Below the pieces are notes generated by a model. That model worked only from the letters and a program-made list of their open reading frames with translations, had not been told where the DNA came from and did no database searches. A stretch of DNA of 64,000 nt, taken from a phage. The stretch is from the sequence record PZ242158.1; one strand, written 5' to 3'. Below are positions 1-64,000 of the stretch, in pieces. Made by a program: the position numbers and the translations under genes. The first letter of the stretch is position 1, and every line of letters starts with the position of its first letter.

Positions 1-753
1 TACAAAGAACACTACCACAAAGGTGTTGTGTGGAGTCTATTTGACGGGTCTGGTGGTGCAGTTATTGACTGGGCGAAAGCTGGGTACCTGTGCCTGTGCT
101 TTAATGCAGAAGGTGCTGACCACGGCAGTTATGCAGAGGTGATAACCGATCATCCTAACATTCACTATGTGGATTATTGGATTGACCCATGGTTCCCTCA
201 GGAAACTTTTTGCATGTATCCAGCTCCAGACTTTATTCTTGCATTTCCTCCGTGCACGCATTTAGCGGTATCAGGTGCTGCACATTTTAAGAAAAAGCTG
301 GCTAAGGATCCTTTGATCCAAATTAATGCTGTAAAGGATGCTCGGGTTGCGGAAGAGTTGGGAGAGATTTACGATTGCCCGTGGCATGTAGAGAATCCTG
401 TAGGGGTTATGTCCACACTGTGGCGAAAACCTGATTACCGTTTTCATCCTTCGGATTATGGTGGGTATTTACCGGAGGATGATGTAAACCCCTGGTTTCC
501 TGAATTTATAGCTCCACGTGATGCCTATCCAAAAATAACTTGCGGCTGGATAGGCAATGGATTTATAATCCCGGCCACAAAACCTGTCCCGCAAATAGTT
601 GACGCGGTTAGCGGGTATTCCATGCAACACGCCAAGCTGGGTGGAAAGAGTGCAAGAACGAAGATGATCCGAAGCCTCACGCCACGTGGCTGGGCAAAAG
701 CCGTATTCTTAGCAAACGAGCCTGTAGTAAGGAGCAGAATTAATGGGAAGTAA
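1..753 (+). CDS. DNA (cytosine-5)-methyltransferase-like protein, 5'-truncated at window edge
   Basis: Frame open to position 1; motifs in C5-MTase order and spacing: SLFDGSGG (I), FPPC (IV, Gln replaced by Thr), VENPVG (VI). Short for a full C5-MTase. Confidence 0.45.
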   Translation, partial: YKEHYHKGVVWSLFDGSGGAVIDWAKAGYLCLCFNAEGADHGSYAEVITDHPNIHYVDYWIDPWFPQETFCMYPAPDFILAFPPCTHLAVSGAAHFKKKLAKDPLIQINAVKDARVAEELGEIYDCPWHVENPVGVMSTLWRKPDYRFHPSDYGGYLPEDDVNPWFPEFIAPRDAYPKITCGWIGNGFIIPATKPVPQIVDAVSGYSMQHAKLGGKSARTKMIRSLTPRGWAKAVFLANEPVVRSRINGK

Positions 754-2821
754 ATTTATGGCATCTGCATACAACCGTTTCGGTGAGCCAAACCCGAAAG
801 CAACTAAGTATAAAAGTGGGGGGAGTGTGAAACGAGACTATCGTGATGAAAAAGAGGTTGAAACTGTAGAGACTGTTTTAGAAAATACTAAAATCGTCCC
901 TGTCCCACAACAAAATATCGGTCTGATGGCTGCACAATATTTTGGTGTGCGATCAGCATTATCCCAAGAAGATGGTGTGACAGTCACTGCAACATATTTC
1001 CCATATTACGACCGCTACGGAAATCTGTCCGGTTTCAAAAAGCGTGACTGGACGATTCCTAAAGAGCAAAGAGGCCATTTCTCCGTTGTTGGCATAGTAA
1101 AGGCTAACTCTCAGATGTTTGGTCAAAAGCTGTGTGCATCTTCCAACAACCGTAAGCAGATTAACGTTTGTGAGGGAGAAGGTGATGTTATTGCAGCATG
1201 GCAGGCTGCATATCAGATACAAGTAAAAGGGATTCTCACCAACGCTAAAGCCCCGGCAAAGGTGAAACAGTGGGCTAAAGAGGTCCAGGACGGGATCGAT
1301 GCAGTTATCAACGGTGGCGATCTGGCAGGAAAACCATGCCTGCCTTTTGTTGGAATTAACTGTGGATGTGCAAACGCAGTAGATACTTTTGCAAACAATG
1401 AGAAGTTTATCCGTAGCTATGGAACAGTTGTGCTGGCAATGGATAACGATGCAGCTAACGAGGTAGAGAAGCAAAAACACGTCATTAAAGGTGTTGAGGC
1501 CACGCACAATATCGCAGCATTTTTGATGGCTGATAACGTTTACCACGTAGAATACCCTGGTGAAGTAAATGACCCTGACGGGGTAAAAGATATCCGTGAC
1601 ATGCTGAAGGCTAAAAAGCTGGAAGATATTGTCAACATGTTCCGGCACCCTGTTAAATATGTGCCTGATGCTGTGTCGGATTTAGAAGACTTCTCTATCG
1701 AGTCTTTGCGGAAAAAGACTTCCAACGGGGTAGATATCAGCGCAGAGTTCCCAAAACTGCAAAAAATGCTAAAAGGCTTGCACAAAGGGACACTCGTAAT
1801 GCTTACAGGGCCATCAGGGGGCGGTAAAACAACTGTAGCTAAAAAACTGGAACATTGTATTGCAAGATACCTAATGGACCCGACATGCCCGAAGGCTGAT
1901 GACTATGAAGAGGATGATCGTCTATGTATGATCCATCTTGAGGAGGACCCAGAGGAAGCAATTAACTCCTTGTATGCAAACCAGTTAGGGTTTGATGTTA
2001 AAGAGTTTGTTGAAGATCCTAGCCAGTTTTTAACTGATCAAGAACACGCAGAGATTCACCAATCATGGGCAAAAGCTGGAAAAATCAAAGTGTTCAAACA
2101 TTTCGGATCTATTCCGGTGGACGAGTTGATTACCAAGCTTAAGCAAATGGTTTGCCTGTACCATTGCCGTTATATTGTGCTGGATCACCTGTCCATGGTA
2201 ATTTCAGGGCTTAATGTTAAGGATGAGCGAAAAGAACTGGACATGGCTATGACTCAGCTGGCTGCGTTTTGTAAGCAGTTTAACGTGTTTATCTTGGTGA
2301 TCGCTCACCTCAAACGTACAGAGATTGTGCCTCCTAAGGACAAGGATGGTAACCCGTTACCTTTCTGGTATCCTGTGCGAAAAGAGAATTTGCGAGGATC
2401 GGCGGGGCTTGAACAGTTGAGTTGGGTAGTCATAGGTGTCGAGGCCGAAGAAATGGTGGATCGTTCTCGTGGACGTGTCCGTCTGGTAGGTCTTAAAAAC
2501 CGTCCAGCAAAAACTCTAGGTATTGCTGACACTTTGGTTATGGACCCGCACACAGGTAAGTTCCATGATGCCAGTAATTGGTACTGGGACAAAGAAATGC
2601 AAATGTTTACAGACGGAGAAGGTGGGGAGGTTGTTTGGAGACCTCAGGCTATGTTTGAGGATCAGGAGCATGCAGTTGTAGAAACACCTATGGGCAAGGT
2701 TGTGGCTGATAAGGTTGTAACTCCTACTGTTAAGCCTGTTGACACGCAGGAAGACCTCCAGTACGATGATCCATCCTCTGACCCGGTCCCTGGTTTTGAG
2801 GATGATGAAACGCCTTTTTAA
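743..2821 (+). CDS. DNA primase-helicase (T7 gp4-like, TOPRIM plus DnaB-family helicase)
   Basis: AGGAG RBS; TOPRIM-like CEGEGD and MDNDAAN motifs; Walker A GPSGGGKTT and Walker B IVLDHLS; acidic C-terminal tail ending DDETPF. Confidence 0.85.
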   Translation: MGSKFMASAYNRFGEPNPKATKYKSGGSVKRDYRDEKEVETVETVLENTKIVPVPQQNIGLMAAQYFGVRSALSQEDGVTVTATYFPYYDRYGNLSGFKKRDWTIPKEQRGHFSVVGIVKANSQMFGQKLCASSNNRKQINVCEGEGDVIAAWQAAYQIQVKGILTNAKAPAKVKQWAKEVQDGIDAVINGGDLAGKPCLPFVGINCGCANAVDTFANNEKFIRSYGTVVLAMDNDAANEVEKQKHVIKGVEATHNIAAFLMADNVYHVEYPGEVNDPDGVKDIRDMLKAKKLEDIVNMFRHPVKYVPDAVSDLEDFSIESLRKKTSNGVDISAEFPKLQKMLKGLHKGTLVMLTGPSGGGKTTVAKKLEHCIARYLMDPTCPKADDYEEDDRLCMIHLEEDPEEAINSLYANQLGFDVKEFVEDPSQFLTDQEHAEIHQSWAKAGKIKVFKHFGSIPVDELITKLKQMVCLYHCRYIVLDHLSMVISGLNVKDERKELDMAMTQLAAFCKQFNVFILVIAHLKRTEIVPPKDKDGNPLPFWYPVRKENLRGSAGLEQLSWVVIGVEAEEMVDRSRGRVRLVGLKNRPAKTLGIADTLVMDPHTGKFHDASNWYWDKEMQMFTDGEGGEVVWRPQAMFEDQEHAVVETPMGKVVADKVVTPTVKPVDTQEDLQYDDPSSDPVPGFEDDETPF

Positions 2822-2879
2822 TGTTTAACAAAGAGTGGGAGGGGTAGTACAACCGCCTCCCCTTTAAGGAGAACTGTAT

Positions 2880-5303
2880 ATGAGCATGTGGTCGTTCGAT
2901 TTTGAGTCATCCGGTTTGCTGGAAGACCCAGATCTTTATTATCACTGCGGCCTGTTTAAAGAGCTGAATAAGAACCGTTTTATGCTGTTCCTTCCTCTGA
3001 ATGACCGCACACACTACTCCGAGGAGGATATAGAGAAGGCCAAGAACTTTATTCTGGCAAAGAAAACTCTTTATAAGGATTTTGAAGTTCGCATAGCAGA
3101 TTTTTCGGAGTTGGAAGGTTGGCTTACAGGAAATTCCGACTGGTCACCAACAGCTTTGAACTGCCATAACTGCTACAGTTATGACTTTATGCTGATGGAG
3201 AGATTATCCGGTATTCATTTTGATATGTTCCGTGATCCTAAATGCATGGGGACTATCAACGACCACCAGGTTAACCTGTTTGATACGTTGGCTATGAGCC
3301 GAATCTTGTGGCCTGATCGCCCTTTACCAAAAGGTTGTCCGGACGCTGTATTCAACCCGGTTACTAAGAAAATGCAACCTGTTGGTCCTCACGGCCTTAT
3401 GGCATGGGGCTACGCCCTTGGTAACCAGAAAGTTCAAATTGATGACTGGCGCGATCTTCCGCTGTGGAAATATGTGGATCGTGTGTTCGAGGACGTTATC
3501 ATCCAGGAGTTGCTCTGGAAAGAGTTGGTAGCGGAATCAAAAGGTGTATTCTACGGCAAATCTGACATGCAGAACTTTATGTATGACCCTGCCAAAGAGA
3601 AGCCTAAAGGATTCAAGAAGATTACCTGGAAGAATGCATTACGCCGAGGCATGCTGCAGCATTTCCTGATGGAGCTGCAGGCTCGACAGGGTGTGTATTT
3701 CGACATAGATGGGGCTATTGCTTTACGTGACCGCTGCGATGCGTGGATGAAAGAGATCGCTGATCGTGTTGAACCACAACTTCCTTTAAAAGAGTTATCA
3801 ATGTCTCAGCGGCCTAAGTTCCCTGAAAAGCCGTTTAACCAGGATGGGACAATCTCCAATAATGGTTGGAAATGGTTAAAAGACAAGCTTGGCTACCCTG
3901 TGGACATGAGTGCTTTAGAATTCAAAGCTCCTCCTAAGCGAGCATTTACCTCCACAGGAGATGTCAGTAAGATGGGGATAAAATGGTGTGAAGAGATGGG
4001 CTGTAAAGACCCTGACAAGATGGCGGATTTCTTGAGGGGCTATATCAAGGGCACCTCCACACCACAACCTTTACCTAAAGAGCTAATGGATCAGGCAATA
4101 AGTGATCTACAGCAGAAGCGAATGCCTGACTGCAAGATACCTATGAAAATCAGTAATCAGGACGATATTAAGCGATACCTGATCAGTGCTGGTTGGCTTC
4201 CGACAATGTGGAGAACTAAGGATGTAACTAAAGACAGCAAGAAGAAAGCTCTACCTGATGCAGATGTTGATGCACGAGTGTATGCATATATGGACGAGCT
4301 TTTAGAGTCAGAGTATTGTGACCTAATTATCAACTTCTGGAACAAAACTGATGCTAAGTTCCAGACAACCGTGCACAAGTTCCGAAGCTTTCCTAACTCC
4401 GAAAGGATTAAAAAGGAAGTATTCGGGAAAATACGTAGAAAAGCTAGGGCACTTATTACTTCTCCGCAACTGAAAGATACGTTTGGACACCTATGCCCGA
4501 ATCTTGAAAAATTGAACGGAGAGATGGCTAAAGATATCGTCTTGTGGTTATCATTGCGAAACCGCAGATCGGTCCTTGATCCAATCAAGGAGGATAAGGT
4601 TGATACTGGTCTTCTTAATCACCCACGTTTGAAGATTGACCATAAGCTTCCTGCTAAAAGTTCTGGATTAACAAACACTTCCCGACAGAAACACAGTATT
4701 TGTGCAAACATGCCTAAACCATCTCCTAAAGTGGTTATGGGTAAAGAGATGCGTAGTCTGTGGGGTGTTCCTCCAGGATACTTTGAGATCGGTATTGACG
4801 GGTCCAACTTAGAGCAGCTTATCGGGGCTTGGGGTGCCTTTGAGTTCGACAACGGCCTGTATTACGATGTTGTAAGTAACGGGGACGCACACCAAAACAA
4901 TGCTGAGGCATATACAAAAGTAGCAGGTAGAGAGGTGTCTCGTAACGACGGTAAACCTATCACGTATGGGGTTATGTATGGGGCACAAAAAGATAAAGTT
5001 GCAGATATGCTGGACATCTCTCCAGAGTTGGGACAAAGGGTAATCGATGCACTCTGGGATGCCAACCCTGGTCTTAAGGGGCGTAAAGAAGATCTGGAGA
5101 AATTCTGGGAAGCAACGGGTAAGAAGTTTATCTACTCTTTTGATGGTCATGCTATCTGGACCCGATCTAAACACTCTTTACTTAATGCATACCAACAAAA
5201 TGGCGGCGCATCGTTGTGTGACTTAGTTGGGATACTCATGCACCATCAAATGGTGAAGCGTGGGTGGTACGATGAAGGTGTTCGTCGTATTATCTATTAC
5301 CAT
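2880..5303 (+). CDS. DNA polymerase, family A, exon 1
   Basis: AAGGAG RBS; exo motifs FDFESSG and HNCYSYD; motif B KPITYGVMYG; ORF stops one codon after the His where motif C (HDE) is expected. Confidence 0.8.
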
Positions 5304-6145
5304 AAATAACATTGTGGCTTCGTGCAGTGATGCACGTCGAAAACCTCTTTAATTGACGGGAAGGCTAAGTTGACTTTTACACCTAAACATGGTAAAAGCT
5401 CAATATGCTAATCCGCAGCGAAGACTAAAGGGGTGTAGTTAAAATGGCTAGATCAGTTGATTATCACGGATATACCGTGTTTGATGATGGAACAATACCT
5501 TTATCGAAACGTGATCATACAACAATGTTTTGTTTTGATAATGGTCGAGGTTACCTTTGCGTAACCATGTTCATCGAGGGGAAGCAGTGCACAAAAGGTG
5601 TCCACCACTTGGTTGCTGAATGCTTTGTATCAAACCCTGATCCTGAAAGGCTCACATGGGTGAACCATAAGGACGGAAACAAATACAACAATGCATACTG
5701 GAACCTTGAATGGACCACCCCTGGTGGAAATATCAAACACGCTTATGATAATGACCTCAGAGTAAGGCCAGTCGGTGAGTATAATGCCAACGCTGTACTG
5801 ACCGAGGATGAGGTAACGGAGATTTGCGAACTGTTACAGAGTGGTCTACGACAATGCGAGATTAGGGATCTTGGGTATCCTTATGAGACGGTCAGAGCCA
5901 TAAAGCAAAGAAGACAGTGGAAACATATCTCTAAAAACTACACCTGGTAGTAACGTTCAGAGACTATCGAAAGCATAGCGCCAACATAAATTGGTGCGAA
6001 GAAGCGAGTAGAGTAGGCCAGCAAGTGCGGTCGAAATGGGAGGTGCCTTGGTAACAAGGTAGTGAGATAGTCCGATCCATACAGGAAACTGTATGGCTGT
6101 GCACGTAATGGTGCGGGGTAGCTTAACGACCTACCTGAACTATTG
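5304..6145 (+). mobile_element. Group I intron in DNA polymerase gene, carrying an HNH homing endonuclease ORF
   Basis: 5' exon ends in U, intron ends in G; P-like AATTGACGGGAAGG (~5350), Q-like AATCCGCAGC (~5410), R-like GTTCAGAGACTA (~5955), S-like GAGATAGTCC (~6064); boundaries approximate. Confidence 0.7.
5444..5950 (+). CDS. HNH homing endonuclease (intron-encoded)
   Basis: HNH signature VNHKDGNKYNNAYWNLEW; C-terminal helix-turn-helix-like module; lies between Q and R elements of the intron. Confidence 0.8.
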   Translation: MARSVDYHGYTVFDDGTIPLSKRDHTTMFCFDNGRGYLCVTMFIEGKQCTKGVHHLVAECFVSNPDPERLTWVNHKDGNKYNNAYWNLEWTTPGGNIKHAYDNDLRVRPVGEYNANAVLTEDEVTEICELLQSGLRQCEIRDLGYPYETVRAIKQRRQWKHISKNYTW

Positions 6146-6499
6146 GATGAGTACCAACTTCAGGTCCCTGACACACCTAAGTATAAGACTGTGTACACCT
6201 TCGACACAATTGAAGAATTGGAAGCATTTAAGGCAGAGCAGGAGGCCAAACTTCATGTGTTCGACGGTCATAAGTACAAAAAGGCACGCAAGGATGAAAA
6301 CGGAAACGAAGTGGTTGACAGAGACGGAAACACGGTGTACGATCCTATCCTGAACGATGACGGAAAGCTTGAACTTATCTGGAGCCCTGTGGGTGAAATG
6401 GTGGTGCATTGCTTCTGGCAAGCTTCTAAAATGATGGGAGTCCCGTTCCAGATCACAGGTGAATACTTGTGTGGTCGTAACTGGGGTGATTGTCACTAA
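6146..6499 (+). CDS. DNA polymerase, family A, exon 2
   Basis: Begins DEYQLQV, completing motif C as YYH|DEY; ends GRNWGDCH, the canonical Pol A C-terminus; no RBS of its own; ORF-track start is a TTG at 6143. Confidence 0.7.
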   Translation, partial: DEYQLQVPDTPKYKTVYTFDTIEELEAFKAEQEAKLHVFDGHKYKKARKDENGNEVVDRDGNTVYDPILNDDGKLELIWSPVGEMVVHCFWQASKMMGVPFQITGEYLCGRNWGDCH

Positions 6500-6548
6500 T
6501 GTAAACTATCAACACATGGAAGTGTTGTTGAGCAAAGAGGAGACTTTT

Positions 6549-6866
6549 ATGGTAGTAGAACCAACAAAAACATTTACATCCATGACTATCCCTGTTATTA
6601 TGCAGGTGGAGTGTGTTCAGGTATCTCAAGTGTGGCCAGGCACTAAAATCCCAACAGGGCCTGATTTCTTTCAGGTTGGGAAAGTGTACAATGTCTGGAA
6701 AGCACCAGATTGTCACCCTTTCATTAAAGAGAAGGCACCAAATTGCTACCCTTTCATCAAAGATGACCGTGGAATGCTGTGGTATCTTGGAAATGACTTG
6801 ACACTGCACCTTGGGAATGCTATTATTGCAGTATTCAGACTTAACAAGAAGGAGACTGATCAATGA
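6549..6866 (+). CDS. hypothetical protein
   Basis: ORF-track ORF trimmed to Met with AAGAGGAG RBS; no recognisable domain. Confidence 0.5.
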   Translation: MVVEPTKTFTSMTIPVIMQVECVQVSQVWPGTKIPTGPDFFQVGKVYNVWKAPDCHPFIKEKAPNCYPFIKDDRGMLWYLGNDLTLHLGNAIIAVFRLNKKETDQ

Positions 6867-7090
6867 CGACTTTGGTTAAAGCTACCTTTGTAGAAGAAAA
6901 GATGACAGACCTGTCATTCTTTAAAGAAGGAAAGACCTACGAGGTTTATTACGATAAAGCTCGTGCAAACAAAATGATTAAAGACGAGGAAGGGGTTGCC
7001 TGGTATATCTCTCACCTGGCAAACGGTGAGTATCATATCTACGGAACCACTTTGCTTGCCAAGTTTGTAGTTGTTGAAGAGGACCTATGA
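6863..7090 (+). CDS. hypothetical protein
   Basis: ORF with start overlapping upstream stop (coupled); no recognisable domain. Confidence 0.5.
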   Translation: MTTLVKATFVEEKMTDLSFFKEGKTYEVYYDKARANKMIKDEEGVAWYISHLANGEYHIYGTTLLAKFVVVEEDL

Positions 7091-7281
7091 AAGTAAAGTA
7101 TCTGGCTGAGGGTATGAGTAGGTATTTCACCCTTGGTGAAGAATATTGGCCCTTTACAAGCAACGGCGATGTCTACGTGAAAGATAATTTCGGCACGCCG
7201 TGGTTTCTGCACCCTAATGGGCTGGGATACTCCATTTACTGCGGTGCAGTGAACAACACAACACTTGCAGAGTTTGTATAG
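7087..7281 (+). CDS. hypothetical protein
   Basis: Coupled ORF in same-strand array; no domain. Confidence 0.45.
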   Translation: MKVKYLAEGMSRYFTLGEEYWPFTSNGDVYVKDNFGTPWFLHPNGLGYSIYCGAVNNTTLAEFV

Positions 7282-7291
7282 AGGAGGTAGA

Positions 7292-7663
7292 ATGTTAGTA
7301 AAAGGTACCCACACAGTCAAACAACGTATTGAAGTTGAGATTGATGACTGCGAGCTGAAGCATATTTTACGGTCATGCTCCAACGTTTTGCTCCTTAGCA
7401 TTCTTCAGGAGCGAGCAGAGAACGAGTTCTTAAATGCACTGGCAGGCCGTCCTGGTGACTTCTGTGTGCGTAAGCGTGGTGACAACAAGTCATGGCTGTG
7501 GGAAATCGATGCCGACTGGGATTACCACAAAAATGAGGGTATAGATGAGCCTATTCGTGAATTGACAGACAAAGAGGTTCAGACGTACAATGAAGTTTGT
7601 CATTGGGCAACACGCCAACAAATCTACCTCGACCCTGTGTGGCTGATTGAAAATAGCCATTGA
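7292..7663 (+). CDS. hypothetical protein
   Basis: Start set at Met after GAGGAGG RBS (track ORF begins 7265); no domain. Confidence 0.5.
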   Translation: MLVKGTHTVKQRIEVEIDDCELKHILRSCSNVLLLSILQERAENEFLNALAGRPGDFCVRKRGDNKSWLWEIDADWDYHKNEGIDEPIRELTDKEVQTYNEVCHWATRQQIYLDPVWLIENSH

Positions 7664-7739
7664 CAAGAAGTAAGATTAGATATAAGATGCTTCACACAAA
7701 CAGAGCGTTGATTTTTAAATAACTAAGGAGACTGCCAAG

Positions 7740-7994
7740 ATGAAAATTACTTTGAAGCCAGAATGCGTTGCAAATGACCGAGCTTTTAAAGATTGCACAG
7801 TCGGTGCAATTTATGAAGCAGAGTTTTGTGAGAACCCTCTGGTAAAAGCCCTTCTGGAAGAAGGGGCCCCTTTATCACAAGAAGAGATTGATGAGCTGGA
7901 AAACTCAGCACAGTGCCTTACCTTTAAAGATGACGAAGGAGACTCTGTCTGGTGCACTGTTAATGAAGTAGTTTTTGTAAAACCTGAACATTAA
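7740..7994 (+). CDS. hypothetical protein (paralog pair with 8058..8330)
   Basis: AAGGAG RBS; shares KP-x-F-DCT and KDD-GD-C-T motifs with the next ORF. Confidence 0.55.
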   Translation: MKITLKPECVANDRAFKDCTVGAIYEAEFCENPLVKALLEEGAPLSQEEIDELENSAQCLTFKDDEGDSVWCTVNEVVFVKPEH

Positions 7995-7997
7995 TAC

Positions 7998-8026
7998 TTG
8001 ACAACAGTGATGGGGCCTAATATAAT
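7998..8026 (+). promoter_or_regulatory. sigma70-like promoter
   Basis: TTGACA, 17-bp spacer, TATAAT; upstream of the 8058 start. Confidence 0.5.
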
Positions 8027-8057
8027 GGCCCTATCAAAACGAAAGGGGACCACAGCA

Positions 8058-8330
8058 ATGACCAAACAATATCAACGAATTAAAGCCAAGGTTAAGCCAG
8101 ACTATCTGGAAAAGGACTCTGCTTTTCGGGACTGCACAGCTGACAAAGTTTACACAGGGGCCGTCCTGCTGAACGATGAATTTGAAGTATATGTTCTGGG
8201 TAAAGAGGCCACTATTAAGGACGACCAAGGAGATTATGTTTGCTGCACCACACGTGAGCTAGAAATCTTAGAATACTTCGGTGAAATCTTCACCTCTCTT
8301 GATGATTACTTAGACGACGAGGAAGCGTGA
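8058..8330 (+). CDS. hypothetical protein (paralog of 7740..7994)
   Basis: Start moved to internal Met after AAAGGGGA RBS and downstream of the promoter; paralogous motifs. Confidence 0.5.
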   Translation: MTKQYQRIKAKVKPDYLEKDSAFRDCTADKVYTGAVLLNDEFEVYVLGKEATIKDDQGDYVCCTTRELEILEYFGEIFTSLDDYLDDEEA

Positions 8331-8719
8331 TGAAAAATATTTGGGATATTGATATCTTTGAAGCCTCTAAGCTTGACGGTGCTGATGGAGTGATTATGGT
8401 GTCTGATGGCAAGGCAACACTAACTTCAGGAGATATCATCTATGCCTTGGACGAGCTGGCGCTTCTGAAATCTACCGGTAACACTTTAGAGGAGCGTCTT
8501 CAAGGCTTCGCCTTCAAAGAAGGCACAAATACAGCCATGATGTGCACCACACGGACAGTTCAGGTGGGTAACGGTGTCTATATGATCATTGCTGTGTGTC
8601 CTAAATTCAGCAACGTCAACAAAGATGATGCTGACGCTGTCAACGATGTGGTTGTTCTCTTCGTGGGTGACGCTATGGCAGACCTGATGAATGCAGGAGA
8701 AGCGGCAAATGAAGACTGA
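8327..8719 (+). CDS. hypothetical protein
   Basis: Coupled ORF; no domain. Confidence 0.5.
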   Translation: MMKNIWDIDIFEASKLDGADGVIMVSDGKATLTSGDIIYALDELALLKSTGNTLEERLQGFAFKEGTNTAMMCTTRTVQVGNGVYMIIAVCPKFSNVNKDDADAVNDVVVLFVGDAMADLMNAGEAANED

Positions 8720-9011
8720 AAACATTACCCCAGCAGGGTTCTTAAAAGTATACCGTGAACTGCTATATACTACAGAGGACAGTGTTCTAGAGTATCCAGA
8801 ATATCTTTTGCTGTATAAGTATCTACAGGAAGCTGGTGAAAATCTGCCAGTTAGTGCAGAAGGCGGTCCGAACTGGGTATACAGCGCATGGAGAAAGGTT
8901 GGCATTCTCCCAGATCCAGGTAAAGATATGGTAGTTTGGCAGCTTATCAACAACATCGGGATTCCAATCTTTGATGAAGCTGTTAAAATCTATTTTGAAC
9001 TTGACGATTAA
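8709..9011 (+). CDS. hypothetical protein
   Basis: Start set at second Met after AGGAGA RBS; no domain. Confidence 0.45.
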   Translation: MKTENITPAGFLKVYRELLYTTEDSVLEYPEYLLLYKYLQEAGENLPVSAEGGPNWVYSAWRKVGILPDPGKDMVVWQLINNIGIPIFDEAVKIYFELDD

Positions 9012-9028
9012 TATCAGGAGACCTTAAG

Positions 9029-9274
9029 ATGACTGAAGTAGTTGCTCGCGCAGGACAGAAAGTACGTTGTGTTGAAGTAGGTTTTGGTGGCAAAGGGTGT
9101 CAAAACTTGACTCAAGGTAAGGAATACGCTGTTATTTCTGGTGGTGGCGACGAAAGTATTGTGTTCGAGGGCCACATCCTGGATGCTGAAAACTTTGAAA
9201 TCTTTGACGACGATGGGGATCCGATCACCTGCCTGCTGGACGGGAATTGGGGAACTTTTGAAGTGATTGGCTAA
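9029..9274 (+). CDS. hypothetical protein
   Basis: GGAGA RBS; no domain. Confidence 0.5.
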   Translation: MTEVVARAGQKVRCVEVGFGGKGCQNLTQGKEYAVISGGGDESIVFEGHILDAENFEIFDDDGDPITCLLDGNWGTFEVIG

Positions 9275-9357
9275 CAAATATCTATTGTAATTTACAGAAG
9301 GGGATGCTAAAATAGTGTCTCCTTCTATGTTGTTCAAATAAAATCGGAGATTCCATA

Positions 9358-9723
9358 ATGGAACAAATGAACGATCAAGCGTCGGTTGCGATGAACGAGC
9401 AAGAACAACCTCAAGAATTTTTCTTAGGGTTAAGTAAAGATCAAGTGTCTCTTCTGCTAGTGCTTTCTTCTTTCATGGGAAGACTTCAGGAGCTTACACA
9501 ACAGCCAGAGGCTGAACAATTATTTCAGGCTCTGCGCGAAGAAGAAAAATATCGTCGTTTGGACTATGCCTTAGGTTGGGTAGCTCAACAACGAGATATG
9601 CTGATGGCTCTCTCTGGGACCACAAGTTTTGCAATGGGCCTGTTGGCTCAAGTTCAGGACAAATTAATTCAGGCAGGGTTTGCACACACGGCGAACACTA
9701 ACGAAGAACAAGGAGACAAATAA
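9358..9723 (+). CDS. hypothetical protein
   Basis: GGAGA RBS; no domain. Confidence 0.5.
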   Translation: MEQMNDQASVAMNEQEQPQEFFLGLSKDQVSLLLVLSSFMGRLQELTQQPEAEQLFQALREEEKYRRLDYALGWVAQQRDMLMALSGTTSFAMGLLAQVQDKLIQAGFAHTANTNEEQGDK

Positions 9724-10994
9724 TGAGCGTTATTCAACAATTCGCTAACCCGATGAATCCGCGTGAAACTGTTTTACTGGCTCACGGCATGATTAAACGT
9801 GTCAGCATCAAACCTATCAAAGGTGCTGATCCTACAACAGGTATTAAAACCACTGTGTGGCAAGGTAAGAAAATTGAATCCAGCCACACCATCTCTTTAC
9901 TGATTTCTGAACTGGATTCCTCTGATAACCTGCTTCAAGGTGGTGAAGAAGTTTGGATCAGTATGGGTGATAAGCTGCTTAAACCTGGTCATCAAGACTC
10001 TGTCTCTGTTAAAATTGATGACAAGTGGGAAACCGTAACGCCGGGATGGATCGTAAATATCCCTTTGAAGGCAAACGAGCATAACGGTAAGACCTATTAC
10101 AAAGGCTCACTGGCTAAGATGGTCAAACTGGGTGCAGGAGAGGCTCCAGCAGCGACTCAGCAGCAAAAACAGCAACAAGGTGCACAATCACAAGGTCAGA
10201 AGCAGAAACCCCAGCAGAATGCCAATCAGGACGTTTTACGCATCTATGGGGATGTGACTCAGATTGTTGGCAACGTGGTTACTGTAAATGACCACAAGAT
10301 TGGCGAAGGTGCTATGGTTGTAACTGATGAGCAGCTTAAAGACCTGGTGGTAGGTGGTCGTGTTGCAGCCATTGTTGACAAAGACACCGGAAACATTATC
10401 AGTGGTTTCAAAGCCTATCCACCTAAGGCAGAGAACGGCACTCAAGGCTCTGGTGGCAAGCGTAAATCCTCTTACGACCCTATTGGTGTAGAGACGGGGC
10501 ATAGCATCAATGCTTTGCAGATCATCCTGGATCGCGGGTTTAAGGTGGATGACCCACTAAGCGTGGCTAAAACACTGCACGTAGTCACCATTGAGCTTAA
10601 GAAAGAGTATGCTCAAGCCACCAACCGAACTGAAGATGAAGTAGGTGCCAGTGTCGGTAATGCGGTGTTGAACGCTTGTCGCCGTATTGACAAGAAAACG
10701 AAAGTTGATGATTTTGCAGCGGCAATTACTGCAGAAGCAAAAGATGTCTTGACTAATCTGGCTGAGCCGTTGTACGATTGGATCAAGAACGGTGCTGAGT
10801 CCACTGACCATCAAGAACCTCAAGCTGCCAAACAGGAAGCCGCTCCACAGCAAAACACTGTAGACGCTCCTCCTGTAAATGATGAGGAAGATGACCCGAT
10901 GGGTCAGAATCCGGCGCAGTATGACTTCTGTGATGACATACCTTTCGCTCCGGTAGGTTTGCAATATGGCAAAAGTAGAATCCACGCATTGTAA
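9723..10994 (+). CDS. putative single-stranded DNA-binding protein
   Basis: Gln/Gly-rich linker ([20 protein letters not shown]) and acidic C-terminal region containing DFCDDIPF, resembling the SSB C-terminal tail; located in the replication block. Confidence 0.45.
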
Positions 10995-11589
10995 GAGGTG
11001 CATCAAGTGCGGAGAGGTGAAAGACCTCTCCGAGTTCTACAAACACCCAAAGATGTCTGACGGTCATCTTAATAAGTGCAAAGAGTGTTGCAAGAAGGCC
11101 AGCAGGGAGGCTGACCAATTTTCCCACGACTCTTCAGAAAAAGGTGTAATACGCGTGCTGTACAAGGCTCAAAAGTGCAACAGCAAGCAAAGAGGTCACC
11201 CGCCTCCGACTTACACCAAAAAAGAGTTTAAGGAGTGGCTATACCTAAACGGTTACAAAGAGTTGTATGATCAGTGGGTAGCCAGCGGATACGACAAAAG
11301 GAAAAAGCCTTCTTGTGACAGGATAGATGATTTCAAAGGGTACTCTTTTGATAATATCCGTTTAACGACTTGGGGAGAAAATAAAGACAAGCAGACAGAG
11401 GATATTCTGTTGCATAGAAGCACCAGCGGTAGACGGTGTAAAAATGTAAGGAGGCTGGACATGAATGGCAACGTTCTTAAAGAATGGGTATCCCACAATT
11501 CTTGTAGAAGAGAAACCGGAATATGTGTTGATTACTACATTCATGAAAAAATTCCAGCCCCAGATGGATACCTCTATGAATACTTTTAG
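10966..11589 (+). CDS. putative HNH-like homing endonuclease with N-terminal zinc-binding motif
   Basis: CKRCIKCG...CKECC zinc-finger-like N-terminus; DRIDD...DNIRL...GEN resembles HNH_3 core with the first His replaced. Confidence 0.4.
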
Positions 11590-11604
11590 CACCTAACTAA
11601 CATA

Positions 11605-11633
11605 GCCCTGCCCGAAAGGGTGGGGCATTTTTG
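11605..11633 (+). terminator. rho-independent terminator
   Basis: GC stem GCCCTGCCC/GGGTGGGGC with GAAA loop followed by ATTTTT. Confidence 0.55.
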
Positions 11634-11651
11634 TATAAGGAGATCTGAAAA

Positions 11652-12068
11652 ATGACATTAGAAGATATCATTGTTAAACCTGAGAACTATGACCAATACA
11701 ACCTGTCAACTCAATCTGTAGACTTTGGATGCGCCACGGTCAGTGCGTGGCTGGTTAACGGAAAAGAGCTGGATAAATGCTTAGAAGCTCACATGTCTAT
11801 TAACAAGTTTCTGGATGAAAATACTCACTGGCTTGAGGGTGCAGGCGTATATGCTTCATGGTTGGAGAGTATGGGATTCGACTACCAATCTGAAGAGGGG
11901 TGGTGGAGCTATTTAGCTATCTGCCCAGAGACGCTGCAATGCTTCATGAAATATTCTGAAGATTTAGAGTATCGCGCTGTGGTTGACAGTGCTATTGCCC
12001 GTTATAGCCGTAAACCTTTTTCCCACGACATTAAAACTGTGGAAGAATTTGTTGAAGTTTTCTGTTGA
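11652..12068 (+). CDS. hypothetical protein
   Basis: AAGGAG RBS; no domain. Confidence 0.55.
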   Translation: MTLEDIIVKPENYDQYNLSTQSVDFGCATVSAWLVNGKELDKCLEAHMSINKFLDENTHWLEGAGVYASWLESMGFDYQSEEGWWSYLAICPETLQCFMKYSEDLEYRAVVDSAIARYSRKPFSHDIKTVEEFVEVFC

Positions 12069-12164
12069 CACAGGTTGAAAGGTGTGCAATTATAACTTCA
12101 TAGAACGGGAGGACGTGATGAACGAAGAAAACTGGGATGTATAACTAACAGGAGGCCACTGCCC

Positions 12165-12362
12165 ATGATTTATAGAATCCGTGTAAGAGAAGATGCACCA
12201 GGTTGTTACTTTGACTGGCGTGGGTGGTGGTTTCTCCACCCGATGGATGGACTCACAGATAGAATGCTGGATGCTGCCCTTTATACAGATACCGATATAG
12301 AATATAATCTCTATCTGAAGGATGGTATAGATAACGGTCTATTTGAAGCAATTCCTGTGTAA
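12165..12362 (+). CDS. hypothetical protein
   Basis: AGGAGG RBS; no domain. Confidence 0.5.
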   Translation: MIYRIRVREDAPGCYFDWRGWWFLHPMDGLTDRMLDAALYTDTDIEYNLYLKDGIDNGLFEAIPV

Positions 12363-12430
12363 GAAACTGTGATAGCCATGTTTTATGATCTTCCTGTAGC
12401 ACCACCACCTGTTGAACCCGGAGAACTAAG

Positions 12431-12856
12431 ATGATCTATGAAATGCCAAAACTGATTCGTGATGATGCCCAAAACGCTCACACCATTATTATGGGCAAAC
12501 GTATGGATATTATTTGTCATAAAGATTTCTGGGAAGGAAGTTACTTCACAGAGTATTTTGGTAAACTGGACAATGGTCTGCTGATCCAGTTCTACACCGA
12601 TGCGGAAAACAACATTCACTGGGAGTTCGAAACTGAAGATATCCATAAACTTTTCACCTTCCTCGGTATTAAGGTTGAGGCCAAGTTTGAAGAAGGTGAG
12701 TGCGACGATTGTGGATTCTATGAGGTAACAGATTTCTACCTTCCAAGTGGTAAAAATCTCTACTACGAAAGCCACTTCGGCAACTCAAATATGCCACAGG
12801 GTTGGGATGAGTTTTTGGAAATTGCAGAAGAGGAGCTGGAATACCGTGATTATTGA
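12431..12856 (+). CDS. hypothetical protein
   Basis: GGAGA RBS; no domain. Confidence 0.55.
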   Translation: MIYEMPKLIRDDAQNAHTIIMGKRMDIICHKDFWEGSYFTEYFGKLDNGLLIQFYTDAENNIHWEFETEDIHKLFTFLGIKVEAKFEEGECDDCGFYEVTDFYLPSGKNLYYESHFGNSNMPQGWDEFLEIAEEELEYRDY

Positions 12857-13304
12857 TACTGTAAAGGGAGATCTAATCTCCATTTTCAAGAAAGGGTCAG
12901 GCCACATGATCCACGGTTGTAACTGCTTTCACACAATGGGTGCAGGTATAGCGAAAGATATTGCCCGTGAGTTCCCTCAAGCACTGGCAGCCGACAAAGA
13001 GACTGCTTATGGTAATCTAGACAAGCTGGGTATGTTTTCTTGTTGGGAGCATTTTGCCAAGGCCAGGGTCGTATATGGAATCAACCTGTATACCCAGTTC
13101 TACCCAGGGCCCAATGCTGAATACTTCTCAATCATGAAAGGTTTTGAGCGAGTCAACGAGGTATTCAAAGGTATGTCATTGCCGTTCTACATTCCTAAAA
13201 TCGGATGCGGTATTGGAGGTCTAAAGTGGAAACATGTAGAAGATGTAATTAATCTTGCAACCACAGATATTGATGTGGTTGTAGTAGAGTACAAAAAGTG
13301 TTGA
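12846..13304 (+). CDS. macrodomain protein (TARG1/DarG-like ADP-ribose hydrolase fold)
   Basis: KGDLISI...HGCNCFHTMGAGIAKDIA matches the TARG1-type HCxS/N...MGAGIA motif; start taken as GTG after GGAG (track ORF begins 12747). Confidence 0.6.
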   Translation: MIIDTVKGDLISIFKKGSGHMIHGCNCFHTMGAGIAKDIAREFPQALAADKETAYGNLDKLGMFSCWEHFAKARVVYGINLYTQFYPGPNAEYFSIMKGFERVNEVFKGMSLPFYIPKIGCGIGGLKWKHVEDVINLATTDIDVVVVEYKKC

Positions 13305-13329
13305 CGACCATCTTCTGAGGTGATATAGT
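13301..13329 (+). promoter_or_regulatory. sigma70-like promoter
   Basis: TTGACG, 17 bp, TATAGT. Confidence 0.4.
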
Positions 13330-13555
13330 TTCCACAACAACTAAGAGAGGAGAGCACTGTGGAGACTAAAATCTTAATTCTTGCTGTGGTAGATACAACC
13401 GAAGGAGCTATATTCGAATCTGCAGGAGGGTATTTCTACCTACCATACGGAAAAAGAACTTCCGAGCCAAGTAAAGATTCAATCCTCAAAGTGTTCCCGT
13501 GTGCTTTCTGGCTGGAGATTTTGGTATAAGATTGCAGATGATTTGGGAGAGAATT

Positions 13556-13750
13556 ATGAGAAACAAGAAAGAACTTTACTCTGGTGAGTGGATCAACGAT
13601 CAACAGGTGGGAGAGGTAACCTGCTTCCGATGTTTTACCAGGTACAATCTTAAAACTGCACCAAAAAGTGTTCCAAAGACTGATGGTTATTATATAAAAG
13701 AACCTCATTGCCCAAAATGTAAATGCCGATTGTACTGGAGCAATCTGTAA
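13556..13750 (+). CDS. small zinc-ribbon protein
   Basis: Internal Met after GGGAGAG RBS; CFRC...CPKCKC motif. Confidence 0.5.
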   Translation: MRNKKELYSGEWINDQQVGEVTCFRCFTRYNLKTAPKSVPKTDGYYIKEPHCPKCKCRLYWSNL

Positions 13751-13754
13751 GAGG

Positions 13755-13782
13755 TTGACATCTGAAAACTGCAGTGTATAAT
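13755..13782 (+). promoter_or_regulatory. sigma70-like promoter
   Basis: TTGACA, 16 bp, TATAAT. Confidence 0.5.
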
Positions 13783-13813
13783 ATACGCATAAACTAACAG
13801 AGAGCGATGTATT

Positions 13814-14005
13814 ATGGTAATTTTTAACCGAGATGGTATCATAGTTAGACAGCACCCGTTCCTTGAATACTATCAAATTGAGCAATGGTGCTACGGGGAT
13901 TGCAGTCACTCCTATGGGCAAAGTTGGGGATACCGTACAGTTTTTGAATCCACAGACCTTGACAAAGTAAGACAGAAAGTTTTAGAACTTATTAACAACA
14001 AGTGA
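13814..14005 (+). CDS. hypothetical protein
   Basis: Short ORF downstream of promoter; no domain. Confidence 0.4.
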   Translation: MVIFNRDGIIVRQHPFLEYYQIEQWCYGDCSHSYGQSWGYRTVFESTDLDKVRQKVLELINNK

Positions 14006-14012
14006 GTATGAT

Positions 14013-14348
14013 ATGGTAACATTGGAAAGACGTAAAGCTATCGCCGCCACACTGGCAGACATCTTTTGGGATTGCAATTTAAAAGATACCCGATATTGTG
14101 GCGCATCTGTAGATGCATTATTCCCACGGCCCACTATTGTTGCAATGGGAAACCTGTCAAACGTGGTGTATGGAGCATGGGACAAAGAAGGTGGATTTTA
14201 TATCTGGCAACCTGACTACGGGACCTGGAAAGAGGTAAGGGGTGCGGATGACTTTGGGCCTGCAGTTGCCAAAACGATGGATGGCTGGCAAATTTATGTT
14301 GGAAATGACATGAAGCTGAAAGGCGAGATTGTTTACTGGTTACCTTAA
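14013..14348 (+). CDS. hypothetical protein
   Basis: ORF in early array; no domain. Confidence 0.5.
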   Translation: MVTLERRKAIAATLADIFWDCNLKDTRYCGASVDALFPRPTIVAMGNLSNVVYGAWDKEGGFYIWQPDYGTWKEVRGADDFGPAVAKTMDGWQIYVGNDMKLKGEIVYWLP

Positions 14349-14368
14349 GAAAGTGCAGGAGATAAAGT

Positions 14369-14614
14369 ATGAACAAAGGGTGGACATTTGTAGACGGCGT
14401 TGAAAACATGCCTCTAGGAAAGTATATTGTAGCCATGGCAGATGAGAATGGTAAGGTAGATTTCGGAGCTTGCGAGATTGTTCTTGCAGGATCTGGTGAC
14501 CATGTGCACAAAACTGGGATAATTAACGGTCATTTCTACTTTGATTACAACCCTGTTGTGGCGTATATGGCTATGCCAGAATTCGAGTTCCCAAAGGAGG
14601 GTGCGGATGTTTAA
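14369..14614 (+). CDS. hypothetical protein
   Basis: AGGAGA RBS; no domain. Confidence 0.5.
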   Translation: MNKGWTFVDGVENMPLGKYIVAMADENGKVDFGACEIVLAGSGDHVHKTGIINGHFYFDYNPVVAYMAMPEFEFPKEGADV

Positions 14615-14804
14615 GCTTAAATCTGCATGGAACATCGCTGTGGGAGACGAGATCCGCATCCCAGGCGGAAAGACAATCATGAAGATATCTCGTATCGAGT
14701 ACGAAGGTGATCGTGTATTCCACATCTTTGCAGAAGATGGTCGAGAAATTTATATACAGGCAGGTTCTCACATTTATATCCGTAAGAAAGGGGACGACAA
14801 ATGA
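14607..14804 (+). CDS. hypothetical protein
   Basis: Internal Met after AAGGAGGG RBS (track ORF begins 14541). Confidence 0.45.
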   Translation: MFKLKSAWNIAVGDEIRIPGGKTIMKISRIEYEGDRVFHIFAEDGREIYIQAGSHIYIRKKGDDK

Positions 14805-15130
14805 CAGAGATCATCATTTCAACTGCAGGGTATGTGTTCCTGACAATCATTGCACTGACTATTTTGGTTACAGTGTATGGGTTTGTTATCCTTCCTATCC
14901 TTGAGACATTTAGTTTGTGTCGGTGTTGGAGAAAAGCTTACGGGCCACAACCGTGGAAGGACTGGCCTCACCTGGTGCGCTTAGCGTTCTCTTATGCTTA
15001 CGATCACTCTAGCAGTGCATGCATAACCGGATACCACGCCCACAATTGGAGCTGGGAAGGGTTGAGGAAGTGGAATGTTACAAAGACTATACCTCTCCGC
15101 ATGTATAAACCTAAAAACAAAGATAGCTGA
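14801..15130 (+). CDS. membrane protein
   Basis: N-terminal hydrophobic span ISTAGYVFLTIIALTILVTVYGFVILPIL; coupled start. Confidence 0.5.
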   Translation: MTEIIISTAGYVFLTIIALTILVTVYGFVILPILETFSLCRCWRKAYGPQPWKDWPHLVRLAFSYAYDHSSSACITGYHAHNWSWEGLRKWNVTKTIPLRMYKPKNKDS

Positions 15131-15730
15131 TACTTGAAAATTTCTGGCATATCAAGTATAAGGGGGATTTCTAAAATGGATTTCCTCCTTTTTGATATTT
15201 CACCAGGCCAGATATTTTAAAATTCTTAGAAAATCAGAAAACGGATAGAAAACTAAAATGGATTTTTCAGGGTAGACACGATGAGCTGAGCCACTCATCC
15301 TATCGTTTGCGTCATATTCCGGGCTACCATTCCAGATTTTCCGCGTATGCTCACACCCTTCTACCAGAACTTTCCCACTCGCCCTTGGCCTTTTATGGCA
15401 ATAATCCAGCCACTATCTTGAAGTTGCGGTACAGCTCTCCAAGTACTCGATCTGTTTTTCGTTTCAAAGATTGAATTTTCTGAAAATTTTTCTCGATAAA
15501 TTTCTCAGTACTCGATCTGTTTTTCGTTTTCTGAATCGGATTTTCTGGAAATCGTTCCAGCTCTCGACCTGAAATTTTTGGGGACGAAATCGATTTTTCG
15601 TTTTCAGAAATGGATTTTTAAAATTTCTATATGGGAATATTTTATGGGATACTGTTTTATAGGAAATTGTTACGGAGGGTAATTAGCATGCTAATTAAAT
15701 TTATTAAATGCGAGGAGTTCTCATTTAGAA

Positions 15731-15807
15731 TTTTGAATGATAATCATTCTCGTTTGCAGAATAACGGGCAGGCCCGGTGATTGTCTCCCGGCCCCTGTTG
15801 CCCCGGC
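15731..15807 (+). repeat. conserved non-coding element, copy A (AATGATAAT...CCGGTGATTGTCTCCC)
   Basis: Shares extended similarity with copy B at 15861..15945 and an inverted copy at 24901..24948. Confidence 0.5.
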
Positions 15808-15860
15808 TTGTTATTATAGTATCACACAGGACAAAGAAAGCAAGGATTTTTTGCATAAAT

Positions 15861-15945
15861 TTTTAAATGATAATGATAACCGTTCTCATTTTATGCAGCG
15901 CCCATCCCCGGTGGTTGTCTCCCCCGTCACCGGTGCCTGCCGTCC
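15861..15945 (+). repeat. conserved non-coding element, copy B
   Basis: AATGATAATGATAAC...CCGGTGGTTGTCTCCCCCGTCACCGGTGCCTGCCGT; followed by ACCTGGCGGGGCC boxes near 15966 and 16032. Confidence 0.5.
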
Positions 15946-16406
15946 TTTCGATAGGCATATTGTGCCACCTGGCGGGGCCGCTGTCAACACTTCTTCAAAA
16001 ATTTTTTCTAACATAATGCACCAACCGCTGCAACCTGGCGGGGCCAGCCTGGCAGGACCTGACTGACCAGGTAGGAGAGAGTGAAAACTTGCAAACCTGG
16101 TAGGCCTATGCTACAGGGCAGGTAACAATTGAAGAGGAGGTACAAAAATGAAAAGTAATATAATCCCCTGGAAAATGTAGCGATCAACGCCGCTGAAGTT
16201 ATCACCCTGGTTGAAAAGGCTATGGCGGGAGCGTTGGAACATAAAGAAGAGTACGAAAAATGATGGTTAACCTGGCAGGGGCGGCGGCTGGAGAATTCTT
16301 CCCAAAAAATAATTCTAACTAATGGTTGACAGCTCGGAGAGTTCTGTTATTCTTATCCTCGCAAGGTGAACAACACCACACTAATTAACAGAGAGGATAA
16401 AAAATC

Positions 16407-16604
16407 ATGAACGCCTACGGAATTAAAGTACGTCGCAACACTCACCAGGCCGTCACCGATCAAATGGTTTGCCAGGTGGACGTAACCATCAACAACGGGC
16501 AAGGCCTTTATAAATTCCGTCGCGGTCAGAGCTATACCCGGCAACAGCTTAATCGTTGCGCCCTGACAAAAGGCCAGATCAACCACTGGTTTAATAAAAA
16601 ATAA
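16407..16604 (+). CDS. hypothetical protein
   Basis: AGAGGA RBS; no domain. Confidence 0.55.
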   Translation: MNAYGIKVRRNTHQAVTDQMVCQVDVTINNGQGLYKFRRGQSYTRQQLNRCALTKGQINHWFNKK

Positions 16605-16607
16605 GTA

Positions 16608-16636
16608 TTGACATATAGTCTGACACCAAATACACT
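16608..16636 (+). promoter_or_regulatory. sigma70-like promoter
   Basis: TTGACA, 17 bp, TACACT. Confidence 0.45.
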
Positions 16637-16668
16637 AAAAGCACAAAAGACACTAAGAGGATAAAATC

Positions 16669-17067
16669 ATGAAAACCACTACCTTTAATTTTGATAATGC
16701 GGACTTTTCTTTTTCTGATGTCAAGAACTGCCGCCGTGATCGTGGATTTTACAAGGCTTATAATCTGGTGGGCCTGGACGATGACAATAATTTGCACGAA
16801 GTAGCTGAGATCCGGTATTATGCCGCCGCCAGTGGTAACACTCACTACTGCGTGTTTTGGATTCACGACAACAAGAACAATAAGTACGGTTATACTGGCG
16901 GCAAGGCGAGCGGTCACGGTTACGATAAAGCTAACGCAGCACTTGAGAGCGCATTAAATGCTATGGGGATCACTGCCGACGGCTGGATCTACGAAGAAGA
17001 GTTTTTGTCGGCACTTGCTGACCACCTGGGCTATAAAAAGCACATTGTGACATGCGCCCACGAATAA
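16669..17067 (+). CDS. hypothetical protein
   Basis: AAGAGGA RBS; no domain. Confidence 0.6.
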   Translation: MKTTTFNFDNADFSFSDVKNCRRDRGFYKAYNLVGLDDDNNLHEVAEIRYYAAASGNTHYCVFWIHDNKNNKYGYTGGKASGHGYDKANAALESALNAMGITADGWIYEEEFLSALADHLGYKKHIVTCAHE

Positions 17068-17073
17068 AAATCA

Positions 17074-17101
17074 TTGACACGCTGCAAAATTTAAGTAAAC
17101 T
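17074..17101 (+). promoter_or_regulatory. sigma70-like promoter followed by 5'-UTR hairpin
   Basis: TTGACA, 16 bp, TAAACT; then GGCGGGAATGTTTCCCGCC stem-loop before the RBS. Confidence 0.5.
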
Positions 17102-17149
17102 AGACACAAAAGGCGGGAATGTTTCCCGCCAACACAAAGGAAAAAGATC

Positions 17150-17554
17150 ATGAATAAGAACGTACGCCGCATCATGAATGAACTGGCAAACGATGAAAAA
17201 ATTATTGACATGCATTTGATCAACATTTGCCGCCGTTGTGTAACATATAACAACCGCGCCGCAAAAGCGCGTGAGATGAACGCAAAAGGCACCTTAAAGC
17301 CATTCCAGGTGGTGGTAAAGGCCATTAAAGATGTAACTAATACGGCAAACCAGGTACAGGGGAGCACCAACGAGAGTACCAATATTGATCCGGCTTACAT
17401 CATGAAACGGATCCGGACCTGCAAGAACAAAGAGCAAGTGTATAATGTCATAGACTGGTTGGATTCTATGGGCGATGTGGTGTACAATAGATTCTCTGCA
17501 GCTATTGAGATCCAGCTTGACAGGTTAGACGGTAAAGTACTTAAAACTTACTAA
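17150..17554 (+). CDS. hypothetical protein
   Basis: AAAGGAAAAA RBS; no domain. Confidence 0.6.
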   Translation: MNKNVRRIMNELANDEKIIDMHLINICRRCVTYNNRAAKAREMNAKGTLKPFQVVVKAIKDVTNTANQVQGSTNESTNIDPAYIMKRIRTCKNKEQVYNVIDWLDSMGDVVYNRFSAAIEIQLDRLDGKVLKTY

Positions 17555-17555
17555 A

Positions 17556-17600
17556 TTTATTTTTAGATGGCCTTGACTCCAGGGCCATCAATAAAGTAAA
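17556..17600 (+). repeat. 44-bp conserved intergenic element, copy 1
   Basis: TTATTTTTAGATGGCCTTGACTCCAGGGCCATCAATAAAGTAAA right after a stop codon; 7-bp inverted repeat GATGGCC/GGCCATC. Confidence 0.6.
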
Positions 17601-17634
17601 TTAATCTCAGCTAAGCGAAAAAGGGGGCTTTAAG

Positions 17635-17754
17635 ATGAGCACTACACGCCAATACACAAAGGTAACTATTATCGCCTGCGTTGTCGGTTACATCCTGGCG
17701 CAAATGTTAATGAGCAGCGCTAACAGTTTTGCAAAATTTTTCTTAAATTTTTAA
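17635..17754 (+). CDS. small hydrophobic peptide (39 aa)
   Basis: AAGGGGG RBS; MSTTRQYTKVTIIACVVGYILAQMLM...; below the ORF-track size cutoff. Confidence 0.4.
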   Translation: MSTTRQYTKVTIIACVVGYILAQMLMSSANSFAKFFLNF

Positions 17755-17782
17755 TTGACAAGCTAACTTAGATTGATATACT
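17755..17782 (+). promoter_or_regulatory. sigma70-like promoter followed by 5'-UTR hairpin
   Basis: TTGACA, 16 bp, TATACT; then CGGGAAAACTTCCC stem-loop. Confidence 0.55.
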
Positions 17783-17833
17783 TAAACACGTAAACGGGAA
17801 AACTTCCCAGAGCACACAAAAGGAGAAAACACC

Positions 17834-18175
17834 ATGACTACTATGACCGCCGCAGAAAAAGCTATTCAGATCGCCGCACTGAAAAAACAGATCGCAGACC
17901 TTGAGAACAAGATCGATAACTTTGAAATCGACGAGGACAAGTACGACGAAAACTATGATGAATGGTTAGACGAGATCTACGGCGAAATTATGATCGGAAA
18001 CATTTCTTTTCTTCCGTCGCGTATCCTCAAGGAGCTAGATCCTATCGCTTACCGCTGCGGATTTAGCGACTACATCGACAGCCTGGATATTGAGGACGAT
18101 GAAGAATACCAGGAATTACAGACAGAGTTAGAAGAAGCAAAAGAAGAGCTTGCAGAACTGGAAGAAAACGAGTAA
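17834..18175 (+). CDS. acidic coiled-coil protein
   Basis: AAGGAGAAAA RBS; Asp/Glu-rich C-terminus. Confidence 0.6.
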   Translation: MTTMTAAEKAIQIAALKKQIADLENKIDNFEIDEDKYDENYDEWLDEIYGEIMIGNISFLPSRILKELDPIAYRCGFSDYIDSLDIEDDEEYQELQTELEEAKEELAELEENE

Positions 18176-18177
18176 GA

Positions 18178-18221
18178 TTATTTTTAGATGGCCTTGACTC
18201 CAGGGCCATCAATAAAGTAAA
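18178..18221 (+). repeat. 44-bp conserved intergenic element, copy 2
   Basis: Identical to copy 1, again directly after a stop codon. Confidence 0.6.
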
Positions 18222-18264
18222 CTTTATACTGTTAACACTGAACTAATGCATAGGAGTTAAAACC

Positions 18265-18510
18265 ATGGCAGCACTAATCACCAAATATTATGCCCCTACC
18301 AACACCAAAAGCGCCCGTATCATGGTAAAAGGCTTCGGACGTAAAAAGGTGTACACCTGGGATTATGCCTTAGACACGGAAGACAACTACACCAACGCGA
18401 TGACCGATTTTATTAATGATCTGAACACGCGGATCTTGACAAATTATAAAATTACCGATATTGCCTATATAGGGGAAGGCGGGATCTGTTTTGTCGGTAT
18501 CGTCAAATAA
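18265..18510 (+). CDS. hypothetical protein
   Basis: TAGGAG RBS; no domain. Confidence 0.6.
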   Translation: MAALITKYYAPTNTKSARIMVKGFGRKKVYTWDYALDTEDNYTNAMTDFINDLNTRILTNYKITDIAYIGEGGICFVGIVK

Positions 18511-18585
18511 GCTGTTTTTTCGGTGGTCCTGGTAGCAGGGCCATCTATAAAGATAGTTTATCAATACAATGAAAGGAGAAAGTAC

Positions 18586-18939
18586 ATGATCAGCGGGGCA
18601 AGTTTTATTATTGGCGCTATTGCTACGGCTTTAATTGTAAACAAGATCCAATCTAAAAACGAAAAAGATAGCAACGCCCTTACAGAATACCCGTTTTGGG
18701 TATTCAACGACAATGAAGACTATATTATCAAGTACAAGAATGAGAAGGGCGACCAGGTAACACCGCGACCGATCCCGGCTTACAAGATGCAAGAAACACT
18801 ATACCGCCTAAAGGCTGGAGGCGCAAAAATCGTAGACTTTTGGGGATACGATCACACAGATCAGGAAGTTATAAAGCGCCGTATCCGGGCTATTCAGGCC
18901 AATATTGAAGTTAGCAAGGGGGGAATATATGAAGATTAA
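18586..18939 (+). CDS. membrane-anchored protein
   Basis: Internal Met after AAGGAGAAAG RBS; N-terminal hydrophobic helix. Confidence 0.55.
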   Translation: MISGASFIIGAIATALIVNKIQSKNEKDSNALTEYPFWVFNDNEDYIIKYKNEKGDQVTPRPIPAYKMQETLYRLKAGGAKIVDFWGYDHTDQEVIKRRIRAIQANIEVSKGGIYED

Positions 18940-19126
18940 TTTTGAGAAGATTGTAAAGCGATCTCATGCTTCCGAAGAGCTGCCGGAACGCCGCCAGCGC
19001 AACAATAAACTGAATAAGCCAAAAAGATTTGGGAAGATCTGGCGAAATCATTATGATCGCAAATTACCGGGCCTGCTTTTGGAACGTGAACGACAGGCGG
19101 AACGATACCGCCACAAAGGCAAATAA
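18929..19126 (+). CDS. small basic protein
   Basis: Internal Met; Arg/Lys-rich. Confidence 0.45.
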   Translation: MKINFEKIVKRSHASEELPERRQRNNKLNKPKRFGKIWRNHYDRKLPGLLLERERQAERYRHKGK

Positions 19127-19134
19127 CAACCAAC

Positions 19135-19163
19135 GCCCCGCCATTGTGCGGGGCTTTTTATTT
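19135..19163 (+). terminator. rho-independent terminator
   Basis: GCCCCGC-CATTGT-GCGGGGC stem-loop followed by TTTTTATTT. Confidence 0.7.
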
Positions 19164-19307
19164 CTATCCTACGAATAGCGCCCCCGGTTGGCCCTGTAAG
19201 CGCCAAAAAGGCCCCACCTATGCAATCGCCCCCCTTTAACCTGAAAACATCGCTTAGGGCCGTTTTATGGCGTTAAAAATATCATTGACAGTGATTTTAT
19301 TTAAAGC

Positions 19308-19335
19308 TTGACATCTTAAACAGGTTAGCTATACT
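19308..19335 (+). promoter_or_regulatory. sigma70-like promoter
   Basis: TTGACA, 16 bp, TATACT. Confidence 0.55.
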
Positions 19336-19367
19336 AACCACATCAAAGAGAGAAAGGAGTAAACGCC

Positions 19368-19628
19368 ATGCGTAAATTAAAAAATTTTGATAAAGTTGAT
19401 GTTGTCCTGAATAATTTTTACTACTGCAACAACAAGGCCATTTGGTGGCGTGATAGTTCCACCGATAAAGTTAAAGCTCGCTTTCTCCAAGGGCACTGGC
19501 AAGGCCGTCCAGTGATTAAAATACTGGGGCAACTGGTAGCGTTTAAAAATTGCCGCCGTGTTGATGACGTTGAAGAGATCTTGAACATTTTACGCCACAA
19601 TAATTTAAAAAATAGTGTTGACAAGTAA
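19368..19628 (+). CDS. hypothetical protein
   Basis: AAAGGAG RBS; no domain. Confidence 0.55.
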   Translation: MRKLKNFDKVDVVLNNFYYCNNKAIWWRDSSTDKVKARFLQGHWQGRPVIKILGQLVAFKNCRRVDDVEEILNILRHNNLKNSVDK

Positions 19629-19645
19629 ATCTCGATAAGTATACT
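19618..19645 (+). promoter_or_regulatory. sigma70-like promoter followed by 5'-UTR hairpin
   Basis: TTGACA, 16 bp, TATACT; then GGCGGGAAAACTTCCCGCC stem-loop. Confidence 0.55.
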
Positions 19646-19702
19646 TAAACACACAGGCGGGAAAACTTCCCGCCACTAACAAAGAAAATAGGAGAAAATA
19701 TC

Positions 19703-20326
19703 ATGACCACCGTTAACATTACCACAGGTTACAATTTATCTTTCGACGTGCTGACCGACGAACAAAAAGAAAAAGCTATTGAAATGGTCCGCGAAAGAGA
19801 AGAACACAGCGGGGATAATTTTTTTGCAGAAAGTGTAATTGAACACTATAAAGAATATGTCTTTCCAGAGTACGGCCTTGAAGATACCGAAGTACGTTGG
19901 TCCGGCTTTTGGTGTCAAGGCGATGGCGCGTCAATCAGTGCTGAAAACGTGGATTTAGAAAAATTCTTGCGTAAAGTAAAGGCCCTGACCAAGTTCCGAT
20001 CAATTCGTCACTTGTTCGGCACAATGCACGATGGCGAGTTATCAGCCAGTGTTGAACGTATCCCGTTTAGCCATTATCATCACGAAAACACAATAGGAGG
20101 GTGCATCGATACTAATTGGCTAGACCTGACCACCAAGCAAGAGGACAAAGTTGAAGAGCTGGAAGAGCTGATCACCGAGACGGTACGGGAGCTATCCCGC
20201 AAGGTTTACGTAGACCTGGAGGAGGCCTATCTTGAACAGTTTACTACCGAAAACCTGATCGGCCTTATTGAAGCCAATGATTGGCGGTTTGATGTGGATG
20301 AATATGGGGAGATGAGTTTTTCATAA
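19703..20326 (+). CDS. hypothetical protein
   Basis: TAGGAGAAAA RBS; 207 aa; no confident domain. Confidence 0.6.
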   Translation: MTTVNITTGYNLSFDVLTDEQKEKAIEMVREREEHSGDNFFAESVIEHYKEYVFPEYGLEDTEVRWSGFWCQGDGASISAENVDLEKFLRKVKALTKFRSIRHLFGTMHDGELSASVERIPFSHYHHENTIGGCIDTNWLDLTTKQEDKVEELEELITETVRELSRKVYVDLEEAYLEQFTTENLIGLIEANDWRFDVDEYGEMSFS

Positions 20327-20416
20327 ATAAAGTGTTGCAATAATCTAAAAACCTGCTATATTAAAAACTCAAGGGGCGAGATGACTTGCCCCCCACAAAA
20401 CAAAGAGGAAAACATC

Positions 20417-20797
20417 ATGAAAAACACTACTAAAGCTATTGACACCGTTATGTTTAACCTGGTTACATTCCGTGAAGATATGAAAGATCTTCCACGTGAA
20501 ACAGTGTGCGACCATATCGAAAACTATCGCAAACTAATCAAAGAGTTGCCTTTAAAACGTGACCAGTACGCGGCTAACGCTATGCTTAACGCCATGATCA
20601 AAAAGATGATCCAGTGTGATTTAACTCTGGCCTATGATTATGCAGGCGGTCGTTTTGCAGTATACAATCAGCCCGTGCCCGGTATGAGCACCACCGAAGA
20701 ATTGCACGCGTTAAATCTGAAACAAGATGTATGGGATAACATGCCCCGCGTGGTGGTGTGGGCAGAAAGCGGAAAGATTTACGGCGATAATTTTTAA
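20417..20797 (+). CDS. hypothetical protein
   Basis: Internal Met after AAGAGGAAAACATC (track ORF begins 20381). Confidence 0.55.
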   Translation: MKNTTKAIDTVMFNLVTFREDMKDLPRETVCDHIENYRKLIKELPLKRDQYAANAMLNAMIKKMIQCDLTLAYDYAGGRFAVYNQPVPGMSTTEELHALNLKQDVWDNMPRVVVWAESGKIYGDNF

Positions 20798-20861
20798 TCA
20801 GGTAACAGGCGGCATATTTGCCGCCTTATTGTTAAACAGAACTGCAAAAGAGGTACATAGA

Positions 20862-21233
20862 ATGGAATTTATTATTTTGGCTGTAGTAGTTGCCTTGTTC
20901 AACGCCTGGATCGCTGGCAAGATGGGTAGATCCGCTTTTTTATGGTTTATTATATCTATTTTCCTGGGGGTGGTTGCAACTATTGTACTTGTTATCCTTG
21001 CAATTGTTGACAAGGGGAATAATAGAAAGGGTAAAGTATTTTCAGACCTGTACGACGCTCAAACATTTGTCAACGCCTACTACAGCGATCTTCCAGTCTC
21101 CCTACGTTGCAGCCTTGCACAACAGGTTTTCGATGAAGCTAAAACCAGAGATCACGCCCATGAGATTTGTTTAACTGAGGCGGATCGCCTATTTGAGAGG
21201 AATAGAAAATATGTGGACCAGCCGTTTAAATAA
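20862..21233 (+). CDS. membrane protein
   Basis: Internal Met after AAGAGG; two hydrophobic helices. Confidence 0.5.
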   Translation: MEFIILAVVVALFNAWIAGKMGRSAFLWFIISIFLGVVATIVLVILAIVDKGNNRKGKVFSDLYDAQTFVNAYYSDLPVSLRCSLAQQVFDEAKTRDHAHEICLTEADRLFERNRKYVDQPFK

Positions 21234-21432
21234 TGCCACGTTAATTAACCCCTTTAGTGAAGATTTGAAGCCAGCCGCCTGGCGGGATGGATTCAATAAC
21301 GAAAGCTTTATTTTCAGGCCTGATCTTAAGGAATTTTATAACAATGGATCGAACAACGACAGAGATAATTTTTCTTGTAATGTGCGTGGTGATAATACTC
21401 CTGGGAGCCATTGCAAACCACGTCACTGCTAA
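21211..21432 (+). CDS. hypothetical protein
   Basis: Met after AGAGGAATAGAAAAT; overlaps the upstream gene end; uncertain. Confidence 0.3.
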   Translation: MWTSRLNNATLINPFSEDLKPAAWRDGFNNESFIFRPDLKEFYNNGSNNDRDNFSCNVRGDNTPGSHCKPRHC

Positions 21433-21452
21433 CAGGAGGAAAGGGGGAGACG

Positions 21453-21572
21453 ATGACACCCAAGGATAAGCCCCGCACCGATAAGGCGCGCCGTGTTATG
21501 GTATGGCTTGAGATCATCGCCCTTGAAATATTGTTAGGCGTAGGGATGTATTTTATCGCTGTAAGTAATTGA
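21453..21572 (+). CDS. small hydrophobic peptide (39 aa)
   Basis: AAAGGGGGAGA RBS; MTPKDKPRTDKARRVMVWLEIIALEILLGVGMYFIAVSN; followed by terminator. Confidence 0.4.
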   Translation: MTPKDKPRTDKARRVMVWLEIIALEILLGVGMYFIAVSN

Positions 21573-21575
21573 TAA

Positions 21576-21615
21576 CGGCCCCGATCCCTGGGGCCTAACT
21601 TTTCAAATTTTTTTT
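21576..21615 (+). terminator. rho-independent terminator
   Basis: GGCCCC-GATCCCT-GGGGCC stem-loop followed by T-rich tract. Confidence 0.55.
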
Positions 21616-21713
21616 CTCCCTGAGTGTTGCAATCCGATCCAGAATATGGATAATAACAATCAACGGGGAGACACTCCCCACCGCATAGACAAAGTTCCAA
21701 AAGGAGAAACAAA

Positions 21714-21914
21714 ATGAGCAACAATATCCGCGTTATTAACTTCAAAAAAGAAGAAAAAATTGCCGTGCTGATTGACGGTCAAGAAATCTTTAAAGGTGAT
21801 TATGAAGATCATCAAACGGCGATTAGTATCACTCGCGTGATTGGTTACCATAATTTTTACCCTCAAGGCGCTGAGGCAGCAGTAAAACTAATTAAAGAGA
21901 TTGTAGGCCTGTAA
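21714..21914 (+). CDS. hypothetical protein
   Basis: AAAAGGAGAAACAAA RBS. Confidence 0.55.
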   Translation: MSNNIRVINFKKEEKIAVLIDGQEIFKGDYEDHQTAISITRVIGYHNFYPQGAEAAVKLIKEIVGL

Positions 21915-21916
21915 AA

Positions 21917-21961
21917 TTTATTTTTAGATGGCCTTGACTCCAGGGCCATCAATAAAGTAAA
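21917..21961 (+). repeat. 44-bp conserved intergenic element, copy 3
   Basis: Identical to copies at 17556 and 18178; directly after a stop codon. Confidence 0.6.
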
Positions 21962-22005
21962 TTTAAACCCTGTTAAAATAATCAGTGCAAAAAGGAGTAA
22001 TGATC

Positions 22006-22305
22006 ATGTTTATCCAGGCTAATAATCTTTATTTCTTTGATGGTCAGATCGTAGACGGCGTGGAGGTGGAAATCACCGGGTGCCCTGGCGGTCAGGTTAT
22101 GACTTTTCGGAATAATGCCTTTGATGATTCTCATATCGTTATGAGAATGGAAGTTAGTAAGCTGGATGACAAGAAAACACTCATTGATTATTCCGTGAAA
22201 GATCATCCAGACTACCACATGATCTATGGTGATTTGTGCATTGTTGACCGTGACAAGGTGGGCGGCATTGTGATCGCTATTGTGAACGATGTTTTCTCAA
22301 ACTAA
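22006..22305 (+). CDS. hypothetical protein
   Basis: Internal Met after AAAAGGAG RBS (track ORF begins 21985). Confidence 0.55.
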   Translation: MFIQANNLYFFDGQIVDGVEVEITGCPGGQVMTFRNNAFDDSHIVMRMEVSKLDDKKTLIDYSVKDHPDYHMIYGDLCIVDRDKVGGIVIAIVNDVFSN

Positions 22306-22322
22306 TTTCAGCAGGTGATTTT

Positions 22323-22673
22323 ATGAAAGTAAAACTATATTACCTTAATGAGCTTAACCCCCTTGCCCAGGTCCGCGCCCTGGCTAATACCTTGATTTGT
22401 GAGAAATCTGTATATTGTGTTGAGCTTAACTCCATGCGTGAACGTCTCAAAGGTGGTTACTTTGACATCCATGCTGCAATCAACGGCCTGAATATGGAAT
22501 TTATCCGCTTACGTAACAGCCGCCAGAATCTGGCAAGAATGGAACAAGATCCGGCCCACCTTCGTAAGCTGGTTATTGAAAATCATCTAATGTTTAATGC
22601 CGATGGTGATTATTACCATTTTCACCGTAAACGCTGGTACCGTAGCGGCAATATAGGAAAGAATGCAAAATAA
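22323..22673 (+). CDS. hypothetical protein
   Basis: ORF followed by terminator; no domain. Confidence 0.55.
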   Translation: MKVKLYYLNELNPLAQVRALANTLICEKSVYCVELNSMRERLKGGYFDIHAAINGLNMEFIRLRNSRQNLARMEQDPAHLRKLVIENHLMFNADGDYYHFHRKRWYRSGNIGKNAK

Positions 22674-22708
22674 GGCCCCTGGCAGGGCCTGCAGCGATAT
22701 AATCACAT

Positions 22709-22742
22709 AAAGGCTATGCGGTTGCATAGCCTTTATTATTTT
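22709..22742 (+). terminator. rho-independent terminator
   Basis: AGGCTATGC-GGTT-GCATAGCCT stem-loop followed by TTATTATTTT. Confidence 0.7.
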
Positions 22743-22879
22743 GGCGTTACAGCGGCCCCCAAGGCGCTTAAAAAATTTTTAAAGAAGTACTTGCATCAAG
22801 TCCTACAATATGGATAATAAAGGGTGTCGGGGGGCGGTGAGGCCTCCAATCATTAACCGGATAGATAGGAGTTAAAACC

Positions 22880-23164
22880 ATGGCTATTGTTACCGTTGGC
22901 GATGTAGTAGAAATGGAAGCCAAATACTTAAAAGCTGGTATGCATATCATACGGAATGATCAAGAATTGTTATTAACCATGGTTGAATATAATCCCGGTC
23001 AGGATTATCCAAGCATTGACTACTTTTTCCAGTATGTTGATGAAGAATTAAAAGAGGATGAGGCTTATCAGGGTGAATTTTGTAATTTCTTTTGCCCTGA
23101 TGAGGTTGTAAAAGTTATCTATCAACCTGGCGTACCTTTCCCGCTGCACGCTATCAACAAATAA
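22880..23164 (+). CDS. hypothetical protein
   Basis: TAGGAG RBS; followed by ACCTGGCGGGGCC box and GGGGCC-GAAAA-GGCCCC hairpin. Confidence 0.55.
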   Translation: MAIVTVGDVVEMEAKYLKAGMHIIRNDQELLLTMVEYNPGQDYPSIDYFFQYVDEELKEDEAYQGEFCNFFCPDEVVKVIYQPGVPFPLHAINK

Positions 23165-23219
23165 ACCTGGCGGGGCCGAAAAGGCCCCCAATTATGAAAA
23201 TAAAGAGAGGCAAATCATC

Positions 23220-23453
23220 ATGATGGAACAAATTAAACGCGCCGAGGCTATTAATGGCAACGTGATCTATTTTGTCAGCAAAAACGAAAAAGGCGTACCC
23301 TATGCGGCGGTAATAGTACAGCCTGACGGCGATTATTGGTGTACTGTGTACGGCGCTTATTCTTTTGGGCGTCCAGTGCATGATAAAATTTTGAAAGTAG
23401 CGAACCCTACCGGGAAAAATATCACAGCAGAAAAATTTTTTGAAAATAGTTGA
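23220..23453 (+). CDS. hypothetical protein
   Basis: AGAGAGG RBS. Confidence 0.55.
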   Translation: MMEQIKRAEAINGNVIYFVSKNEKGVPYAAVIVQPDGDYWCTVYGAYSFGRPVHDKILKVANPTGKNITAEKFFENS

Positions 23454-23476
23454 CATGACCATATAAGACTGTAGTA
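23449..23476 (+). promoter_or_regulatory. sigma70-like promoter
   Basis: TTGACA, 16 bp, TAGTAT; then GGGGC-AA-GCCCC hairpin. Confidence 0.5.
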
Positions 23477-23524
23477 TATAAATCAAAGGGGCAAGCCCCA
23501 CCAACCACAAAGAGGATAAAAATC

Positions 23525-23704
23525 ATGGCTATTATTGCAAAGACTGAGATCGTAGGCTTGGATTCTATTCTCCTCGCATATGAGGAAGCTATAGAAATGT
23601 ATGTGGTTTCCTATGGTGAGTATATCCGTGAATATAAATCTATTGATCTGGCTTTTGAATGTTATATTCGCCAGGTTAATAAAGCGTACGATGATTATCG
23701 TTAA
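23525..23704 (+). CDS. small protein (59 aa)
   Basis: AAAGAGGATAAAAATC RBS; below track cutoff. Confidence 0.45.
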   Translation: MAIIAKTEIVGLDSILLAYEEAIEMYVVSYGEYIREYKSIDLAFECYIRQVNKAYDDYR

Positions 23705-23794
23705 AATAGTTTGAAAACAAACAACCATCTTACAAAGCATAATACATAAGGCGGTGGAATGGTCCGCCACCTGGAACAAGAAGAGGAAAACAAA

Positions 23795-23899
23795 ATGAAA
23801 CAGAAATTAATTGATGCGGTGATCCTGGTTATTGCCCTGGGTATTGGCCTGATTGCAACCATGGCTAATGTGATCTTGTCTTCCAACGGTATCGGGTGA
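23795..23899 (+). CDS. small hydrophobic peptide (34 aa)
   Basis: AAGAGGAAAACAAA RBS; MKQKLIDAVILVIALGIGLIATMANVILSS. Confidence 0.4.
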   Translation: MKQKLIDAVILVIALGIGLIATMANVILSSNGIG

Positions 23900-23908
23900 G
23901 GTTGGCAA

Positions 23909-24124
23909 ATGATCACTAACAAAACAGGCAAAACGGAATTTTTACGCAACTTACAGATCGGCAAGCCTGAGATCTGGTATTGCACTAAAACACCACGTGA
24001 CGAAATGAAAGACTTCACCGCCACGCTGCAACGGGTAAAGATATCCATCACGCAGAAAAAGGCCTTGATAGTGGTGGAAGGTGAGATCCCTCAAACCGTT
24101 GTTATAGTTGAGCGTACAGCATAG
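23909..24124 (+). CDS. hypothetical protein
   Basis: ORF directly after upstream small gene. Confidence 0.5.
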   Translation: MITNKTGKTEFLRNLQIGKPEIWYCTKTPRDEMKDFTATLQRVKISITQKKALIVVEGEIPQTVVIVERTA

Positions 24125-24215
24125 TTTAATTTATACCGATACCCGAAAATTAACCAACAAAGCATAAACAGGCGGTTACCGCCGCCTTAAACGTAGCAGA
24201 AAGAGGATAGACACA

Positions 24216-24500
24216 ATGAAAAAGATGATCGCAGTGGTTGCCCTGGTTGTTGGACTTAATGCGCCTGTAATGGCTAAAGAGCTGGCAAAAGAGGTTGATC
24301 TAACGGATATCCATGCCGTCAATCAAATCGGGGTTACTTATCGCTTATGCCTTGCCGCTAAAACTTTTAATGACGGCACAACAGAGTACTACGGATTCGA
24401 GGGTATCCGGTGCGGTGAGCTTGCTCGCGACCTTAAGGAAGATCCAGACCTGGAAGATCTGCCCATCACCGTAAACGGTAAAGCTTACGTAAACCGTTAA
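24216..24500 (+). CDS. secreted or periplasmic protein
   Basis: AAAGAGGATAGACACA RBS; signal-peptide-like MKKMIAVVALVVGLNAPVMA. Confidence 0.55.
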   Translation: MKKMIAVVALVVGLNAPVMAKELAKEVDLTDIHAVNQIGVTYRLCLAAKTFNDGTTEYYGFEGIRCGELARDLKEDPDLEDLPITVNGKAYVNR

Positions 24501-24502
24501 CC

Positions 24503-24637
24503 ATGAGAAAGATAATCATCACCTTGGGGATTGTGGCGGGATCGCTGGCGCTCTTTCTCCTTATGGTTAGGTATGTGCTGATCGGTATTGTCCTGGTAGT
24601 CAGTGATCTATTGGAAACGGTTGGCACCTTGTTTTAA
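24503..24637 (+). CDS. small hydrophobic peptide (44 aa)
   Basis: Start 2 nt after upstream stop; hydrophobic throughout. Confidence 0.4.
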   Translation: MRKIIITLGIVAGSLALFLLMVRYVLIGIVLVVSDLLETVGTLF

Positions 24638-24649
24638 AGAGCGGTAAAA

Positions 24650-24841
24650 ATGAATATCGAACAAGTTAGAAAGGTATTGGCGGTACTGCGTTATCATAAT
24701 CATAGAAAGGTCATAGACGATCCTGATTATGTCGATTCAAGCCTGGAAGGGGATACACTACAAGCCATAAGTAATATGCAAGAATTGCTAAAGCGCATGA
24801 CAGAGAAAAACCGACCGGACTACATAGGCGAAAAAATATAA
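24650..24841 (+). CDS. hypothetical protein
   Basis: ORF followed by terminator. Confidence 0.5.
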   Translation: MNIEQVRKVLAVLRYHNHRKVIDDPDYVDSSLEGDTLQAISNMQELLKRMTEKNRPDYIGEKI

Positions 24842-24857
24842 TCCTTATAAACTACAA

Positions 24858-24887
24858 AACAGGGCTTGCAATGGTCCTGTTTTTTTG
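24858..24887 (+). terminator. rho-independent terminator
   Basis: AACAGG...CCTGTT stem followed by TTTTTTT. Confidence 0.55.
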
Positions 24888-24900
24888 TTATACTTGTTTC

Positions 24901-24948
24901 ACGGCAGGCACCTGGCGACGGGGGGAGACAATCACCGGGTGTGCCTGC
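24901..24948 (-). repeat. inverted copy of the CCGGTGATTGTCTCCC element
   Basis: Reverse complement closely matches copy B core at ~15905-15945. Confidence 0.5.
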
Positions 24949-24970
24949 TATATAAAAACTATAAAAACCG

Positions 24971-24999
24971 TTGACATCTGCCAGGTGCTGGGGTAGCAT
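24971..24999 (+). promoter_or_regulatory. sigma70-like promoter
   Basis: TTGACA, 17 bp, TAGCAT. Confidence 0.5.
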
Positions 25000-25054
25000 T
25001 TATCTCGAAGGGGGCAAAAGCGCCCACACAACAACCGGAAGAGAGGAAAACGCC

Positions 25055-25327
25055 ATGTTAAGCTGGATTAACCAAGAAGTTGAATCACGTTTTAATGCTA
25101 TTTGGGATCTCATCGAAAAAGAAGACGGCACATCAAGCCCCTACCTCAACAATTTGGAATTCCATTTTGTGGAAGCGATGAACGCAGAACATGATCACGA
25201 AGGTGGCGCGGATGAGTTCGCTAAAGGTTATGGCTTTAACAATGCCAACGAAATGATCGAGGCGGTAGTACTCCAGGCTGAGGAAGATTATCAATTAAAA
25301 ACGCTTGAATTCTGCCGCCGCAAGTAA
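25055..25327 (+). CDS. hypothetical protein
   Basis: Internal Met after AGAGAGGAAAACGCC (track ORF begins 24971). Confidence 0.5.
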   Translation: MLSWINQEVESRFNAIWDLIEKEDGTSSPYLNNLEFHFVEAMNAEHDHEGGADEFAKGYGFNNANEMIEAVVLQAEEDYQLKTLEFCRRK

Positions 25328-25389
25328 TAAGATAATGACACGGGCCAAAAGGCCCACTAAACAAAAACCACATAAAGAGGAAAAACATC

Positions 25390-25653
25390 ATGAAACGCCT
25401 TGATCAGCTCAAATTAGTTCAATATATGGCTTATCGTGTTCTTGAAGTCCAGAAAGGTAGCAAAAAAGAGGTTTGCGAGAAAGCTTATAAGATCTTCACT
25501 CGCAAAAAAGATGACTGGATGCTACGCCAGACCAAAAAGGCTGACATCTTGGGGTACCTGGAAGAAGAGATCCGACTTGAAGAGCAAGAAGAGATCCGCC
25601 GTAGTGAGGCAGATTATCAGGCAGCTTGGGAAAACTGGATGAGCAACAAATAA
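25390..25653 (+). CDS. hypothetical protein
   Basis: AAAGAGGAAAAACATC RBS. Confidence 0.55.
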   Translation: MKRLDQLKLVQYMAYRVLEVQKGSKKEVCEKAYKIFTRKKDDWMLRQTKKADILGYLEEEIRLEEQEEIRRSEADYQAAWENWMSNK

Positions 25654-25718
25654 TACAACAAGGTGCACGGTCAGGGGCTTAAAGCCCCTTGATCACATAA
25701 AAATTATGCTATCCCTGG

Positions 25719-25747
25719 TTGACAGGGATCGGCAGTTTTGCTATATT
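25719..25747 (+). promoter_or_regulatory. sigma70-like promoter
   Basis: TTGACA, 17 bp, TATATT. Confidence 0.55.
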
Positions 25748-25796
25748 CTTTTTTGAAGGGAAGTTGTAAGAAAATTAACTAAGAGGTAAAAACACC

Positions 25797-26216
25797 ATGA
25801 ACATTAAATCTAATAATCCGGCATATAGCTTTGATAACGCTTTTTGTCACGGTCCGGCGGCGAAAGGATTCGAAATCGATGGTAAACTAATTATTGTCAA
25901 TGTTGACGGGGAAGAGGTTGCAGTATATCCGGTGGCAGACGTAAAAAGCCGTTTACAATGCCGCATGGATGTTACCGCCTATCAGCTTGATCCGGTCCGC
26001 ATAGTTGCCCTGGTCCTGGAAGAAGAAATTAAAGCCATGCACCATAGCAACAGGTTTATTGGTGACGCTCAGGATAATATGAAGGTGTGCCGCCATAAAG
26101 TTAATGAAGTGCTTAAAGAGTACGGCTATAAAGATCTTATGATCAAACGTGATGAAAAATTCCGGTACCGTAACGACCTGGCAAATCGGATTTTTGAAAT
26201 ATACGAATCATTATAA
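25797..26216 (+). CDS. hypothetical protein
   Basis: AAGAGGTAAAAACACC RBS; last + strand gene before the non-coding switch. Confidence 0.55.
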   Translation: MNIKSNNPAYSFDNAFCHGPAAKGFEIDGKLIIVNVDGEEVAVYPVADVKSRLQCRMDVTAYQLDPVRIVALVLEEEIKAMHHSNRFIGDAQDNMKVCRHKVNEVLKEYGYKDLMIKRDEKFRYRNDLANRIFEIYESL

Positions 26217-26234
26217 TTTTTTAACTGAATTATC

Positions 26235-26259
26235 AAGGGGCTTAGGTCCCTTTCTTTTT
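26235..26259 (+). terminator. putative rho-independent terminator
   Basis: AAGGG...CCCTT stem followed by TCTTTTTG. Confidence 0.45.
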
Positions 26260-26859
26260 GTCTGCTCTTCCTCCCTACCATAAACGGCCCTACCTGGCAA
26301 GTGGAATAATTGACGAGCCATCAATCCCACACACTGTACAAATATACATGTAAAATAACTATTGCATAACCTTTCATTGTGTGGTAGCGGTGCTATTTTT
26401 ACCCGTTTTCCTTCCAAAATTGCACGTAATGCAGCTATTGCACAAAATTTAACCTGATGCGCATCTTCAATATCTTGTCAACAACTAAAAATCTTTATAA
26501 GTCATACACTTACACAAACCAAAAAGCGTGTTCTACGTGAAAAATCGAGTATAACTATAGCCGACAGATCTCAGAATTTACGTACGCTCACCATTCTATA
26601 GCCTGCTAAGTATTTATTCCGACCATAGAATAACAGAATAGTCAATACCTGCATAAAATAATTATTCGTTTAAATTGCATAACATAAATCAGCTCAGGTG
26701 TCAACATTTTTCGTAAACAGTCTGAAATTGTCACGGCAAGTTATCATAATCAGAGAAATCTTTAGTCGTCTAATGTTTACTGTACGTTACTATACTAACT
26801 GGAATCATTAGATGACTAATAGAAAGATAAGAAATAATTAACAATACAATTATTTTATC

Positions 26860-27045
26860 TGTAACAATAAGGCAACTATGCAAACGAATGGCATGGCGCG
26901 ACGGAGTCGCGACATAATATAAAAGCAGTAACCATCACCCCCGTGATAGTTTGTCTGCAATCTATTAATCAGATCATAGTTGCCTTGTATTTAGTTAATC
27001 ATGACATAACAAGCAAGGCAACTATAGATCTTCTAATAGTTGCCC
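26860..27045. repeat. iteron-like cluster (AGGCAACTAT / ATAGTTGCC in both orientations)
   Basis: At least four copies within ~180 bp plus duplicated ATGCAAACGAATGGCATGGC and palindrome CGCGACGGAGTCGCG in an AT-rich ORF-poor region. Confidence 0.5.
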
Positions 27046-27284
27046 TGCTTTTATATTATGTCATATATTATTAACTTGTTAATTGTTAGTCAGTCAAATC
27101 AACAGCGTTATCATTTCAGTCTTTATTGTTGTTGATCGTTATTGTTATCATGCAAACGAATGGCATGGCTTATCATCTCTGTATAAACAGTTTATGCGTG
27201 AACAGTGAGGCATGCAATAGTAACAATTGTTATTGTGTCATCATGTCAAGGGTAAAGTGTCATAGTATGTCAGACATGTTTTTC

Positions 27285-28277
27285 CCCTCTTTGTCAAGTG
27301 CTGCATGAAAAAATTTACAAGCTGGTATGGTAGCATTTTTGCGGCCTTGTTTACATTCAGGAGTGTATGTATAATCCTTGTTGTGTGGGCGTTTATACGT
27401 CTGGACGGTCAGAAGTCTGCAGGTTAATATCTAATCTATTGGCTGCTAACTATATCCCACACAAATGATAAGAAATATAATTGTTATATGCGTAAACTGT
27501 AACTCATGTTATCAATCCCTGTATGTATCGCCAGTGGTGCGCATAATGGGTATTATGTTAAATTGCCCGTAATGATAACAGTTCTCACAATGATAGGTAT
27601 TCTCATTCATCCACACAAAATAGGTTGCAAATGTTGTGCCACTGTGTGAACGGCCTGGCCTATTAATTTCTCTCACTGCCTCGATATTTGAGAATTGTTA
27701 TAAGAATGAGAAGTATCCATGTTTATATTACATCTACTTGGTTCAGAACCAAAATGCGCGAAAGCGTTTCACGATAACTAGCGACCACGGTCTGTTCCCT
27801 GGCGGCCATACGGCTTCTACTGAACGCAGCAGAGGGCGATAATCCCCTCTTTGTCAAGTGCTGCATGAAAAAATTTACAAGCTGGTATGGTAGCATTTTT
27901 GCGGCCTTGTTTACATTCAGGAGTGTATGTATAATCCTTGTTGTGTGGGCGTTTATACGTCTGGACGGTCAGAAGTCTGCAGGTTAATATCTAATCTATT
28001 GGCTGCTAACTATATCCCACACAAATGATAAGAAATATAATTGTTATATGCGTAAACTGTAACTCATGTTATCAATCCCTGTATGTATCGCCAGTGGTGC
28101 GCATAATGGGTATTATGTTAAATTGCCCGTAATGATAACAGTTCTCACAATGATAGGTATTCTCATTCATCCACACAAAATAGGTTGCAAATGTTGTGCC
28201 ACTGTGTGAACGGCCTGGCCTATTAATTTCTCTCACTGCCTCGATATTTGAGAATTGTTATAAGAATGAGAAGTATT
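27285..28277. repeat. tandem direct repeat: two near-identical ~430-bp copies (about 27285-27717 and 27845-28277) separated by ~128 bp
   Basis: Long stretches read identically at a ~560-bp offset; each copy contains promoter-like TTGTTT-17-TATAAT. Confidence 0.7.
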
Positions 28278-28410
28278 CCCATTCCGTCCGCCTGGCAGCG
28301 CTCCTGTAGGTCCTGCAAGGACTCTAGCTTTCAGCTAGACCCTTCGGGCCTCCCTACAGGTCAGGTCAAAATCGTGGTAGAATTGGGCCTATTCAGATAT
28401 TTCTGGCTGA

Positions 28411-28952
28411 CTCTTCAGGTCTGTGTGGGAAAAGCCAACCTCTCCGGCGGGGCAGGGGGAGGTCAATTAAAAAATTTACGTGGTGTATGAAGCGCTCTTC
28501 AGGTAAGGCAGGTATTATGGGATGAAACCCTCTTCAGGCAATGATATTTGTGGGTGTGATATTTGCTGGAAAGCCAGATATGACGGGACTCCCGGCGGGG
28601 CAGGGGTAGTACAGACAGGGAAAATATGAGAATGTAGTTGGGGAAATTGATCAGACAGGTAGAGTATGGAATATGTTACAAGTATGTTAAATATGGAGGT
28701 TGAATATCTGTAGGATTTGTGTGTAAAATCAAAGACTTAAGGGGTGTTGTGATATTTTCTATAAATAATTCAAGTTTAATAGGTGATATTTGTCTCTATC
28801 CGCTTTGTGTGGTAAACAGATTCAGATGAGATTGGTTTACAAGTGTATACATAATATACAAATTAAAGATACAAGAAACCCCCCATCCCCCTTCGGCTAC
28901 CATTCACCTTTTCCTCTGACTGGTACTTAAACACTTATTCAGACTCTTCAGG
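28411..28952. repeat. cluster of CTCTTCAGG boxes (4 copies; a 5th near 29594) and duplicated CCGGCGGGGCAGGGG
   Basis: 9-mer recurs at ~28411, 28495, 28530, 28944 within non-coding DNA; also long inverted repeat CCTGTAGG...CCTACAGG at ~28300-28360. Confidence 0.5.
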
Positions 28953-29304
28953 TTATCACCCATATATCATATGGCAGTGACTGGTGTCCTCCGGCCCCTC
29001 TTTCGTCACCCGTCCGCTTCGCCATGCTAATGCCATAGCCAATGGTTCGGTTGTTCACCCTGTTCACTCAGGTGTATCTCCATACCCCTTCAAACCGAAG
29101 AGAACAGAAAACCCGAATTACTCGGTAAAAGAAAAGAGAAGAACTTAATTTTATCAGGATAGGCAAGAATGTCAAGGCATGACTGCTCACTAAACAAGCA
29201 AACAGTCATGTGTGGGAGGTAAGTGATTGTGGTGGTGGGAAATTTAGTTGAAAGATGTGTTATAGGTGCGCTTCCAGCACTTTAGCCGGGCAGCTAATTG
29301 TGTG

Positions 29305-29520
29305 TCAGTCCAGTGGTTCATCACCTACTTCACTGAAATCAATGTTCATGGTCTCCTCCCAACCATCAATCTCAGCACCAGAGTAGAGATCTTTAGGACT
29401 TACTCCCAAAGCATCAGCAACAGAGTCCATATTTAACACCTCTGGCAGGTATGATTCATCGAATTCAAGGTAAATCAGGCCACGAGTGTTGTCAGCTCCA
29501 CCAAATATTTCTATCTTCAT
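29305..29520 (-). CDS. small acidic protein
   Basis: First gene of the minus-strand array; Asp/Glu-rich; no domain. Confidence 0.5.
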   Translation of the reverse strand: MKIEIFGGADNTRGLIYLEFDESYLPEVLNMDSVADALGVSPKDLYSGAEIDGWEETMNIDFSEVGDEPLD

Positions 29521-29641
29521 GAAATCTCCTCTGGAAATGAGAGTGTGAACAGGGTTTTATACGTTCCGATGCACAGGAATTATGCACGTTTGCCTCTTCA
29601 GGCCATGCTTTAGCATGAGGAACCTGTGTGGGCTCGGTGCT

Positions 29642-29854
29642 TCATAGTCTACCACCCCTGAACTCTTCGTGCTCAGGCATAATAGAGAACCAGATATCTA
29701 CGATGTCTTCCCACGTTAGGTCATCAGCCTCAGGATCTACCTGGAGCGAAGATGGAGAATCTTCAGAATCTAAGTTTTCCTCTTTCACTGGCTCAGCCAA
29801 GGGACATATAGTCACTCCTTTGGATGTCTCTTCAGATGCATGTGTGTTTATCAT
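29642..29854 (-). CDS. small acidic protein
   Basis: Start overlaps upstream stop (ATGA). Confidence 0.5.
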   Translation of the reverse strand: MINTHASEETSKGVTICPLAEPVKEENLDSEDSPSSLQVDPEADDLTWEDIVDIWFSIMPEHEEFRGGRL

Positions 29855-29940
29855 GTTCCACCCGTGAGTATTCCGGCAACAGCCGCTATGGACGTAATGA
29901 TCATCAGGATCACCACTAAAACTTCGGACAATGTTCTCAT
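29851..29940 (-). CDS. small hydrophobic peptide (29 aa)
   Basis: GGAG RBS; MRTLSEVLVVILMIITSIAAVAGILTGGT; stop overlaps next start. Confidence 0.4.
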   Translation of the reverse strand: MRTLSEVLVVILMIITSIAAVAGILTGGT

Positions 29941-30161
29941 TGTGTACTCCATATTCTACAAACTATGTGTGGATACTATCACTGGATCGGTAATGTGTCA
30001 ACAGAAACGCCGCGAGGGTTTGGTTAAAATCCGAGCGTATGGTGATTTGGGTCAAAACGGACGTGCGTTCTCGCTACGCTCGAAATATGGAGTTGTTTGT
30101 AGGGAGCTCTTAAACGCTCTGTAATGAGATTAACTGCCCAAGGTATGCAATCGTGCACCAG

Positions 30162-30189
30162 ATAAAGAAAAGGACGCCACAGAGCGTCC
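30162..30189 (-). terminator. rho-independent terminator
   Basis: GGACGC-TCTGTG-GCGTCC hairpin followed by TTTTCTTT on the minus strand. Confidence 0.6.
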
Positions 30190-30214
30190 TAGGTGTCTTA
30201 AATTTGATATTTTG

Positions 30215-30526
30215 CTATACCCACGAGGGCTTATCAAGGTTGGAGTAGCTGAAAGGTGTCAAAAGGTGACTGTCAAAATCTCTCAAACTATCCAAATCTT
30301 TTTCCTCGTCCTGACACCATCTGTGCCTACATTTGTTGTTGTAGTGCATGGAATGCATAGCGTTCTGCAACTTAACAGGCACAAGTGATTCAGGAGTAGA
30401 TAGTATTGTTGGGTATGCCAGAACCACCTCAAACAGTGGAAACACATCGAAACTAAAGTCTACCTCTGCAGAGGTTGATGGCATGTAGGAGTATTTAGCC
30501 GCCTTTGTAGACATAATCCACCTCAC
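30215..30526 (-). CDS. hypothetical protein
   Basis: ORF in minus array; no domain. Confidence 0.5.
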   Translation of the reverse strand: MRWIMSTKAAKYSYMPSTSAEVDFSFDVFPLFEVVLAYPTILSTPESLVPVKLQNAMHSMHYNNKCRHRWCQDEEKDLDSLRDFDSHLLTPFSYSNLDKPSWV

Positions 30527-30855
30527 ACAGGTTTGATAATACCTTCACCGAATAGCTCTTCGTATCTAATCTTGTCCGGATCCCACTCCTGGAGAATTTC
30601 GAAGACAATATCCAACCCAGGAACAATCACTTCTCCAGTGTCAAGCTTAGCAAGAACAAAACCGGAAGGTTGAATGGTTTCCCAGTTACGGCGATCAGAA
30701 TAAAATACTTCGAAAATATCACCAACCTCAATCCGTTTCTGTTGCTCAAGATGCTCAAGGTTCTCTTTCATACGGATGCAGCGTATTTTTCGTGCAGGCC
30801 ATAGACCACCTGCATCACGTTCATTCAATTCTTTTACAGTGATCGGTATACCCAT
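30523..30855 (-). CDS. hypothetical protein
   Basis: AAGGAG RBS; coupled to downstream gene. Confidence 0.5.
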   Translation of the reverse strand: MGIPITVKELNERDAGGLWPARKIRCIRMKENLEHLEQQKRIEVGDIFEVFYSDRRNWETIQPSGFVLAKLDTGEVIVPGLDIVFEILQEWDPDKIRYEELFGEGIIKPV

Positions 30856-30877
30856 CTCAAATCTCCTTCATAGATAG

Positions 30878-30900
30878 TAAAAGAGGGGCCCAAGCCCCTC
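30878..30900 (-). terminator. rho-independent terminator
   Basis: GAGGGGC-TTGG-GCCCCTC hairpin followed by TTTT on the minus strand. Confidence 0.6.
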
Positions 30901-30909
30901 TCTTTGTCA

Positions 30910-31215
30910 TTATTCTACAGAGCGTTTGAACAGAATGTCTGCCTCGGACATGTGCTCAACCTCTTCTTCGATTTTAGCTCGACGTTTTTCAGCCTCATAG
31001 CGAATATCGAACTCGGTAGCCACCAGAGATTTGATGAATTTAGGAGAATACAGGTGATCCTGCTTCTCAACGAGAATGATATCCTTAATGGCATCTTTCA
31101 GATCTTTAATCTGAAGTTGGAGTTCCACCAGTTCTTCGATTGTCTTGCGAAGGCGATCACGCTCTGCAGTGTCAGAAGGAAGAGAGGTGAACAGTTCAAC
31201 TTTAGATTTAGCCAT
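30910..31215 (-). CDS. coiled-coil protein
   Basis: Charged heptad-like sequence; no domain. Confidence 0.5.
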   Translation of the reverse strand: MAKSKVELFTSLPSDTAERDRLRKTIEELVELQLQIKDLKDAIKDIILVEKQDHLYSPKFIKSLVATEFDIRYEAEKRRAKIEEEVEHMSEADILFKRSVE

Positions 31216-31243
31216 AGTAAGAGTCTCCTTATGTTGTTTTAAA

Positions 31244-31495
31244 TTAACGTTCTACAAAAATATCGTTCAGTTCAATAACCAGGAATTTCTGGTCTTCACT
31301 GTCGTCTCGTGCCAGCACCTCACAGACGTATCGGTCATCTCCATCATCATCGCAGTCAAATACAAGACTGAGGACTTTATCATGGTAAACCTTCGCCACT
31401 ACCGCCTCGTAAGTATTGCCGATTGTGAATCCAAGATAATCTCCGATGCATTTGACAACAACATGGTCTCCAGCATTTAAGTCAATCTTCGTCAT
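31244..31495 (-). CDS. small acidic protein
   Basis: Internal Met after AAGGAG RBS (track ORF extends to 31561). Confidence 0.5.
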   Translation of the reverse strand: MTKIDLNAGDHVVVKCIGDYLGFTIGNTYEAVVAKVYHDKVLSLVFDCDDDGDDRYVCEVLARDDSEDQKFLVIELNDIFVER

Positions 31496-31650
31496 TACTG
31501 CGCTCCTTGGGTAATAATACTGTATGTAAAACTTTAACCAGAGATGTGAATAACGCCCCAAAACACACCGATAGCGCTAAAACAGACAAGGCCATCATTA
31601 AAGCTTCAGTAAAATCAGTCACCCCTCACCTCTTGTTAGTCACTATACTG

Positions 31651-31914
31651 TCATTTATCCTTGCCGTCAAGAACTTTTTTAAATCTTTCAGGGATATCGC
31701 CTGTTCTTAGATAGCTCATGACCTCACAAGGTTCCCACTTAAATTTCTTACAAAGCAGGGCGGCTGAGATTGTTTCATTGCGAAAAGAAAGGATATTAAT
31801 ATCCCATTCTGAGAACCCCAACTTCCGAAGGGTAGCTACAGAAATCCTCACCGCAACCCAGCAGCAAAAACATGCAACAAACGCCACTGCTATAACCCAC
31901 ATCAGGATGTTCAT
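31651..31914 (-). CDS. membrane protein
   Basis: N-terminal hydrophobic helix MNILMWVIAVAFVACFCCWVAV. Confidence 0.5.
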   Translation of the reverse strand: MNILMWVIAVAFVACFCCWVAVRISVATLRKLGFSEWDINILSFRNETISAALLCKKFKWEPCEVMSYLRTGDIPERFKKVLDGKDK

Positions 31915-31923
31915 ACAAGCACC

Positions 31924-32007
31924 TCACTGAAATACAAGACACAGTGTTAAGGTTACTGACCAGCAAATAATTAACAGTGCCGTTGCAACCTTGGCAAGAT
32001 TTATCAT
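31924..32007 (-). CDS. small hydrophobic peptide (27 aa)
   Basis: ATG overlaps upstream stop; MINLAKVATALLIICWSVTLTLCLVFQ. Confidence 0.35.
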   Translation of the reverse strand: MINLAKVATALLIICWSVTLTLCLVFQ

Positions 32008-32291
32008 AGTGCCTCTAAGATTTCATATCCTTCGGGTCGGAATACAAGCCACTCCGTGGCTCCGTTTGGTCGATACGCTTTATACAGAACAACCTGATCT
32101 CGGCACATGCACATAGCTACATAGTTTTCATCCACACCTGCAGCCTGCATTGCAGCTTCTTCTCCGGCAACTGCTTTGCTTACAACCTCCTTGGTAGGCA
32201 GGTGTGCGATCAGCTCGTCACCATCATTAATTCCAAAATGGCTGAGTTCTCCATTGGTATCTTTAATCTTAATCTTAACCAGATCTTTCAT
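32004..32291 (-). CDS. small acidic protein
   Basis: Coupled ORF; no domain. Confidence 0.5.
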   Translation of the reverse strand: MKDLVKIKIKDTNGELSHFGINDGDELIAHLPTKEVVSKAVAGEEAAMQAAGVDENYVAMCMCRDQVVLYKAYRPNGATEWLVFRPEGYEILEAL

Positions 32292-32620
32292 TAGTCTTCC
32301 TCCAGGTTCAAAGGCCCTAAGATTTCATATGCCAGATTAGAAGTTACCAGAGGGTCTTCTGCATCTTTAGTATTGTACCACCCGTGAATAACCAGAGTCC
32401 CACTTTGTTTCATGTCCAACTGGAGCTCTTCTGCCGTTTCCTCATCCAGCTCCAAGATTTCCATGAGGTATTTGATGTTAGGAAGGTATGCAGCTGTTAC
32501 AGTTCCCTCCACCAAACCTTCGGGCCAACCTACATCCGGATGACAAGTAGGAACCAAGTTGGTCAACTTAATGGTGTACGCTTTTTCTGCACGAGCCTTC
32601 AGTAACGGGTCAATCTTCAT
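32291..32620 (-). CDS. small acidic protein
   Basis: Coupled ORF; MKI N-terminus shared with neighbours. Confidence 0.5.
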   Translation of the reverse strand: MKIDPLLKARAEKAYTIKLTNLVPTCHPDVGWPEGLVEGTVTAAYLPNIKYLMEILELDEETAEELQLDMKQSGTLVIHGWYNTKDAEDPLVTSNLAYEILGPLNLEED

Positions 32621-32970
32621 TATTCGTCCTCCTCTTCGGTGCCTGCTTCCAGTAATAAGTTAAGAATATCTTCTGCACAAGGCTCATAGAACTCTTGGCC
32701 TTCATTATCGATGATTTTGTAGTCATCTCCACGAATAATTAGTGGATCACTCTCAAAATTATCGAGACCTTTAACAACGACAACACGATCGATTGCCATC
32801 ATTGTAAGAACTTTATCGACATCTTCCTCTGCTACACCATACTGCAGCAGAATGTCTTTAGTAGGAGGAACAGCATCCACCACAACACCGTTACCAAAAC
32901 CTTCCGGAAGTTTAGCTAAAATATCTTCCGGAACCACATTAACATCAAAACCAGTAATTTCTACTTTCAT
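32620..32970 (-). CDS. small acidic protein
   Basis: Coupled ORF; C-terminal EEEDE tail. Confidence 0.5.
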   Translation of the reverse strand: MKVEITGFDVNVVPEDILAKLPEGFGNGVVVDAVPPTKDILLQYGVAEEDVDKVLTMMAIDRVVVVKGLDNFESDPLIIRGDDYKIIDNEGQEFYEPCAEDILNLLLEAGTEEEDE

Positions 32971-33231
32971 TTACAGCACCTCTTCGTCAACTACTTCATA
33001 AAAATGGCCTGGGATTGCAATAGCGTTCTCACCTTCACCTACAAACACAGTTCCGTCAAGAATCAACATCATAAGAATTTCTGTAATATCCTCTTCCGGA
33101 ACGTTGCCAAAACCTTTAATCAGCTCGTAGGTTGGAATATTTACCTCTAAGATGTCACCATCTTTAGAACGGAAATCAACACCGTCCTGAATCTCTGCCG
33201 TTTCAAGGTTTTTCAATTTAATCTTCATCAA
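32971..33231 (-). CDS. small acidic protein
   Basis: Coupled ORF; MKIKL N-terminus. Confidence 0.5.
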   Translation of the reverse strand: MMKIKLKNLETAEIQDGVDFRSKDGDILEVNIPTYELIKGFGNVPEEDITEILMMLILDGTVFVGEGENAIAIPGHFYEVVDEEVL

Positions 33232-33307
33232 TCGGTCTCCTGTCTTGTTAAGATGAAGGTATTATTTCACACAGGGTTGGCGTTGTCAACACCTGTGTGC
33301 AAGAAAA

Positions 33308-33703
33308 TTACTGAAACAGTGCGGATAAATTACCTTCTGGTGGGAACTTATCTGCCAAAAACGGTGTTAGCACAGTAGCCTTCTGAAGATCTGGGGTCCA
33401 CTCGTTGTTCAGAACATCCCAGTAGTACGCAATGTTGCTGTGTGGGTGCCGCATTACGAACTTTTTCCCTTCGTAGTCATCTGAAACCTCTACAGAAGAA
33501 ATAACAACAGAATCTTCAAGGGTTTCTTCATAGAAAGATCCGCCTTCAAATTTCCAACGAGATGCAAGAGCCCCTGCCTTGAACGCTGCAGATAACGGAC
33601 TGTCGGCAAGAACATACATTTCTTGCACTCTGTCGCTGCGATCTTTGCTTCTTACGTTGTATACAGTATCTGAGCTATACTCAACACGGTATAGGCTTAC
33701 CAT
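33308..33703 (-). CDS. hypothetical protein, paralog family 2 (with 35510..35908)
   Basis: Shares F-V-HP-S...YW...WTP block with 35510..35908. Confidence 0.5.
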   Translation of the reverse strand: MVSLYRVEYSSDTVYNVRSKDRSDRVQEMYVLADSPLSAAFKAGALASRWKFEGGSFYEETLEDSVVISSVEVSDDYEGKKFVMRHPHSNIAYYWDVLNNEWTPDLQKATVLTPFLADKFPPEGNLSALFQ

Positions 33704-34035
33704 TACCGCACCTCCTCAATAACTTCCACATCTGAACCTACCACAAATGCAAAAGGACAGGTTTCATGAAAGACATCCGGATCGCCGCCAAGCTTGCTAA
33801 CAATCTCTCCACCACTAATAAACACAAGCTCACCGATATTCATCAGATTGCTGAAATAGTACCCATAATGATTAAAGAATGCAGCAGGGTCAGGTAGACT
33901 AGTAGCCTCAAGCACTACATCAGTTGAGGTTACTTTCTTATCATAACCTCTCGCCTTTTGAGATGCAAGATCTGCAGAATCCTCAGGCGACCGGAGATGC
34001 ACAGGAATTGTTTCACCAATAAAGCGTACTTTCAT
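33703..34035 (-). CDS. small acidic protein
   Basis: Internal Met MKVRFIG chosen (track ORF extends to 34062). Confidence 0.45.
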   Translation of the reverse strand: MKVRFIGETIPVHLRSPEDSADLASQKARGYDKKVTSTDVVLEATSLPDPAAFFNHYGYYFSNLMNIGELVFISGGEIVSKLGGDPDVFHETCPFAFVVGSDVEVIEEVR

Positions 34036-34039
34036 ATTA

Positions 34040-34303
34040 TCACCCAACAACCATAGCTTCAAAAGGGGTCATGAACGAATAAACGGCATCATCATCTGCT
34101 TCAGGGAATGCTCCCAAAGACTTCATGTCTGAGCCCTTGACAAATACAAGGTTTTGATCAAAAGCTTCTTGAGGATCAATCCGATACATATTTCGTAGAA
34201 TATCGCCTACCTCCTCATCAAGAGGTGAGTATGCTGTGCACGTTTTTCCGATCAAGCTTTGAGAATCAGGGTATCCACCTGAAGTTTTAAAATAAACAAT
34301 CAT
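34040..34303 (-). CDS. small acidic protein
   Basis: Contains VKGSDMKSLGAFPE, related to family 1 motif. Confidence 0.5.
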   Translation of the reverse strand: MIVYFKTSGGYPDSQSLIGKTCTAYSPLDEEVGDILRNMYRIDPQEAFDQNLVFVKGSDMKSLGAFPEADDDAVYSFMTPFEAMVVG

Positions 34304-34394
34304 ATAGTATCACCTCTGGTAAGAGATTGGGATTCCTTTCCCACAAATAATTACAAACCTTCCTTATCGAGGAAGTATGCTAATCCAAGCAGGA

Positions 34395-34664
34395 TTATTC
34401 CTCTACAATCTCATACACATCCGGAGTTACAATCAACTCTTCTCCGTTACCCGGTGCAACAAACACCACCATGCCTTCAGGTGTGTGCTTTTTAGCCATC
34501 TCGATAACATCTTCTCGCAGAGCTGGCTCCATCAGATCAAAACCTTCACCCAGGGCATCACGAACCACCTTCATATAGTCAACTGGTTGTGCTTCGACAA
34601 TCATACCTTCAACCAGTCCACAGTTTTTGTCTGCCAGCTCAGTTTTGAATAATTTAATTTTCAT
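34395..34664 (-). CDS. small acidic protein
   Basis: MKIKLF N-terminus; ends EIVEE. Confidence 0.5.
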   Translation of the reverse strand: MKIKLFKTELADKNCGLVEGMIVEAQPVDYMKVVRDALGEGFDLMEPALREDVIEMAKKHTPEGMVVFVAPGNGEELIVTPDVYEIVEE

Positions 34665-34690
34665 TTAGAGGTCTCCTCAATTATTTGATA

Positions 34691-34792
34691 TTAATAGCCG
34701 TAACCTAACACATTAACTACAACTGCGATTGCAAACATAATTTCAAAGCATGCAATCTCTACATTTGGGACTAATTTCTTGATCACACCCAT
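34691..34792 (-). CDS. small hydrophobic peptide (33 aa)
   Basis: GAGGTG RBS just downstream of HPF stop; MGVIKKLVPNVEIACFEIMFAIAVVVNVLGYGY. Confidence 0.35.
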   Translation of the reverse strand: MGVIKKLVPNVEIACFEIMFAIAVVVNVLGYGY

Positions 34793-34801
34793 TGTAGCAC
34801 C

Positions 34802-35119
34802 TCATTCTCTAAAGTCAATCTTTACTTTGCCTTTCCCCTTACCTTTCTTTCCACCGCATTTAGCCAGTTGACGTGCTGCAACATCTACCATACGGTCAGT
34901 TGCCTCGTAAGCATCACTGCCTTTAGCTTTGGCAATAACTTCTTTTCCAGAATTGTCAAAAATGAACGCCATAACTTCCTGGTGATCATTTTCAACTTTT
35001 ACACTCACACGTGCATAGTTGGCAGAGGGATGCAAACGCTCCAGCTTAGACATTTTGTGGGAAATGAAAGACACCATACCTTCAGTGATTTCTACGTTGC
35101 CAGTGATTTCAATTTGCAT
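34802..35119 (-). CDS. hpf: ribosome hibernation promoting factor homolog (HPF/RaiA family)
   Basis: MQIEITGNVEITE...KLERL...VSVKVE...GKEVIAKAKGSDAYEATDRMVDVAARQLAK aligns along its length with E. coli HPF/RaiA; Lys/Gly-rich C-terminal extension. Confidence 0.8.
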   Translation of the reverse strand: MQIEITGNVEITEGMVSFISHKMSKLERLHPSANYARVSVKVENDHQEVMAFIFDNSGKEVIAKAKGSDAYEATDRMVDVAARQLAKCGGKKGKGKGKVKIDFRE

Positions 35120-35130
35120 AACGTGTTCCT

Positions 35131-35157
35131 TTTAAAGAAGAGGGAACCAAACCCTCT
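35131..35157 (-). terminator. putative terminator or intergenic hairpin
   Basis: AGAGGG-TTTGGTT-CCCTCT hairpin upstream of the HPF RBS. Confidence 0.4.
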
Positions 35158-35201
35158 TTGAAAACAATGATACTAAATCTGAAGCGTTGTGTCAACAGTT
35201 T

Positions 35202-35492
35202 TTACAGATTGTTGTCGATAGTTTTTAAAATATCCACAGCAAGATCTGCCATTTTTCGAACATACTCTGCAAACTCAACAGGATCCTTGATCAAAGAATT
35301 CACAGGGTCGTACCCTAGAGCGTTCAAAATGGCTGCAGCATCTACAACCTTCTCATCATTTGCGAAGATCTCTCCGTCAAACTTGTAGGTCCATTTTGAG
35401 TCAACCTTAGCAGAGCAGGGTTTGTCCATGCTTGTTACACCATCGTCTTTAAACTCTCCTGCGTTATCAATATTTAGAATTAAATCCATCAT
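35202..35492 (-). CDS. small acidic protein
   Basis: Coupled ORF; no domain. Confidence 0.5.
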   Translation of the reverse strand: MMDLILNIDNAGEFKDDGVTSMDKPCSAKVDSKWTYKFDGEIFANDEKVVDAAAILNALGYDPVNSLIKDPVEFAEYVRKMADLAVDILKTIDNNL

Positions 35493-35509
35493 GGTGACAC
35501 CTCACTGTT

Positions 35510-35908
35510 TCAGTTTAGCTTTTCTTCAACAACCCCATAACTTGGGGCAGAGTCAAGAGCTTTCTGGTTTAAAAGTGGCGTAGCAGAATCTGCAAACGGT
35601 GTCCAAGTTTTTGTTCTGGCATTCCAGTAATGCTTCACTCTGGAATCTGGATGCACTATAACAAAAACTTTTTCACTTGTCAACACATTAATTTCTTCTA
35701 CACCCTTGCTGATAATTTCTCCGTCATAGCCCCCAGTCTGGTATCCTTCGTACCAGGTTCTTGCATAGGCATAGCCAGCCTGCCAGCATGCAGCCTCCTC
35801 CGAGGTGGAGACTACGTAGAAGTCTTTCTCAAATTCTGGAATACGCCCTTGCTTTACGCTCCAAGCCCCGCGAATTTTCATTGTAACTTTAAACAGTTTA
35901 TTTTTCAC
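35510..35908 (-). CDS. hypothetical protein, paralog family 2 (with 33308..33703)
   Basis: Shares FVIVHPDSRVKHYWNARTKTWTP block with 33308..33703. Confidence 0.5.
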   Translation of the reverse strand: MKNKLFKVTMKIRGAWSVKQGRIPEFEKDFYVVSTSEEAACWQAGYAYARTWYEGYQTGGYDGEIISKGVEEINVLTSEKVFVIVHPDSRVKHYWNARTKTWTPFADSATPLLNQKALDSAPSYGVVEEKLN

Positions 35909-35920
35909 AACGGTTACCCA

Positions 35921-36175
35921 TCACAGCTCTACAATATCTGCATCTGACCCTACCCCAAAGGCATAGTAGGACTCTTCCCCGAAATAATATTCAGGTGCAC
36001 CAGCGGTGATCAGGTCTGATCCCAAGATAAACACCACGTTGTGGCCTACATAACTGTGATGTTGCCGCACAGGATCATCCCACGGCAACCCTTCAAAGTA
36101 TACCGCAGGAACGACCTTTCCATTCAGGAAGGATTGTCCCAAGTAGACGTTAGAATCAAGAATTTTAACCTTCAT
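35921..36175 (-). CDS. small acidic protein, paralog family 1
   Basis: MKVKILDSNVYLGQ...GSDLITAGAPE matches family motif MKVKxLD...KGxDLxAAGA. Confidence 0.5.
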   Translation of the reverse strand: MKVKILDSNVYLGQSFLNGKVVPAVYFEGLPWDDPVRQHHSYVGHNVVFILGSDLITAGAPEYYFGEESYYAFGVGSDADIVEL

Positions 36176-36392
36176 GATCGTCCTCCACTACCTCTACATC
36201 CTCACCTAGGGCAAAGTTATAGGTCCACTGACTGTCAAAGCATTCCTGAGATGCACCAGCGGCAATAAGATCTGCTCCTTTTATTTTTAAAAGGTCAGGG
36301 TAATCTTCGTTAGGGACAGCAGTAAACACTTTTCCTACTAAAGGCTCCTGACCAATATAGAAGCTTGAATCTAAAACTTTAACTTTCATCAA
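36165..36392 (-). CDS. small acidic protein, paralog family 1
   Basis: MMKVKVLDSSFYIGQ...KGADLIAAGASQE. Confidence 0.5.
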   Translation of the reverse strand: MMKVKVLDSSFYIGQEPLVGKVFTAVPNEDYPDLLKIKGADLIAAGASQECFDSQWTYNFALGEDVEVVEDDHEG

Positions 36393-36676
36393 CGGTCTCC
36401 ATCAGGTGGTTGTGGGACGTAAACACTGTTACGAATATCGTCAGCAGTGTAGTAATAAGTGGTTCCAACCCTGTCTCGGGCTGCAATGTACTCTGCTATA
36501 CCAATAAGTGCCATTGATTTGGTGGCGTATCTTCCCAACTCGTTAGCTCCCCAGTAGAATTTAGACCAGTAGGGAATAAGACCGAACAAATATACCTTTT
36601 GACGAACTTCCCAGTAAGTGCCTTTTCCGACAAGTTTAAACTCTACTTCACTACTGTTAATCTTTTTCATTATCAA
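36389..36676 (-). CDS. hypothetical protein
   Basis: Coupled ORF. Confidence 0.5.
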   Translation of the reverse strand: MIMKKINSSEVEFKLVGKGTYWEVRQKVYLFGLIPYWSKFYWGANELGRYATKSMALIGIAEYIAARDRVGTTYYYTADDIRNSVYVPQPPDGDR

Positions 36677-36969
36677 TCTCCCTCTACCGTGGTCGGATTG
36701 TCAGTAAGAAATTGAGCATTGGCTGGAGGCACGCCTGACATTTTCCACACAACCATAAGTTTGTAACCAGGCACTCTATTAAGTGCAGATCGAGTAGAGT
36801 TTGTGCACGTATACTTTCGCTTTCCAAACCCGTTCTCCATCATAATCCAGTACCCAGTATCTTTGTCACCAGGTATCGGTAGACCACCTTCATCAACCCA
36901 CTGAATGGACCACGGCACGATGGCTACAGCTTTATATTTAAACTTTTTAAACCACTCAAAAAGTTTCAT
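36673..36969 (-). CDS. hypothetical protein
   Basis: Coupled ORF. Confidence 0.5.
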   Translation of the reverse strand: MKLFEWFKKFKYKAVAIVPWSIQWVDEGGLPIPGDKDTGYWIMMENGFGKRKYTCTNSTRSALNRVPGYKLMVVWKMSGVPPANAQFLTDNPTTVEGD

Positions 36970-37154
36970 AATTCAGCCTCGCTTGGCAACTCTTCTACCT
37001 TAACATGCCGAAAAGTGTTACCGTAATGGTTGATCCATGACATCAGCTCGCTTTCTTGCTCTTCCTCTGGGATGAACTCTCGAATGCTGACAAGTTTTAA
37101 GAAAACCCAATCACAATCTGCACCCATTCTACCAGACAGGCAATAGTGCTTCAT
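36966..37154 (-). CDS. hypothetical protein
   Basis: Coupled ORF. Confidence 0.45.
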   Translation of the reverse strand: MKHYCLSGRMGADCDWVFLKLVSIREFIPEEEQESELMSWINHYGNTFRHVKVEELPSEAEL

Positions 37155-37172
37155 AAAACCCTCCTGCCTGGT

Positions 37173-37367
37173 TTAGAATATTGCTTCTTCCATTGCGCCT
37201 GAGAGCAACAAAGAGGTGATCTGGCTAACATTCATCTCAGACTCTACTTCCTCCCCTTTGAAAGGTTCGCGGCAGAATAGGACTGTTTCAGGACTTTTAC
37301 TTCGAACAATATAATACAAATCATTCAATGTGTTGTAGTAATAAGTGTTAAAACGTAAGTTTTTCAT
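37173..37367 (-). CDS. hypothetical protein
   Basis: Short ORF in array. Confidence 0.45.
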   Translation of the reverse strand: MKNLRFNTYYYNTLNDLYYIVRSKSPETVLFCREPFKGEEVESEMNVSQITSLLLSGAMEEAIF

Positions 37368-37651
37368 TTTCTAGTCCCCTTCTTAGATTTTTGTGTAGAA
37401 ACGCTTTCTGCAATACGAGACAGACGTTCTTCTGAAGCCTTACCTACTCCAGGTTTTTTGAGTGGATTATCTTTATGACCACAATCCAACTGGATATTGG
37501 ATACCTCTCCAACTTTGTAAGTCAATTCTAGCAAAAGGTTGTCGTCCTTGTCAAATGTTTTTACGATAAATTTTTTATCGTTCTCCTGAACTTCATATCT
37601 GGTACCTGCAGTATACAGCATGGTGCCATCAGCATAGGATATCCAGATCAT
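37364..37651 (-). CDS. hypothetical protein
   Basis: Coupled ORF. Confidence 0.5.
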   Translation of the reverse strand: MIWISYADGTMLYTAGTRYEVQENDKKFIVKTFDKDDNLLLELTYKVGEVSNIQLDCGHKDNPLKKPGVGKASEERLSRIAESVSTQKSKKGTRK

Positions 37652-37995
37652 TGAGCCTCCTTTTGCTGCAACAGCATTAACTCTTTGTTAGAGATCTTTA
37701 CTGCTGTTTTTATTGTTCCATCTTCACGAAACCACGACCAGAACTCTACAGTGTCACCACTATCAAGTAAAGCATGCCCATGGTAAAAATCTTTGTCCTT
37801 AGACAGTTTCTCATCTATATCTGCATCAACACATTCGTGATCCATAGCATTTTGCCTGAACGCATCGGTTATGCCAATGCACGCCTTGCTCTCAAGACTG
37901 GTATATCCGATATCTTTTAATTCAGTTTCCCAAGTCCAGTACCCTATAAAAGCTAAAACAGCTACCCACAGTAATAACGTTTTAATCTTTGGCAT
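37648..37995 (-). CDS. secreted or membrane-anchored protein
   Basis: Signal-anchor-like MPKIKTLLLWVAVLAFIGYWTW. Confidence 0.5.
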   Translation of the reverse strand: MPKIKTLLLWVAVLAFIGYWTWETELKDIGYTSLESKACIGITDAFRQNAMDHECVDADIDEKLSKDKDFYHGHALLDSGDTVEFWSWFREDGTIKTAVKISNKELMLLQQKEAQ

Positions 37996-38057
37996 TCTCT
38001 CTACCTCTTTCTTAGTTTATTTCACTATGGCACATCCTTTGTGCCATATCTCAACTA

Positions 38058-38528
38058 CTACTTAAATAGTAGTTCAAAATAGTGCAAAATTAACAGAAGT
38101 TGAACTACACCTAGTGCAACGGCGAGTATGTTAATCTTAGAATCGAAAAACTTCTTAACTTTTACTCTAAAAGGTTCCTTAATGTCCTTTACGATCCTAT
38201 CTATAGATGACCTCATATCTCTGATTACCATCCTGAACATTAAAGACGGATGCTCCCCCATCTCTGTAACGGAATCGAAAACATACTCTCTTCGGTCATA
38301 AGGGCCGCCAGCTCTGCGTATTAACCTCTCCACAGAGACCTCGAACGTCACACCTGTAACGTAATCATCTATAACAAGTCGTGACGGGTCTTTACCTTTA
38401 CTATCAAGAGGTATCAAAGTTATCTTTCCAGATTTTGTTAAAATTTCCCCTTTTTCAAGCAAGGTGTACCAATGCTCTCTGCCAAGACTGTTGAGGCACG
38501 TTTTTACATATTTAACAAACATCGTCAC
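38058..38528 (-). CDS. membrane-anchored protein
   Basis: C-terminal hydrophobic helix LAVALGVVQLLLILHYF. Confidence 0.5.
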   Translation of the reverse strand: MTMFVKYVKTCLNSLGREHWYTLLEKGEILTKSGKITLIPLDSKGKDPSRLVIDDYVTGVTFEVSVERLIRRAGGPYDRREYVFDSVTEMGEHPSLMFRMVIRDMRSSIDRIVKDIKEPFRVKVKKFFDSKINILAVALGVVQLLLILHYFELLFK

Positions 38529-38728
38529 CCCTCACCGCACGTCTGATATAACCACTCTATAAAATCTTGATACCATTCGCCCTCTGAGCGCTCCGTAGGC
38601 CAATAATCTTCACCCTCTCGTGCATTAAAATCTGAGTATTCAACTTTCCACTCCTTTACCAGCTCGTGGAGAAGGTTTTCAGCCTGCTCTAAAGATTTAT
38701 TTTTTACCATTGCTGTCTCCTTTTTCAA
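38525..38728 (-). CDS. hypothetical protein
   Basis: TTG start in track; internal ATG with AAGGAG RBS also possible. Confidence 0.45.
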   Translation of the reverse strand: MKKETAMVKNKSLEQAENLLHELVKEWKVEYSDFNAREGEDYWPTERSEGEWYQDFIEWLYQTCGEG

Positions 38729-38929
38729 GATAGTTATACATCAGAACTGCACCACCTAAGATGGCTACCAGTAACAATATCCCAGATAGCATCTCAATAA
38801 ACATGGCTTGAAACACTGGAAGGTCTCCCTAAATTAACGCACCATTTTAAATACATGCTCTTTTCCCATAAAGGTGCCTGGCTAAGATCTGCGTAGAACG
38901 CAATCTCTTTAAGAACAGTATAGATAGTT

Positions 38930-39157
38930 TTAGGTGCGGTCTCCATCCCTACTCTCCTTCCTGATATTCTTGTAGTAATCAACTAGGCACATTATTACGA
39001 TGAAGATAACAACAGGCCAAAAAGGTGCAGCAGTGATGATGGTGATAAAATCATCAAACTTCACCCTTCGTCTGGACACGATGCATACACCTGTCAAGAA
39101 TACCGCTGTTATAACGGACATTACCAGGTAACCTATTAGCACAACATTTATACTCAT
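38930..39157 (-). CDS. membrane protein
   Basis: Two hydrophobic helices. Confidence 0.45.
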   Translation of the reverse strand: MSINVVLIGYLVMSVITAVFLTGVCIVSRRRVKFDDFITIITAAPFWPVVIFIVIMCLVDYYKNIRKESRDGDRT

Positions 39158-39187
39158 TGGTCCTCCCTTTGTAGGTTAAATTGTATA

Positions 39188-39721
39188 CTACAAATGGTCG
39201 CTGAGGGTGTCAAGAAAATTATCCCGTTCTTTCTCAGAGTTTTCATGTGTGTAGCTGAAAAACATATCGAGAATAACCTTATTGATATATTCCAGCTCCT
39301 CTGTGTTCAGATGCTTAGCAGGATCTACAATGACATCCCAAATATCATACAGACCACACTCATGATACCCATAACGCCACTCAATTGTCAAGCTGAGCGG
39401 CAAATCTTTACCTTCACAAACAACCTTCCATCTACATATGTTGGTATCTGGTCGTACCTGTGCACGGTACACCTGCACAAAATCCAATTTGAATTTGAGG
39501 TACTCGTCATACAATTTAAGCACAAAGCTCTCGATTTGTGGAGACACTTTTGCAGCAAACTGTGCGTATTTGTACTTGCACTGAATGATCTTTCTGCGTT
39601 TTGCAGTTAAATTTTTTGCCGCCAGTTGTTCTTCAGTGTATCTCCACCTACGATCAACAAACGCAACAGGGTCTTTGTCCCCATAGAGGTCTTCCCAGTT
39701 AATCAGAAGCATACCTGTCAC
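39188..39721 (-). CDS. hypothetical protein
   Basis: 177-aa ORF; no domain. Confidence 0.55.
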   Translation of the reverse strand: MTGMLLINWEDLYGDKDPVAFVDRRWRYTEEQLAAKNLTAKRRKIIQCKYKYAQFAAKVSPQIESFVLKLYDEYLKFKLDFVQVYRAQVRPDTNICRWKVVCEGKDLPLSLTIEWRYGYHECGLYDIWDVIVDPAKHLNTEELEYINKVILDMFFSYTHENSEKERDNFLDTLSDHL

Positions 39722-39951
39722 TCCTCCACAACTTCAAGGCCTTTACCGCCTCGCTCTGGCAGATTACTTAAAGATAGGTAATACATATAATCAGGAGAGA
39801 TCCTGCCAGACTCTGCACCTGCAGCTAGTAAATCCTTCCCTTTAACCAGGACAACATTCTCGTTTGCAGATAGCCGTTTTGCTTCCACAATTTTACCAAC
39901 ACAGTCAACCAAGGAAGGGTACCCTAAATCTGTAAGAAATTTAACTTTCAT
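39718..39951 (-). CDS. small acidic protein, paralog family 1
   Basis: MKVKFLTDLGYP...VKGKDLLAAGAESG. Confidence 0.5.
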   Translation of the reverse strand: MKVKFLTDLGYPSLVDCVGKIVEAKRLSANENVVLVKGKDLLAAGAESGRISPDYMYYLSLSNLPERGGKGLEVVEE

Positions 39952-39988
39952 GCTACCTCCTACCTACCGTCCCTGGTAAGATAAATTA

Positions 39989-40387
39989 TTACTGAACAGA
40001 GCGCGGTGCTGGGAAGGATAACTCTTCTAAAGAGAAGATTTCATTTCCTACCACCCAAGTTGCTGGGTCATCTGGATCAACAGGTTGGATAATCATTACC
40101 TCATCCGCCTCGCACACACGTTTCCCACCCATAGTAGCGTCAGCCACTAACATACGCGGCTCTTCAGAAATGCACAGGTAGCCACCTCGGCCCACTGTTC
40201 CTTCCACGGGATCCTGCCCTTTGACCACAATGAATACCTTCTCTCCTGTGGAGATATTACTTTTCACACTAACAGTTTGACCAACTTTAGATGTACCGAT
40301 CTTGGTGGCTTCAAACATTAAATCCCGAATTACTGTTGCATAGTTGCCGGACACTTTCTTACCTTCTTTAGTAATCTCAATCTTCAT
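39989..40387 (-). CDS. hypothetical protein
   Basis: MKIEITKEG N-terminus; no domain. Confidence 0.5.
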   Translation of the reverse strand: MKIEITKEGKKVSGNYATVIRDLMFEATKIGTSKVGQTVSVKSNISTGEKVFIVVKGQDPVEGTVGRGGYLCISEEPRMLVADATMGGKRVCEADEVMIIQPVDPDDPATWVVGNEIFSLEELSFPAPRSVQ

Positions 40388-40659
40388 AATCTAGGCTCCT
40401 TAAATGAATCTATGTAATCAATTAAATCCCAAGCATCGCGATGGGCTGTCAGAGGGTATACTTCTCCGAGAGGGATCATAGCAATAAGTCTATCAAAAAC
40501 CCAGTCTGGACGCAACATTTTATGGTGATATTCCCACTCACCTTCCACAGATTTTTTCTGAGTGATCAGGATCTCTGTGTAGTGTTTCGCCTGTCTTGAG
40601 TAGATTGAAAATGACTTGTACATAAATGACCCCCTCTTGTTGAAAACAACAATACACAA
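40384..40659 (-). CDS. hypothetical protein
   Basis: Coupled ORF. Confidence 0.5.
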   Translation of the reverse strand: MCIVVFNKRGSFMYKSFSIYSRQAKHYTEILITQKKSVEGEWEYHHKMLRPDWVFDRLIAMIPLGEVYPLTAHRDAWDLIDYIDSFKEPRL

Positions 40660-40974
40660 CTACCAGGTTACTGTCAAGTAGGCAACCGTATTATTTTTCT
40701 CTGGGGAGATGCCAACAACATCTACCTGCAGACCTCCTGCCCTTAAATCTCCAACAATGTGCGGGAAGTAATCTGAGAGATGCGAGGGCAGATTTATCGA
40801 AAATCCGCACCCCAGAAAGCCTGCTAACGCTTTATTTTGTATCTCCCCTACAATCGCATCATAAATGGAGTTAAGCTCGTCAGGGAGCGTTACAGGGCGT
40901 TTTAGCGCTAGCTGGTGTAATTTGTCCTTAGCACTCATTTTCATTTCAGGTCTACCTCTGGGGGTGCCAACCAC
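40660..40974 (-). CDS. hypothetical protein
   Basis: ORF in array. Confidence 0.5.
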   Translation of the reverse strand: MVGTPRGRPEMKMSAKDKLHQLALKRPVTLPDELNSIYDAIVGEIQNKALAGFLGCGFSINLPSHLSDYFPHIVGDLRAGGLQVDVVGISPEKNNTVAYLTVTW

Positions 40975-41474
40975 ATAAACGGCGGCAAGTCTAAACGGTT
41001 TTTCTTATCCCACACAAAATATGCATATGCTTGCCCGTCAGTTCTGCCGTTTGATTGAAATGATGGACGCTTAGATATTGTGATCACAGTAGTAGGTGCA
41101 TTATCAAGCCACCATTCAAATCTGGCTTTGCTTTCCAGAAAATTAAGACGCAAAAGCATAATAACTACGTCAGCATCTTTCAACGCCTTGTCTACAAACT
41201 CACGAGCCAGGCTGTATGGTGGGTTGGTGATAATACAGTCAACATGGTTGTATTCTGTATTCAGATAGTCAACACCTTCTTGTATTTCTCCCCATGCAGA
41301 TCCTAACGGCATACGGGAGTAGAACACACCTGAGGCACTATTCCTGCAAGGCTCTAAGTAGGTCCAGTCTTCTGGGAACGGAATAAGGTCATACAGCCCT
41401 TCTGCACACCACTCCGGTGTCACATACTCATCGTAGGCGTTACGTTGTTCATCAGGTTTTCTAGCACAAGTCAT
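40941..41474 (-). CDS. putative N6-adenine methyltransferase (short, gamma-class-like)
   Basis: YVTPEW (motif X-like), LEPCRNSASGVF (motif I-like), CIITNPPYS (motif IV NPPY); only 177 aa. Confidence 0.55.
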   Translation of the reverse strand: MTCARKPDEQRNAYDEYVTPEWCAEGLYDLIPFPEDWTYLEPCRNSASGVFYSRMPLGSAWGEIQEGVDYLNTEYNHVDCIITNPPYSLAREFVDKALKDADVVIMLLRLNFLESKARFEWWLDNAPTTVITISKRPSFQSNGRTDGQAYAYFVWDKKNRLDLPPFMWLAPPEVDLK

Positions 41475-41490
41475 GCAAATCTCCAGATCA

Positions 41491-41513
41491 TAAAAGCCCT
41501 CCGAAGAGGGCTT
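41491..41513 (-). terminator. intergenic hairpin, putative terminator
   Basis: AAGCCCTC-TTCG-GAGGGCTT hairpin downstream of the ClpP-like stop. Confidence 0.45.
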
Positions 41514-41525
41514 TAGAATTAATGT

Positions 41526-42575
41526 TTAAGCTTCTTCGACAATTCCTGCACCCAGGATTTTTTCATTGAGCTCTTTTGCTGTTTTAATAATATTGTCCAC
41601 AAGACGCTTGCGAGTCTTATCTTTCACCTTAACCTCTTCACCGCCGTTCAGAGTAGTCTTCAATTGAGACAGAATATCCTGAAGTTCAACGACAGAGAAT
41701 CTCTGCAGATCTTCTGAAGTAATCTCACCCAGGGCAATTCGGACGGTCTCGCCACTTTCCATCTGCAGATTCAGGAACACAGTGTGAACATCACCTTTCG
41801 AACCACCCGCTTTTGCAGATTCAACAGCATGAACTAACTCATCTAAAGATGTGCACTGATGAATCTCCGGAAGACCTGCTTCACCTAACACGCCTTCTTC
41901 ATCACCTTTTGCCAGAAGCTTTTTCGGTTTTTGTCCGTTCTGGATGCGTTGTATGTTGCCTTCATCCAGAATAATAGCTCCAGTGCGTGCTGCCAACTCT
42001 TCTCCGTCCAACCACACTTCGCCACCAGCTGTGATGGATGCGATCTCATCTTCTGTCAGCACCCCACCGTAGTATTTTTCGATCAGGTGTTCAAAACGTT
42101 TTTTCCAGTAGCTGACCTGAGTATTCATGTTAACACCGTTACCATAAGTGCCACCTTGATAGTAGTGGAACATAAATTCTGTGTCCGGAGCCACAGTGCG
42201 TTCTTTGCAACCAAGCCATAAGATTGTTCCAGCAGAGCAGCACATCCCTTCAGCATGTGCAACAACGCTTGCCTGAGACTCGCGGAATGCCTGCAGATAG
42301 GCCATTGCAATGTGCACGCAACCACCAGGGCTATTGATGATCACACGTATGCTTTCTTCCGGCTGAGCCATACGGATCGTCTGCAGACGAGACATATGAT
42401 CCTGCAGGTCCTCCAAATCGTCGATATAAAGAACGTGGTCAACAACAGGTGTTGGGTAGCTGTATGTTTCCATGATACCGCCCGGCATACCAAACATTTT
42501 ATTACTCATAGGTTCGAAACCGTTCTGTTTTTCTTTCATGCCGTGTACCATGGTGCTGCGAGGTGTTAAATTCAT
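41526..42575 (-). CDS. ClpP-like serine peptidase (S14 family) with C-terminal extension
   Basis: IINSPGGCVHIAMAYLQAF...VAHAEGMCCSAGTILWL...FMFHYYQG matches the ClpP fold with Ser and His positions; ~130-aa charged C-terminal extension. Confidence 0.7.
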   Translation of the reverse strand: MNLTPRSTMVHGMKEKQNGFEPMSNKMFGMPGGIMETYSYPTPVVDHVLYIDDLEDLQDHMSRLQTIRMAQPEESIRVIINSPGGCVHIAMAYLQAFRESQASVVAHAEGMCCSAGTILWLGCKERTVAPDTEFMFHYYQGGTYGNGVNMNTQVSYWKKRFEHLIEKYYGGVLTEDEIASITAGGEVWLDGEELAARTGAIILDEGNIQRIQNGQKPKKLLAKGDEEGVLGEAGLPEIHQCTSLDELVHAVESAKAGGSKGDVHTVFLNLQMESGETVRIALGEITSEDLQRFSVVELQDILSQLKTTLNGGEEVKVKDKTRKRLVDNIIKTAKELNEKILGAGIVEEA

Positions 42576-42635
42576 GAGAAATCCTTAATATTGGAAGTTG
42601 AAAGCTATTTATTTAAACCTGATTCACATTTACCT

Positions 42636-42947
42636 TTATTTAGCAATCACTATGGAGTACTTACGATTGTCAGAAGCATCACAACTCAGTGATTGCCAAT
42701 CTACCACATACCACGTATCATTGTCAACAATTACTTTATCGCCTGTTCTGTAGCAAGTGCTGCTTTCAATAATTCGAGACTCGATAAAGAATCTGTGTCG
42801 GCGCTCACGTAGCAACGCTAAGTTGATTATATTACCACCGCTGTCCTTGGTCCACACATTCTTGGATCCTTTATTTGCCAAAATTGTCTCACCGTTATAG
42901 ACAAATAGGCAGTATATTTTATTCAGTTTCTCTTGTATTGTAGCCAT
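42636..42947 (-). CDS. hypothetical protein
   Basis: Internal Met after AGAAGGA RBS (track ORF extends to 43070 and would overlap phoH). Confidence 0.5.
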   Translation of the reverse strand: MATIQEKLNKIYCLFVYNGETILANKGSKNVWTKDSGGNIINLALLRERRHRFFIESRIIESSTCYRTGDKVIVDNDTWYVVDWQSLSCDASDNRKYSIVIAK

Positions 42948-42975
42948 ACTGTCCTTCTCTTTGTTTTGTCCGATA

Positions 42976-43004
42976 ATAATATCTAAAGCTTGCCTATTTG
43001 TCAA
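42976..43004 (-). promoter_or_regulatory. sigma70-like promoter (minus strand)
   Basis: On the minus strand: TTGACA, 17 bp, TATTAT. Confidence 0.5.
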
Positions 43005-43048
43005 CAACTGTTTTAGATATTTAAGGGTGGAATAACCACCCTTCTGTA

Positions 43049-43837
43049 TTACTCGGAAACAGGGGTCCAAATATGATTTGCACGATCCTCAATAAGATTG
43101 AGTGCGATTTGACGACCCAACCCGGAACGAACGACATCGTCTGGACTATCAAAGCTGATCATTCCAACCTCAGGATCTGGATGACGAGTAAAGAAATCTG
43201 TCACCCATGCAAGGCCAGATTTACCAGGGATGTCACGTTGGCTATTATCACCCATAATTACAAGGGTGGCTTGATCAGAGATCCTTGTGATAATTGACAA
43301 CATTTCTTCAGGGTTAGTTTGCTGTGCCTCGTCAATCAGGACAAAGCATCGCTCATCGAAACTACGACCACGAATGCTTTCAACTTCACAAATCTCGATA
43401 CGACTGTTCTGACCGTCTCCCAGCATTGCGGCAAAAGCACCTTTGCCAACACGACGACAAATCGTGTCCATCATGCTTCGAAGATAGGGCCACAGTTTCT
43501 GCATTGCATTTCCGGGTTTAAATCCTGAAGTCTTTCCTGTCTGGACGTAAGGACGTGCAACAATGATCTTATCAATCTCGTTCTTACGCAGAAGATCACC
43601 TGCATATGCAGATGCCATAAATGTCTTACCGGATCCAAACACGCCGTTTACAATAATAATCTTACGTGACCCTAGATAATCAAGATACTTTTGCTGCTTC
43701 TTATTCATTGGTCGGAGAGCTGGAGCGGTGTGCTCTCTTTCGTCAGCAAATTTCTCAGCAGCCTTACGCAGGCGATCAGATTTGCGAGCCTCTCTAGCTT
43801 CATCACGCATGCGTTTTGTTTCTTTAGCTCGACCCAT
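43049..43837 (-). CDS. phoH: PhoH-like ATPase
   Basis: Walker A GVFGSGKTF and PhoH-family similarity through the core. Confidence 0.85.
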   Translation of the reverse strand: MGRAKETKRMRDEAREARKSDRLRKAAEKFADEREHTAPALRPMNKKQQKYLDYLGSRKIIIVNGVFGSGKTFMASAYAGDLLRKNEIDKIIVARPYVQTGKTSGFKPGNAMQKLWPYLRSMMDTICRRVGKGAFAAMLGDGQNSRIEICEVESIRGRSFDERCFVLIDEAQQTNPEEMLSIITRISDQATLVIMGDNSQRDIPGKSGLAWVTDFFTRHPDPEVGMISFDSPDDVVRSGLGRQIALNLIEDRANHIWTPVSE

Positions 43838-43875
43838 GTTGGGACTCCTTTCAGATTGAGATGTGCCAAGTACTT

Positions 43876-44226
43876 TTACTGCAACAGTTTTTCAATAGCC
43901 GCTTCCATGCTGCTTGCAACAGCCTGAACTCGGATATTCATCTCTTCTTGGTGGATCAGCTCCTTAAGCTCTTTAATGGTAAATTCTTTAGAGAAACCTT
44001 CCACCATAATCTTGTGCAAGGCTTCTTGCGTGTCTACTTGCAAGAACTTTTCCAGTTTGTTGGCAGAGGCTTCTAAATCAGCCCGAATACGAGGGTCATC
44101 TGTGCGATTCAGCATTAGGCGTAAGCCATCAAGATTAGTAGAAATAGCATCTGCATGTTGAGTAACTAACCGTGGCAAAATGAGGTCTACAAACTTATTA
44201 GCCAAATCGATACGTTCTTGTGTCAC
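43876..44226 (-). CDS. hypothetical protein
   Basis: GTG start overlapping upstream stop (GTGA). Confidence 0.5.
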   Translation of the reverse strand: MTQERIDLANKFVDLILPRLVTQHADAISTNLDGLRLMLNRTDDPRIRADLEASANKLEKFLQVDTQEALHKIMVEGFSKEFTIKELKELIHQEEMNIRVQAVASSMEAAIEKLLQ

Positions 44227-44336
44227 TGTTGCACCCCCTCTTCATCTTCATGATGTTTCTTTTCACGCTTGTGTTTTTTCTTAAGCTCAAGCGCAATCTC
44301 TTTCTTGTACGCCTTCTTCAAGGCTTTTTTAGCCAT
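44223..44336 (-). CDS. small basic protein (37 aa)
   Basis: GGAGGTG RBS; MAKKALKKAYKKEIALELKKKHKREKKHHEDEEGVQQ. Confidence 0.45.
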   Translation of the reverse strand: MAKKALKKAYKKEIALELKKKHKREKKHHEDEEGVQQ

Positions 44337-44367
44337 TTGGCACCTCCTCTGCTTTCATTTTACGATA

Positions 44368-44397
44368 ATTATACCTATCTAAACAAAGCTTTGTCAA
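44368..44397 (-). promoter_or_regulatory. sigma70-like promoter (minus strand)
   Basis: On the minus strand: TTGACA, 18 bp, TATAAT. Confidence 0.5.
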
Positions 44398-44400
44398 CAA

Positions 44401-44874
44401 CTAGTCTACCTGAACCCAACCGCCTGATACTTTTTTAAACATTCTTTGGTTATCACTGCCTCGGAACGGTTTCTTGGTTGGTAAATCTTTTACATACTTA
44501 CCGTCAATGATGATATCAGCCAGTTTAAGAACATCACTAGAGATATGGTCAAATGTGAACCCAGTATATACAAGAATAGTTTTCTTGTCACCAAATTTTT
44601 CCTTAATTTTCTCCATCAGGCTAATAATACCTGGCTCATTATAGTATGCTAAGGGTTCTCCACCCAGCAGAGAGATACCGCACACAGACGGGTTATCCAG
44701 ATCTGACAAGATTTTTTGCAAATCTTCTTCAGTGAACTCCCTCCCCTTATCTTTTGACCAAAATGCCTGATTAAAGCAACCAGGGCAAGCGTGTGGGCAC
44801 CCAGATACCCACAAGGCAGTTCTAATACCTGGCCCTTCTGTGTAAGATACTTCTGTGTATCCGACAATGTTCAT
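44401..44874 (-). CDS. nrdG: anaerobic ribonucleotide reductase activating protein (radical SAM)
   Basis: GCPHACPGC radical-SAM cysteine cluster near the N-terminus; size and position next to nrdD. Confidence 0.85.
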   Translation of the reverse strand: MNIVGYTEVSYTEGPGIRTALWVSGCPHACPGCFNQAFWSKDKGREFTEEDLQKILSDLDNPSVCGISLLGGEPLAYYNEPGIISLMEKIKEKFGDKKTILVYTGFTFDHISSDVLKLADIIIDGKYVKDLPTKKPFRGSDNQRMFKKVSGGWVQVD

Positions 44875-44987
44875 AGATACTCCGTATCACATTCAGGGCA
44901 ATGCCAAATAAAATCGTCCAGTGCCTTGCACCAACGAAGATTGCAACGACAACCACACTTGCAAATTTTATAAATGCCTGATGACAT
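44871..44987 (-). CDS. small Cys-rich zinc-ribbon-like protein (38 aa)
   Basis: AAGGAGGTG RBS; 8 Cys (CKCGCRC...CPEC); stop overlaps nrdG start (ATGA). Confidence 0.45.
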   Translation of the reverse strand: MSSGIYKICKCGCRCNLRWCKALDDFIWHCPECDTEYL

Positions 44988-45035
44988 GCTGCACCTCCTT
45001 TAGTTTATAACATGTTTAAAGGTTGATATATGGCT

Positions 45036-46028
45036 CTACAGGTTATTACCTGTCCTATGTTTACAACAAATCTCTCTATGCGCTGATTCTACCATACTGA
45101 ACACTTCAGGTCTGTAGTTAAAGAATTCGGTACTACCATCAAATTTTACAGGGAAGTTTATTTTATATTTACTGAAGGCTTTGTGCATAGATTTTTCTAC
45201 AGCCAGCATGTTTTCAGTTGATCCTTCCAACGTTTTCACTATGTGAAGATCGCGGATACCAGCTCCAGATCTTTGTGCACTTTTAAGTATCTGGTCTCTT
45301 CGCTTACTTTCATTATGACTGACCCCTATTTTCATAAATGTAGGTACTTCTGGATCATCAACCATAATGTAGAGTTTTCCGTTATCGTGTGATAAAAATC
45401 CTGTTTTAGCGCATCTAGGGCAAGCATGTCCCTGCTTAAGACTGCTTGGTACGGTTAACCATGTGTGGCTACAACCTTTACAGCAGCACAGGACTTTCTT
45501 ATCCCACCCAATAATTTCTTCCAATATCTCAACATAAGGATTTCTACTTCTTATGGACTCAACCCACTTTTCGTGTGGTGATGTTTTACTTTGTGAGATT
45601 CTTGACCCCTTGCAAACTGGACAACCTCTTTTCAAATTTATATGGTTATCAGGTGTCTGTGTAAAGTGATTTCCACAAGTGTTGCAGATTATTTCTACCC
45701 TGTCTTTGCAAGTCTTGTAGTATACGAGAGAGTAGTCATATTTATCTCCATGGATTTCTTTGGCCCTTTCTACAAATTTAAGACCTTTATTACACTTTGC
45801 AGCACGAGAAAGTTTTGCACAAAAAGGACAACCACGACCTTGCAAGTGTTTACAAGGTGCTTGCATAAAATCCCCATGGATTTGGCAGGTAATGCAAACC
45901 TTCGCATAGCAATCCACGTACACTGTTTTCGTGTAATCGTATTTATAACCGTGAATGATTTTCGCCTTCTCTATAAACTCTTCTGTTGATAATTTAGCCA
46001 TTTCTTGTTTCCTAACTTCCCTAAACAT
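45036..46028 (-). CDS. homing-endonuclease-like protein (repeated zinc-binding modules plus T5orf172/GIY-YIG-like C-terminal domain)
   Basis: Three repeats of HG-KYDYS...C..C...G.F...P..H...GCP.C; C-terminal GKLYIM...KIGVS block. Confidence 0.5.
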   Translation of the reverse strand: MFREVRKQEMAKLSTEEFIEKAKIIHGYKYDYTKTVYVDCYAKVCITCQIHGDFMQAPCKHLQGRGCPFCAKLSRAAKCNKGLKFVERAKEIHGDKYDYSLVYYKTCKDRVEIICNTCGNHFTQTPDNHINLKRGCPVCKGSRISQSKTSPHEKWVESIRSRNPYVEILEEIIGWDKKVLCCCKGCSHTWLTVPSSLKQGHACPRCAKTGFLSHDNGKLYIMVDDPEVPTFMKIGVSHNESKRRDQILKSAQRSGAGIRDLHIVKTLEGSTENMLAVEKSMHKAFSKYKINFPVKFDGSTEFFNYRPEVFSMVESAHREICCKHRTGNNL

Positions 46029-46065
46029 CTGTATAGTGCCACATCCTTGTGGCTTTTGTCAAGTA

Positions 46066-47328
46066 TCAGCAACCACAACTTCCGTAGTGCTTAACTCGCT
46101 CGATAACTTCCGCTTGCTTACCTTTATTGTAAGGACGGGAGTTAGGACTGGAAAGATATCCAGACACTCTTCGGATCACTGAGATATATTGTTCATCGTG
46201 GCATCCGCACGCAGGGCAGCAGAACCCTTTAGCTGTTGCACTGAACTCACCAGAGAAACCACACTTGAGACATTTATCCACAGGTTGGTTAATACCAAAA
46301 TACATAATATGTTTATACCCGAAGTCAACAAGAGCCTCTAAAGCATCCAGGTTGTTTTTCAGGTTAGGTGTCTCTACGTATCCAATGTTGCCACCAGAGG
46401 AGATCATAGCAAAACCTTCCTCATACTCCCACTTATCAAAAGGAGAGCTATTTATCCACACTGGCTGATGGAAACTGTTGGTGAGATATTCATGCTCGTG
46501 CTTCAACACTTCCGGGTATTCACGATCCAGACAGGTTGCAGCTTTATAGCATAGACTCTCAGAAGGAGTGCCGTACAAGCTAAATGCTAGTCTACTTTCC
46601 TTCTTGTATCGCTCACAAGCATCTCTCATGTGCTGAAGGATTCCAAGAGCTAAAGCCTTGTCACCCTCTCTGCCCAAAATCTGACAGGTTTCATACACAC
46701 CAATATACCCAATACTGATGGAAGCGTACCCGTCATAGAAGAGTTTATCAATACTCTCTTCAGGATCCAGGCGAGCAAGAGCGCCTTCACACCACATGAT
46801 GGGGTTCTGCCCTGCCTTTGTTCCTTTTAGACGGTTAACCCTTACAAGGTGAGCCTCATATGCAAGATCCAAGTATTCGTCAAGAACTGCAAAGAAATCA
46901 ACACCTTCCGTCTTAGCTTTTGCCGCAATCATTGGCAGGTTAAGGCTAACAACGCCTAAGTTAAATCTGCCAAGGTATTTCTCCTCGCCTGTTTCCAAGT
47001 CATTGTATTTGCTAAGAAAACTCCTGCAACCCATGCTAGTTACTTTGCCATCTGTCGAGCCTGTCACTTTTCTATTTAGTGGTACAGATACGAAGTCAGG
47101 ATAGATACGTTCTGCACAGCATTCCAGAGCTAATCGTTTCAAATCATAGTTAGGATCCCCAGGGTTCATGTTGACACCCTCTTCCAGGAAGAACAGCACT
47201 TTAGGGAACACAGGTGTGATACGTTCTTCACCAAGACCCATTTTGTGGACTTTCAAGTAATTTTTGGTAATCATTCTACCAAAGACCGAAGTGTCCAAAC
47301 CTAAACTTAATGTGATAAAAGGGGTTTG
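46066..47328 (-). CDS. nrdD: anaerobic ribonucleoside-triphosphate reductase, exon 2
   Basis: Begins QTPFITLSLGL (aligns to E. coli NrdD QTPFVTFGFGL); C-terminal zinc site CLKCGF...CPACGC and glycyl-radical region RRVSGYLS. Confidence 0.8.
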   Translation of the reverse strand, partial: QTPFITLSLGLDTSVFGRMITKNYLKVHKMGLGEERITPVFPKVLFFLEEGVNMNPGDPNYDLKRLALECCAERIYPDFVSVPLNRKVTGSTDGKVTSMGCRSFLSKYNDLETGEEKYLGRFNLGVVSLNLPMIAAKAKTEGVDFFAVLDEYLDLAYEAHLVRVNRLKGTKAGQNPIMWCEGALARLDPEESIDKLFYDGYASISIGYIGVYETCQILGREGDKALALGILQHMRDACERYKKESRLAFSLYGTPSESLCYKAATCLDREYPEVLKHEHEYLTNSFHQPVWINSSPFDKWEYEEGFAMISSGGNIGYVETPNLKNNLDALEALVDFGYKHIMYFGINQPVDKCLKCGFSGEFSATAKGFCCPACGCHDEQYISVIRRVSGYLSSPNSRPYNKGKQAEVIERVKHYGSCGC

Positions 47329-47585
47329 CGGTCCCCACCCTTATGTTTCCACAAGGCCAGACTATCTCTTGCCTGAAATCACACCGTGTGATTCTTAATC
47401 AGACCCCTGCGTTTCGGAATCTTCCATAATCCCTACACCAAAAGGTTAGTCGTTACAACCGCCTCACTCCTTGTGAAGCTAGTCACGGGATTGGCATAGC
47501 TTTCGCCTTAGCGTTCCCCGTTAGCCAGCGATCAGCTGACCCCTCATACTGAGGTTAGCAGAGTTTTAAAACGGCCAGTTTGTTA
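47329..47585 (-). other. ORF-less group I intron in nrdD (~257 nt)
   Basis: Exon 1 ends ...VNG then in-frame TAA; 5' exon ends in U, intron ends in G; guide GCCGUU pairs with exon AACGGU; P/Q/R/S-like elements present; boundaries approximate. Confidence 0.65.
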
Positions 47586-48446
47586 ACCGTTTACCGAGGT
47601 TAGTGTGTTGATCTGATAAAGCAACGTCTGCATGCTGTCAAACACGTCTTTATCTGTCATTTGCATTGCAACAGTTTCAGCATCCGGCAACCAATGTTCC
47701 TGGCAAAATTTAAGGTTCTTCTCATAGGTTGCTTCAGCATACTGTGCCAGATAATGATCAATATGGCTCATAGTCTGACCACCATATTGAGCACTAGCTA
47801 CCGCGCTAGAGATTTGACTAAGGATTGTTGTTGCAACCCCTATTGACTTCGGCTTACTGACATGGGCGTTGCCAATGTTGAATCCGTTTTCCAACATATC
47901 TGGATAATTTACCAAACAACAGTTTGTTAACGGACTGATCAAGTAGTCAAGATCATGCACATGGATGAAGCCTTTATTGTGCTCTTCTGAAACACGGTCT
48001 GGCAGGATCTGTGTTGATGCAAGGTGTTTGCTAAGGATGCCTGCAAGCAGGTCACGATGAGTGTGTACATGATTAGTGGGCTTATTTGCGTTTTCTTTTG
48101 TAAATTCATCACAAGTTCGATCCAAGAAGCCACTAATATCTGCAAGCAGTTTTCCACCTGCCTCTCTGTTATTATCTCTTGTCTGTCTATACTGGATGTA
48201 TTCTCTGGCTGCACATTTTAAACCCATATCCATAAGAGCATCTTCAACAAGGATATGGATATTTTTTACAGAGATCGTGCACTGGTCGGTTGGTAGATTG
48301 TTAGCAACAACTTCATTAACCGCGCAGGCGATCCGGTAAGCTTCTTCTTCAGTATGTCCAGACTCAAGTAAGGCGGACTCTGCCGCCTTGATCACCTTAA
48401 TTCCGTTATAGAACTCTTCTCTACCGTCCCGTTTTACAACTTTCAC
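47586..48446 (-). CDS. nrdD: anaerobic ribonucleoside-triphosphate reductase, exon 1
   Basis: ATP-cone-like N-terminus MKVVKRDGREEFY; ends ...NTLTSVNG where E. coli NrdD continues ANGQTPF. Confidence 0.8.
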
Positions 48447-48721
48447 TTTTTCTCTCCAAAACCATTCTTAACAAAAGAGATGAAATCGTCGGCACCGCCT
48501 ATATGGACACTTTCAAGATTGCTTTCTAAGAAGATCTGCGGCAACGTTCTGGGGACAATTGGACTGCACTTCTCAATAAGCTCTTCTTTTGTGTAGCCCT
48601 CGCCAAGTGTCTTATATACAAAAGGCAGACCTTTGCTGATTGCAAATTCTTTTGCTCTGACACAATGTGGGCAGTTATCCTTACCGTAAATGATGATGAA
48701 AAAAGATTTTTCGCAGCTCAT
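48443..48721 (-). CDS. glutaredoxin
   Basis: CPHC active site, TLPQIF and GGADD glutaredoxin-fold motifs. Confidence 0.75.
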   Translation of the reverse strand: MSCEKSFFIIIYGKDNCPHCVRAKEFAISKGLPFVYKTLGEGYTKEELIEKCSPIVPRTLPQIFLESNLESVHIGGADDFISFVKNGFGEKK

Positions 48722-48724
48722 ATA

Positions 48725-49813
48725 TTAAAACTCCCAAATTTCTTCTTCAGCGTCGTTAACAGTTGTGTTGACGCGGTAGTCAGTGTTCGACATTTCTTGG
48801 TTCGCCGTCTGTTGTAATGAAGGTTTCATCCACACCTGCATAAACGGTAGCGGGTCCTTTGTTGGCGGCACAAAGTCTTTGTCGATGTCGTAGTAATCAT
48901 AAATCGGTGAGCAGTTATAGTCAACCCACTCTTTAAGCAACGGTGAGTTAAGACCTATAATCGCTCTTCCTTCGCTGAAAATATAGTCACTCCAACCGTA
49001 CTCTTTGGTTCGTACTTCATCAAGAATCTCTTTTAACTCCCCCTTTATCTCAAGGAAGCTTTTCTCCCATGCGGGATCATTAAGCAAGATATCAATGATG
49101 GCAAAATCACCTTTCGAATGTAGCATTTCGTCAAGCATGATTTTTTGAACAAGCTGCGCCACCTGAACAAAGATACCCTGTTCAGCTACTGCGAAAGTGC
49201 ATGCAAAACTTGCAATAAACTCAATACTTTCCAGAGCTAAAAGCGCAAAAAGCGCTCTAAGAATGCATTTCCGCACAATATCTTCTTCAACACTAGAAGG
49301 ATCCAGGCGGTATTTTGCACCAATAACCTCAAGCTCTTGCATGTATTTGACAATAACGCCGGATCTGCTCAGAACGTTTTGGTTTTCCTGAATCTCTTCT
49401 ATAATCTCACGGGCATTGGGGAGGCATTGTCTAACAATCTCTGAGTAAGTTAGTGCGTGAAGAACTTCAATCTCTGACTGTTTCATCAATAGAGTGAAAA
49501 GCTCACTATTAGTGATGAATGGTGAAAAGAGGCAGATGATAGATCTTGCCGCAACGCTATCAGCCTCCCATTGCCACATCAAGGTCTGCACCATCACGTC
49601 ATAAGTTGACTTTGAGCATGTTACAAAATCTGAAATAGATTGCGACAAATCCACTTCATCCTCTGCCCAATCTTGCTCTTTTTGTTTTTTGTATAGTTCA
49701 AACAGTTGTGGATATTTTTTGTTGATAGAGTCGTACATACCCATTTGCTGTCCCAGAAACAGCGGATAGTCACCAGTTTTATGAGCGGTGTTCTCAGCAT
49801 TAAATACAGCCAT
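48725..49813 (-). CDS. nrdB: ribonucleotide reductase small subunit
   Basis: Ferritin-like R2 sequence; start set at Met after AGAGGTAG RBS (track ORF extends to 49873). Confidence 0.85.
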   Translation of the reverse strand: MAVFNAENTAHKTGDYPLFLGQQMGMYDSINKKYPQLFELYKKQKEQDWAEDEVDLSQSISDFVTCSKSTYDVMVQTLMWQWEADSVAARSIICLFSPFITNSELFTLLMKQSEIEVLHALTYSEIVRQCLPNAREIIEEIQENQNVLSRSGVIVKYMQELEVIGAKYRLDPSSVEEDIVRKCILRALFALLALESIEFIASFACTFAVAEQGIFVQVAQLVQKIMLDEMLHSKGDFAIIDILLNDPAWEKSFLEIKGELKEILDEVRTKEYGWSDYIFSEGRAIIGLNSPLLKEWVDYNCSPIYDYYDIDKDFVPPTKDPLPFMQVWMKPSLQQTANQEMSNTDYRVNTTVNDAEEEIWEF

Positions 49814-49830
49814 TATTCTACCTCTAAAAT

Positions 49831-49844
49831 GGGGCCGAAGCCCC
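49831..49844 (-). other. intergenic GC hairpin with tetraloop between nrdA and nrdB
   Basis: GGGGC-TTCG-GCCCC on the minus strand. Confidence 0.4.
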
Positions 49845-49851
49845 TTTAAAA

Positions 49852-52167
49852 TTATAGTGCACAGCTTTCGCAATACGGATCTTCAACTGAACTATCTGCA
49901 ATCAAAGGATAGTTCTTTCTGGTTTCATCTTCAGCCTGTTTCTTGGCATGAAGTTCCTCTGCCAAGGAGTCACCAGCACCAACCCTAGAGTTTAAATAAT
50001 ACCATGTCTTCATCCCGAATTTAGTGGCACGGATAAGGTACCCTAACTGCTCCTTCATTGAAATTTTACCATCTTTCAACTTGGTGTAGTCTATGTATAA
50101 ATCCGCGCTGATTGCCTGACCTGTGAATTTTTGAATCACGGCATACATATCGATCATGTCGTTAGTATCAACGTCCCAAGCCGAGGTGTAATACTCTTTC
50201 AACTCATCATAGTCAGGAACGATAAACAGCACCTGCCCTTGTGGCGACTTTTTAAAGATAATGTGCTCACGGACAGGATAAACCCCGTTAGTGGTGTTTG
50301 TTGCCAGCGAAGAGCTTTCATTAGGCATATATGCTTCAAGAACGCTATTACGTAGCCCACCATTCTCAATGATTTCTTTACGTAACCCTTCCCAATCCTG
50401 TTTAAGAGAAGGATCTTTCACCACGCTATCGACCTCTTTGTTATAGGTGTCGATTGGTAACCAACCTTCTGGATATTTTGTTTTATGCATCCACTCGCAG
50501 ACACCACGCTCTTTTGCCAACCGTAAACTTGCCTTATGCAAGCTGTAGCTGTGAAGTTCTGCAAGATCGTGAACGAGCTGTTTACTTTCAGGAGACCCGT
50601 AAGTAACCTTGTGGCTGGCAATAAAATGTGCAACATTGGTAAGGCCAACCCCGATGGATCTGCGTTTTTTAACTGTGCTTTCCATATTTTCATACGGATA
50701 TGTCATGATTTCCATAACATTGTCAATCATAAGCACCGTATAGTATGCAACATCCTCATACTCCTCTGGAGTAACCCTCCCAGCTACAAGAGATGACAGG
50801 AAGCACAATGCAACCTCTCCATCATCAGCATCGTACTTGAAGATATTACGCATATCTGAATAGCCTTTTGTCGGGAGGGCTATTTCTGCACACAGGTTGC
50901 TTGAATAGATCACATCTTTAAAAGGTGTATGTCTATTCATCTCATCTGTCCAGTATACGTACAGCCTTCCCACCTCAGTGCGCTGCGTGATCAGTTCAAC
51001 AGCAAGATCTCTAGCTCGGATCCATGTTTTAGGAATACTGTCATCTTTAGCAATACGATCAACCTCTGCATCAAACTCCTCCATAGACATGGTGAAGATA
51101 CCCTCATGCAGTTGAGGCGCGTGCTTATAAGAAACAAGCATCCAATCTAAATTCTTAGCCACACGGTTGATAAACGACCTATTAATACCGATAGAGTAGT
51201 CCATGGTGTTGATTCTTTTTGAAGCAACAGTCATAGGGTTTCTCAAACGGATTAGCTCATCAATCTGCGGGTCCAGTGCAAGGAATGATACTGTTGCAGA
51301 ACCACCACGTGATTGTTGTCTGTTCTCCTTAACCCCAGCATCAATACCTCGATAATATGGAATCTTACCCATATGTTTAATAGTGTTACCACGAACACCA
51401 TCGCCTGCAGATCTTGAGGATAAGTAGTAGCCGATACCTGCTTGATTAACCGTCATTGTGTACGCAACTTCACGTGCCACACCAATAGATTTTGCTGTAT
51501 CGTCAGCTTTTATTACACAACAAGATGCATACCCTGTCTTACCTGTGCGCAGCCCGTTTAAGTACGGTGTCGGGGCATTGATCTTTAAGTCGGACAGATA
51601 AGTGTATAATTTTACAACATCGTTGATACGACGTTCTTTCGGCATATTCTTCATGACAGCCATTGCTATCCCCATAAACATCATCTGGGGAGATTCAAAC
51701 AAGGTGTCTTTAAGAGTATCCTTGATCCCATATTTGTCGCGAAACTGTTTAAGGACTGCATAGCCATAACCGAGATCTTTACTGTGGTCAATAACAGCGT
51801 CTAAAGTGTTTAGCTCGGTAAAGCTATAGCCCATATCCTCCCAATACCCTTTCTCAACCATGGTATTGTAAAATGATGGTAAGGAAGGGATCTTTGTAAA
51901 CCCTCCAAAAGCCTCTTTATAAATCTGACCAATAAGAACACGACCCGCCATACGGGAATGTGCTTCGTCTTTACGGCTAACACAGGAGTCTATGATAGCT
52001 TGGTTAACTTCTTTGGTTGTACATCCATCATACAGTCGTTTGTATGCATCCAGTGCAATGTGTGACCAATTGCCGTTACCGTCGTCACCGAAAATAGCTG
52101 CCTTATTTAAACGTTCTGGATCGAATGCCACTTCACATCCGTTGCTTTTAATTACCTTGGTGATCAA
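49852..52167 (-). CDS. nrdA: ribonucleotide reductase large subunit (class Ia)
   Basis: 771 aa with N-terminal ATP-cone; SSNLCAEIALPT active-site region; C-terminal Cys pair ...YCESCAL. Confidence 0.9.
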   Translation of the reverse strand: MITKVIKSNGCEVAFDPERLNKAAIFGDDGNGNWSHIALDAYKRLYDGCTTKEVNQAIIDSCVSRKDEAHSRMAGRVLIGQIYKEAFGGFTKIPSLPSFYNTMVEKGYWEDMGYSFTELNTLDAVIDHSKDLGYGYAVLKQFRDKYGIKDTLKDTLFESPQMMFMGIAMAVMKNMPKERRINDVVKLYTYLSDLKINAPTPYLNGLRTGKTGYASCCVIKADDTAKSIGVAREVAYTMTVNQAGIGYYLSSRSAGDGVRGNTIKHMGKIPYYRGIDAGVKENRQQSRGGSATVSFLALDPQIDELIRLRNPMTVASKRINTMDYSIGINRSFINRVAKNLDWMLVSYKHAPQLHEGIFTMSMEEFDAEVDRIAKDDSIPKTWIRARDLAVELITQRTEVGRLYVYWTDEMNRHTPFKDVIYSSNLCAEIALPTKGYSDMRNIFKYDADDGEVALCFLSSLVAGRVTPEEYEDVAYYTVLMIDNVMEIMTYPYENMESTVKKRRSIGVGLTNVAHFIASHKVTYGSPESKQLVHDLAELHSYSLHKASLRLAKERGVCEWMHKTKYPEGWLPIDTYNKEVDSVVKDPSLKQDWEGLRKEIIENGGLRNSVLEAYMPNESSSLATNTTNGVYPVREHIIFKKSPQGQVLFIVPDYDELKEYYTSAWDVDTNDMIDMYAVIQKFTGQAISADLYIDYTKLKDGKISMKEQLGYLIRATKFGMKTWYYLNSRVGAGDSLAEELHAKKQAEDETRKNYPLIADSSVEDPYCESCAL

Positions 52168-52472
52168 TTTGCTTCCTCCACTTCATTAACGTATTTATCA
52201 AGGCAGGTATCAGTATCTTGCTGGATAAAGGTATCCTCTTCTACAGAGATATTTATAATTTTACCTGTATACTCGTCATAATAAACATCATCATACATTT
52301 TAATATCGTTTGTCAGGCCGTTGAACCAAAGCCAACCAACATACTCTGCCCGACTTGCAAAACCAAGATCCTTCCACTTGGAGTTATGACTCATCTTCAC
52401 CACCTTAGCTTTCAATACCGAATAATTTTTCCAGGCGATGCAGATCTTCAAAATTGAAAGGTTCATCAACAA
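52164..52472 (-). CDS. hypothetical protein
   Basis: Coupled ORF. Confidence 0.45.
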   Translation of the reverse strand: MLMNLSILKICIAWKNYSVLKAKVVKMSHNSKWKDLGFASRAEYVGWLWFNGLTNDIKMYDDVYYDEYTGKIINISVEEDTFIQQDTDTCLDKYVNEVEEAN

Positions 52473-52905
52473 TATGAATATCTTCAGCCTTTTCAGATTG
52501 TTTTGTATACTTTCTTACATTAACACGATCCTCTACAGGGATATCATACGGAAGATCTTGAACAAGCATTGCCTCACCGGGTGCTTTATCTACATCTAAA
52601 ATATCTACACCGTTATACATTTGCGGGTATCTAAAGTCTGCACGCATGACACCAGCAAATACATCTGCCTTTCGATAATGTGTTGGCTTATTTTTGCATC
52701 GAACGTTTTTTCCACGAAGAACATCAATACTTTTTAAATCAAACCCTACGGCAAAGAGTGCAGCTCGGAGACCGTTTCGTGTGCGAACGTTAAACCCGGG
52801 AACGGTAGATAGGAAATCCAAAGTAACTGAAATAAATGTCTTTTTAGGAATCATAACATTACTCATATCTGTCTCCATTTCTGGCTCACCAACAAAGTGA
52901 GCCAT
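52405..52905 (-). CDS. hypothetical protein
   Basis: ORF-track coordinates; true start probably internal. Confidence 0.45.
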   Translation of the reverse strand: MAHFVGEPEMETDMSNVMIPKKTFISVTLDFLSTVPGFNVRTRNGLRAALFAVGFDLKSIDVLRGKNVRCKNKPTHYRKADVFAGVMRADFRYPQMYNGVDILDVDKAPGEAMLVQDLPYDIPVEDRVNVRKYTKQSEKAEDIHIVDEPFNFEDLHRLEKLFGIES

Positions 52906-52964
52906 TATTATAGATTATCTAATACTATTAGTCAACACAAAAGTTACCTATCGCTGTGATAGGA

Positions 52965-53948
52965 TTAACCTTTCACGAAGTGGTTATTAAGCAGTTGTCT
53001 GTGCTGAACCCACCCACAAAAGTTGGCAGACCAGAATTTACCATCACGGTCTTGATGGGTTACACCTTCCTGCCAAGTACTGATGTCTTGTGTGATTTCA
53101 CATGAAGACAGGTAGTAGTTTAAACGTTCCATTGCGTTATCGTGATCCATAGGTGTTGCCTGGTGCTCGTAAGGGCTTGCATGAATACGATCCCCACCAA
53201 TCAATTTTTTAGCCACACTATCTGCCTTTTCAAACGTGCTGTCAATATTTCGATAAGATACTTGTGCACAGCAACTAGCACTGATAGACAGAGCTTCTTT
53301 AGTATCGAGAATGCAGAGCTTTCCTTCTGTGTCACGTACAGCGTAGTTAAACTCTCCGTCCAAATAAACGTGCTCTACATATGGGGTGTGCCATTGACCC
53401 GGTTTAAGGATTTCAGGAGTGCTATTCTCAAGAGCCTCCCACATACAATTAGCTAACATCTGAATCGTAGGATCCGCATCGTGCCAGCAACGGAGGTGGA
53501 AAAAATTATTCCACTCGGTGCTTGTTACAACTGTTTTCATGCGCTGGAACGGCTCCACTAAGCGGTTACATACTTGCTTATGGTAACCAGCAAGGGCGAA
53601 CTTCTCTGCATGCCAAGCGGCGTTTTTTGCAGCTTCTTTCCAAAACTCTTCAGGAGTTAGCTCCATGTCAGTGTACTCTACACGGATCTTTTGATCGTGT
53701 TCCCCACCATCTTCCATTCCTCGCTTATTTACACCGAAGCGAACTGGCATTGCCGGATTCTCCACAATCTGTTGCAGCATCTTGCCGACAGGTACTGCAC
53801 GGGAAGACATGGCGTTTCGGCTGAACACTCGGTGCGTCATAAGCTCTGAGTGAATAATTCGAGGATACTCTAGTTCAAAAGTGGTGATACGCTTACCTTT
53901 CTCGGAAATGCTGTCAGCAATAATCTTTGCAGTGCACAGTTTTAGCAT
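52965..53948 (-). CDS. thyX: flavin-dependent thymidylate synthase
   Basis: ThyX signature THRVFSRNAMSSRAVP (RHR...S.R-type motif). Confidence 0.85.
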   Translation of the reverse strand: MLKLCTAKIIADSISEKGKRITTFELEYPRIIHSELMTHRVFSRNAMSSRAVPVGKMLQQIVENPAMPVRFGVNKRGMEDGGEHDQKIRVEYTDMELTPEEFWKEAAKNAAWHAEKFALAGYHKQVCNRLVEPFQRMKTVVTSTEWNNFFHLRCWHDADPTIQMLANCMWEALENSTPEILKPGQWHTPYVEHVYLDGEFNYAVRDTEGKLCILDTKEALSISASCCAQVSYRNIDSTFEKADSVAKKLIGGDRIHASPYEHQATPMDHDNAMERLNYYLSSCEITQDISTWQEGVTHQDRDGKFWSANFCGWVQHRQLLNNHFVKG

Positions 53949-54148
53949 TATTTAGCTCTCCTTGTTTTAATTTTGGAAATTTCGTCTGGGTTTATGTTGG
54001 CCTTAAATGCAAGGTATCTGTTGAACATGTCAGAGCACATATCTTGGGTGATCCTAGAGGCATACACTAGCTTACCTCCTAGATCATACACCTCTAGCCA
54101 GTCACCGTATCTGACTACAGGATCGCCACCTTTAGAACATCTGCCCAT
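53948..54148 (-). CDS. hypothetical protein
   Basis: Coupled ORF. Confidence 0.45.
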   Translation of the reverse strand: MGRCSKGGDPVVRYGDWLEVYDLGGKLVYASRITQDMCSDMFNRYLAFKANINPDEISKIKTRRAK

Positions 54149-54149
54149 T

Positions 54150-54743
54150 TCAAATACCTTCTAAAAATTTTCCTATTTTATACCAGCTATTAGCGGTATA
54201 GTCAACACTGACCTTTAACTCCTCGAATTGCTCATAAGGCGTATCTTTTAGGATTTTAATAACTTCAGGTCGTGAAGCGAATTGGTTCAGGTATTCATGC
54301 CTGTCGTCAATTATAACATCTACAGCCACATTCCCTTTGAAATGTGTGGCGTAGAAGCCGTGGCCCTGGGTGTGATCGTCCAGATCCATAAAATCACCGG
54401 TCCAACGCTTTAAGAACCTTGATTTAGATGCAAGGTGACCTTTCTTGCATACCGAGATAAATGCAAGCTTGTGACCACGAGCCACCAAATCTTTCATAAC
54501 CTCAATAGCCCCCTCTTCAGGCTTAAGGAAGTCGTAGAGGAACGGATCACTCCAGAAATCAAAAGGTCCTATGATGTTTTCTTTGGGGCGATCAGGCCAA
54601 TACTTTGACAGATCGTAATACATCAGCCCATTAGAAGGTTTAACGACTGTCTTACTGGCTGGACCATACAAACGCTCCAACCACTCCCACCATGCTGTTC
54701 CTGAATCTACCAGTGTCAAATCTACATCAATTCCGATTAACAT
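54150..54743 (-). CDS. HAD-superfamily phosphatase, putative 5'-deoxynucleotidase
   Basis: N-terminal DxDxT motif (IGIDVDLTLVD); nucleotide-metabolism context. Confidence 0.55.
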   Translation of the reverse strand: MLIGIDVDLTLVDSGTAWWEWLERLYGPASKTVVKPSNGLMYYDLSKYWPDRPKENIIGPFDFWSDPFLYDFLKPEEGAIEVMKDLVARGHKLAFISVCKKGHLASKSRFLKRWTGDFMDLDDHTQGHGFYATHFKGNVAVDVIIDDRHEYLNQFASRPEVIKILKDTPYEQFEELKVSVDYTANSWYKIGKFLEGI

Positions 54744-55354
54744 TCTTCTTGGGCCTCTTTAGCATCAATATACTTGCACACAATCTCCGATGCACATTCC
54801 CAAGGTGCACCTTCAGGATTTACAACATCGAACTCAATCCCTTTTATTCCGTTCTTTTCCAGACTTAGATAGGTTCTGGAATCATTTCCCCAGTCATATC
54901 CGACACGGTGAATACGGAACAACAACAGATCTCCACCTGTGCTGTATGCGTACTCACTAAGGCATGCCAGCTCCTCTTTGAATCCACCATCGGAGTAAAC
55001 AACAACCCCTTTACCTTTAGGGAAATCTTTCTTCAAGGATGTGACTGCGGCCTTACCGAAAGCATCTTCACCAAAGATAGGTTTAATCAGATTTTCACTA
55101 CAATGGATCATCCACTCTCGCGGAGAAACATGCTTACCGTCTATCATTAAGAAAGGGCAAGGCTCTTCTTTGTAGTGGCGGTCATAAAGTGCATTCCAGA
55201 GTTGAGGAGTTACACCAGCTGCCTTAATTGCCACGCTGAAGAGCATCTCCTTAACCTCACGATGGTGTGAGTTAGGAATAGCTTCCAACAAGAGATCTGC
55301 AATGTGATCCTTACCACTACTAGGTGGGGCGTTAAGAACAATAATATCCATCAA
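54737..55354 (-). CDS. putative deoxynucleoside monophosphate kinase
   Basis: P-loop-like NAPPSSGKDHIADLL resembling T4 gp1 SGVKRSGKDTTADFI; context. Confidence 0.45.
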   Translation of the reverse strand: MMDIIVLNAPPSSGKDHIADLLLEAIPNSHHREVKEMLFSVAIKAAGVTPQLWNALYDRHYKEEPCPFLMIDGKHVSPREWMIHCSENLIKPIFGEDAFGKAAVTSLKKDFPKGKGVVVYSDGGFKEELACLSEYAYSTGGDLLLFRIHRVGYDWGNDSRTYLSLEKNGIKGIEFDVVNPEGAPWECASEIVCKYIDAKEAQEEC

Positions 55355-55554
55355 AAACCTCCGTGGTATTCTTCAACTGCATCAATAATACTTTTACACT
55401 TATCTACCAGCTCGTTAGCCACTACAGCATCGTCTTCCCAAACAGCCTCTTCAATCTGATCAAGCAATGATCGCATCTTATCCATCATTTCTGGGATAAA
55501 GTTTTCTGAAAAGCTGTCTGGAACTGTTAACTTTAGTGTCATTGCGGTCTCCAA
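55351..55554 (-). CDS. hypothetical protein
   Basis: Coupled ORF. Confidence 0.45.
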   Translation of the reverse strand: METAMTLKLTVPDSFSENFIPEMMDKMRSLLDQIEEAVWEDDAVVANELVDKCKSIIDAVEEYHGGF

Positions 55555-55569
55555 TCATACTATGCGTTA

Positions 55570-56028
55570 TTAGAAGTTTGTTTTTACACGTCCCTTTTCA
55601 TCTACCTCATTGTTAGCTAAAAGCGTTACAAAGTCTGTGAAACGGACATGAAGAACTCTTTTCTTGTCAAGGTATCCTAAAGCCACCCCTGAAAAATTTA
55701 GCATCAAGGGGGCTAAAGAAGCTCTGGCACTGAAATGCTGTTGTTCTACTCTTCCTACACCCTTAGTGTAGGATGGGTTAAGATTGTAAGTTCTGAATCC
55801 CAGTTTTGTTGGAGCTTTAGAATTAAAAACAACTTTATAGCGTTTCTTACTCAACTTATGCTCCAGGATAAGAATTCCCTTATCACCCTTGATAAGTTGA
55901 AAATCTGTAAAGTGCTCTTTTAAGACGAAAGGTAGTGCCAGTCCCATAGCCTGGCCTCTTTGTACCGCTGTCTCACCAAAAGCTTTTGCATCAGTAAGTT
56001 CTTTGGTCAAGTCTATGCTTTTGATCAT
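55570..56028 (-). CDS. hypothetical protein
   Basis: ORF; no domain. Confidence 0.45.
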   Translation of the reverse strand: MIKSIDLTKELTDAKAFGETAVQRGQAMGLALPFVLKEHFTDFQLIKGDKGILILEHKLSKKRYKVVFNSKAPTKLGFRTYNLNPSYTKGVGRVEQQHFSARASLAPLMLNFSGVALGYLDKKRVLHVRFTDFVTLLANNEVDEKGRVKTNF

Positions 56029-56809
56029 ACCGGGTCTCCAAAATGTATTGTAGTTCTTTCTTGCCTATACTCTTCATTCCAGCAGTCTTACCTGCTTCTT
56101 CTTGAAAAGAAGAATAGCATTCAGCAAACACTCTGTCAACACCGTCAACTAAAGATTTTATGAAATATGTAGATTCTTCAGATTTTGGATCATCATCACC
56201 CAATACTTTTCCAGCGTTATACCCAACACGTCTTACACAGAAGTCGTAGTCATCCGGTGTGCTAAAAGAAAATAACTTATTCTCTCCAATATCTACAGGA
56301 TCCCTATTGCACGCCTTTTTCTCCCAAATTTGGAAAACACATGGCACGTCATAAGGTTTGCCATTAAGTAAAAACGAGTTCTTAGGGCACCTTTCGCTGT
56401 AGACAAGGTGCATAGACATGTCCAGTTTGTTTGAAAAAAATATTTTTTCAAATGTCCGTGGCAAGATGAAGGCTATAGCCCCGCCAAGCTCTAGCAATGA
56501 TGCACAATGGTTAAAGAATTTGCAAGCTAAAGATGAATTCTTACCAAACGGTGGGTTACCTATGAAGACATCTGCCTTGGGGTGCACCTCCAAGAAGTTT
56601 GCCTGAATGCACGGTGTTGGTCCTTCAAATTCAGGATCTGGTACTAAATCGTACGACAGTATCTCTGAAAATAGTTTTGAAAAAGAACCTCTTCCAGCAG
56701 AAGGCTCAACGTATGCACAATTCCCATACTTATCTTTTACTTTACCAACAAGATATTCTGCATACTCAGGGTTTGTGTAATATTTGTCGTTGGACTCTTT
56801 CTTACTCAA
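55991..56809 (-). CDS. N6-adenine DNA methyltransferase (gamma-class)
   Basis: YYTNPEYAEYL (motif X), YVEPSAGRGSF (motif I), FIGNPPFG (motif IV); TTG start after GGAGG. Confidence 0.7.
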   Translation of the reverse strand: MSKKESNDKYYTNPEYAEYLVGKVKDKYGNCAYVEPSAGRGSFSKLFSEILSYDLVPDPEFEGPTPCIQANFLEVHPKADVFIGNPPFGKNSSLACKFFNHCASLLELGGAIAFILPRTFEKIFFSNKLDMSMHLVYSERCPKNSFLLNGKPYDVPCVFQIWEKKACNRDPVDIGENKLFSFSTPDDYDFCVRRVGYNAGKVLGDDDPKSEESTYFIKSLVDGVDRVFAECYSSFQEEAGKTAGMKSIGKKELQYILETRYDQKHRLDQRTY

Positions 56810-56816
56810 AGTGCCT

Positions 56817-56846
56817 CCAAAAGGAAAAGGGAGGCTTGCGCCTCCC
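56817..56846 (-). terminator. rho-independent terminator
   Basis: GGGAGGC-GCAA-GCCTCCC hairpin followed by TTTTCCTTTT on the minus strand. Confidence 0.6.
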
Positions 56847-56854
56847 TATACTTG

Positions 56855-57838
56855 TTAGATTATCTGAATCAGGGTGTTTTTCATCTCTTCTCTGGTACGG
56901 ATGTTGTTACGATCACGAACAACAGATCCACAACCTTCACAGCGGTATGTTTTAAATGCACTCAGCTGAGTATATGCCAAAGCTTCTTCCTCGTGAAGGT
57001 GTTCTCCACCACAGCGTGGGCAACGAACCTTTGGCTCCTCGTCCTGGTAGTACAATGACATGTTTGGGTGCTGCTTAGCAAACGGGCGAGCCAGCAAATA
57101 CAGTCCTTCCAGAGACAGGATATCACCAACATTATACTCCCGCATCTGTTTAAATGCCTCAAGATCACCATGGACACACTTGATCCACATTTCAAATGTG
57201 TGATCAATCAGTTTCTGTCGGGCCAGTTGGAAGTATTTGCATGCATACTCCAAAGTGTTTGCATTCAAACGAAATGCCTTTTTGATCATTTTAAGGGTGT
57301 CAACATCTTTGTAGGGGCTTGTTGGAGGCAACCCGTGAAATGCAAATCGTTGGTTGGCCCACCCGCAGTCAAAACCTGAATTGTGGGCTACTGCGACATC
57401 GCATTTATCCAGATAATACCACAAATCCTGAATCAATTCGAGATCATTGTGAATATCCTCATCCCACATTTTGTAATCTGGAAGAGCGCAATCAACCACA
57501 CTAGGGCTGTCTAACCACTTACCTGCGAAAGTTAGCATATAGGGCATAACTTCAATACCACAGGTTTGAATGTTGGTCTTATAGTGCCCAAAGAACCAGC
57601 CGTTTGTTGGGGATGTCTCTGTATCATACACCCAAACTTTAGCACCTTTGTGCTCTTCAAGGAAGCGCTCCGTTGCCTCTCCTACAATCTCTGACATATT
57701 CTCTTGTGCACGTCTAAGCTGTAGTCGGATCCAGCTCTCACGTGACTCACGGCCTAAAAATTCACGAGCAATTTGTCTATTAGTGTATCCCTGTTGCTTT
57801 AGTGTTAAAATTTGCTCAAGAGTTAACTTTGTCATCAT
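56855..57838 (-). CDS. DEDDh 3'-5' exonuclease with N-terminal helix-turn-helix
   Basis: Exo I VYDTETS, Exo II AHNSGFDCGW, Exo III CVHGDLEAF; N-terminal LTLKQQGYTNRQIAREF HTH; C-terminal CPRCGG...CEGCG zinc ribbon. Confidence 0.7.
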   Translation of the reverse strand: MMTKLTLEQILTLKQQGYTNRQIAREFLGRESRESWIRLQLRRAQENMSEIVGEATERFLEEHKGAKVWVYDTETSPTNGWFFGHYKTNIQTCGIEVMPYMLTFAGKWLDSPSVVDCALPDYKMWDEDIHNDLELIQDLWYYLDKCDVAVAHNSGFDCGWANQRFAFHGLPPTSPYKDVDTLKMIKKAFRLNANTLEYACKYFQLARQKLIDHTFEMWIKCVHGDLEAFKQMREYNVGDILSLEGLYLLARPFAKQHPNMSLYYQDEEPKVRCPRCGGEHLHEEEALAYTQLSAFKTYRCEGCGSVVRDRNNIRTREEMKNTLIQII

Positions 57839-57850
57839 CGTTAAGATTCC

Positions 57851-58072
57851 TTAGTAAAACTGAAGAATGTCTTTTAAAGCGAAGTCACGATATTCGCCCT
57901 TGTCTACATCGAAGGCACGCATCAACCACTGCTCTTCTTTATGATACTCTGTAGAGCCAAACCATAAATTAGGCTCAGTAACGCAGCGATCTGCAACAAC
58001 ACCTTTCCAGTTACGGTATTTCATCCTGATCAGGACTGAGTCGCAAGGATTGAATACCTTTTTCATCCCCAT
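57851..58072 (-). CDS. hypothetical protein
   Basis: Short ORF. Confidence 0.4.
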   Translation of the reverse strand: MGMKKVFNPCDSVLIRMKYRNWKGVVADRCVTEPNLWFGSTEYHKEEQWLMRAFDVDKGEYRDFALKDILQFY

Positions 58073-58616
58073 AGAAATCTCTCTCCTCAGTTTTCTTTAT
58101 AAACTCTTGCATGTAGAACTCAATAGCCTCATGCTTGGTGCACTCCGGATCAATGACAAGATTGAGATCTGATTCTGCTCGTGCAATAATCGTAGCTTTA
58201 GAGCATCTCCTCAAGAACTTTGTCATATCATCTCTGTAGTTTTTGTGGAGCGGGAAGTCGCTGTAGTCTTTCTCCAAATAGTCAGCCATCCGGCGCAACG
58301 CCTCTGATAAACTGCAATCTGTATACTCGTTACAGTATTTCATCCAGTATTTAAGCACATACCCCTCAAAGGTATTAGTGCATTGAGACAAAACACCCCT
58401 GCAACGACCAGTCAGATGATCATGATCTAAACAAGGCTTACGAAGTGGCTCGCACAAGATCGGATCAAGACCATCCTGCTCCTCTGACAATTCTTTTCGA
58501 AAGTTGGCTATGTCCTTAGAATCTTTTAACCACCCGTTATGAACTGGGGCTTTGACAGCTTTCTTTCTTATTTTACGCTTTGCGATAATCCCTCCAGATG
58601 AGCCCTGCCTATCCAA
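58011..58616 (-). CDS. endonuclease VII-like Holliday junction resolvase
   Basis: C..C...DHDH...G.CRGVL..C motif as in T4 endonuclease VII; start uncertain. Confidence 0.75.
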   Translation of the reverse strand: MDRQGSSGGIIAKRKIRKKAVKAPVHNGWLKDSKDIANFRKELSEEQDGLDPILCEPLRKPCLDHDHLTGRCRGVLSQCTNTFEGYVLKYWMKYCNEYTDCSLSEALRRMADYLEKDYSDFPLHKNYRDDMTKFLRRCSKATIIARAESDLNLVIDPECTKHEAIEFYMQEFIKKTEERDFYGDEKGIQSLRLSPDQDEIP

Positions 58617-59197
58617 TAAGCATCTGCGAGATCGGCCTTACCTTGTACCAAATTGATCCCGTCTAGGAACCCAGGTTCAGATACTTCGCAGGCCTTAACC
58701 ATCAACTTTTTATCCATTGTAACAGGTTTCTTCACAGTATGCTCTTTACCTGTCTTTTTGTCAAGCTTTTTCTTCTCCTCAAAAGCAAGTTCTTCAGGAA
58801 GATGACTACGAGCAAACTTTTTGGCAGTTGTTGGTGTCACTGTGTGGACCTTAAACAGGCCGTCATTTTCACAATCAGCTAAGGCATCCCAAAGCATAAT
58901 TTCAAGACCGTAAAACAACCCAGCCAGTTCACGTGTGGCATCCCCGCGTGATCCAAAGGAAAGCCCTTCCATAACCACGGTGTCAACGTGATGCGTGTGG
59001 ATATAATATCTGACCTGTTTGCAGATCCAGTCAATACGCTCAGCAGCTGTTGCAAAAGAAACCGTCCCTGGTTTCTTCTCTTTTGCAGATGAGCTTTGAG
59101 TTCGTAACACAACCTTATGAACAGGCTTTCCATCGTCCCATACAACGCAAGCTGTGTGTGTCAACGACTGGTCTATGGATAATAGACGCTCTCTCAT
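58568..59197 (-). CDS. RuvC-like resolvase
   Basis: LLSIDQSLTHTACVV N-terminal RNase H-fold motif, VVMEGLSF, C-terminal ADLADAYWIGRAHL. Confidence 0.6.
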   Translation of the reverse strand: MRERLLSIDQSLTHTACVVWDDGKPVHKVVLRTQSSSAKEKKPGTVSFATAAERIDWICKQVRYYIHTHHVDTVVMEGLSFGSRGDATRELAGLFYGLEIMLWDALADCENDGLFKVHTVTPTTAKKFARSHLPEELAFEEKKKLDKKTGKEHTVKKPVTMDKKLMVKACEVSEPGFLDGINLVQGKADLADAYWIGRAHLEGLSQSVK

Positions 59198-59529
59198 GCT
59201 TCCTCATCCTCCTCTCCTTCATCAGGAGCATAAGCCTTATCTTTGAACAAGACGAGAGAGCAAAGCTTAACATCTGTTTCCACACTGGTGAACATGCATA
59301 ACCGCTCGCCCTCAATCAGCTCACAATCCTCTTTTAAAACAGCAGACCATACACGGTCATCTGCGTAATCATCCGTGTACAGGATGTATGAAATGGTGTC
59401 ATCTTCATACAACCGCCACATACCTGTGGCAACAATAAATGTATTTTTTGTTTTAATGGCCCCTGTTGTATGATCATCCTCAAAAACAGCTTCCATGATT
59501 GCATTATCTACAGAATTTTTAGTCATCAA
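59194..59529 (-). CDS. hypothetical protein
   Basis: Coupled ORF. Confidence 0.45.
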   Translation of the reverse strand: MMTKNSVDNAIMEAVFEDDHTTGAIKTKNTFIVATGMWRLYEDDTISYILYTDDYADDRVWSAVLKEDCELIEGERLCMFTSVETDVKLCSLVLFKDKAYAPDEGEEDEEA

Positions 59530-60665
59530 ATTGCTCCAACATTTCTAAGAACGTTAACAAGTTTTGTTTGATCATTGAATGTTCGCTTCATATACAAACA
59601 GTCAAAAATTATACTCATCCATTGACCTACGGAAATTCTACGATCAACACCATTGAAGTCAGTATACTTAACAACACCTTTCGGGAACCACTTCTTGTAC
59701 TGATCAATAATAGCCACCCACATCTCCTTTGGAGTGCTGCACTGAGACAGTAGGTAGAATGCTGAGGCATCCCCGAACTTACCCTTACCGATAAGTCCTT
59801 GATACGGCTTGATATTGTCAGCAGAGTCACCACACAGCATTTGGTATCCGAAGAACAGCATTCCGTAACCACCAACCTCTCCATTAGGCTTCATGAAGAT
59901 GTTCCCCATACCGTTATCGATCAGCATAGGGGTTTCCCTTACAAAATCTCCCTTATCGTTTCGCATGGGATCGAACACAAGCCCCGGTAGTGTTCTTTGG
60001 TCCTTATCAATAGAGATAATAAACTTGTTGAACTTACCTGTTTTTTGGTAGTGGTTCCAACCTTCAAATTGCTGAATAGCTAACCAGTCGTCAGCCTCGA
60101 TACCGTTGATCACTTGAGCATTATACTGCTTTTGGAGATACTGTCTTGCATCTCCAAGCAGCAGTGGTCGAAGAGTATTGTTACGGTTGGCCTTGTATCT
60201 TTCCGGCATTGGAAGATCTAGTCTGAAGTTACCTGTGCCTCCCAACACCCCGACACATCGCTCTTCCGGAATACCCAGATAGTTAAGAACTGCATTAGCT
60301 TTACACTTAATTGTGTGTAAGCAGTTCTCTACAGGATCAGGGGTTTGGATATCCAAGACATCGAAATCTTCGCGTGTCCACGGAATAAACTCCTTTCCAG
60401 CCTTTTTACATGCGGCTTCACGGTTGGTATTCTCAGCTTTTAACCAACCACCAACGGTGTTCTTCTGCCTCCCCCAGAACTCTGTTCGTGTTTTAAACAT
60501 CTTCTTGCGTCCGGAGGCTTTGTGTGTTACCTCAATTGTCCTTTTTTCACAACTTGCCGCAGCTTGATATGCAACCTGGTCGAAGTCATAATAAACTATA
60601 GCGTCAGGTTCGAGAAGATCAGCAAGACAATCTACAGATTCAATAAGTGGATATTCTCTACTCAA
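59526..60665 (-). CDS. 5'-3' exonuclease / flap endonuclease (T4 RNase H-like)
   Basis: GIEADDWLAIQQ and CGDSADNIKP FEN-family motifs; N-terminal YYDFDQVAY. Confidence 0.75.
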   Translation of the reverse strand: MSREYPLIESVDCLADLLEPDAIVYYDFDQVAYQAAASCEKRTIEVTHKASGRKKMFKTRTEFWGRQKNTVGGWLKAENTNREAACKKAGKEFIPWTREDFDVLDIQTPDPVENCLHTIKCKANAVLNYLGIPEERCVGVLGGTGNFRLDLPMPERYKANRNNTLRPLLLGDARQYLQKQYNAQVINGIEADDWLAIQQFEGWNHYQKTGKFNKFIISIDKDQRTLPGLVFDPMRNDKGDFVRETPMLIDNGMGNIFMKPNGEVGGYGMLFFGYQMLCGDSADNIKPYQGLIGKGKFGDASAFYLLSQCSTPKEMWVAIIDQYKKWFPKGVVKYTDFNGVDRRISVGQWMSIIFDCLYMKRTFNDQTKLVNVLRNVGAI

Positions 60666-60966
60666 AGTCCCTCCTGTTAGTTACTCTGCAAGATGGTTGG
60701 ATGCTGTAATGAAATGCATCATCACTTTCTGCAATAAGTGACTCAACATCCCAATACTTTTCAAAAAGGAACGGATTAGACCCCCAGTGGTGGGTTATTT
60801 TCATCAAGGAGTCTGGTATCAGATAGCCACAGATCTTAATTACATCGCCAGGTTGAATTGTGTTTTCATGAAGGTTGCTTGCCTTCTTCAGAATCATACC
60901 TTTGTGATTCTCATTTGCATACAACTGGACGATATCTTTATCTTCAACAATAAAAATTTTAAGCAT
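60658..60966 (-). CDS. hypothetical protein
   Basis: ORF; no domain. Confidence 0.45.
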   Translation of the reverse strand: MLKIFIVEDKDIVQLYANENHKGMILKKASNLHENTIQPGDVIKICGYLIPDSLMKITHHWGSNPFLFEKYWDVESLIAESDDAFHYSIQPSCRVTNRRDFE

Positions 60967-61025
60967 ACCTAGTTCTCCTAGTTAATAAATAGTTAACTGA
61001 TAATATCAGATCAGAGACTCATTTG

Positions 61026-61319
61026 TCAAGACTTTTTAGTCTTTCTTGGAGAGCTTTTTGTTGATCTTTTTCTTTTGTGGTAAATTCCAAGTGCAGCATT
61101 TTCTTGGGCACACGTTTTAACGGTTTTTAGATCAGAGCTTTCAGCTTTAGGTAGATTAAGCTCCCACCAACCCAACCAGTAAAGCTCTGATTCCGACAGC
61201 TGCTCAGATTCAGACTTCCGATACAAGGCTTGCATACCTCTGATGATATCGTCCAGAGGTGTATCGAATACAAAAGCTGTCTTATCAAATTTCTCTTTTG
61301 CAGGTTTCTTAGCCATCAA
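61026..61319 (-). CDS. hypothetical protein
   Basis: Basic C-terminus; no domain. Confidence 0.45.
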   Translation of the reverse strand: MMAKKPAKEKFDKTAFVFDTPLDDIIRGMQALYRKSESEQLSESELYWLGWWELNLPKAESSDLKTVKTCAQENAALGIYHKRKRSTKSSPRKTKKS

Positions 61320-61773
61320 GGTAACCCTCTATCCACGAAAAGTCAGTCTTCCATTCTGGAACTTTACTAAGCTCACGCCACTCTGCAAAGCAGTCTCGGT
61401 AATAGGCCTCTGCCATACCCTTGGTGATCTTATTCACCTTAGCCAACTGATTAACTGCCTGAGCATACTTTCCACGGATATTTGCTAACCCAGGATGCAC
61501 AGATGTGTGACAATCTGGGCACAACGCTATCAGTCCGACAAGCCGGATCACTCCCTCTTCGAAAGTGTAAAGTTCATGACACTCCACTGGATGTTTGCTG
61601 CCTTTACCTCCGCACACCTCACAAGTGTAGTTGGCTTCTCTGTAACACTTCTTACGGATCTTATCCCACTCACTCTTCTTCACAGCGTTTCGGAGGTTAT
61701 TATACCAAGCTGTTTCTGGGATCAGTTGCACAATAAGCCTGCGTTCAGACTTCATTAAACGTCCGTCTTCCAC
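61309..61773 (-). CDS. HNH-type zinc-binding endonuclease
   Basis: CEVCGG...HPVECHEL...CPDCH pattern. Confidence 0.55.
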   Translation of the reverse strand: MEDGRLMKSERRLIVQLIPETAWYNNLRNAVKKSEWDKIRKKCYREANYTCEVCGGKGSKHPVECHELYTFEEGVIRLVGLIALCPDCHTSVHPGLANIRGKYAQAVNQLAKVNKITKGMAEAYYRDCFAEWRELSKVPEWKTDFSWIEGYLDG

Positions 61774-61782
61774 GTATCCTCC

Positions 61783-61989
61783 TCATTCAAAGAAATGGGT
61801 GCGAGGGCAGGAACCTGCCTCACCTTGTTTCACAAGCTCGTAGAGCTCACCTTGGCTTGTCTCATAAAGGCAAATACGTTTACCATTGTCCCGATATACA
61901 TCGACAAGATACGCTGTTTCACCTGCAAACACGACACCACAGGACAGACATGCTGCCATGAACAAAATTGCCAACAGAAAATCTTTCAT
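61783..61989 (-). CDS. small secreted protein
   Basis: Signal-peptide-like MKDFLLAILFMAACLSCGVVFA. Confidence 0.45.
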   Translation of the reverse strand: MKDFLLAILFMAACLSCGVVFAGETAYLVDVYRDNGKRICLYETSQGELYELVKQGEAGSCPRTHFFE

Positions 61990-62052
61990 GGTTAAACCCT
62001 CCTAAACATTTTATGAGGTAACAATACCACGTCCGTGTGGTTATGTCAATGA

Positions 62053-62814
62053 TCAATCCTCAACACAAGGTCTTGGATAGCCTCTGGATAACTTCCACTC
62101 AGTTAGTGACATCCCTCCGTAGAGACAGTTTACTTCCCAAGACTTTCTTGCACAAACTGCCTCCCACCACGGATTTAGCCACTTCCTGTCGTTGAAGCAT
62201 CTTAAGTTTCTTCCTTTGTTATCTCGTGCCCTCCAACAGGTATCTTTCTTAGACCAATCAATACCTGGCAGGATATTATTCTTGTGCGGGTTTGGAACTA
62301 TCTTTAAAGCCTCTTCCGGGTTGGCTATTGACCATTCAACCCTAGACTTAGCCTCTTCGAAAGTGTCAAAATCTCCCAACCTAACATTTACCCTATTTAT
62401 CCTTCTACTTGCCCTCCACTTACCCTCTCTTTTCAGCCATACCACACCAGTCACTGTAGAGGTGTTATTGCTTTGCACATTTTCCAAGGCTCTCTTACAG
62501 TAGTTATCCCAAGGCTTCAACATTTGAAGGTTTTCTATCTTGTCTACAGGCACTCCGTTAGTAGAATTTTTCTTAGAGACGATATGATCGATATGCCAAG
62601 TATCTGTGACACATCCGTAAAACATGTCAAAAATTTCCCTATGTCTGCCACGTTTAACATTTGTCAGCTTATTGTACACTTGGAAATATCCAGTCTTTTT
62701 GTTGTAGTGTCCAGCCCTATTTCCATTCCTACTGTAGCCAGGTTTCCAAAAGATTAGATCACCATCCTTGTACCAATAAGGATAGTGATCATTAAAAAAG
62801 AAATGTATCTTCAT
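62053..62814 (-). CDS. HNH homing endonuclease with AP2-type DNA-binding domain
   Basis: WHIDHIVSKKNSTNG...NLQML HNH core; AP2-like GVVWLKREGKWRASRRINRVNVRLGDFDTFEEA. Confidence 0.75.
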   Translation of the reverse strand: MKIHFFFNDHYPYWYKDGDLIFWKPGYSRNGNRAGHYNKKTGYFQVYNKLTNVKRGRHREIFDMFYGCVTDTWHIDHIVSKKNSTNGVPVDKIENLQMLKPWDNYCKRALENVQSNNTSTVTGVVWLKREGKWRASRRINRVNVRLGDFDTFEEAKSRVEWSIANPEEALKIVPNPHKNNILPGIDWSKKDTCWRARDNKGRNLRCFNDRKWLNPWWEAVCARKSWEVNCLYGGMSLTEWKLSRGYPRPCVED

Positions 62815-62868
62815 ATCTCAACACACCTCTGGTGTAGAAAGGTAGGCGAGTGGCCTACCTTTTGATCA

Positions 62869-63366
62869 TTAATCCAGAACAACACCTCCAAACTCTACAA
62901 ATTTCTTAAGCAACTTGTCAATGGTTTTTGGATTTTGGTCGTACTGGTTGTATGGGAACGAAGCCCAAATATTTGAGGTCTTACGTATAGCAGATTTAAT
63001 ATGACCGTTATCTATGTCTTCAAGTGCTTTACGTTCCCTGATCAACTGGATTGCCCACTTATCCTGGCTATCTGGTCCAAAATCCGGCAACTTAAGCTGT
63101 TTTTTGTAGTGTTCCCAGTATTTGACAAGAAATTGATATTTACCGCAGGCTGTAGTTCTTTGCCCTTTTGAGTTAAACACTTTACCAGGGCGACCGTTTG
63201 CAAAAGGGTGCGTAGAAAAATCTGTAAAGATTTCAGGTTTTCCGTCCATCCCGTATGCTACAACATCGTATCCTCCACATTTGGTGGCAGGGTGGGTTGT
63301 TGTTCCCTCTGCCCAGCCAATAAGATCCAAGAAAGCTTTTCGTTGAACATTTTTATCAAGTTTCAT
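62869..63366 (-). CDS. endolysin (lambda R-like lytic transglycosylase)
   Basis: QRKAFLDLIGWAEGT...GYDV...FTD...HP...YQFL..YW..YKKQL aligns along its length with lambda R. Confidence 0.85.
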   Translation of the reverse strand: MKLDKNVQRKAFLDLIGWAEGTTTHPATKCGGYDVVAYGMDGKPEIFTDFSTHPFANGRPGKVFNSKGQRTTACGKYQFLVKYWEHYKKQLKLPDFGPDSQDKWAIQLIRERKALEDIDNGHIKSAIRKTSNIWASFPYNQYDQNPKTIDKLLKKFVEFGGVVLD

Positions 63367-63493
63367 TTTTCATACTCTCCAGTTTACTCATAACTAACCA
63401 GATCAACAACACTACACAGTGTGGTTGTTATGTAGGTACCAATTGAAAAACCATCATTCGATTGGCTACCGTTACCTACTAAACCTTCCTACA

Positions 63494-64000
63494 TCATTCC
63501 AGAACCTCCCAAGTGTCTGGGTCAACATTTCGGACGCAGATACCGACAGGGAATTGGTAGTTGTTGTCTTCTGTCCTTGATTGATATTTGAAGGTGACAA
63601 ACTTGCCGATCATTTCCTGCATCCTGTCATAGCTACGCTCCTCGTGCGTGCCTTTCATCTTCATTTTAACAATAACACCTTCCTTGTCAACACAGATAAG
63701 AACACCTTCATCATTCTTATCTTTCTCAACGTCAATAACTTTCACCTCTGCGTCGTTGAACTTTTTCCATTTCAATGCTTCAGATGTTCGCTGACCGTAC
63801 TCGTATTTACCGCAGAAATTACGCATGATAGTACCTTCATATCCTTCGGACATGAATATACCAACAGATTCTTCGCAATGATCAACTGTGTACGCAAGCT
63901 CTGCGTCAACAACCTTGATATGGTCAAGCATCAGAGTGGTAACGGTATCCTCTGCATCCATAAGATCCTTGCAGCGTCCAGACTCTGTTTCTGGATCCCA
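63494..64000 (-). CDS. ATP-dependent DNA ligase, C-terminal part (5' end beyond window)
   Basis: EGYEGTIMRNF...GQRTSEALKWKKF resembles ligase motifs IV-V; frame open to the window end. Confidence 0.65.
   Translation of the reverse strand, partial: WDPETESGRCKDLMDAEDTVTTLMLDHIKVVDAELAYTVDHCEESVGIFMSEGYEGTIMRNFCGKYEYGQRTSEALKWKKFNDAEVKVIDVEKDKNDEGVLICVDKEGVIVKMKMKGTHEERSYDRMQEMIGKFVTFKYQSRTEDNNYQFPVGICVRNVDPDTWEVLE

What the first reader, a model, noticed from the sequence alone, without database searches (positions are those of the whole stretch)
1..56809. Three DNA methyltransferases of two chemistries
A C5-MTase-like protein (motifs I, IV, VI; PC-T instead of PCQ) lies at the window start, with a 177-aa and a 272-aa gamma-class N6-adenine MTase (NPPY/NPPF with motif X-I upstream) on the other arm. 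Multiple orphan MTases suggest layered anti-restriction. The Gln to Thr change in the C5 motif and the small size of two enzymes raise the possibility of altered specificity or non-canonical function.
Basis: partly seen in the sequence, partly recalled or inferred. Interest (0 to 1): 0.4.

Follow-up and report, generated by a model that had tools for sequence, protein, structure and literature searches.

The report
Three orphan phage DNA methyltransferases, mostly known
This stretch of an rV5-like E. coli phage carries three stand-alone DNA methyltransferase genes that are already annotated in relatives; published experiments show one of them is a GATC adenine methylase and that a homologue of the cytosine one makes 5-methylcytosine, so the finding is real but ordinary.

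Summary
The window is a Vequintavirus (rV5-like) genome arm. Its closest record is Bas51/WalterGehring, at 96.8% over the first 25 kb. All three genes exist as described.

- **A (1-753 +, first 4 codons cut off).** A 254-aa mini C5-cytosine MTase with PPCT, ENP and a DNMT3-like fold. It is 54% identical to the KarlJaspers/K42 "Dcm-like" enzyme. That enzyme also carries PPCT, was shown by LC-MS to make 5mC, and triggers retron Ec86.
- **B (40941-41474 -).** It is 177/178 identical to the Bas51 enzyme. Published nanopore data show that enzyme methylates GATC: 1405 of 1406 adenines are methylated, and the signal is lost in the T83P mutant. It also triggers retrons Asa1 and Squ1.
- **C (55991-56809 -).** A compact gamma-class NPPF enzyme with no curated family. 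Bacterial relatives sit in apparent restriction-modification (R-M) operons. It is the best, but unproven, candidate for the GTAC m6A seen in Bas51. The rival candidate is a fourth, Mod-like MTase encoded just upstream of the window in most relatives.

The Gln-to-Thr change and the small sizes are normal for these families and occur in active enzymes, so they do not point to odd chemistry. "Layered anti-restriction" is at best narrow, because these phages are exceptionally sensitive to restriction-modification (RM) systems. Low interest; already known.

The parts
1..753 (+). Gene A: mini C5-cytosine DNA methyltransferase ('Dcm-like'). The full protein is 254 aa; the window lacks the first 4 codons. 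Key residues in full-length numbering: motif I LFDGSGG 17-23, catalytic Cys89 in FPPCT, Glu135 in ENP, Lys182, C-terminal RSLTPRGWAKAV.
   Evidence: P0001 100% identical, 254 aa; phrog_757, E 4e-86; C89, E135, K182 invariant; pLDDT 88.7; the top Foldseek PDB hits listed are DNMT3A/3B catalytic domains or the prophage CP-933R MTase 3g7u; 7 of 28 homologues pass PF00145; 54% identity to KarlJaspers bas06_0055, E 1e-86.
40941..41474 (-). Gene B: 177-aa mini gamma-type N6-adenine DNA methyltransferase, GATC-specific (Dam-like orphan). It also triggers retrons Asa1 and Squ1. Motif X is at T19-P20, motif III at D69, D79 precedes motif IV, and T83-N84-P85-P86-Y87 is motif IV.
   Evidence: phrog_799, E 8e-67; only sub-threshold Pfam/NCBIfam hits; 177/178 identical to Bas51 bas51_0176; D69, D79 and T83 identical; escape mutants D69G, D79G, T83P; methylated GATC adenines 1405 in wild type versus 35 in T83P; D69 and TNPP invariant; family size 160-227 aa.
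55991..56809 (-). Gene C: 272-aa compact gamma-class (TaqI/Eco57I-like) N6-adenine methyltransferase with NPPF at 85-88. Its target has not been shown; it is the best candidate for the GTAC m6A mark.
   Evidence: phrog_5172 'unknown function', E 9e-129; no curated family reached; invariant D8, T12, EPS-G-G, GNPPFG; pLDDT 92.5; the catalytic domain matches M.TaqI, M.BseCI, CamA and HsdM, and also TrmN/Trm5; 20 of 80 bacterial relatives have a conserved 218-aa ORF 3 bp downstream; GTAC about 99% methylated in Bas51, independent of B.
39188..39712 (-). Neighbour, not a methyltransferase: a 174-aa 'putative glycosidase', about 1.2 kb downstream of gene B on the same strand. Its Bas51 orthologue is a second retron-escape locus (R87*).
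   Evidence: no Pfam hit. Counting from the ATG at 39712, residue 87 is an Arg.

Best explanation
The window comes from an rV5-like Vequintavirus. It encodes three orphan DNA methyltransferases that lie among replication and nucleotide-metabolism genes and mark the phage's own newly replicated DNA.

B is a minimal gamma-type adenine MTase with no separate target-recognition domain. It methylates essentially every GATC on the phage genome. Host Dam cannot keep up with phage replication and contributes little (shown in the near-identical Bas51 enzyme).

A is a minimal C5-cytosine MTase with a DNMT3-like reduced target-recognition region. It uses Cys89 as nucleophile and Glu135 as the protonating residue to make 5-methylcytosine. 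This is inferred from a 54%-identical enzyme with proven 5mC activity. Its target motif in this phage is unknown and may be CCWGG-like.

C is a compact TaqI-like adenine MTase. It most likely writes the GTAC m6A mark seen on Bas51 DNA (inferred).

The marks give narrow protection against restriction enzymes that cut unmethylated GATC, GTAC or the 5mC site. They do not give general immunity. They also have a cost, because bacterial retrons use exactly these methylation activities as infection sensors.
For: Identity of the phage: (96.8% to Bas51 over 25 kb).

Gene B:
- 177/178 identical to Bas51 bas51_0176.
- PMC12548924 reports escape mutations D69G, D79G and T83P. These fall on residues that are invariant (D69, T83) or nearly invariant (D79) in the family.
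- Its S4 Table lists 1405 methylated GATC adenines in wild type against 35 in T83P.
- I count 703 GATC sites, which is 1406 adenines, in MZ501111.

Gene A:
- phrog_757, E 4e-86.
- C5-MTase fold.
- C89, E135 and K182 invariant.
- PF00145 is passed by 7 of 28 homologues.
- 54% identity (E 1e-86) to KarlJaspers bas06_0055. The C82/E128/K175 of the K42 enzyme line up with C89/E135/K182, and both proteins have PPCT.
- The K42 enzyme raises 5mC on msDNA by LC-MS, and a catalytic mutant does not.

Gene C:
- Gamma-class motifs in the right order.
- The fold matches M.TaqI, M.BseCI, CamA and HsdM.
- 20 of 80 bacterial relatives have a conserved downstream partner ORF 3 bp away, which is the layout of a type II R-M operon.
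- Bas51 has 258 GTAC sites, which is 516 adenines. Of these, 509 (wild type) and 511 (T83P) are methylated. From established knowledge of its methylome, E. coli K-12 has no GTAC methylase.
Against: - None of the three proteins reaches the curated cut-off of any Pfam or NCBIfam family.
- Nothing was measured on this exact phage.
- A's target is unknown. Its putative recognition loop (GYSxQHxKLGGKS) differs from that of the K42 subfamily (DNPGWAKTGGKS), and K176 of K42 is Ile183 here.
- Even for K42, CCWGG was assumed by analogy with host Dcm rather than mapped.
- The link between C and GTAC is not established. Bas51 has another adenine MTase candidate, the Mod-like bas51_0070 (PF01555, E 4e-42), which could write GTAC instead.
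- C's catalytic domain also resembles tRNA MTases.
- GTAC is not specially depleted around the bacterial relatives that have the partner ORF.
Confidence: 0.8

Rival explanations
1. Gene C is not the GTAC enzyme. The GTAC m6A mark is written by the fourth, Mod-like beta-class MTase encoded just upstream of the window. C would then have another DNA target hidden in the 'other' methylated adenines, act on RNA, or be inactive.
For: Bas51 carries bas51_0070 (441 aa). It hits PF01555 at E 4e-42, has a DPPF motif typical of adenine enzymes, and is related to type III Mod proteins. It is conserved at 97-100% in 88 Vequintavirus records. The paper quantified only two motifs, although there are three adenine-MTase candidates. 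C's top structural hit is the tRNA MTase TrmN, and some homologues are labelled 'predicted RNA methylase'.
Against: Type III Mod-like enzymes typically recognise asymmetric 5-6 bp sites, not 4-bp palindromes (established knowledge). The 349 'other' methylated adenines that persist in T83P are roughly what a 5-bp asymmetric motif would give in 141 kb, so they could be the Mod-like enzyme's product. C has the layout of known 4-bp gamma-class enzymes such as M.TaqI, and of M.HpyAXII, a gamma-class GTAC m6A enzyme. Its relatives sit in R-M-like operons.
Confidence: 0.3
2. One reading: the Gln-to-Thr change in motif IV and the very small size of A and B indicate altered chemistry or a non-methyltransferase role. 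Examples would be a different transferred group, an RNA or nucleotide substrate, or a decoy.
For: A and B reach no curated family threshold. A's region between motifs VIII and IX is very short, and B has no recognisable target-recognition domain. B is toxic when over-expressed, and about 227 'other' adenine sites disappear with T83P, which hints at relaxed specificity.
Against: The K42/KarlJaspers enzyme has the same PPCT and a similar size, and it makes 5mC. DNMT3B has PCN at this position. B's near-identical orthologue gives stoichiometric GATC m6A. Both sizes are the norm for their families.
Confidence: 0.07
3. The MTases serve mainly non-defensive roles, such as timing of replication or packaging, gene regulation, or avoiding MutH cleavage at unmethylated GATC, rather than anti-restriction.
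For: The phages remain highly RM-sensitive. Enterobacterial hosts are Dam+, so GATC-cutting enzymes blocked by Dam methylation could exist in them, but none was tested. The genes sit in replication and nucleotide-metabolism modules. Bas51 T83P phages plate as well as wild type on a host without a retron.
Against: There is no direct evidence for any regulatory role. Methylation of about 100% of all sites genome-wide looks like blanket protection rather than regulation at specific sites. GTAC is under-represented in the genome (observed/expected 0.59-0.65), which is compatible with past selection by GTAC-cutting enzymes.
Confidence: 0.2

Closest known systems
Bas51 (Escherichia phage WalterGehring) N6-adenine methyltransferase bas51_0176 / QXV85686.1, characterised in PMC12548924
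   Same: 177 of 178 aligned positions are identical to gene B (the single difference is V174A), with the same gene neighbourhood. D69, D79 and T83 are identical. It is shown to write GATC m6A and to trigger retrons Asa1 and Squ1.
   Different: Only one residue differs. Nothing has been measured on the window's own phage.
Phage K42 / KarlJaspers (Bas06) 'Dcm-like' C5 methyltransferase, the trigger of retron Ec86/Eco1 (bioRxiv 10.1101/2023.08.16.553469)
   Same: Same family (phrog_757). 54% identity over the full length, the same PPCT motif IV, the same Cys-Glu-Lys spacing, and a similar size (236 vs 254 aa). The fold resembles the DNMT3A catalytic domain.
   Different: The putative recognition loop differs (GYSxQH here, DNPGW there). 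K176 is Ile183 here. The host phage is a Drexlerviridae siphovirus. The target motif of neither enzyme has been mapped directly.
M.TaqI, and M.HpyAXII (a gamma-class GTAC m6A enzyme of H. pylori, PMC2588503)
   Same: Gene C has the N-terminal gamma-class catalytic domain (motifs X, I, IV in order, with the motif IV Asn near residue 85-87), followed by a small C-terminal domain. Its relatives sit next to a putative restriction enzyme.
   Different: C is shorter (272 aa vs 331 for M.HpyAXII; M.TaqI chains in the PDB are about 380-395 residues). It has no significant sequence match to any solved structure. Only the catalytic domain superposes (TM about 0.4). Its specificity is unproven.
Small phage 'Dam' family, Pfam PF05869 / TIGR01712 (phage N-6-adenine-methyltransferase)
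   Same: Gene B is also a mini adenine MTase of about 170 aa with NPPY and no separate recognition domain. One distant homologue of B (P0323) carries a PF05869 hit.
   Different: B itself scores 19.2 bits against a cut-off of 28.1 for PF05869, and 16.1 against 97 for TIGR01712. It is therefore a separate, small family (312 proteins found).

Membership tests
C5-cytosine DNA methyltransferases (Dcm/DNMT superfamily, Pfam PF00145) - gene A | Motif I, the FxGxG AdoMet-binding loop at the end of the first strand | tested here: met
   LFDGSGG at residues 17-23. G20 and S21 are nearly invariant in the 28 aligned homologues. The HMM alignment to DNMT3B covers this motif.
C5-cytosine DNA methyltransferases (Dcm/DNMT superfamily, Pfam PF00145) - gene A | Motif IV, Pro-Cys with the catalytic cysteine nucleophile | tested here: met
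   P87, P88 and C89 are invariant in 28 homologues. The next residue is Thr (Asp in 3 of them), not Gln. C89 aligns with the mutated catalytic C82 of the K42 enzyme.
C5-cytosine DNA methyltransferases (Dcm/DNMT superfamily, Pfam PF00145) - gene A | Motif VI, ENV, with the glutamate that protonates N3 of cytosine | tested here: met
   E135, N136 and P137 are invariant. E135 aligns with E128 of K42.
C5-cytosine DNA methyltransferases (Dcm/DNMT superfamily, Pfam PF00145) - gene A | Score above the curated PF00145 cut-off | tested here: inconclusive
   The window protein gives no PF00145 hit at E<=1. Seven of 28 homologues (53-57% identical) pass, with 24.7-28.5 bits for the three members scored individually against a cut-off of 22, over motifs I-IV only.
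C5-cytosine DNA methyltransferases (Dcm/DNMT superfamily, Pfam PF00145) - gene A | C5-MTase three-dimensional fold | tested here: met
   AlphaFold model with pLDDT 88.7 and pTM 0.89. All 50 best Foldseek PDB hits listed are DNMT3A/3B catalytic domains or the prophage CP-933R MTase 3g7u (E from 1.6e-5, TM about 0.55).
C5-cytosine DNA methyltransferases (Dcm/DNMT superfamily, Pfam PF00145) - gene A | Formation of 5-methylcytosine in DNA | not testable with these tools
   Shown by LC-MS only for the 54%-identical K42 enzyme. Bas51 nanopore data were called for 6mA only.
Gamma-class N6-adenine DNA methyltransferases - gene B | Motif order X, then I, then IV ((D/N)PP(Y/F)), with catalytic NPPY | tested here: met
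   T19-P20 (motif X), E41-P42 with the G-rich loop (motif I), D69, and N84-P85-P86-Y87. These are invariant or nearly invariant in 20 homologues.
Gamma-class N6-adenine DNA methyltransferases - gene B | Score above the cut-off of a curated adenine-MTase family (PF05869 Dam, PF13651 EcoRI_methylase, TIGR01712) | tested here: not met
   19.2 bits against 28.1, 20.1 against 26.4, and 16.1 against 97. B belongs to phrog_799 (E 8e-67). It therefore works like these enzymes but is not a member of those curated families.
Gamma-class N6-adenine DNA methyltransferases - gene B | N6-methyladenine formed at a defined DNA site | not testable with these tools
   Published for the orthologue identical at 177 of 178 positions: GATC, with 1405 sites in wild type and 35 in T83P. 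My site count of 1406 adenines matches.
Gamma-class (TaqI/Eco57I-like) N6-adenine DNA methyltransferases - gene C | Motif order X, then I, then IV, with (N/D)PP(Y/F) | tested here: met
   D8, Y11-T12 (motif X), E35-P36-S37-G39-G41-F43 (motif I), D54 (motif II) and G84-N85-P86-P87-F88-G89 are invariant in 34 homologues.
Gamma-class (TaqI/Eco57I-like) N6-adenine DNA methyltransferases - gene C | Score above the curated cut-off of PF07669 (Eco57I) or another adenine-MTase family | tested here: not met
   15.7 bits against 25.3 for Eco57I, and no NCBIfam hit. C belongs to phrog_5172, labelled 'unknown function'. Some homologues carry a precomputed PF26055 hit, a model not in the local Pfam copy.
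Gamma-class (TaqI/Eco57I-like) N6-adenine DNA methyltransferases - gene C | DNA rather than RNA as substrate | tested here: inconclusive
   The fold matches both DNA adenine MTases (TaqI, BseCI, CamA, HsdM) and tRNA MTases (TrmN, Trm5) at similar E-values. In favour of DNA: 20 of 80 bacterial relatives have a conserved 218-aa partner ORF 3 bp downstream with a D...SxK motif, which is an R-M-like layout. The partner has no Pfam or PDB match.
Gamma-class (TaqI/Eco57I-like) N6-adenine DNA methyltransferases - gene C | GTAC specificity | not testable with these tools
   GTAC is about 99% m6A in Bas51 and independent of B. However, a second candidate enzyme exists.

The most novel reading that the evidence does not exclude
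Gene C is the founding characterisable member of an uncurated family of compact gamma-class adenine methyltransferases (phrog_5172, 'unknown function') and is the enzyme that writes GTAC m6A on Vequintavirus DNA. Its bacterial relatives, paired with a conserved 218-aa protein that matches no known family, would then define a previously undescribed type II restriction-modification system. Separately, gene A may recognise a target other than CCWGG, because its putative recognition loop differs from that of the only tested homologue.
Probability: 0.4. Interest if true: 0.3.

Novelty: already known. Interest (0 to 1): 0.2.

Why it matters
Little changes. The genes were already annotated as a Dcm-like MTase and two N6-adenine MTases in the BASEL phage records. 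One of them has been characterised experimentally, both as a GATC methylase and as a retron trigger. A homologue of the cytosine enzyme has been shown to make 5mC and to trigger retron Ec86/Eco1.

The useful residue is practical:
- A published nanopore data set already shows a second, unassigned GTAC m6A activity and about 350 unassigned methylated adenines in the closest relative.
- Two uncharacterised MTases could account for them: the 272-aa enzyme here and a Mod-like enzyme just outside the window.
- No 5mC call has been made for these phages.
- For phage-therapy or engineering work, these MTases matter more as triggers of abortive-infection systems than as shields against restriction.

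Tried and rejected
- **Curated family libraries.** Pfam and NCBIfam scans of the three proteins gave nothing above the curated cut-offs. Only PHROGs placed them.
- **Solved structures by sequence.** Protein C gave only a chance hit. The A-family profile gave only marginal DNMT3B hits at E about 0.5.
- **Assigning GTAC to C through genome context.** One bacterial locus was uninformative. A scan of 80 bacterial loci found a conserved partner ORF in 20, but it has no Pfam or PDB match. Palindrome depletion around those loci did not single out GTAC: 0.78 with the partner and 0.79 without. The specificity could therefore not be inferred.
- **Literature on methylation or restriction digests of rV5-like DNA.** The rV5 genome paper does not mention methylation or restriction enzymes. 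Searches for 'Vequintavirus + methylation + nanopore' and 'rV5-like + RsaI' returned nothing.
- **Non-specific Hia5-type adenine MTases as a model for B.** Rejected. These are alpha-class, Dam-related DPPY enzymes with a different architecture.
- **KarlJaspers Dam-like gene and gene C as relatives of B.** There is no meaningful similarity beyond NPPY/NPPF.
- **AFDB50 fold search.** It was not available. The viral fold library gave only unnamed or generic MTase hits for C.
- **Hypermodification.** Considered and rejected. The thymidylate synthase is an ordinary ThyX, and the phages are cut by EcoRI and EcoRV in vivo.

Full report
**What the window is.** The 64-kb window has two gene arms: + strand up to about 26 kb, and - strand from about 30 kb. 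Megablast places it in the rV5-like genus Vequintavirus. Over the first 8 kb, 113 records cover at least 80% of the query, at 90-99% identity. Over the first 25 kb the best record is Escherichia phage WalterGehring (BASEL Bas51, MZ501111), at 96.8% identity and 99% coverage. The window is collinear with the annotated BASEL genomes AlexBoehm and WalterGehring.

**Checking the observation.** All three ORFs exist.
- **Gene A** occupies 1..753 (+). The window cuts off its first 4 codons. The full 254-aa protein (P0001) is in the protein collection at 100% identity.
- **Gene B** is 40941..41474 (-), 177 aa.
- **Gene C** is 55991..56809 (-), 272 aa, with a TTG start.

In the BASEL records the three genes are annotated 'Dcm-like C5 cytosine methyltransferase' and, twice, 'putative N6 adenine methyltransferase'. 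None has a restriction enzyme next to it. The neighbours are primase/helicase and DNA polymerase (A), ClpP-like protease and PhoH (B), and a DnaQ-like exonuclease, ThyX and ribonucleotide reductases (C).

One qualification applies to the count. 88 Vequintavirus records, including Bas51, carry a fourth MTase, a 441-aa Mod-like enzyme (PF01555, E 4e-42). In Bas51 it ends about 1.3 kb upstream of gene A, which is just outside this window.

**Gene B is a known, active GATC methylase.** A 2025 PLoS Biology paper (PMC12548924) selected Bas51 mutants that escape retrons Asa1 and Squ1.
[quoted passage not shown] D69G, D79G and T83P were rebuilt and each abolished defence.
- Residues 69, 79 and 83 of the window protein are D, D and T. 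The window protein matches Bas51 bas51_0176 at 177 of 178 aligned positions. In an alignment of 20 homologues, D69 and T83-N84-P85-P86 are invariant and D79 nearly so.
- The paper's native nanopore sequencing found GATC m6A. Its S4 Table lists 1405 methylated GATC adenines in wild type and 35 in T83P.
- I counted 703 GATC sites in MZ501111, which is 1406 adenines. The phage enzyme therefore methylates essentially every site, and host Dam contributes little.
- The family is small (312 proteins found) and uniformly 160-227 aa. So 177 aa is the normal size of an active enzyme, not a truncation.
- B stays below the cut-offs of PF05869, PF13651 and TIGR01712. It works like the small phage Dam enzymes but is not a member of those curated families.
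- The enzyme was toxic when over-expressed, and about 227 non-GATC, non-GTAC adenine calls disappear with T83P. I read this as some relaxed specificity or neighbour miscalls; this is inference.

**Gene A is a member of a very large phage family of mini C5-MTases.**
- It hits phrog_757 at E 4e-86.
- More than 7,000 related proteins of about 225-260 aa exist in the protein collection. tblastn finds the gene in 1,504 phage records (Escherichia 577, Klebsiella 521, Salmonella 107).
- In 28 aligned homologues P87, P88, C89, E135, N136, P137 and K182 are invariant. The residue after the Cys is Thr in most and Asp in three. PC-T is therefore the family rule.
- The window protein has no PF00145 hit, but 7 of 28 homologues pass the curated cut-off.
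- The AlphaFold model (pLDDT 88.7) finds only C5-MTases among its listed top PDB matches. These are the DNMT3A/3B catalytic domains, which also have a reduced recognition region and PCN in motif IV, and the prophage CP-933R MTase.

The decisive comparison is with a preprint on retron Ec86/Eco1 (bioRxiv 10.1101/2023.08.16.553469). It identified a 711-bp 'Dcm-like' gene of phage K42 as the retron trigger; K42 is 95.4% identical to KarlJaspers/Bas06. Expressing it raised 5mC on msDNA by LC-MS, and a C82A/E128A/K175A/K176A mutant did not. The KarlJaspers gene (bas06_0055, 711 bp) is 54% identical to gene A over its whole length (E 1e-86). Its C82, E128 and K175 align with C89, E135 and K182 here, and it too reads PPCT.

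So the Gln-to-Thr change occurs in an enzyme that makes ordinary 5mC. Two points remain open.
- The target of the window enzyme. Its loop GYSxQHxKLGGKS differs from DNPGWAKTGGKS in the K42 subfamily, and K176 is Ile here.
- The true target even of the K42 enzyme. CCWGG was assumed by analogy with host Dcm rather than mapped.

**Gene C is the least characterised.**
- It hits phrog_5172 ('unknown function', E 9e-129) and no curated family.
- 793 relatives were found, mostly environmental, of about 250-290 aa. They share invariant D8, T12, EPS-G-G-F, D54 and GNPPFG.
- The model (pLDDT 92.5) superposes through its catalytic domain on M.TaqI, M.BseCI, CamA and HsdM. It superposes equally well on the tRNA MTases TrmN and Trm5. 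The fold alone therefore does not fix the substrate.
- A scan of one genome per bacterial species returned 80 loci. In 20 of them a conserved ORF of about 218 aa starts 3 bp after the MTase on the same strand. Its conserved blocks are HGKxFE, FDI...PTSIK and LNPKIDSKxQRRLQCS, and it has no Pfam or PDB match. I read this as a type II R-M layout, which favours DNA as the substrate (inference).

**The GTAC mark.** The retron paper quantified a second motif. There were 509 methylated GTAC adenines in wild type and 511 in the B-null T83P phage. Bas51 has 258 GTAC sites, which is 516 adenines. GTAC is therefore about 99% methylated, independently of B. E. coli K-12 has no GTAC methylase (established knowledge of its methylome), so the activity is phage-encoded.

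The candidates are gene C's orthologue (270 of 273 positions identical) and the Mod-like bas51_0070. I favour C, at roughly 55-60%, for three reasons.
- Compact gamma-class enzymes typically read 4-bp palindromes. M.TaqI is one, and M.HpyAXII is a gamma-class GTAC m6A enzyme.
- Type III Mod-like enzymes usually read asymmetric 5-6 bp sites.
- The 349 'other' adenines that persist in T83P are about what such an asymmetric site would give in 141 kb.

This is inference. Palindrome depletion around the bacterial relatives did not help.

**Function and the 'layered anti-restriction' idea.** The marks can protect only against enzymes that cut the matching unmethylated sites. The BASEL study states that Vequintavirinae are 'exceptionally susceptible' to RM systems. 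The raw data for Bas51 show EOP of about 1e-4 on EcoRI and no plaques on EcoRV or EcoPI. GTAC is under-represented in the window and in Bas51 (observed/expected 0.65 and 0.59), whereas GATC is not (1.05 and 0.99). The same activities are sensed by retrons: B by Asa1 and Squ1, and the A family by Ec86/Eco1. In some hosts the MTases are therefore a liability. Non-defensive roles, such as evading mismatch repair, packaging or regulation, cannot be excluded.

**Verdict.** The genes are annotated in public records. B is experimentally characterised in a near-identical orthologue, and A's family has a biochemically validated member. What remains open is C's target, A's target, and the role of the fourth, Mod-like enzyme outside the window.

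Noticed in passing
window 27283-27716 and 27843-28276 (within the gene-poor stretch 26217-30214): An exact 434-bp direct repeat, with copies 126 bp apart. It lies in a roughly 4-kb stretch without ORFs of 100 aa or more, where the + and - gene arms converge and GC skew changes sign. The stretch has no Rfam family and no tRNA. The equivalent stretch is unannotated in BASEL records.
   Followed up: partly
window 39188-39712 (-): A 174-aa 'putative glycosidase' with no Pfam hit, about 1.2 kb downstream of gene B. In Bas51 a premature stop at R87 of its orthologue turned up in 4 of 8 retron escapers and on its own abolishes Retron-Asa1 defence (PMC12548924). Its function, and its link to the GATC methylase, are unexplained.
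   Followed up: partly
L005 14456-15781 (Bas51 MZ501111 64456-65781), ending about 1.3 kb upstream of the Bas51 counterpart of gene A (window start): A fourth methyltransferase: 441 aa, PF01555, DPPF motif, related to type III Mod proteins. It is present in 88 Vequintavirus records but absent from some, for example AlexBoehm. It may or may not be in this phage, because the window starts too late to tell.
   Followed up: partly
L050 5779-6432 and 19 other bacterial loci (L011, L039, L041-L043, L049, L051, L061, L063, L066, L068-L071, L073, L075, L085 and others): A conserved ORF of about 218 aa lies immediately downstream of bacterial relatives of gene C. Its conserved blocks are HGKxFE, FDI..PTSIK and LNPKIDSKxQRRLQCS, and it matches nothing in Pfam or the PDB. 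It is a candidate new type II restriction endonuclease family.
   Followed up: partly
GenBank records MG065635-MG065690, seen as hits to window 1-8000, 40500-42000 and 55500-57300: About 20 records named 'Campylobacter phage', with host given as C. jejuni, are 97-100% identical to E. coli rV5-like phages. They are unannotated and probably mislabelled or contaminant assemblies.
   Followed up: no
window 2880-5309 and 5444-5950 (+): The DNA polymerase gene is split. In relatives it is annotated as a two-piece join with a homing endonuclease ORF inside, and further homing endonucleases vary between relatives. This accounts for most length differences between the window and Bas51.
   Followed up: no
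window 52965-53948 (-): The annotated thymidylate synthase is the flavin-dependent ThyX type (PF02511, E 1.7e-9). It sits next to an NT5C-like deoxynucleotidase (54150-54743). There is no sign of a hydroxymethylase or of base hypermodification.
   Followed up: yes

Follow-up and report, generated by a model that had tools for sequence, protein, structure and literature searches.

The family A DNA polymerase gene of the phage studied here is interrupted within its motif C. The interruption, at positions 5304 to 6145 of the 64,000-nt stretch of DNA analyzed (the window), is very probably a mobile IA2-type group I intron in the polymerase gene of a Vequintavirus. The window derives from an rV5-like E. 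coli myophage of this genus; over positions 2880-6500 it shares 98.5% identity with Shigella phage CM1 and 95-98% with dozens of other phages. Phage polymerase genes have been known since the 1990s-2000s to harbor mobile group I introns with HNH nickases, also at this site. The present one is a textbook example that brings no new principle, and it is already annotated in close relatives. The coordinates of its features are collected in Table 1.

WalterGehring (MZ501111) has an intron and HNH protein identical to those of the window, and its polymerase CDS is annotated as a join of two parts that enclose the endonuclease gene. According to the BASEL phage paper, intron boundaries were annotated in those genomes. 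In the record of LL12 (MH491969) the polymerase is an 'intron-interrupted gene', and the genome announcement of that phage also mentions the intron. The same intron is annotated among other Vequintavirus genomes (CM1, FV3 and others), where the annotation gives its location alone. In the rV5 genome paper of 2013 (PMC3606486) the polymerase is given as 775 aa, and introns are reported for the terminase gene only. The rV5 polymerase gene (NC_011041) carries a 276-nt intron (span 1643 in the census described below), and the published 775-aa protein probably represents only exon 1. Public records of these phages mostly split the polymerase into two or three unrelated CDSs. The true product here would be a 925-aa enzyme, whose active site is predicted to be present only after RNA splicing.

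Table 1. Positions in the window of the polymerase exons, the intron and its structural elements
Feature	Position	Strand	Basis or remark
DNA polymerase (family A) exon 1, 808 codons, ending ...RRIIYYH	2880-5303	+	ORF list, sequence, phrog_17 E=1e-90
P1, 5300-5305 with 5312-5317	5300-5317	+	5' splice site follows U5303 (U.G with G5314)
Group I intron, IA2-type, 842 nt	5304-6145	+	Rfam RF00028, intron-less nimi allele, relatives, covariation
P2 hairpin	5321-5336	+	Compensatory changes in 5/6 pairs
Core 5' half	5344-5419	+	Rfam alignment and 14-sequence structure
P3 5' strand	5344-5349	+	
P4	5354-5360/5412-5417	+	
P5	5364-5365/5407-5408	+	
P5a/b	5369-5380/5392-5404	+	
P6 5' strand	5418-5419	+	
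P6a extension carrying endonuclease gene	5424-5951	+	Long-range stem closes loop
HNH homing endonuclease gene, 168 aa, I-HmuI-like	5444-5950	+	phrog_59 E=9e-38; PDB 1U3E E=4.5e-6
Core 3' half	5955-6136	+	Rfam alignment and 14-sequence structure
P6 3' strand	5955-5956	+	
P7 5' strand	5960-5966	+	
P7.1	5978-5997	+	Exact pairing tentative
GUA linker between P7.1 and P7.2		+	
P7.2	6016-6032	+	
P3 3' strand	6038-6043	+	
P8	6044-6061	+	
P7 3' strand	6068-6073	+	
P9	6077-6096	+	
P9.1	6100-6115	+	
P9.2	6116-6136	+	
Terminal intron G (omega-G), 3' splice site	6145	+	Sequence; invariant in all 16 related introns
DNA polymerase exon 2, 117 codons and stop	6146-6499	+	ORF list, sequence, profile match, T7 gp5 alignment
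Silent-difference cluster relative to intron-less allele	6146-6178	+	Putative endonuclease target or co-conversion tract

The interrupted polymerase gene

The upstream neighbor of the polymerase is a T7 gp4-like primase/helicase gene (743-2821; phrog_239, E=6e-160). The first polymerase ORF (2880-5309, 809 aa) ends ...RRIIYYH-K-stop. Its His codon (5301-5303) is followed by AAA and TAA, and translation of unspliced RNA would add a Lys before the stop UAA at 5307-5309. A second frame opens with GAT GAG TAC at 6146 (DEYQLQV, containing the Asp-Glu of motif C) and ends ...GRNWGDCH-stop at 6499. The sequence shows neither an ATG nor a Shine-Dalgarno for exon 2. Its sole possible start is a TTG at 6143, one codon upstream and also lacking a Shine-Dalgarno, and there is a stop in the same frame at 6119-6121. 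Both frames had been recognized in the first-pass annotation, which joined them at H/DEY (the slash marking the junction) to give a good motif C, noted a 5' exon ending in U and an intron ending in G, and held that the polymerase would otherwise lack its Asp-Glu pair. The analysis bears out each of these points.

The joined exons encode a 925-aa polymerase with the junction-spanning peptide ...IIYYHDEYQLQVPDTPK, and the predicted junction sequence of the spliced allele in this phage is GATGAGTACCAACTTCAGGTC. The spliced C-terminal region aligns with residues 468-658 of T7 DNA polymerase (gp5) with E=1.7e-13, a comparison that the first-pass annotation had proposed. Once the exons are joined, family A motifs A, B and C are found in order. 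Motif A is GIDGSNLE in the window and GIDASGLE in T7, and motif B is KPITYGVMYGA and KTFIYGFLYGA respectively. In motif C, where the HDE is restored, spliced RRIIYYHDEYQL corresponds to AYMAWVHDEIQV, and IIYYHDEYQL pairs with MAWVHDEIQV (residues 649-658). The junction falls between T7 H653 and D654-E655, and unspliced RNA would therefore give a polymerase devoid of the motif C carboxylates. We take these T7 residues to be equivalent to H881-D882-E883 of E. coli Pol I. The last part of exon 1 matches PHROG profile 8888 over 1-185 and exon 2 matches it over 186-295, with neither gap nor overlap; in uninterrupted homologues the two segments are thus directly adjacent. The Pfam DNA_pol_A score rises from 27.9 bits unspliced to 31.8 spliced, both below the 34.3 cut-off.

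Comparison with intron-less alleles places the boundaries exactly where the first-pass annotation had put them. A 216-aa query across the spliced junction matches phages nimi, nomine and 'A12a' in a single piece with 99.5-100% identity, and the joined motif C is identical to that of the uninterrupted nimi polymerase. The alleles of these three phages and of one IMG/VR locus (L008) encode exactly RIIYYHDEYQLQV, uninterrupted. In nimi the site is ...TATTACCAT/GACGAATAT..., with GACGAA directly after the junction and the nimi-type exon 2 sequence GACGAATATCAGCTTCAAGTA. The window at the same site has ...TATTACCAT/AAATAACATTGTGGC...CTATTG/GATGAGTAC.... Neither boundary base can slide relative to nimi. 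The intron is therefore unambiguously 842 nt in length, with U5303 the last base of exon 1 and G6145 the last of the intron.

A12a is one of ~16-20 unannotated GenBank 'Campylobacter phage' records (MG0656xx; A12a, C7, C9, C12, A135 and others). In the polymerase and nrdD regions these are 87-97% identical to E. coli Vequintavirus (95-97% over exons). The records, attributed to Campylobacter jejuni phages, are probably mislabelled or contaminant assemblies.

Two T7-like phages, ΦI and W31, have introns at site 881 of Pol I, which is the His of motif C; PMC3428280 summarizes them as IA2 introns with an HNH gene in P6a and a ribosome-binding site within the intron structure. The window junction, H/DE at T7 H653/D654, lies at this site, and judged from that summary the architecture is the same. 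The phages differ in that ΦI and W31 are podoviruses, not rV5-like myoviruses. A further case in the same gene is Certrevirus CB7, a member of the same subfamily (Vequintavirinae), whose HNH-containing polymerase introns were found to be spliced by RT-PCR (PMC7344957). CB7 differs in having two introns in the gene, and the comparison is by gene rather than by the motif C site.

Folding of the intervening RNA

A default Rfam scan of the whole 64-kb window gave no match, and the intron was found only with a permissive threshold. Intron_gpI (RF00028) then matched 5294-6095 with 40.5 bits (local E=1.2e-8, or 7.2e-7 when the full 64 kb are searched). The covariance-model search put forward in the first-pass annotation thus yielded the expected family, but with a score short of the Rfam gathering score of 50 bits. 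The alignment contains inserts of 510 nt in the P6 loop and 68 nt between the P7 5' and P3 3' strands, and the P6-loop insert is most likely the cause of the low score. Relatives that lack the endonuclease gene pass the threshold, i.e. JEP1 (328 nt, 73.7 bits), JLBYU08 (329 nt, 72.5 bits) and LL12 (276 nt, 64.7 bits). The core of the JEP1 intron is ~97% identical to that of the window.

We aligned 14 intron cores from six phage groups with the endonuclease interior removed, giving 376 columns, and scored helices P1 to P9.2 including the P3/P7 pseudoknot. Partners slid by 1-3 columns served as the control. Standard pairs are formed in 94.8% of the cells, compared with 36-42% using slid partners. 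Changes on both sides that preserve pairing occur in 33 of the 85 pairs, and the observed covariation score was reached by none of 500 shuffles. These compensatory changes are present in P2, P3, P7, P8, P9, P9.1 and P9.2, the pseudoknot contributing three pairs in P3 and two in P7. All six pairs of P1 are invariant in the 14 sequences, so covariation is uninformative for this helix. All related introns have the same U.G wobble (U5303.G5314) at the 5' splice site. The 33 compensated pairs indicate a ribozyme fold kept by selection, which would be pointless in an RNA that is not spliced. The covariance model, homology to relatives that pass the threshold and covariation together support the assignment of the intervening RNA as a group I intron, with the P, Q, R and S-like core elements that the first-pass annotation had noted.

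PMC3428280 defines IA2 introns by two extra helices, P7.1 and P7.2, lying between the P7 5' and P3 3' strands and joined by G-U-A. Both hairpins are found here, with an invariant GUAG between them. The internal guide sequence CAUU (5310-5313) could additionally pair with GAUG at the start of exon 2 (6146-6149) to form P10. Such a helix would span no more than 4 bp, with imperfect pairing in SPA01.

In many Vequintavirus genomes, for example JohannBauhin, a ~50-nt segment of the intron core, running roughly from the P4 3' to the P7 5' strand, has a 94% match within or close to the large terminase gene. This is consistent with the terminase introns of rV5 being related to the polymerase intron. 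The terminase gene was not located within the window.

The endonuclease gene and intron mobility

The HNH open reading frame lies in the P6 loop, between Q (the P4 3' strand) and R (the P7 5' strand) in the Rfam alignment, which is where the first-pass annotation had placed it. The best match of its product to a solved structure is I-HmuI (1U3E), with ~30% similarity over roughly 90 residues. In I-HmuI, H75 is the catalytic histidine, and Asp74 and Asn96 bind metal. The equivalents of His75 and Asn96 are conserved in our protein, and that of Asp74 is Asn (VNHKDG). The SPA01 and 2L372D homologues share this Asn, and the SSE121 homologue keeps Asp. The Pfam HNH_3 score is 17.7 bits, under the gathering score of 24.8, while the SSE121 homologue (~55% identical, as judged by the match to the closely related AV124) scores 39.6 bits. 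An NCBIfam search with the HNH protein returned no meaningful family. Given the HNH_3 score and the substitution of Asp74, activity of the protein is not assured. The reading frame is intact in all copies carrying it, and dN/dS is 0.14 relative to CM1, 0.07 to Mangalyan and 0.05 to L010, with dS up to 0.78. Such ratios indicate that the protein is under purifying selection.

I-HmuI, the nickase of the SPO1 polymerase intron, belongs to a set of HNH nickases (with I-HmuII, I-BasI and I-PfoP3I) encoded by group I introns in the family A polymerase genes of SPO1, SP82, Bastille and Pf-WMP3. Those introns differ in being inserted at site 674 in the fingers subdomain, according to PMC3428280. HNH homologues in the small phages PP90 and Si3 were considered as T7-like polymerase introns and rejected, since they lie in the head-tail connector gene or early-gene region.

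The P6a extension is closed by a long-range stem of 4+10 bp (5424-5427/5948-5951 and 5431-5440/5936-5945), with a duplex energy of -16.6 kcal/mol compared with -8.7 +/- 2.3 for shuffles. The stem covers a Shine-Dalgarno-like AAGGGG at 5428-5433, pairing its region with the last codons of the HNH frame. Equivalent stems of unrelated sequence are found in SSE121, A5-4 and SPA01. By analogy with other phage introns, described in PMC3428280, the stem may both close P6a and limit translation of the endonuclease.

We sampled 60 of 117 Vequintavirus records, all at least 91% identical. The intron is absent from 28 and present as the 842/843-nt form in 17; a further 14 have an intron without the endonuclease gene, and one is unclear. 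The endonuclease-less forms comprise 11 of 276 nt, including that of rV5 itself, and three of 328/329 nt. There is thus a presence/absence polymorphism at one exact site in near-identical genomes, with identical junction sequences. The 276-nt form (LL12, L009 and rV5, NC_011041/DQ832317) is nearly identical to the window intron at its 5' (P1-P3) and 3' (P9-P9.2) ends. It differs in P5, P7, P7.1 and P8, and parts of its P7, P7.1 and P9 resemble the Seunavirus type. This mixture suggests recombination between intron lineages.

Related introns with 72-77% identity occupy the same YH/DE site in further phages. They are found in Avunavirus 18-1-2, Seunavirus SSE121 and Csp-D17, phage A5-4, Aeromonas phage 2L372D, Pseudomonas phage SPA01, Vibrio phage K460 and two IMG/VR contigs, and by group in Avunavirus, Seunavirus, Pakpunavirus, Plateaulakevirus and Vibrio phages. 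In 2L372D (259-998 of locus L015) the insertion seems to lie in a peripheral loop other than P6, suggesting an independent invasion by an endonuclease gene.

The polymerase gene of the window differs from intron-less nimi at 99 of 2778 sites. Seven silent differences fall in the first 33 nt of exon 2 (+3, +6, +9, +12, +18, +21 and +33), which is the densest 33-nt segment of the gene (mean 1.18; binomial 1.4e-4). The 57 nt upstream of the junction contain none. The cluster fits either an I-HmuI-like enzyme that recognizes exon 2, or co-conversion tracts. We considered whether the silent changes are a strict immunity mark of endonuclease-carrying alleles. This is weakened by L010, which carries the endonuclease and has intron-less-type bases at +6, +9 and +12, and by the endonuclease-less forms, which are intermediate.

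A broader reading is possible, though we regard it as tentative and rather doubtful. All introns at the motif C His/Asp-Glu site might form one horizontally spreading IA2 lineage, with an I-HmuI-like nickase acting on the first ~20-30 nt of exon 2. It would extend from the T7-like podophages (ΦI, AY769989, and W31, AY769990) to at least five other phage groups, these being Vequintavirinae, Pakpunavirus, Plateaulakevirus and two kinds of Vibrio phage. The silent cluster would then be the trace of a continuing conflict, of the kind described for SPO1/SP82, in which endonuclease specificity is set against target immunity or marker exclusion. The literature searched contained no survey of the breadth of such a lineage or of this exon 2 signature.

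An alternative is that the element is a decaying relic, in which the ribozyme, the HNH gene or both are non-functional and homing is no longer promoted. The Asn at the position of Asp74, the sub-threshold HNH_3 score, the frequency of endonuclease-less forms (14/60) and the intron-less-like bases of L010 all point that way. Yet the same Asn occurs in two of the homologues, and the HNH frame is intact in every carrier under the low dN/dS given above. Moreover the polymerase is essential and isolates carrying the intron are viable, so the ribozyme must work. We consider a relic unlikely.

Proposed splicing pathway and alternatives

We propose that the polymerase gene is transcribed as a single pre-mRNA, in which the intron would fold into the P1-P9.2 ribozyme. 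An external guanosine would attack after U5303, paired with G5314 in P1, and the freed end of exon 1 would then attack after G6145. This would join the exons as ...TATTACCAT/GATGAGTAC..., restoring motif C (YYH/DEY) in the 925-aa polymerase, whereas RNA that escaped splicing would yield the 809-aa product with no Asp-Glu pair. The endonuclease would be made from the P6 loop, its ribosome-binding region being paired, in the long-range stem, with the 3' end of the HNH frame. It would nick intron-less alleles near the insertion site, probably within the first ~20-30 nt of exon 2. Recombinational repair during mixed infection would then transfer a copy of the intron, together with its flanking markers, to the allele that lacked it (homing). 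In phage therapy or biocontrol candidates of the genus, intron and endonuclease would thus be selfish markers, movable between co-infecting phages.

If the RNA were not spliced, the polymerase might be assembled from two polypeptides, as for NrdA of Aeromonas phage Aeh1, which is split by mobE. Many GenBank records do list two separate 'DNA polymerase' CDSs, and the CB7 paper includes one non-splicing HNH insertion and cites the Aeh1 precedent (PMC7344957). Against this, the second polypeptide would have to initiate at the TTG at 6143, the frame having neither an ATG nor a Shine-Dalgarno and being closed by a stop shortly upstream. The division would part the His from the Asp-Glu inside one active-site motif, and the conserved ribozyme fold would be left unexplained. 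We therefore judge two assembling polypeptides very improbable. Four further explanations (an intein, programmed frameshifting, translational bypass and an artefact of assembly) are effectively excluded. Nothing specific favors them beyond a separate in-frame insertion in exon 1 of some relatives, while the polymerase frame stops two codons into the insert and the same 842 nt recur in dozens of independently sequenced phages.

The exon 1 insertion just mentioned is 969 nt (323 codons) in length and is found in Mangalyan (L003, 1501-4899), JEP1, VB-EcoM-WM, YP-6 and NHEP1. It is absent from the window. It has a weak Hint_2 match near residue 672, and is probably an intein. It is independent of the intron, since NHEP1 has the insertion and no intron.

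A second group I intron lies elsewhere in the window, on the minus strand within nrdD (anaerobic ribonucleotide reductase). It comprises 257 nt (47329-47585) between exon 1 (47586-48446) and exon 2 (46066-47328), and has no endonuclease gene. Rfam Intron_gpI gives 29.3 bits (E=7.7e-5 locally). The 5' exon closes with a U that pairs with a G of P1, and G is also the last base of the intron. This intron is absent in phage Murica (GGG/CAA), and other relatives have a form ~540 nt longer that contains an HNH gene. Just downstream of nrdD on the minus strand, a 330-aa reading frame (45036-46028) combines a treble-clef zinc finger (DUF4379) with T5orf172/MUG113 (GIY-YIG-like) domains, and may be a free-standing homing-endonuclease-like gene.

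What the first reader, a model, noticed from the sequence alone, without database searches (positions are those of the whole stretch)
12846..13304. TARG1/DarG-like macrodomain protein in the early region: candidate counter to host ADP-ribosylation defence
The motif HGCNCFHTMGAGIAKDIA preceded by KGDLISI matches the TARG1/DarG-type macrodomain (HCxS...MGAGIA), which hydrolyses ADP-ribose from macromolecules. DarT toxins ADP-ribosylate ssDNA during phage infection and DarG reverses this, so a phage-borne DarG-like macrodomain could be an anti-DarTG factor or counter other ADP-ribose-based defences. This is inference from fold-level motifs only.
Basis: inference. Interest (0 to 1): 0.7.

Follow-up and report, generated by a model that had tools for sequence, protein, structure and literature searches.

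The report
Phage macrodomain, T4 AdfM homologue

Summary
Window 12846-13304 (+) is a real 152-aa gene with a GTG start, a conserved Shine-Dalgarno site and dN/dS of 0.08-0.24. It carries the quoted motifs.

It is a macrodomain: Pfam Macro scores above its threshold, and the alignment-based AlphaFold model has pLDDT 95.8. The best matches among solved structures are all ALC1/TARG1-class enzymes: Poa1p, TARG1, DarG, BT1257 and SCO6735.

The window comes from a Vequintavirus (rV5-like E. coli phage), where this gene has long been annotated "tk.4 / phosphatase / macro domain". It is 39% identical over its full length to T4 Tk.4 (E 1e-43). It is 67.5% identical to the gene in the tk.4 slot of a Krischvirus.

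T4 Tk.4 was named AdfM in a 2025 preprint because T4 lacking it becomes sensitive to DarTG2. A chimallivirus macrodomain, also called AdfM, removes DarT2 ADP-ribose from DNA.

One refinement: the catalytic lysine of DarG and TARG1 is replaced here by an invariant glutamine (Q84), paired with N26. SCO6735 has the same arrangement and is a proven hydrolase of thymidine-linked ADP-ribose on DNA.

The protein is an orphan. It has no DarT-binding domain and no neighbouring toxin gene.

Verdict: a probable anti-DarTG2 orphan antitoxin, a new member of a known kind, with no direct test yet in this phage group.

The parts
12846..13304 (+). CDS of the 152-aa stand-alone macrodomain protein (GTG start, TGA stop); orthologue of rV5 gp204 'tk.4' and homologue of T4 Tk.4/AdfM
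12830..12835 (+). Shine-Dalgarno GAGGAG, 10 nt before the GTG, lying inside the 3' end of the upstream ORF (which stops at 12854-12856); this suggests translational coupling
   Evidence: conserved in 5 Vequintavirus genomes
12921..12923 (+). Codon of Asn26 (HGCN26CF); it aligns with SCO6735 Asn27 and with the Asn of M. tuberculosis DarG, and PMC13309987 names the corresponding T. aquaticus DarG residue as Asn22; invariant in 100/100 family members
   Evidence: roles of the equivalent residues from PMC9411070 and PMC13309987
12936..12953 (+). M31-G-A-G-I-A36, the glycine-rich loop 1 shared with TARG1 (RMGAGIA) and DarG (VMGKGIA)
13083..13097 (+). N80-L-Y-T-Q84 at the end of a beta-strand. Gln84 occupies the position of the catalytic Lys of TARG1 (K84) and DarG (K80) and of the essential Gln85 of SCO6735. 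N80, Y82, T83 and Q84 are invariant in the family
13194..13220 (+). P117-K-I-G-C-G-I-G-G125, the glycine-rich loop 2. Gly124 sits where TARG1 has the catalytic Asp125
12431..12856 (+). Upstream ORF (141 aa, PHROG 8157, unknown function, no Pfam match) whose stop overlaps the macrodomain start; same transcription unit
12065..12093 (+). Nearest upstream sigma-70-like site with 10 of 12 matches and a TG motif (TTGACA-17-AATTAT); candidate promoter of the unit; consensus match only
11605..11626 (+). Terminator-like hairpin (9 pairs, 7 G-C, T-run) after the endonuclease VII gene; probable upstream boundary of the unit
13755..13782 (+). Perfect sigma-70 consensus (TTGACA-16-TATAAT) downstream; in rV5 a sigma-70-type promoter (P205) is annotated just upstream of the orthologue of the next window gene (13814-14005); starts the next unit of small genes

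Best explanation
The gene encodes an orphan, antitoxin-like ADP-ribosyl-DNA glycohydrolase of the phage Tk.4/AdfM family.

Proposed mechanism: it is made from a block of small non-structural genes that carry host-type promoters. It binds ADP-ribose through its two glycine-rich loops. It hydrolyses the ADP-ribose that DarT2-type toxins attach to thymidines in single-stranded phage DNA, so that replication can go on in hosts carrying DarTG2. Catalysis is predicted to follow the SCO6735 scheme rather than the DarG/TARG1 scheme: Gln84, held by Asn26, positions the distal ribose and an activated water does the chemistry, instead of a catalytic lysine.

Shown here: the gene is real, the fold is a macrodomain, its class is ALC1/TARG1-like, the conserved residues are as listed, and it is homologous to T4 Tk.4.

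Inferred: enzymatic activity, the substrate (thymidine-linked ADP-ribose on DNA), the target system (DarTG2) and early expression.
For: Macro domain above the Pfam threshold. AlphaFold model with pLDDT 95.8. Foldseek matches at probability 1.0 to TARG1 (TM 0.78-0.79), Taq and Mtb DarG (0.75-0.77), Poa1p, BT1257 and SCO6735. DarG models of PADLOC and NCBIfam match residues 4-149 at E 1e-12 and 5e-12.

Full-length homology to T4 Tk.4: 39% identity, E 1e-43, identical core motifs HGCNCFHTMG.G.A and NLYTQF.PGPN. Both fall in PHROG 335 over the same profile region. The gene in the vs-tk slot of Krischvirus JK32 is 67.5% identical.

T4 lacking tk.4 becomes sensitive to DarTG2 (10.1101/2025.11.20.689424). 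The chimallivirus AdfM removes DarT2 ADP-ribose from DNA (PMC13309987).

N26 and Q84 are invariant in 100 homologues. They align with SCO6735 Asn27 and Gln85. Mutating either residue abolishes or nearly abolishes thymidine-ADPr hydrolysis, and SCO6735 rescues E. coli from DarT (PMC9411070).

The gene is under purifying selection (dN/dS 0.08-0.24).
Against: No experiment exists for any Vequintavirus copy. The Bas54 transposon library in the same preprint was not reported on a DarTG2 host.

Identity to T4 Tk.4 is only 39%. The T4 evidence is genetic and from a preprint, and no biochemistry has been published for the Gln-type phage proteins.

The DarG/TARG1 catalytic Lys is absent. The long, lysine-bearing mobile loop that SCO6735 uses for DNA binding is 5-6 residues shorter here.

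The profile scores against SCO6735, BT1257, DarG, TARG1 and Poa1p are nearly equal (48.6-59 bits), so sequence alone does not fix the substrate.

A bacterial homologue (Pelagimonas) sits in a housekeeping context without DarT, so members of the family need not be tied to DarT.
Confidence: 0.7

Rival explanations
1. It is a small-molecule ADP-ribose enzyme, as the old 'phosphatase / Poa1p-like / A1pp' annotation implies. It would dephosphorylate ADP-ribose-1''-phosphate or deacetylate O-acetyl-ADP-ribose as part of NAD or nucleotide salvage during infection.
For: Yeast Poa1p is among the best sequence and fold matches. The stretch IH(G/S)CNC is shared with Poa1p, and the Poa1p residues mutated in PDB entries 6lfs and 6lft (H23, S30) align with H23 and T30 here. 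PHROG 335 and many GenBank records call the family 'phosphatase'.
Against: The 'phosphatase' label was passed on from early macrodomain work and was never tested for the phage proteins. Many macrodomains show weak activity of this kind in vitro. At the Gln84 position Poa1p has Ser (alignment). No Tpt1-type, sirtuin or NAD-salvage gene was detected among 57 larger ORFs of the window. The only phenotype known for a family member is DarTG2 sensitivity.
Confidence: 0.08
2. It reverses ADP-ribosylation of proteins or RNA rather than of DNA. For example, it could undo host ADP-ribosyltransferase defences that modify phage proteins or mRNA. Alternatively it could have a broad range that includes DNA.
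For: TARG1 and SCO6735, its relatives, both de-modify proteins as well as DNA (PMC9411070). An RNA-ADP-ribosylating defence system is mentioned as a possible further target of phage counter-defences in PMC11825919. The family is very widespread (2825 phage records), including hosts where DarTG2 has not been reported as a major defence.
Against: The Lys/Asp dyad that TARG1 uses on glutamate esters is absent (Q84, G124). The T4 screen on DarTG2 gave tk.4 as the single hit. Nothing in the window points to a protein or RNA ADP-ribosyltransferase partner.
Confidence: 0.15
3. It neutralises DarT mainly by binding it or its product (stoichiometric inhibition), with hydrolysis dispensable.
For: Catalytically dead SCO6735 (Q85A) still inhibits DarT in vitro, more strongly than dead DarG or TARG1 (PMC9411070). 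The phage factor AdfB acts through direct interaction with DarT (PMC11481870).
Against: Strict invariance of N26, Q84 and both glycine loops in 100 homologues from very different phages fits a conserved active site better than an interface with fast-evolving toxins. The protein lacks the DarT-binding C-terminal domain of DarG.
Confidence: 0.05

Closest known systems
T4 Tk.4 = AdfM (anti-DarT factor macrodomain), Tevenvirinae; PHROG 335
   Same: Same length (152 vs 155 aa). 39% identity end to end, E 1e-43. Same core motifs including Asn and the NLYTQ glutamine. Same PHROG. Stand-alone gene inside a block of small non-structural genes, with its start overlapping the upstream stop.
   Different: Different phage subfamily (Vequintavirinae) and different neighbours (not between vs and tk). 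No experimental test. It is closer (67.5%) to the Krischvirus version than to T4's, which suggests exchange between these phage groups.
SCO6735 of Streptomyces coelicolor (PDB 5E3B) and BT1257 of Bacteroides (2FG1): orphan Gln-type ALC1-like macrodomains
   Same: Best profile and HH matches (E 3e-14 to 1e-16). The Asn27/Gln85 pair is conserved as N26/Q84. Orphan, with no adjacent DarT. SCO6735 hydrolyses thymidine-linked ADP-ribose on DNA and rescues cells from DarT.
   Different: About 21-28% identity. The loop after the Gln is 5-6 residues shorter and lacks SCO6735's Lys89/Lys94. Val25 is Gly24 here. These are bacterial genome-maintenance proteins, not phage counter-defence proteins.
DarG2 antitoxin of DarTG2 (T. 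aquaticus 5M31/5M3E, M. tuberculosis 5M3I)
   Same: Same fold (TM 0.75-0.77). The Asn and both glycine loops are conserved. The DarG models match the whole protein at E about 1e-12.
   Different: Only the macro half is present (152 aa against a 338-position model; 45.7 bits against a cutoff of 250). The catalytic Lys80 is Gln. No DarT partner gene.
Chimallivirus AdfM (PhiKZ gp104 and relatives) and Kuravirus macrodomains
   Same: Phage-borne stand-alone macrodomains of the same class. PhiKZ AdfM is shown to remove DarT2 ADP-ribose from DNA.
   Different: These are of the DarG-proximal 'FPTK' lysine type (37-42% identical to Mtb DarG, against about 28% for a Vequintavirus homologue, phage APECc02) and about 19-22% identical to the window protein. 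They are probably a separate acquisition.
Human TARG1/OARD1 (4J5S)
   Same: The highest TM-scores of all solved structures (0.78-0.79).
   Different: The catalytic dyad Lys84/Asp125 is Gln84/Gly124 here. TARG1 has Ser where this protein has Asn26.

Membership tests
Macro domain superfamily (Pfam PF01661) | Score at or above the Pfam gathering threshold over the whole domain | tested here: met
   25.5 bits against a cutoff of 22; residues 22-134 cover model positions 1-117 of 118
Macro domain superfamily (Pfam PF01661) | Three-layer alpha/beta/alpha macro fold | tested here: met
   AlphaFold2 model with a 100-sequence alignment has pLDDT 95.8 and pTM 0.90. Foldseek finds 178 PDB chains at E <= 0.001; the listed matches are macrodomains, or serine hydrolases designed or evolved from such a fold
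ALC1/TARG1-like macrodomain class (TARG1, DarG, Poa1p, SCO6735, BT1257) | Closest solved relatives by sequence, profile and fold all belong to this class, ahead of MacroD and viral nsP3 types | tested here: met
   Profile E 5e-15 to 2e-9 for members of the class, against 0.016 or worse for coronavirus and alphavirus macrodomains. Foldseek ranks 1-17 and 19, 21-23 are chains of this class
Phage AdfM / Tk.4 family (PHROG 335) | Full-length homology to T4 Tk.4 and shared family model | tested here: met
   39% identity over 150 of 152 residues, E 1e-43. PHROG 335 at E 2.5e-59 and 1.3e-65 over the same profile positions 54-205. 67.5% identity to the Krischvirus gene in the vs-tk slot
Phage AdfM / Tk.4 family (PHROG 335) | Required for, or sufficient for, phage growth on a DarTG2 host | not testable with these tools
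   Shown only for T4. The Vequintavirinae library (Bas54) was not reported on DarTG2
DarG antitoxin (NCBIfam NF048014 equivalog) | Score at or above the curated cutoff | tested here: not met
   45.7 bits against a cutoff of 250; only model positions 2-144 of 338 are matched
DarG antitoxin (NCBIfam NF048014 equivalog) | C-terminal DarT-binding domain | tested here: not met
   The protein ends at residue 152, directly after the macro fold
DarG antitoxin (NCBIfam NF048014 equivalog) | Catalytic lysine (T. aquaticus Lys80) | tested here: not met
   Gln84 aligns with the Lys of Mtb DarG 'FPTK' in the HMM, HH and MAFFT alignments
DarG antitoxin (NCBIfam NF048014 equivalog) | Adjacent darT toxin gene | tested here: not met
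   The neighbours are small phage genes of unknown function (PHROG). The Pfam scan of 32 smaller ORFs, which covered five of the eight flanking ORFs (11652-12068, 12431-12856, 14013-14348 among them), returned only four families, none of them DarT
TARG1/OARD1 | Lys84/Asp125 catalytic dyad | tested here: not met
   Gln84 and Gly124 at the aligned positions
SCO6735-type (Gln) orphan macrodomain | Gln85 and Asn27 equivalents | tested here: met
   Q84 and N26 align with them in hmmsearch and hhalign, and both are invariant in 100 homologues. Roles from PMC9411070
SCO6735-type (Gln) orphan macrodomain | Extended mobile loop with Lys89/Lys94, and Val25 | tested here: not met
   SCO6735 and BT1257 carry a 5-6-residue insertion after the Gln relative to the phage family. 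Gly24 replaces Val25
Poa1p (ADP-ribose-1''-phosphate phosphatase) | Phosphatase activity on ADP-ribose-1''-phosphate | not testable with these tools
   Similarity only (profile E 6.6e-13, Foldseek E 9e-10). Ser in Poa1p at the Gln84 position

The most novel reading that the evidence does not exclude
The Gln-type Tk.4/AdfM proteins, including this one, are a lineage separate from the Lys-type DarG-like phage macrodomains. They would use the water-mediated SCO6735 mechanism and, like SCO6735, act on more than one class of substrate (thymidine-ADPr DNA plus ADP-ribosylated protein or RNA). That would make them broad erasers of host ADP-ribosylation defences rather than specific anti-DarTG2 factors.
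Probability: 0.2. Interest if true: 0.55.

Novelty: new member of a known kind. Interest (0 to 1): 0.3.

Why it matters
It assigns a probable function to a gene that most Vequintavirinae records still call "hypothetical protein"; this phage group is used in therapy cocktails and in O157 typing. It predicts that rV5-like phages resist DarTG2 because of this gene.

It also shows that two chemically different macrodomain solutions, Gln-type and Lys-type, are both carried by phages. The first description of T4 AdfM says nothing about the catalytic residue in the passages read; it only compares the protein with Mtb DarG.

The general idea of orphan antitoxin-like erasers in phages is already established for NADAR (AdfN) and for macrodomains (AdfM).

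Tried and rejected
A single-sequence AlphaFold run gave a useless model (pLDDT 35). It was replaced by the alignment-based model.

Pairwise phmmer and MAFFT did not place the SCO6735 and BT1257 Gln opposite Q84, because of the loop insertion. I relied on hmmsearch and hhalign, which agree with each other and with the strand end in the model.

I looked for a partner NADAR, ADP-ribosyltransferase, DarT or NAD-salvage gene among 57 larger ORFs of the window. None was found.

I looked for a second macrodomain copy in the window and found none.

I checked whether a bacterial homologue sits next to DarT. It does not: the Pelagimonas copy is in a housekeeping context.

The Poa1p structure paper and the original DarTG phage-defence paper are not held in the library. 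The Poa1p residue roles, and the DarTG2 sensitivity of Vequintavirinae, could therefore not be checked.

I considered calling the protein 'DarG-like' or 'TARG1-like'. I rejected both as membership claims because the defining catalytic residues and the domain architecture are not met.

Full report
**1. The observation**

The + strand from 12846 to 13304 is an open frame of 152 codons ending in TGA.

The start is GTG at 12846. It is preceded by GAGGAG at 12830-12835 and overlaps the stop (12854-12856) of the upstream ORF. The longer mechanical ORF from 12747 is not the gene, for three reasons:
- rV5, WalterGehring, nomine and LL12 all annotate the same 459-bp CDS, and the same GTG and Shine-Dalgarno site are present upstream in all four.
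- The Krischvirus homologue begins with ATG at the equivalent residue.
- T4 Tk.4 aligns from its first residue.

Pairwise Nei-Gojobori estimates among five Vequintavirus orthologues give dN/dS of 0.08-0.24, with dS up to 1.28. The frame is therefore under purifying selection.

**2. Where the window comes from**

The region is 95-97% identical at the DNA level to many rV5-like E. coli phages (Vequintavirus): MaxBurger, WalterGehring, rV5 itself and others. The protein is 98.7-99% identical to bas59_0089 of phage EduardKellenberger.

The records name the gene in several ways: 'tk.4: phosphatase', 'macro domain protein', 'Poa1p-like family protein', or, most often, 'hypothetical protein'.

The gene lies in a run of roughly fifty small + strand genes. 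This run follows a Dcm-like methyltransferase, the primase/helicase and the DNA polymerase. Sigma-70-like promoter sites are scattered through it, and promoters are annotated in the corresponding region of rV5. The layout fits an early or host-takeover region, but I could not test timing.

**3. What the protein is**

Family and fold:
- Pfam Macro scores above its gathering threshold.
- PHROG 335 matches at E 2.5e-59.
- The DarG models of PADLOC and NCBIfam match residues 4-149 at about 1e-12. The NCBIfam score is 45.7 bits against a cutoff of 250, and only the macro half of the model is matched.
- A 100-sequence alignment of homologues (A1) gave an AlphaFold model with pLDDT 95.8.
- The top Foldseek matches in the PDB are Poa1p, TARG1 (TM 0.78-0.79), T. 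aquaticus and M. tuberculosis DarG (0.75-0.77), BT1257, the Thermosipho DarTG fusion and SCO6735. Viral nsP3-type macrodomains rank behind them.
- A profile search of PDB sequences gives the same set at E 5e-15 to 2e-9, and 0.016 or worse for other macrodomain classes.

The protein is therefore a stand-alone macrodomain of the ALC1/TARG1-like class.

**4. Active site**

In A1 the invariant residues are G24, N26, C27, M31, G34, A36, D50, N80, Y82, T83, Q84, P117, G120 and G122.

hmmsearch and hhalign agree on three equivalences:
- N26 aligns with the Asn of DarG and with SCO6735 Asn27. TARG1 has Ser there.
- Q84 aligns with the Gln of SCO6735 (Gln85) and BT1257, and with the catalytic Lys of DarG ('FPTK') and of TARG1 (Lys84).
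- TARG1 Asp125 corresponds to Gly124.

In the model, Q84 ends a beta-strand. It is therefore the phage counterpart of the residue at the end of 'ITK' in TARG1 and 'PTK' in DarG.

PMC9411070 shows four relevant things about SCO6735:
- It lacks the Lys and Asp residues.
- It needs Gln85, and Asn27 to hold Gln85 in place.
- It removes thymidine-linked ADP-ribose from DNA more efficiently than DarG or TARG1.
- It rescues E. coli from DarT.

The paper also states that this Gln distinguishes SCO6735 and ALC1 homologues from TARG1 and DarG homologues.

The phage family is thus Gln-type. It lacks the 5-6-residue extension of the following loop, with its lysines, that SCO6735 uses for DNA binding.

**5. 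Link to an experimentally studied phage protein**

The protein is 39% identical to T4 Tk.4 over its whole length (E 1e-43). The two share the motifs HGCNCFHTMG.G.A, NLYTQF.PGPN and P(K/R)IG.GIG, and both match the same part of PHROG 335.

A Krischvirus (RB49-like phage JK32) carries a copy that is 67.5% identical, in the position between vs and tk where T4 has tk.4. This ties the Vequintavirus gene to the tk.4 locus. Together with several rV5 neighbours annotated as RB49-like, it suggests gene exchange between the two phage groups.

The HIDEN-SEQ preprint (10.1101/2025.11.20.689424) found tk.4 as the single significant hit when a T4 transposon library was grown on a DarTG2 host. It confirmed that a clean deletion sensitises T4 to DarTG2, and it named the gene adfM.

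Independently, PMC13309987 named a chimallivirus macrodomain AdfM. That work showed the protein removes DarT2 ADP-ribose from DNA and protects PhiKZ from DarTG2. Its active-site residues are given as N23 and K78.

I confirmed that a PhiKZ-like protein and a Kuravirus protein have 'FPTK' where the window protein has 'LYTQ'. I also found that Mtb DarG is 37-42% identical to those proteins but only about 28% identical to Vequintavirus and T4-like proteins.

Phages therefore carry at least two lineages of DarG-class macrodomains, a Lys-type and a Gln-type. The window protein belongs to the Gln-type lineage that includes T4 AdfM.

**6. Mechanism proposed**

The protein binds the ADP-ribose moiety with loops G32-G34 and G120-G125. 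Q84, locked by N26, positions the distal ribose. It hydrolyses the thymidine-ADP-ribose bond made by DarT2 on single-stranded phage DNA. This restores replication and, depending on the phage, transcription or packaging.

The fold, the residues and the homology are shown here. The activity, the substrate and the target system are inferred from T4 AdfM, chimallivirus AdfM and SCO6735. I put 0.7 on this explanation.

The rivals are:
- a small-molecule ADP-ribose-1''-phosphate phosphatase or O-acetyl-ADP-ribose deacetylase, as in the historical annotation (0.08);
- reversal of protein or RNA ADP-ribosylation, or a broad substrate range (0.15);
- inhibition of DarT by binding only (0.05).

**7. Context checks**

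- No second macrodomain is present in the window.
- Pfam scans of 57 larger ORFs found no NADAR, ADP-ribosyltransferase, DarT or NAD-salvage domain. The NADAR AdfN reported for Bas60-62 (PMC11825919) was therefore not detected in this window.
- The eight flanking ORFs match PHROGs of unknown function, apart from an endonuclease VII-like homing endonuclease.
- A bacterial homologue in Pelagimonas is an orphan among housekeeping genes. SCO6735 is likewise described in PMC9411070 as protecting against DarT without being part of a DarTG pair.

**8. Novelty and verdict**

The gene has been visible as 'tk.4-like macro domain' in rV5 since its first annotation. The anti-DarTG2 role of the family was published in 2025-2026.

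Two points remain open. The Vequintavirinae copy is untested. The Gln-type active site of the T4/rV5 lineage is not mentioned in the passages of the T4 paper that I read.

I rate this a new member of a known kind, with interest 0.3.

Noticed in passing
window 34802-35119 (-): A 105-aa ORF matches Pfam Ribosomal_S30AE (sigma-54 modulation / ribosome hibernation factor) at E 1.8e-12. A phage-encoded ribosome hibernation factor homologue sits among small genes of unknown function.
   Followed up: partly
window about 26420-29300: A stretch of roughly 2.9 kb with no convincing ORF lies between the + strand and - strand gene arrays. It corresponds to the gap between bas51_0133 and bas51_0134 in WalterGehring. 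It also corresponds to the ~2 kb intergenic region of Bas54 in which the HIDEN-SEQ authors saw no transposon insertions. It may be an origin or a regulatory hub.
   Followed up: no
window 2880-6500 (+), with 5444-5950: The DNA polymerase gene appears split by an inserted homing-endonuclease ORF. WalterGehring annotates a two-piece joined polymerase with an endonuclease inside it, and rV5 annotates two 'DNA polymerase' CDSs. The window lacks the additional endonuclease gene that WalterGehring has in front of the polymerase.
   Followed up: no
window 13359-14005, compared with L002 8360-9185 and L003 13993-14639: The small genes just downstream of the macrodomain gene differ between close relatives. 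rV5 has three small genes here plus a 195-bp RB49-like gene. The window lacks that 195-bp gene, and WalterGehring lacks the 213-bp one. This is a small variable cassette next to the putative anti-defence gene.
   Followed up: partly
L006 (Shigella phage JK32, Krischvirus) 3001-3456: The Krischvirus Tk.4 is 67.5% identical to the Vequintavirus protein but only about 40% identical to T4 Tk.4. Several rV5 neighbours are annotated as RB49-like. This is evidence of horizontal exchange of small accessory genes between Straboviridae and Vequintavirinae.
   Followed up: partly
window 12431-12856 (+): The upstream 141-aa ORF (PHROG 8157, no Pfam match) is probably translationally coupled to the macrodomain gene, with an 11-nt overlap. 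rV5 annotates it as similar to an RB49 protein. Whether it cooperates with the macrodomain is unknown.
   Followed up: no
one search hit list: Sixteen records labelled 'Campylobacter phage' with host C. jejuni (for example MG065655.1, 140 kb) are about 95% identical to this E. coli Vequintavirus region. The host labels of those records look doubtful.
   Followed up: no
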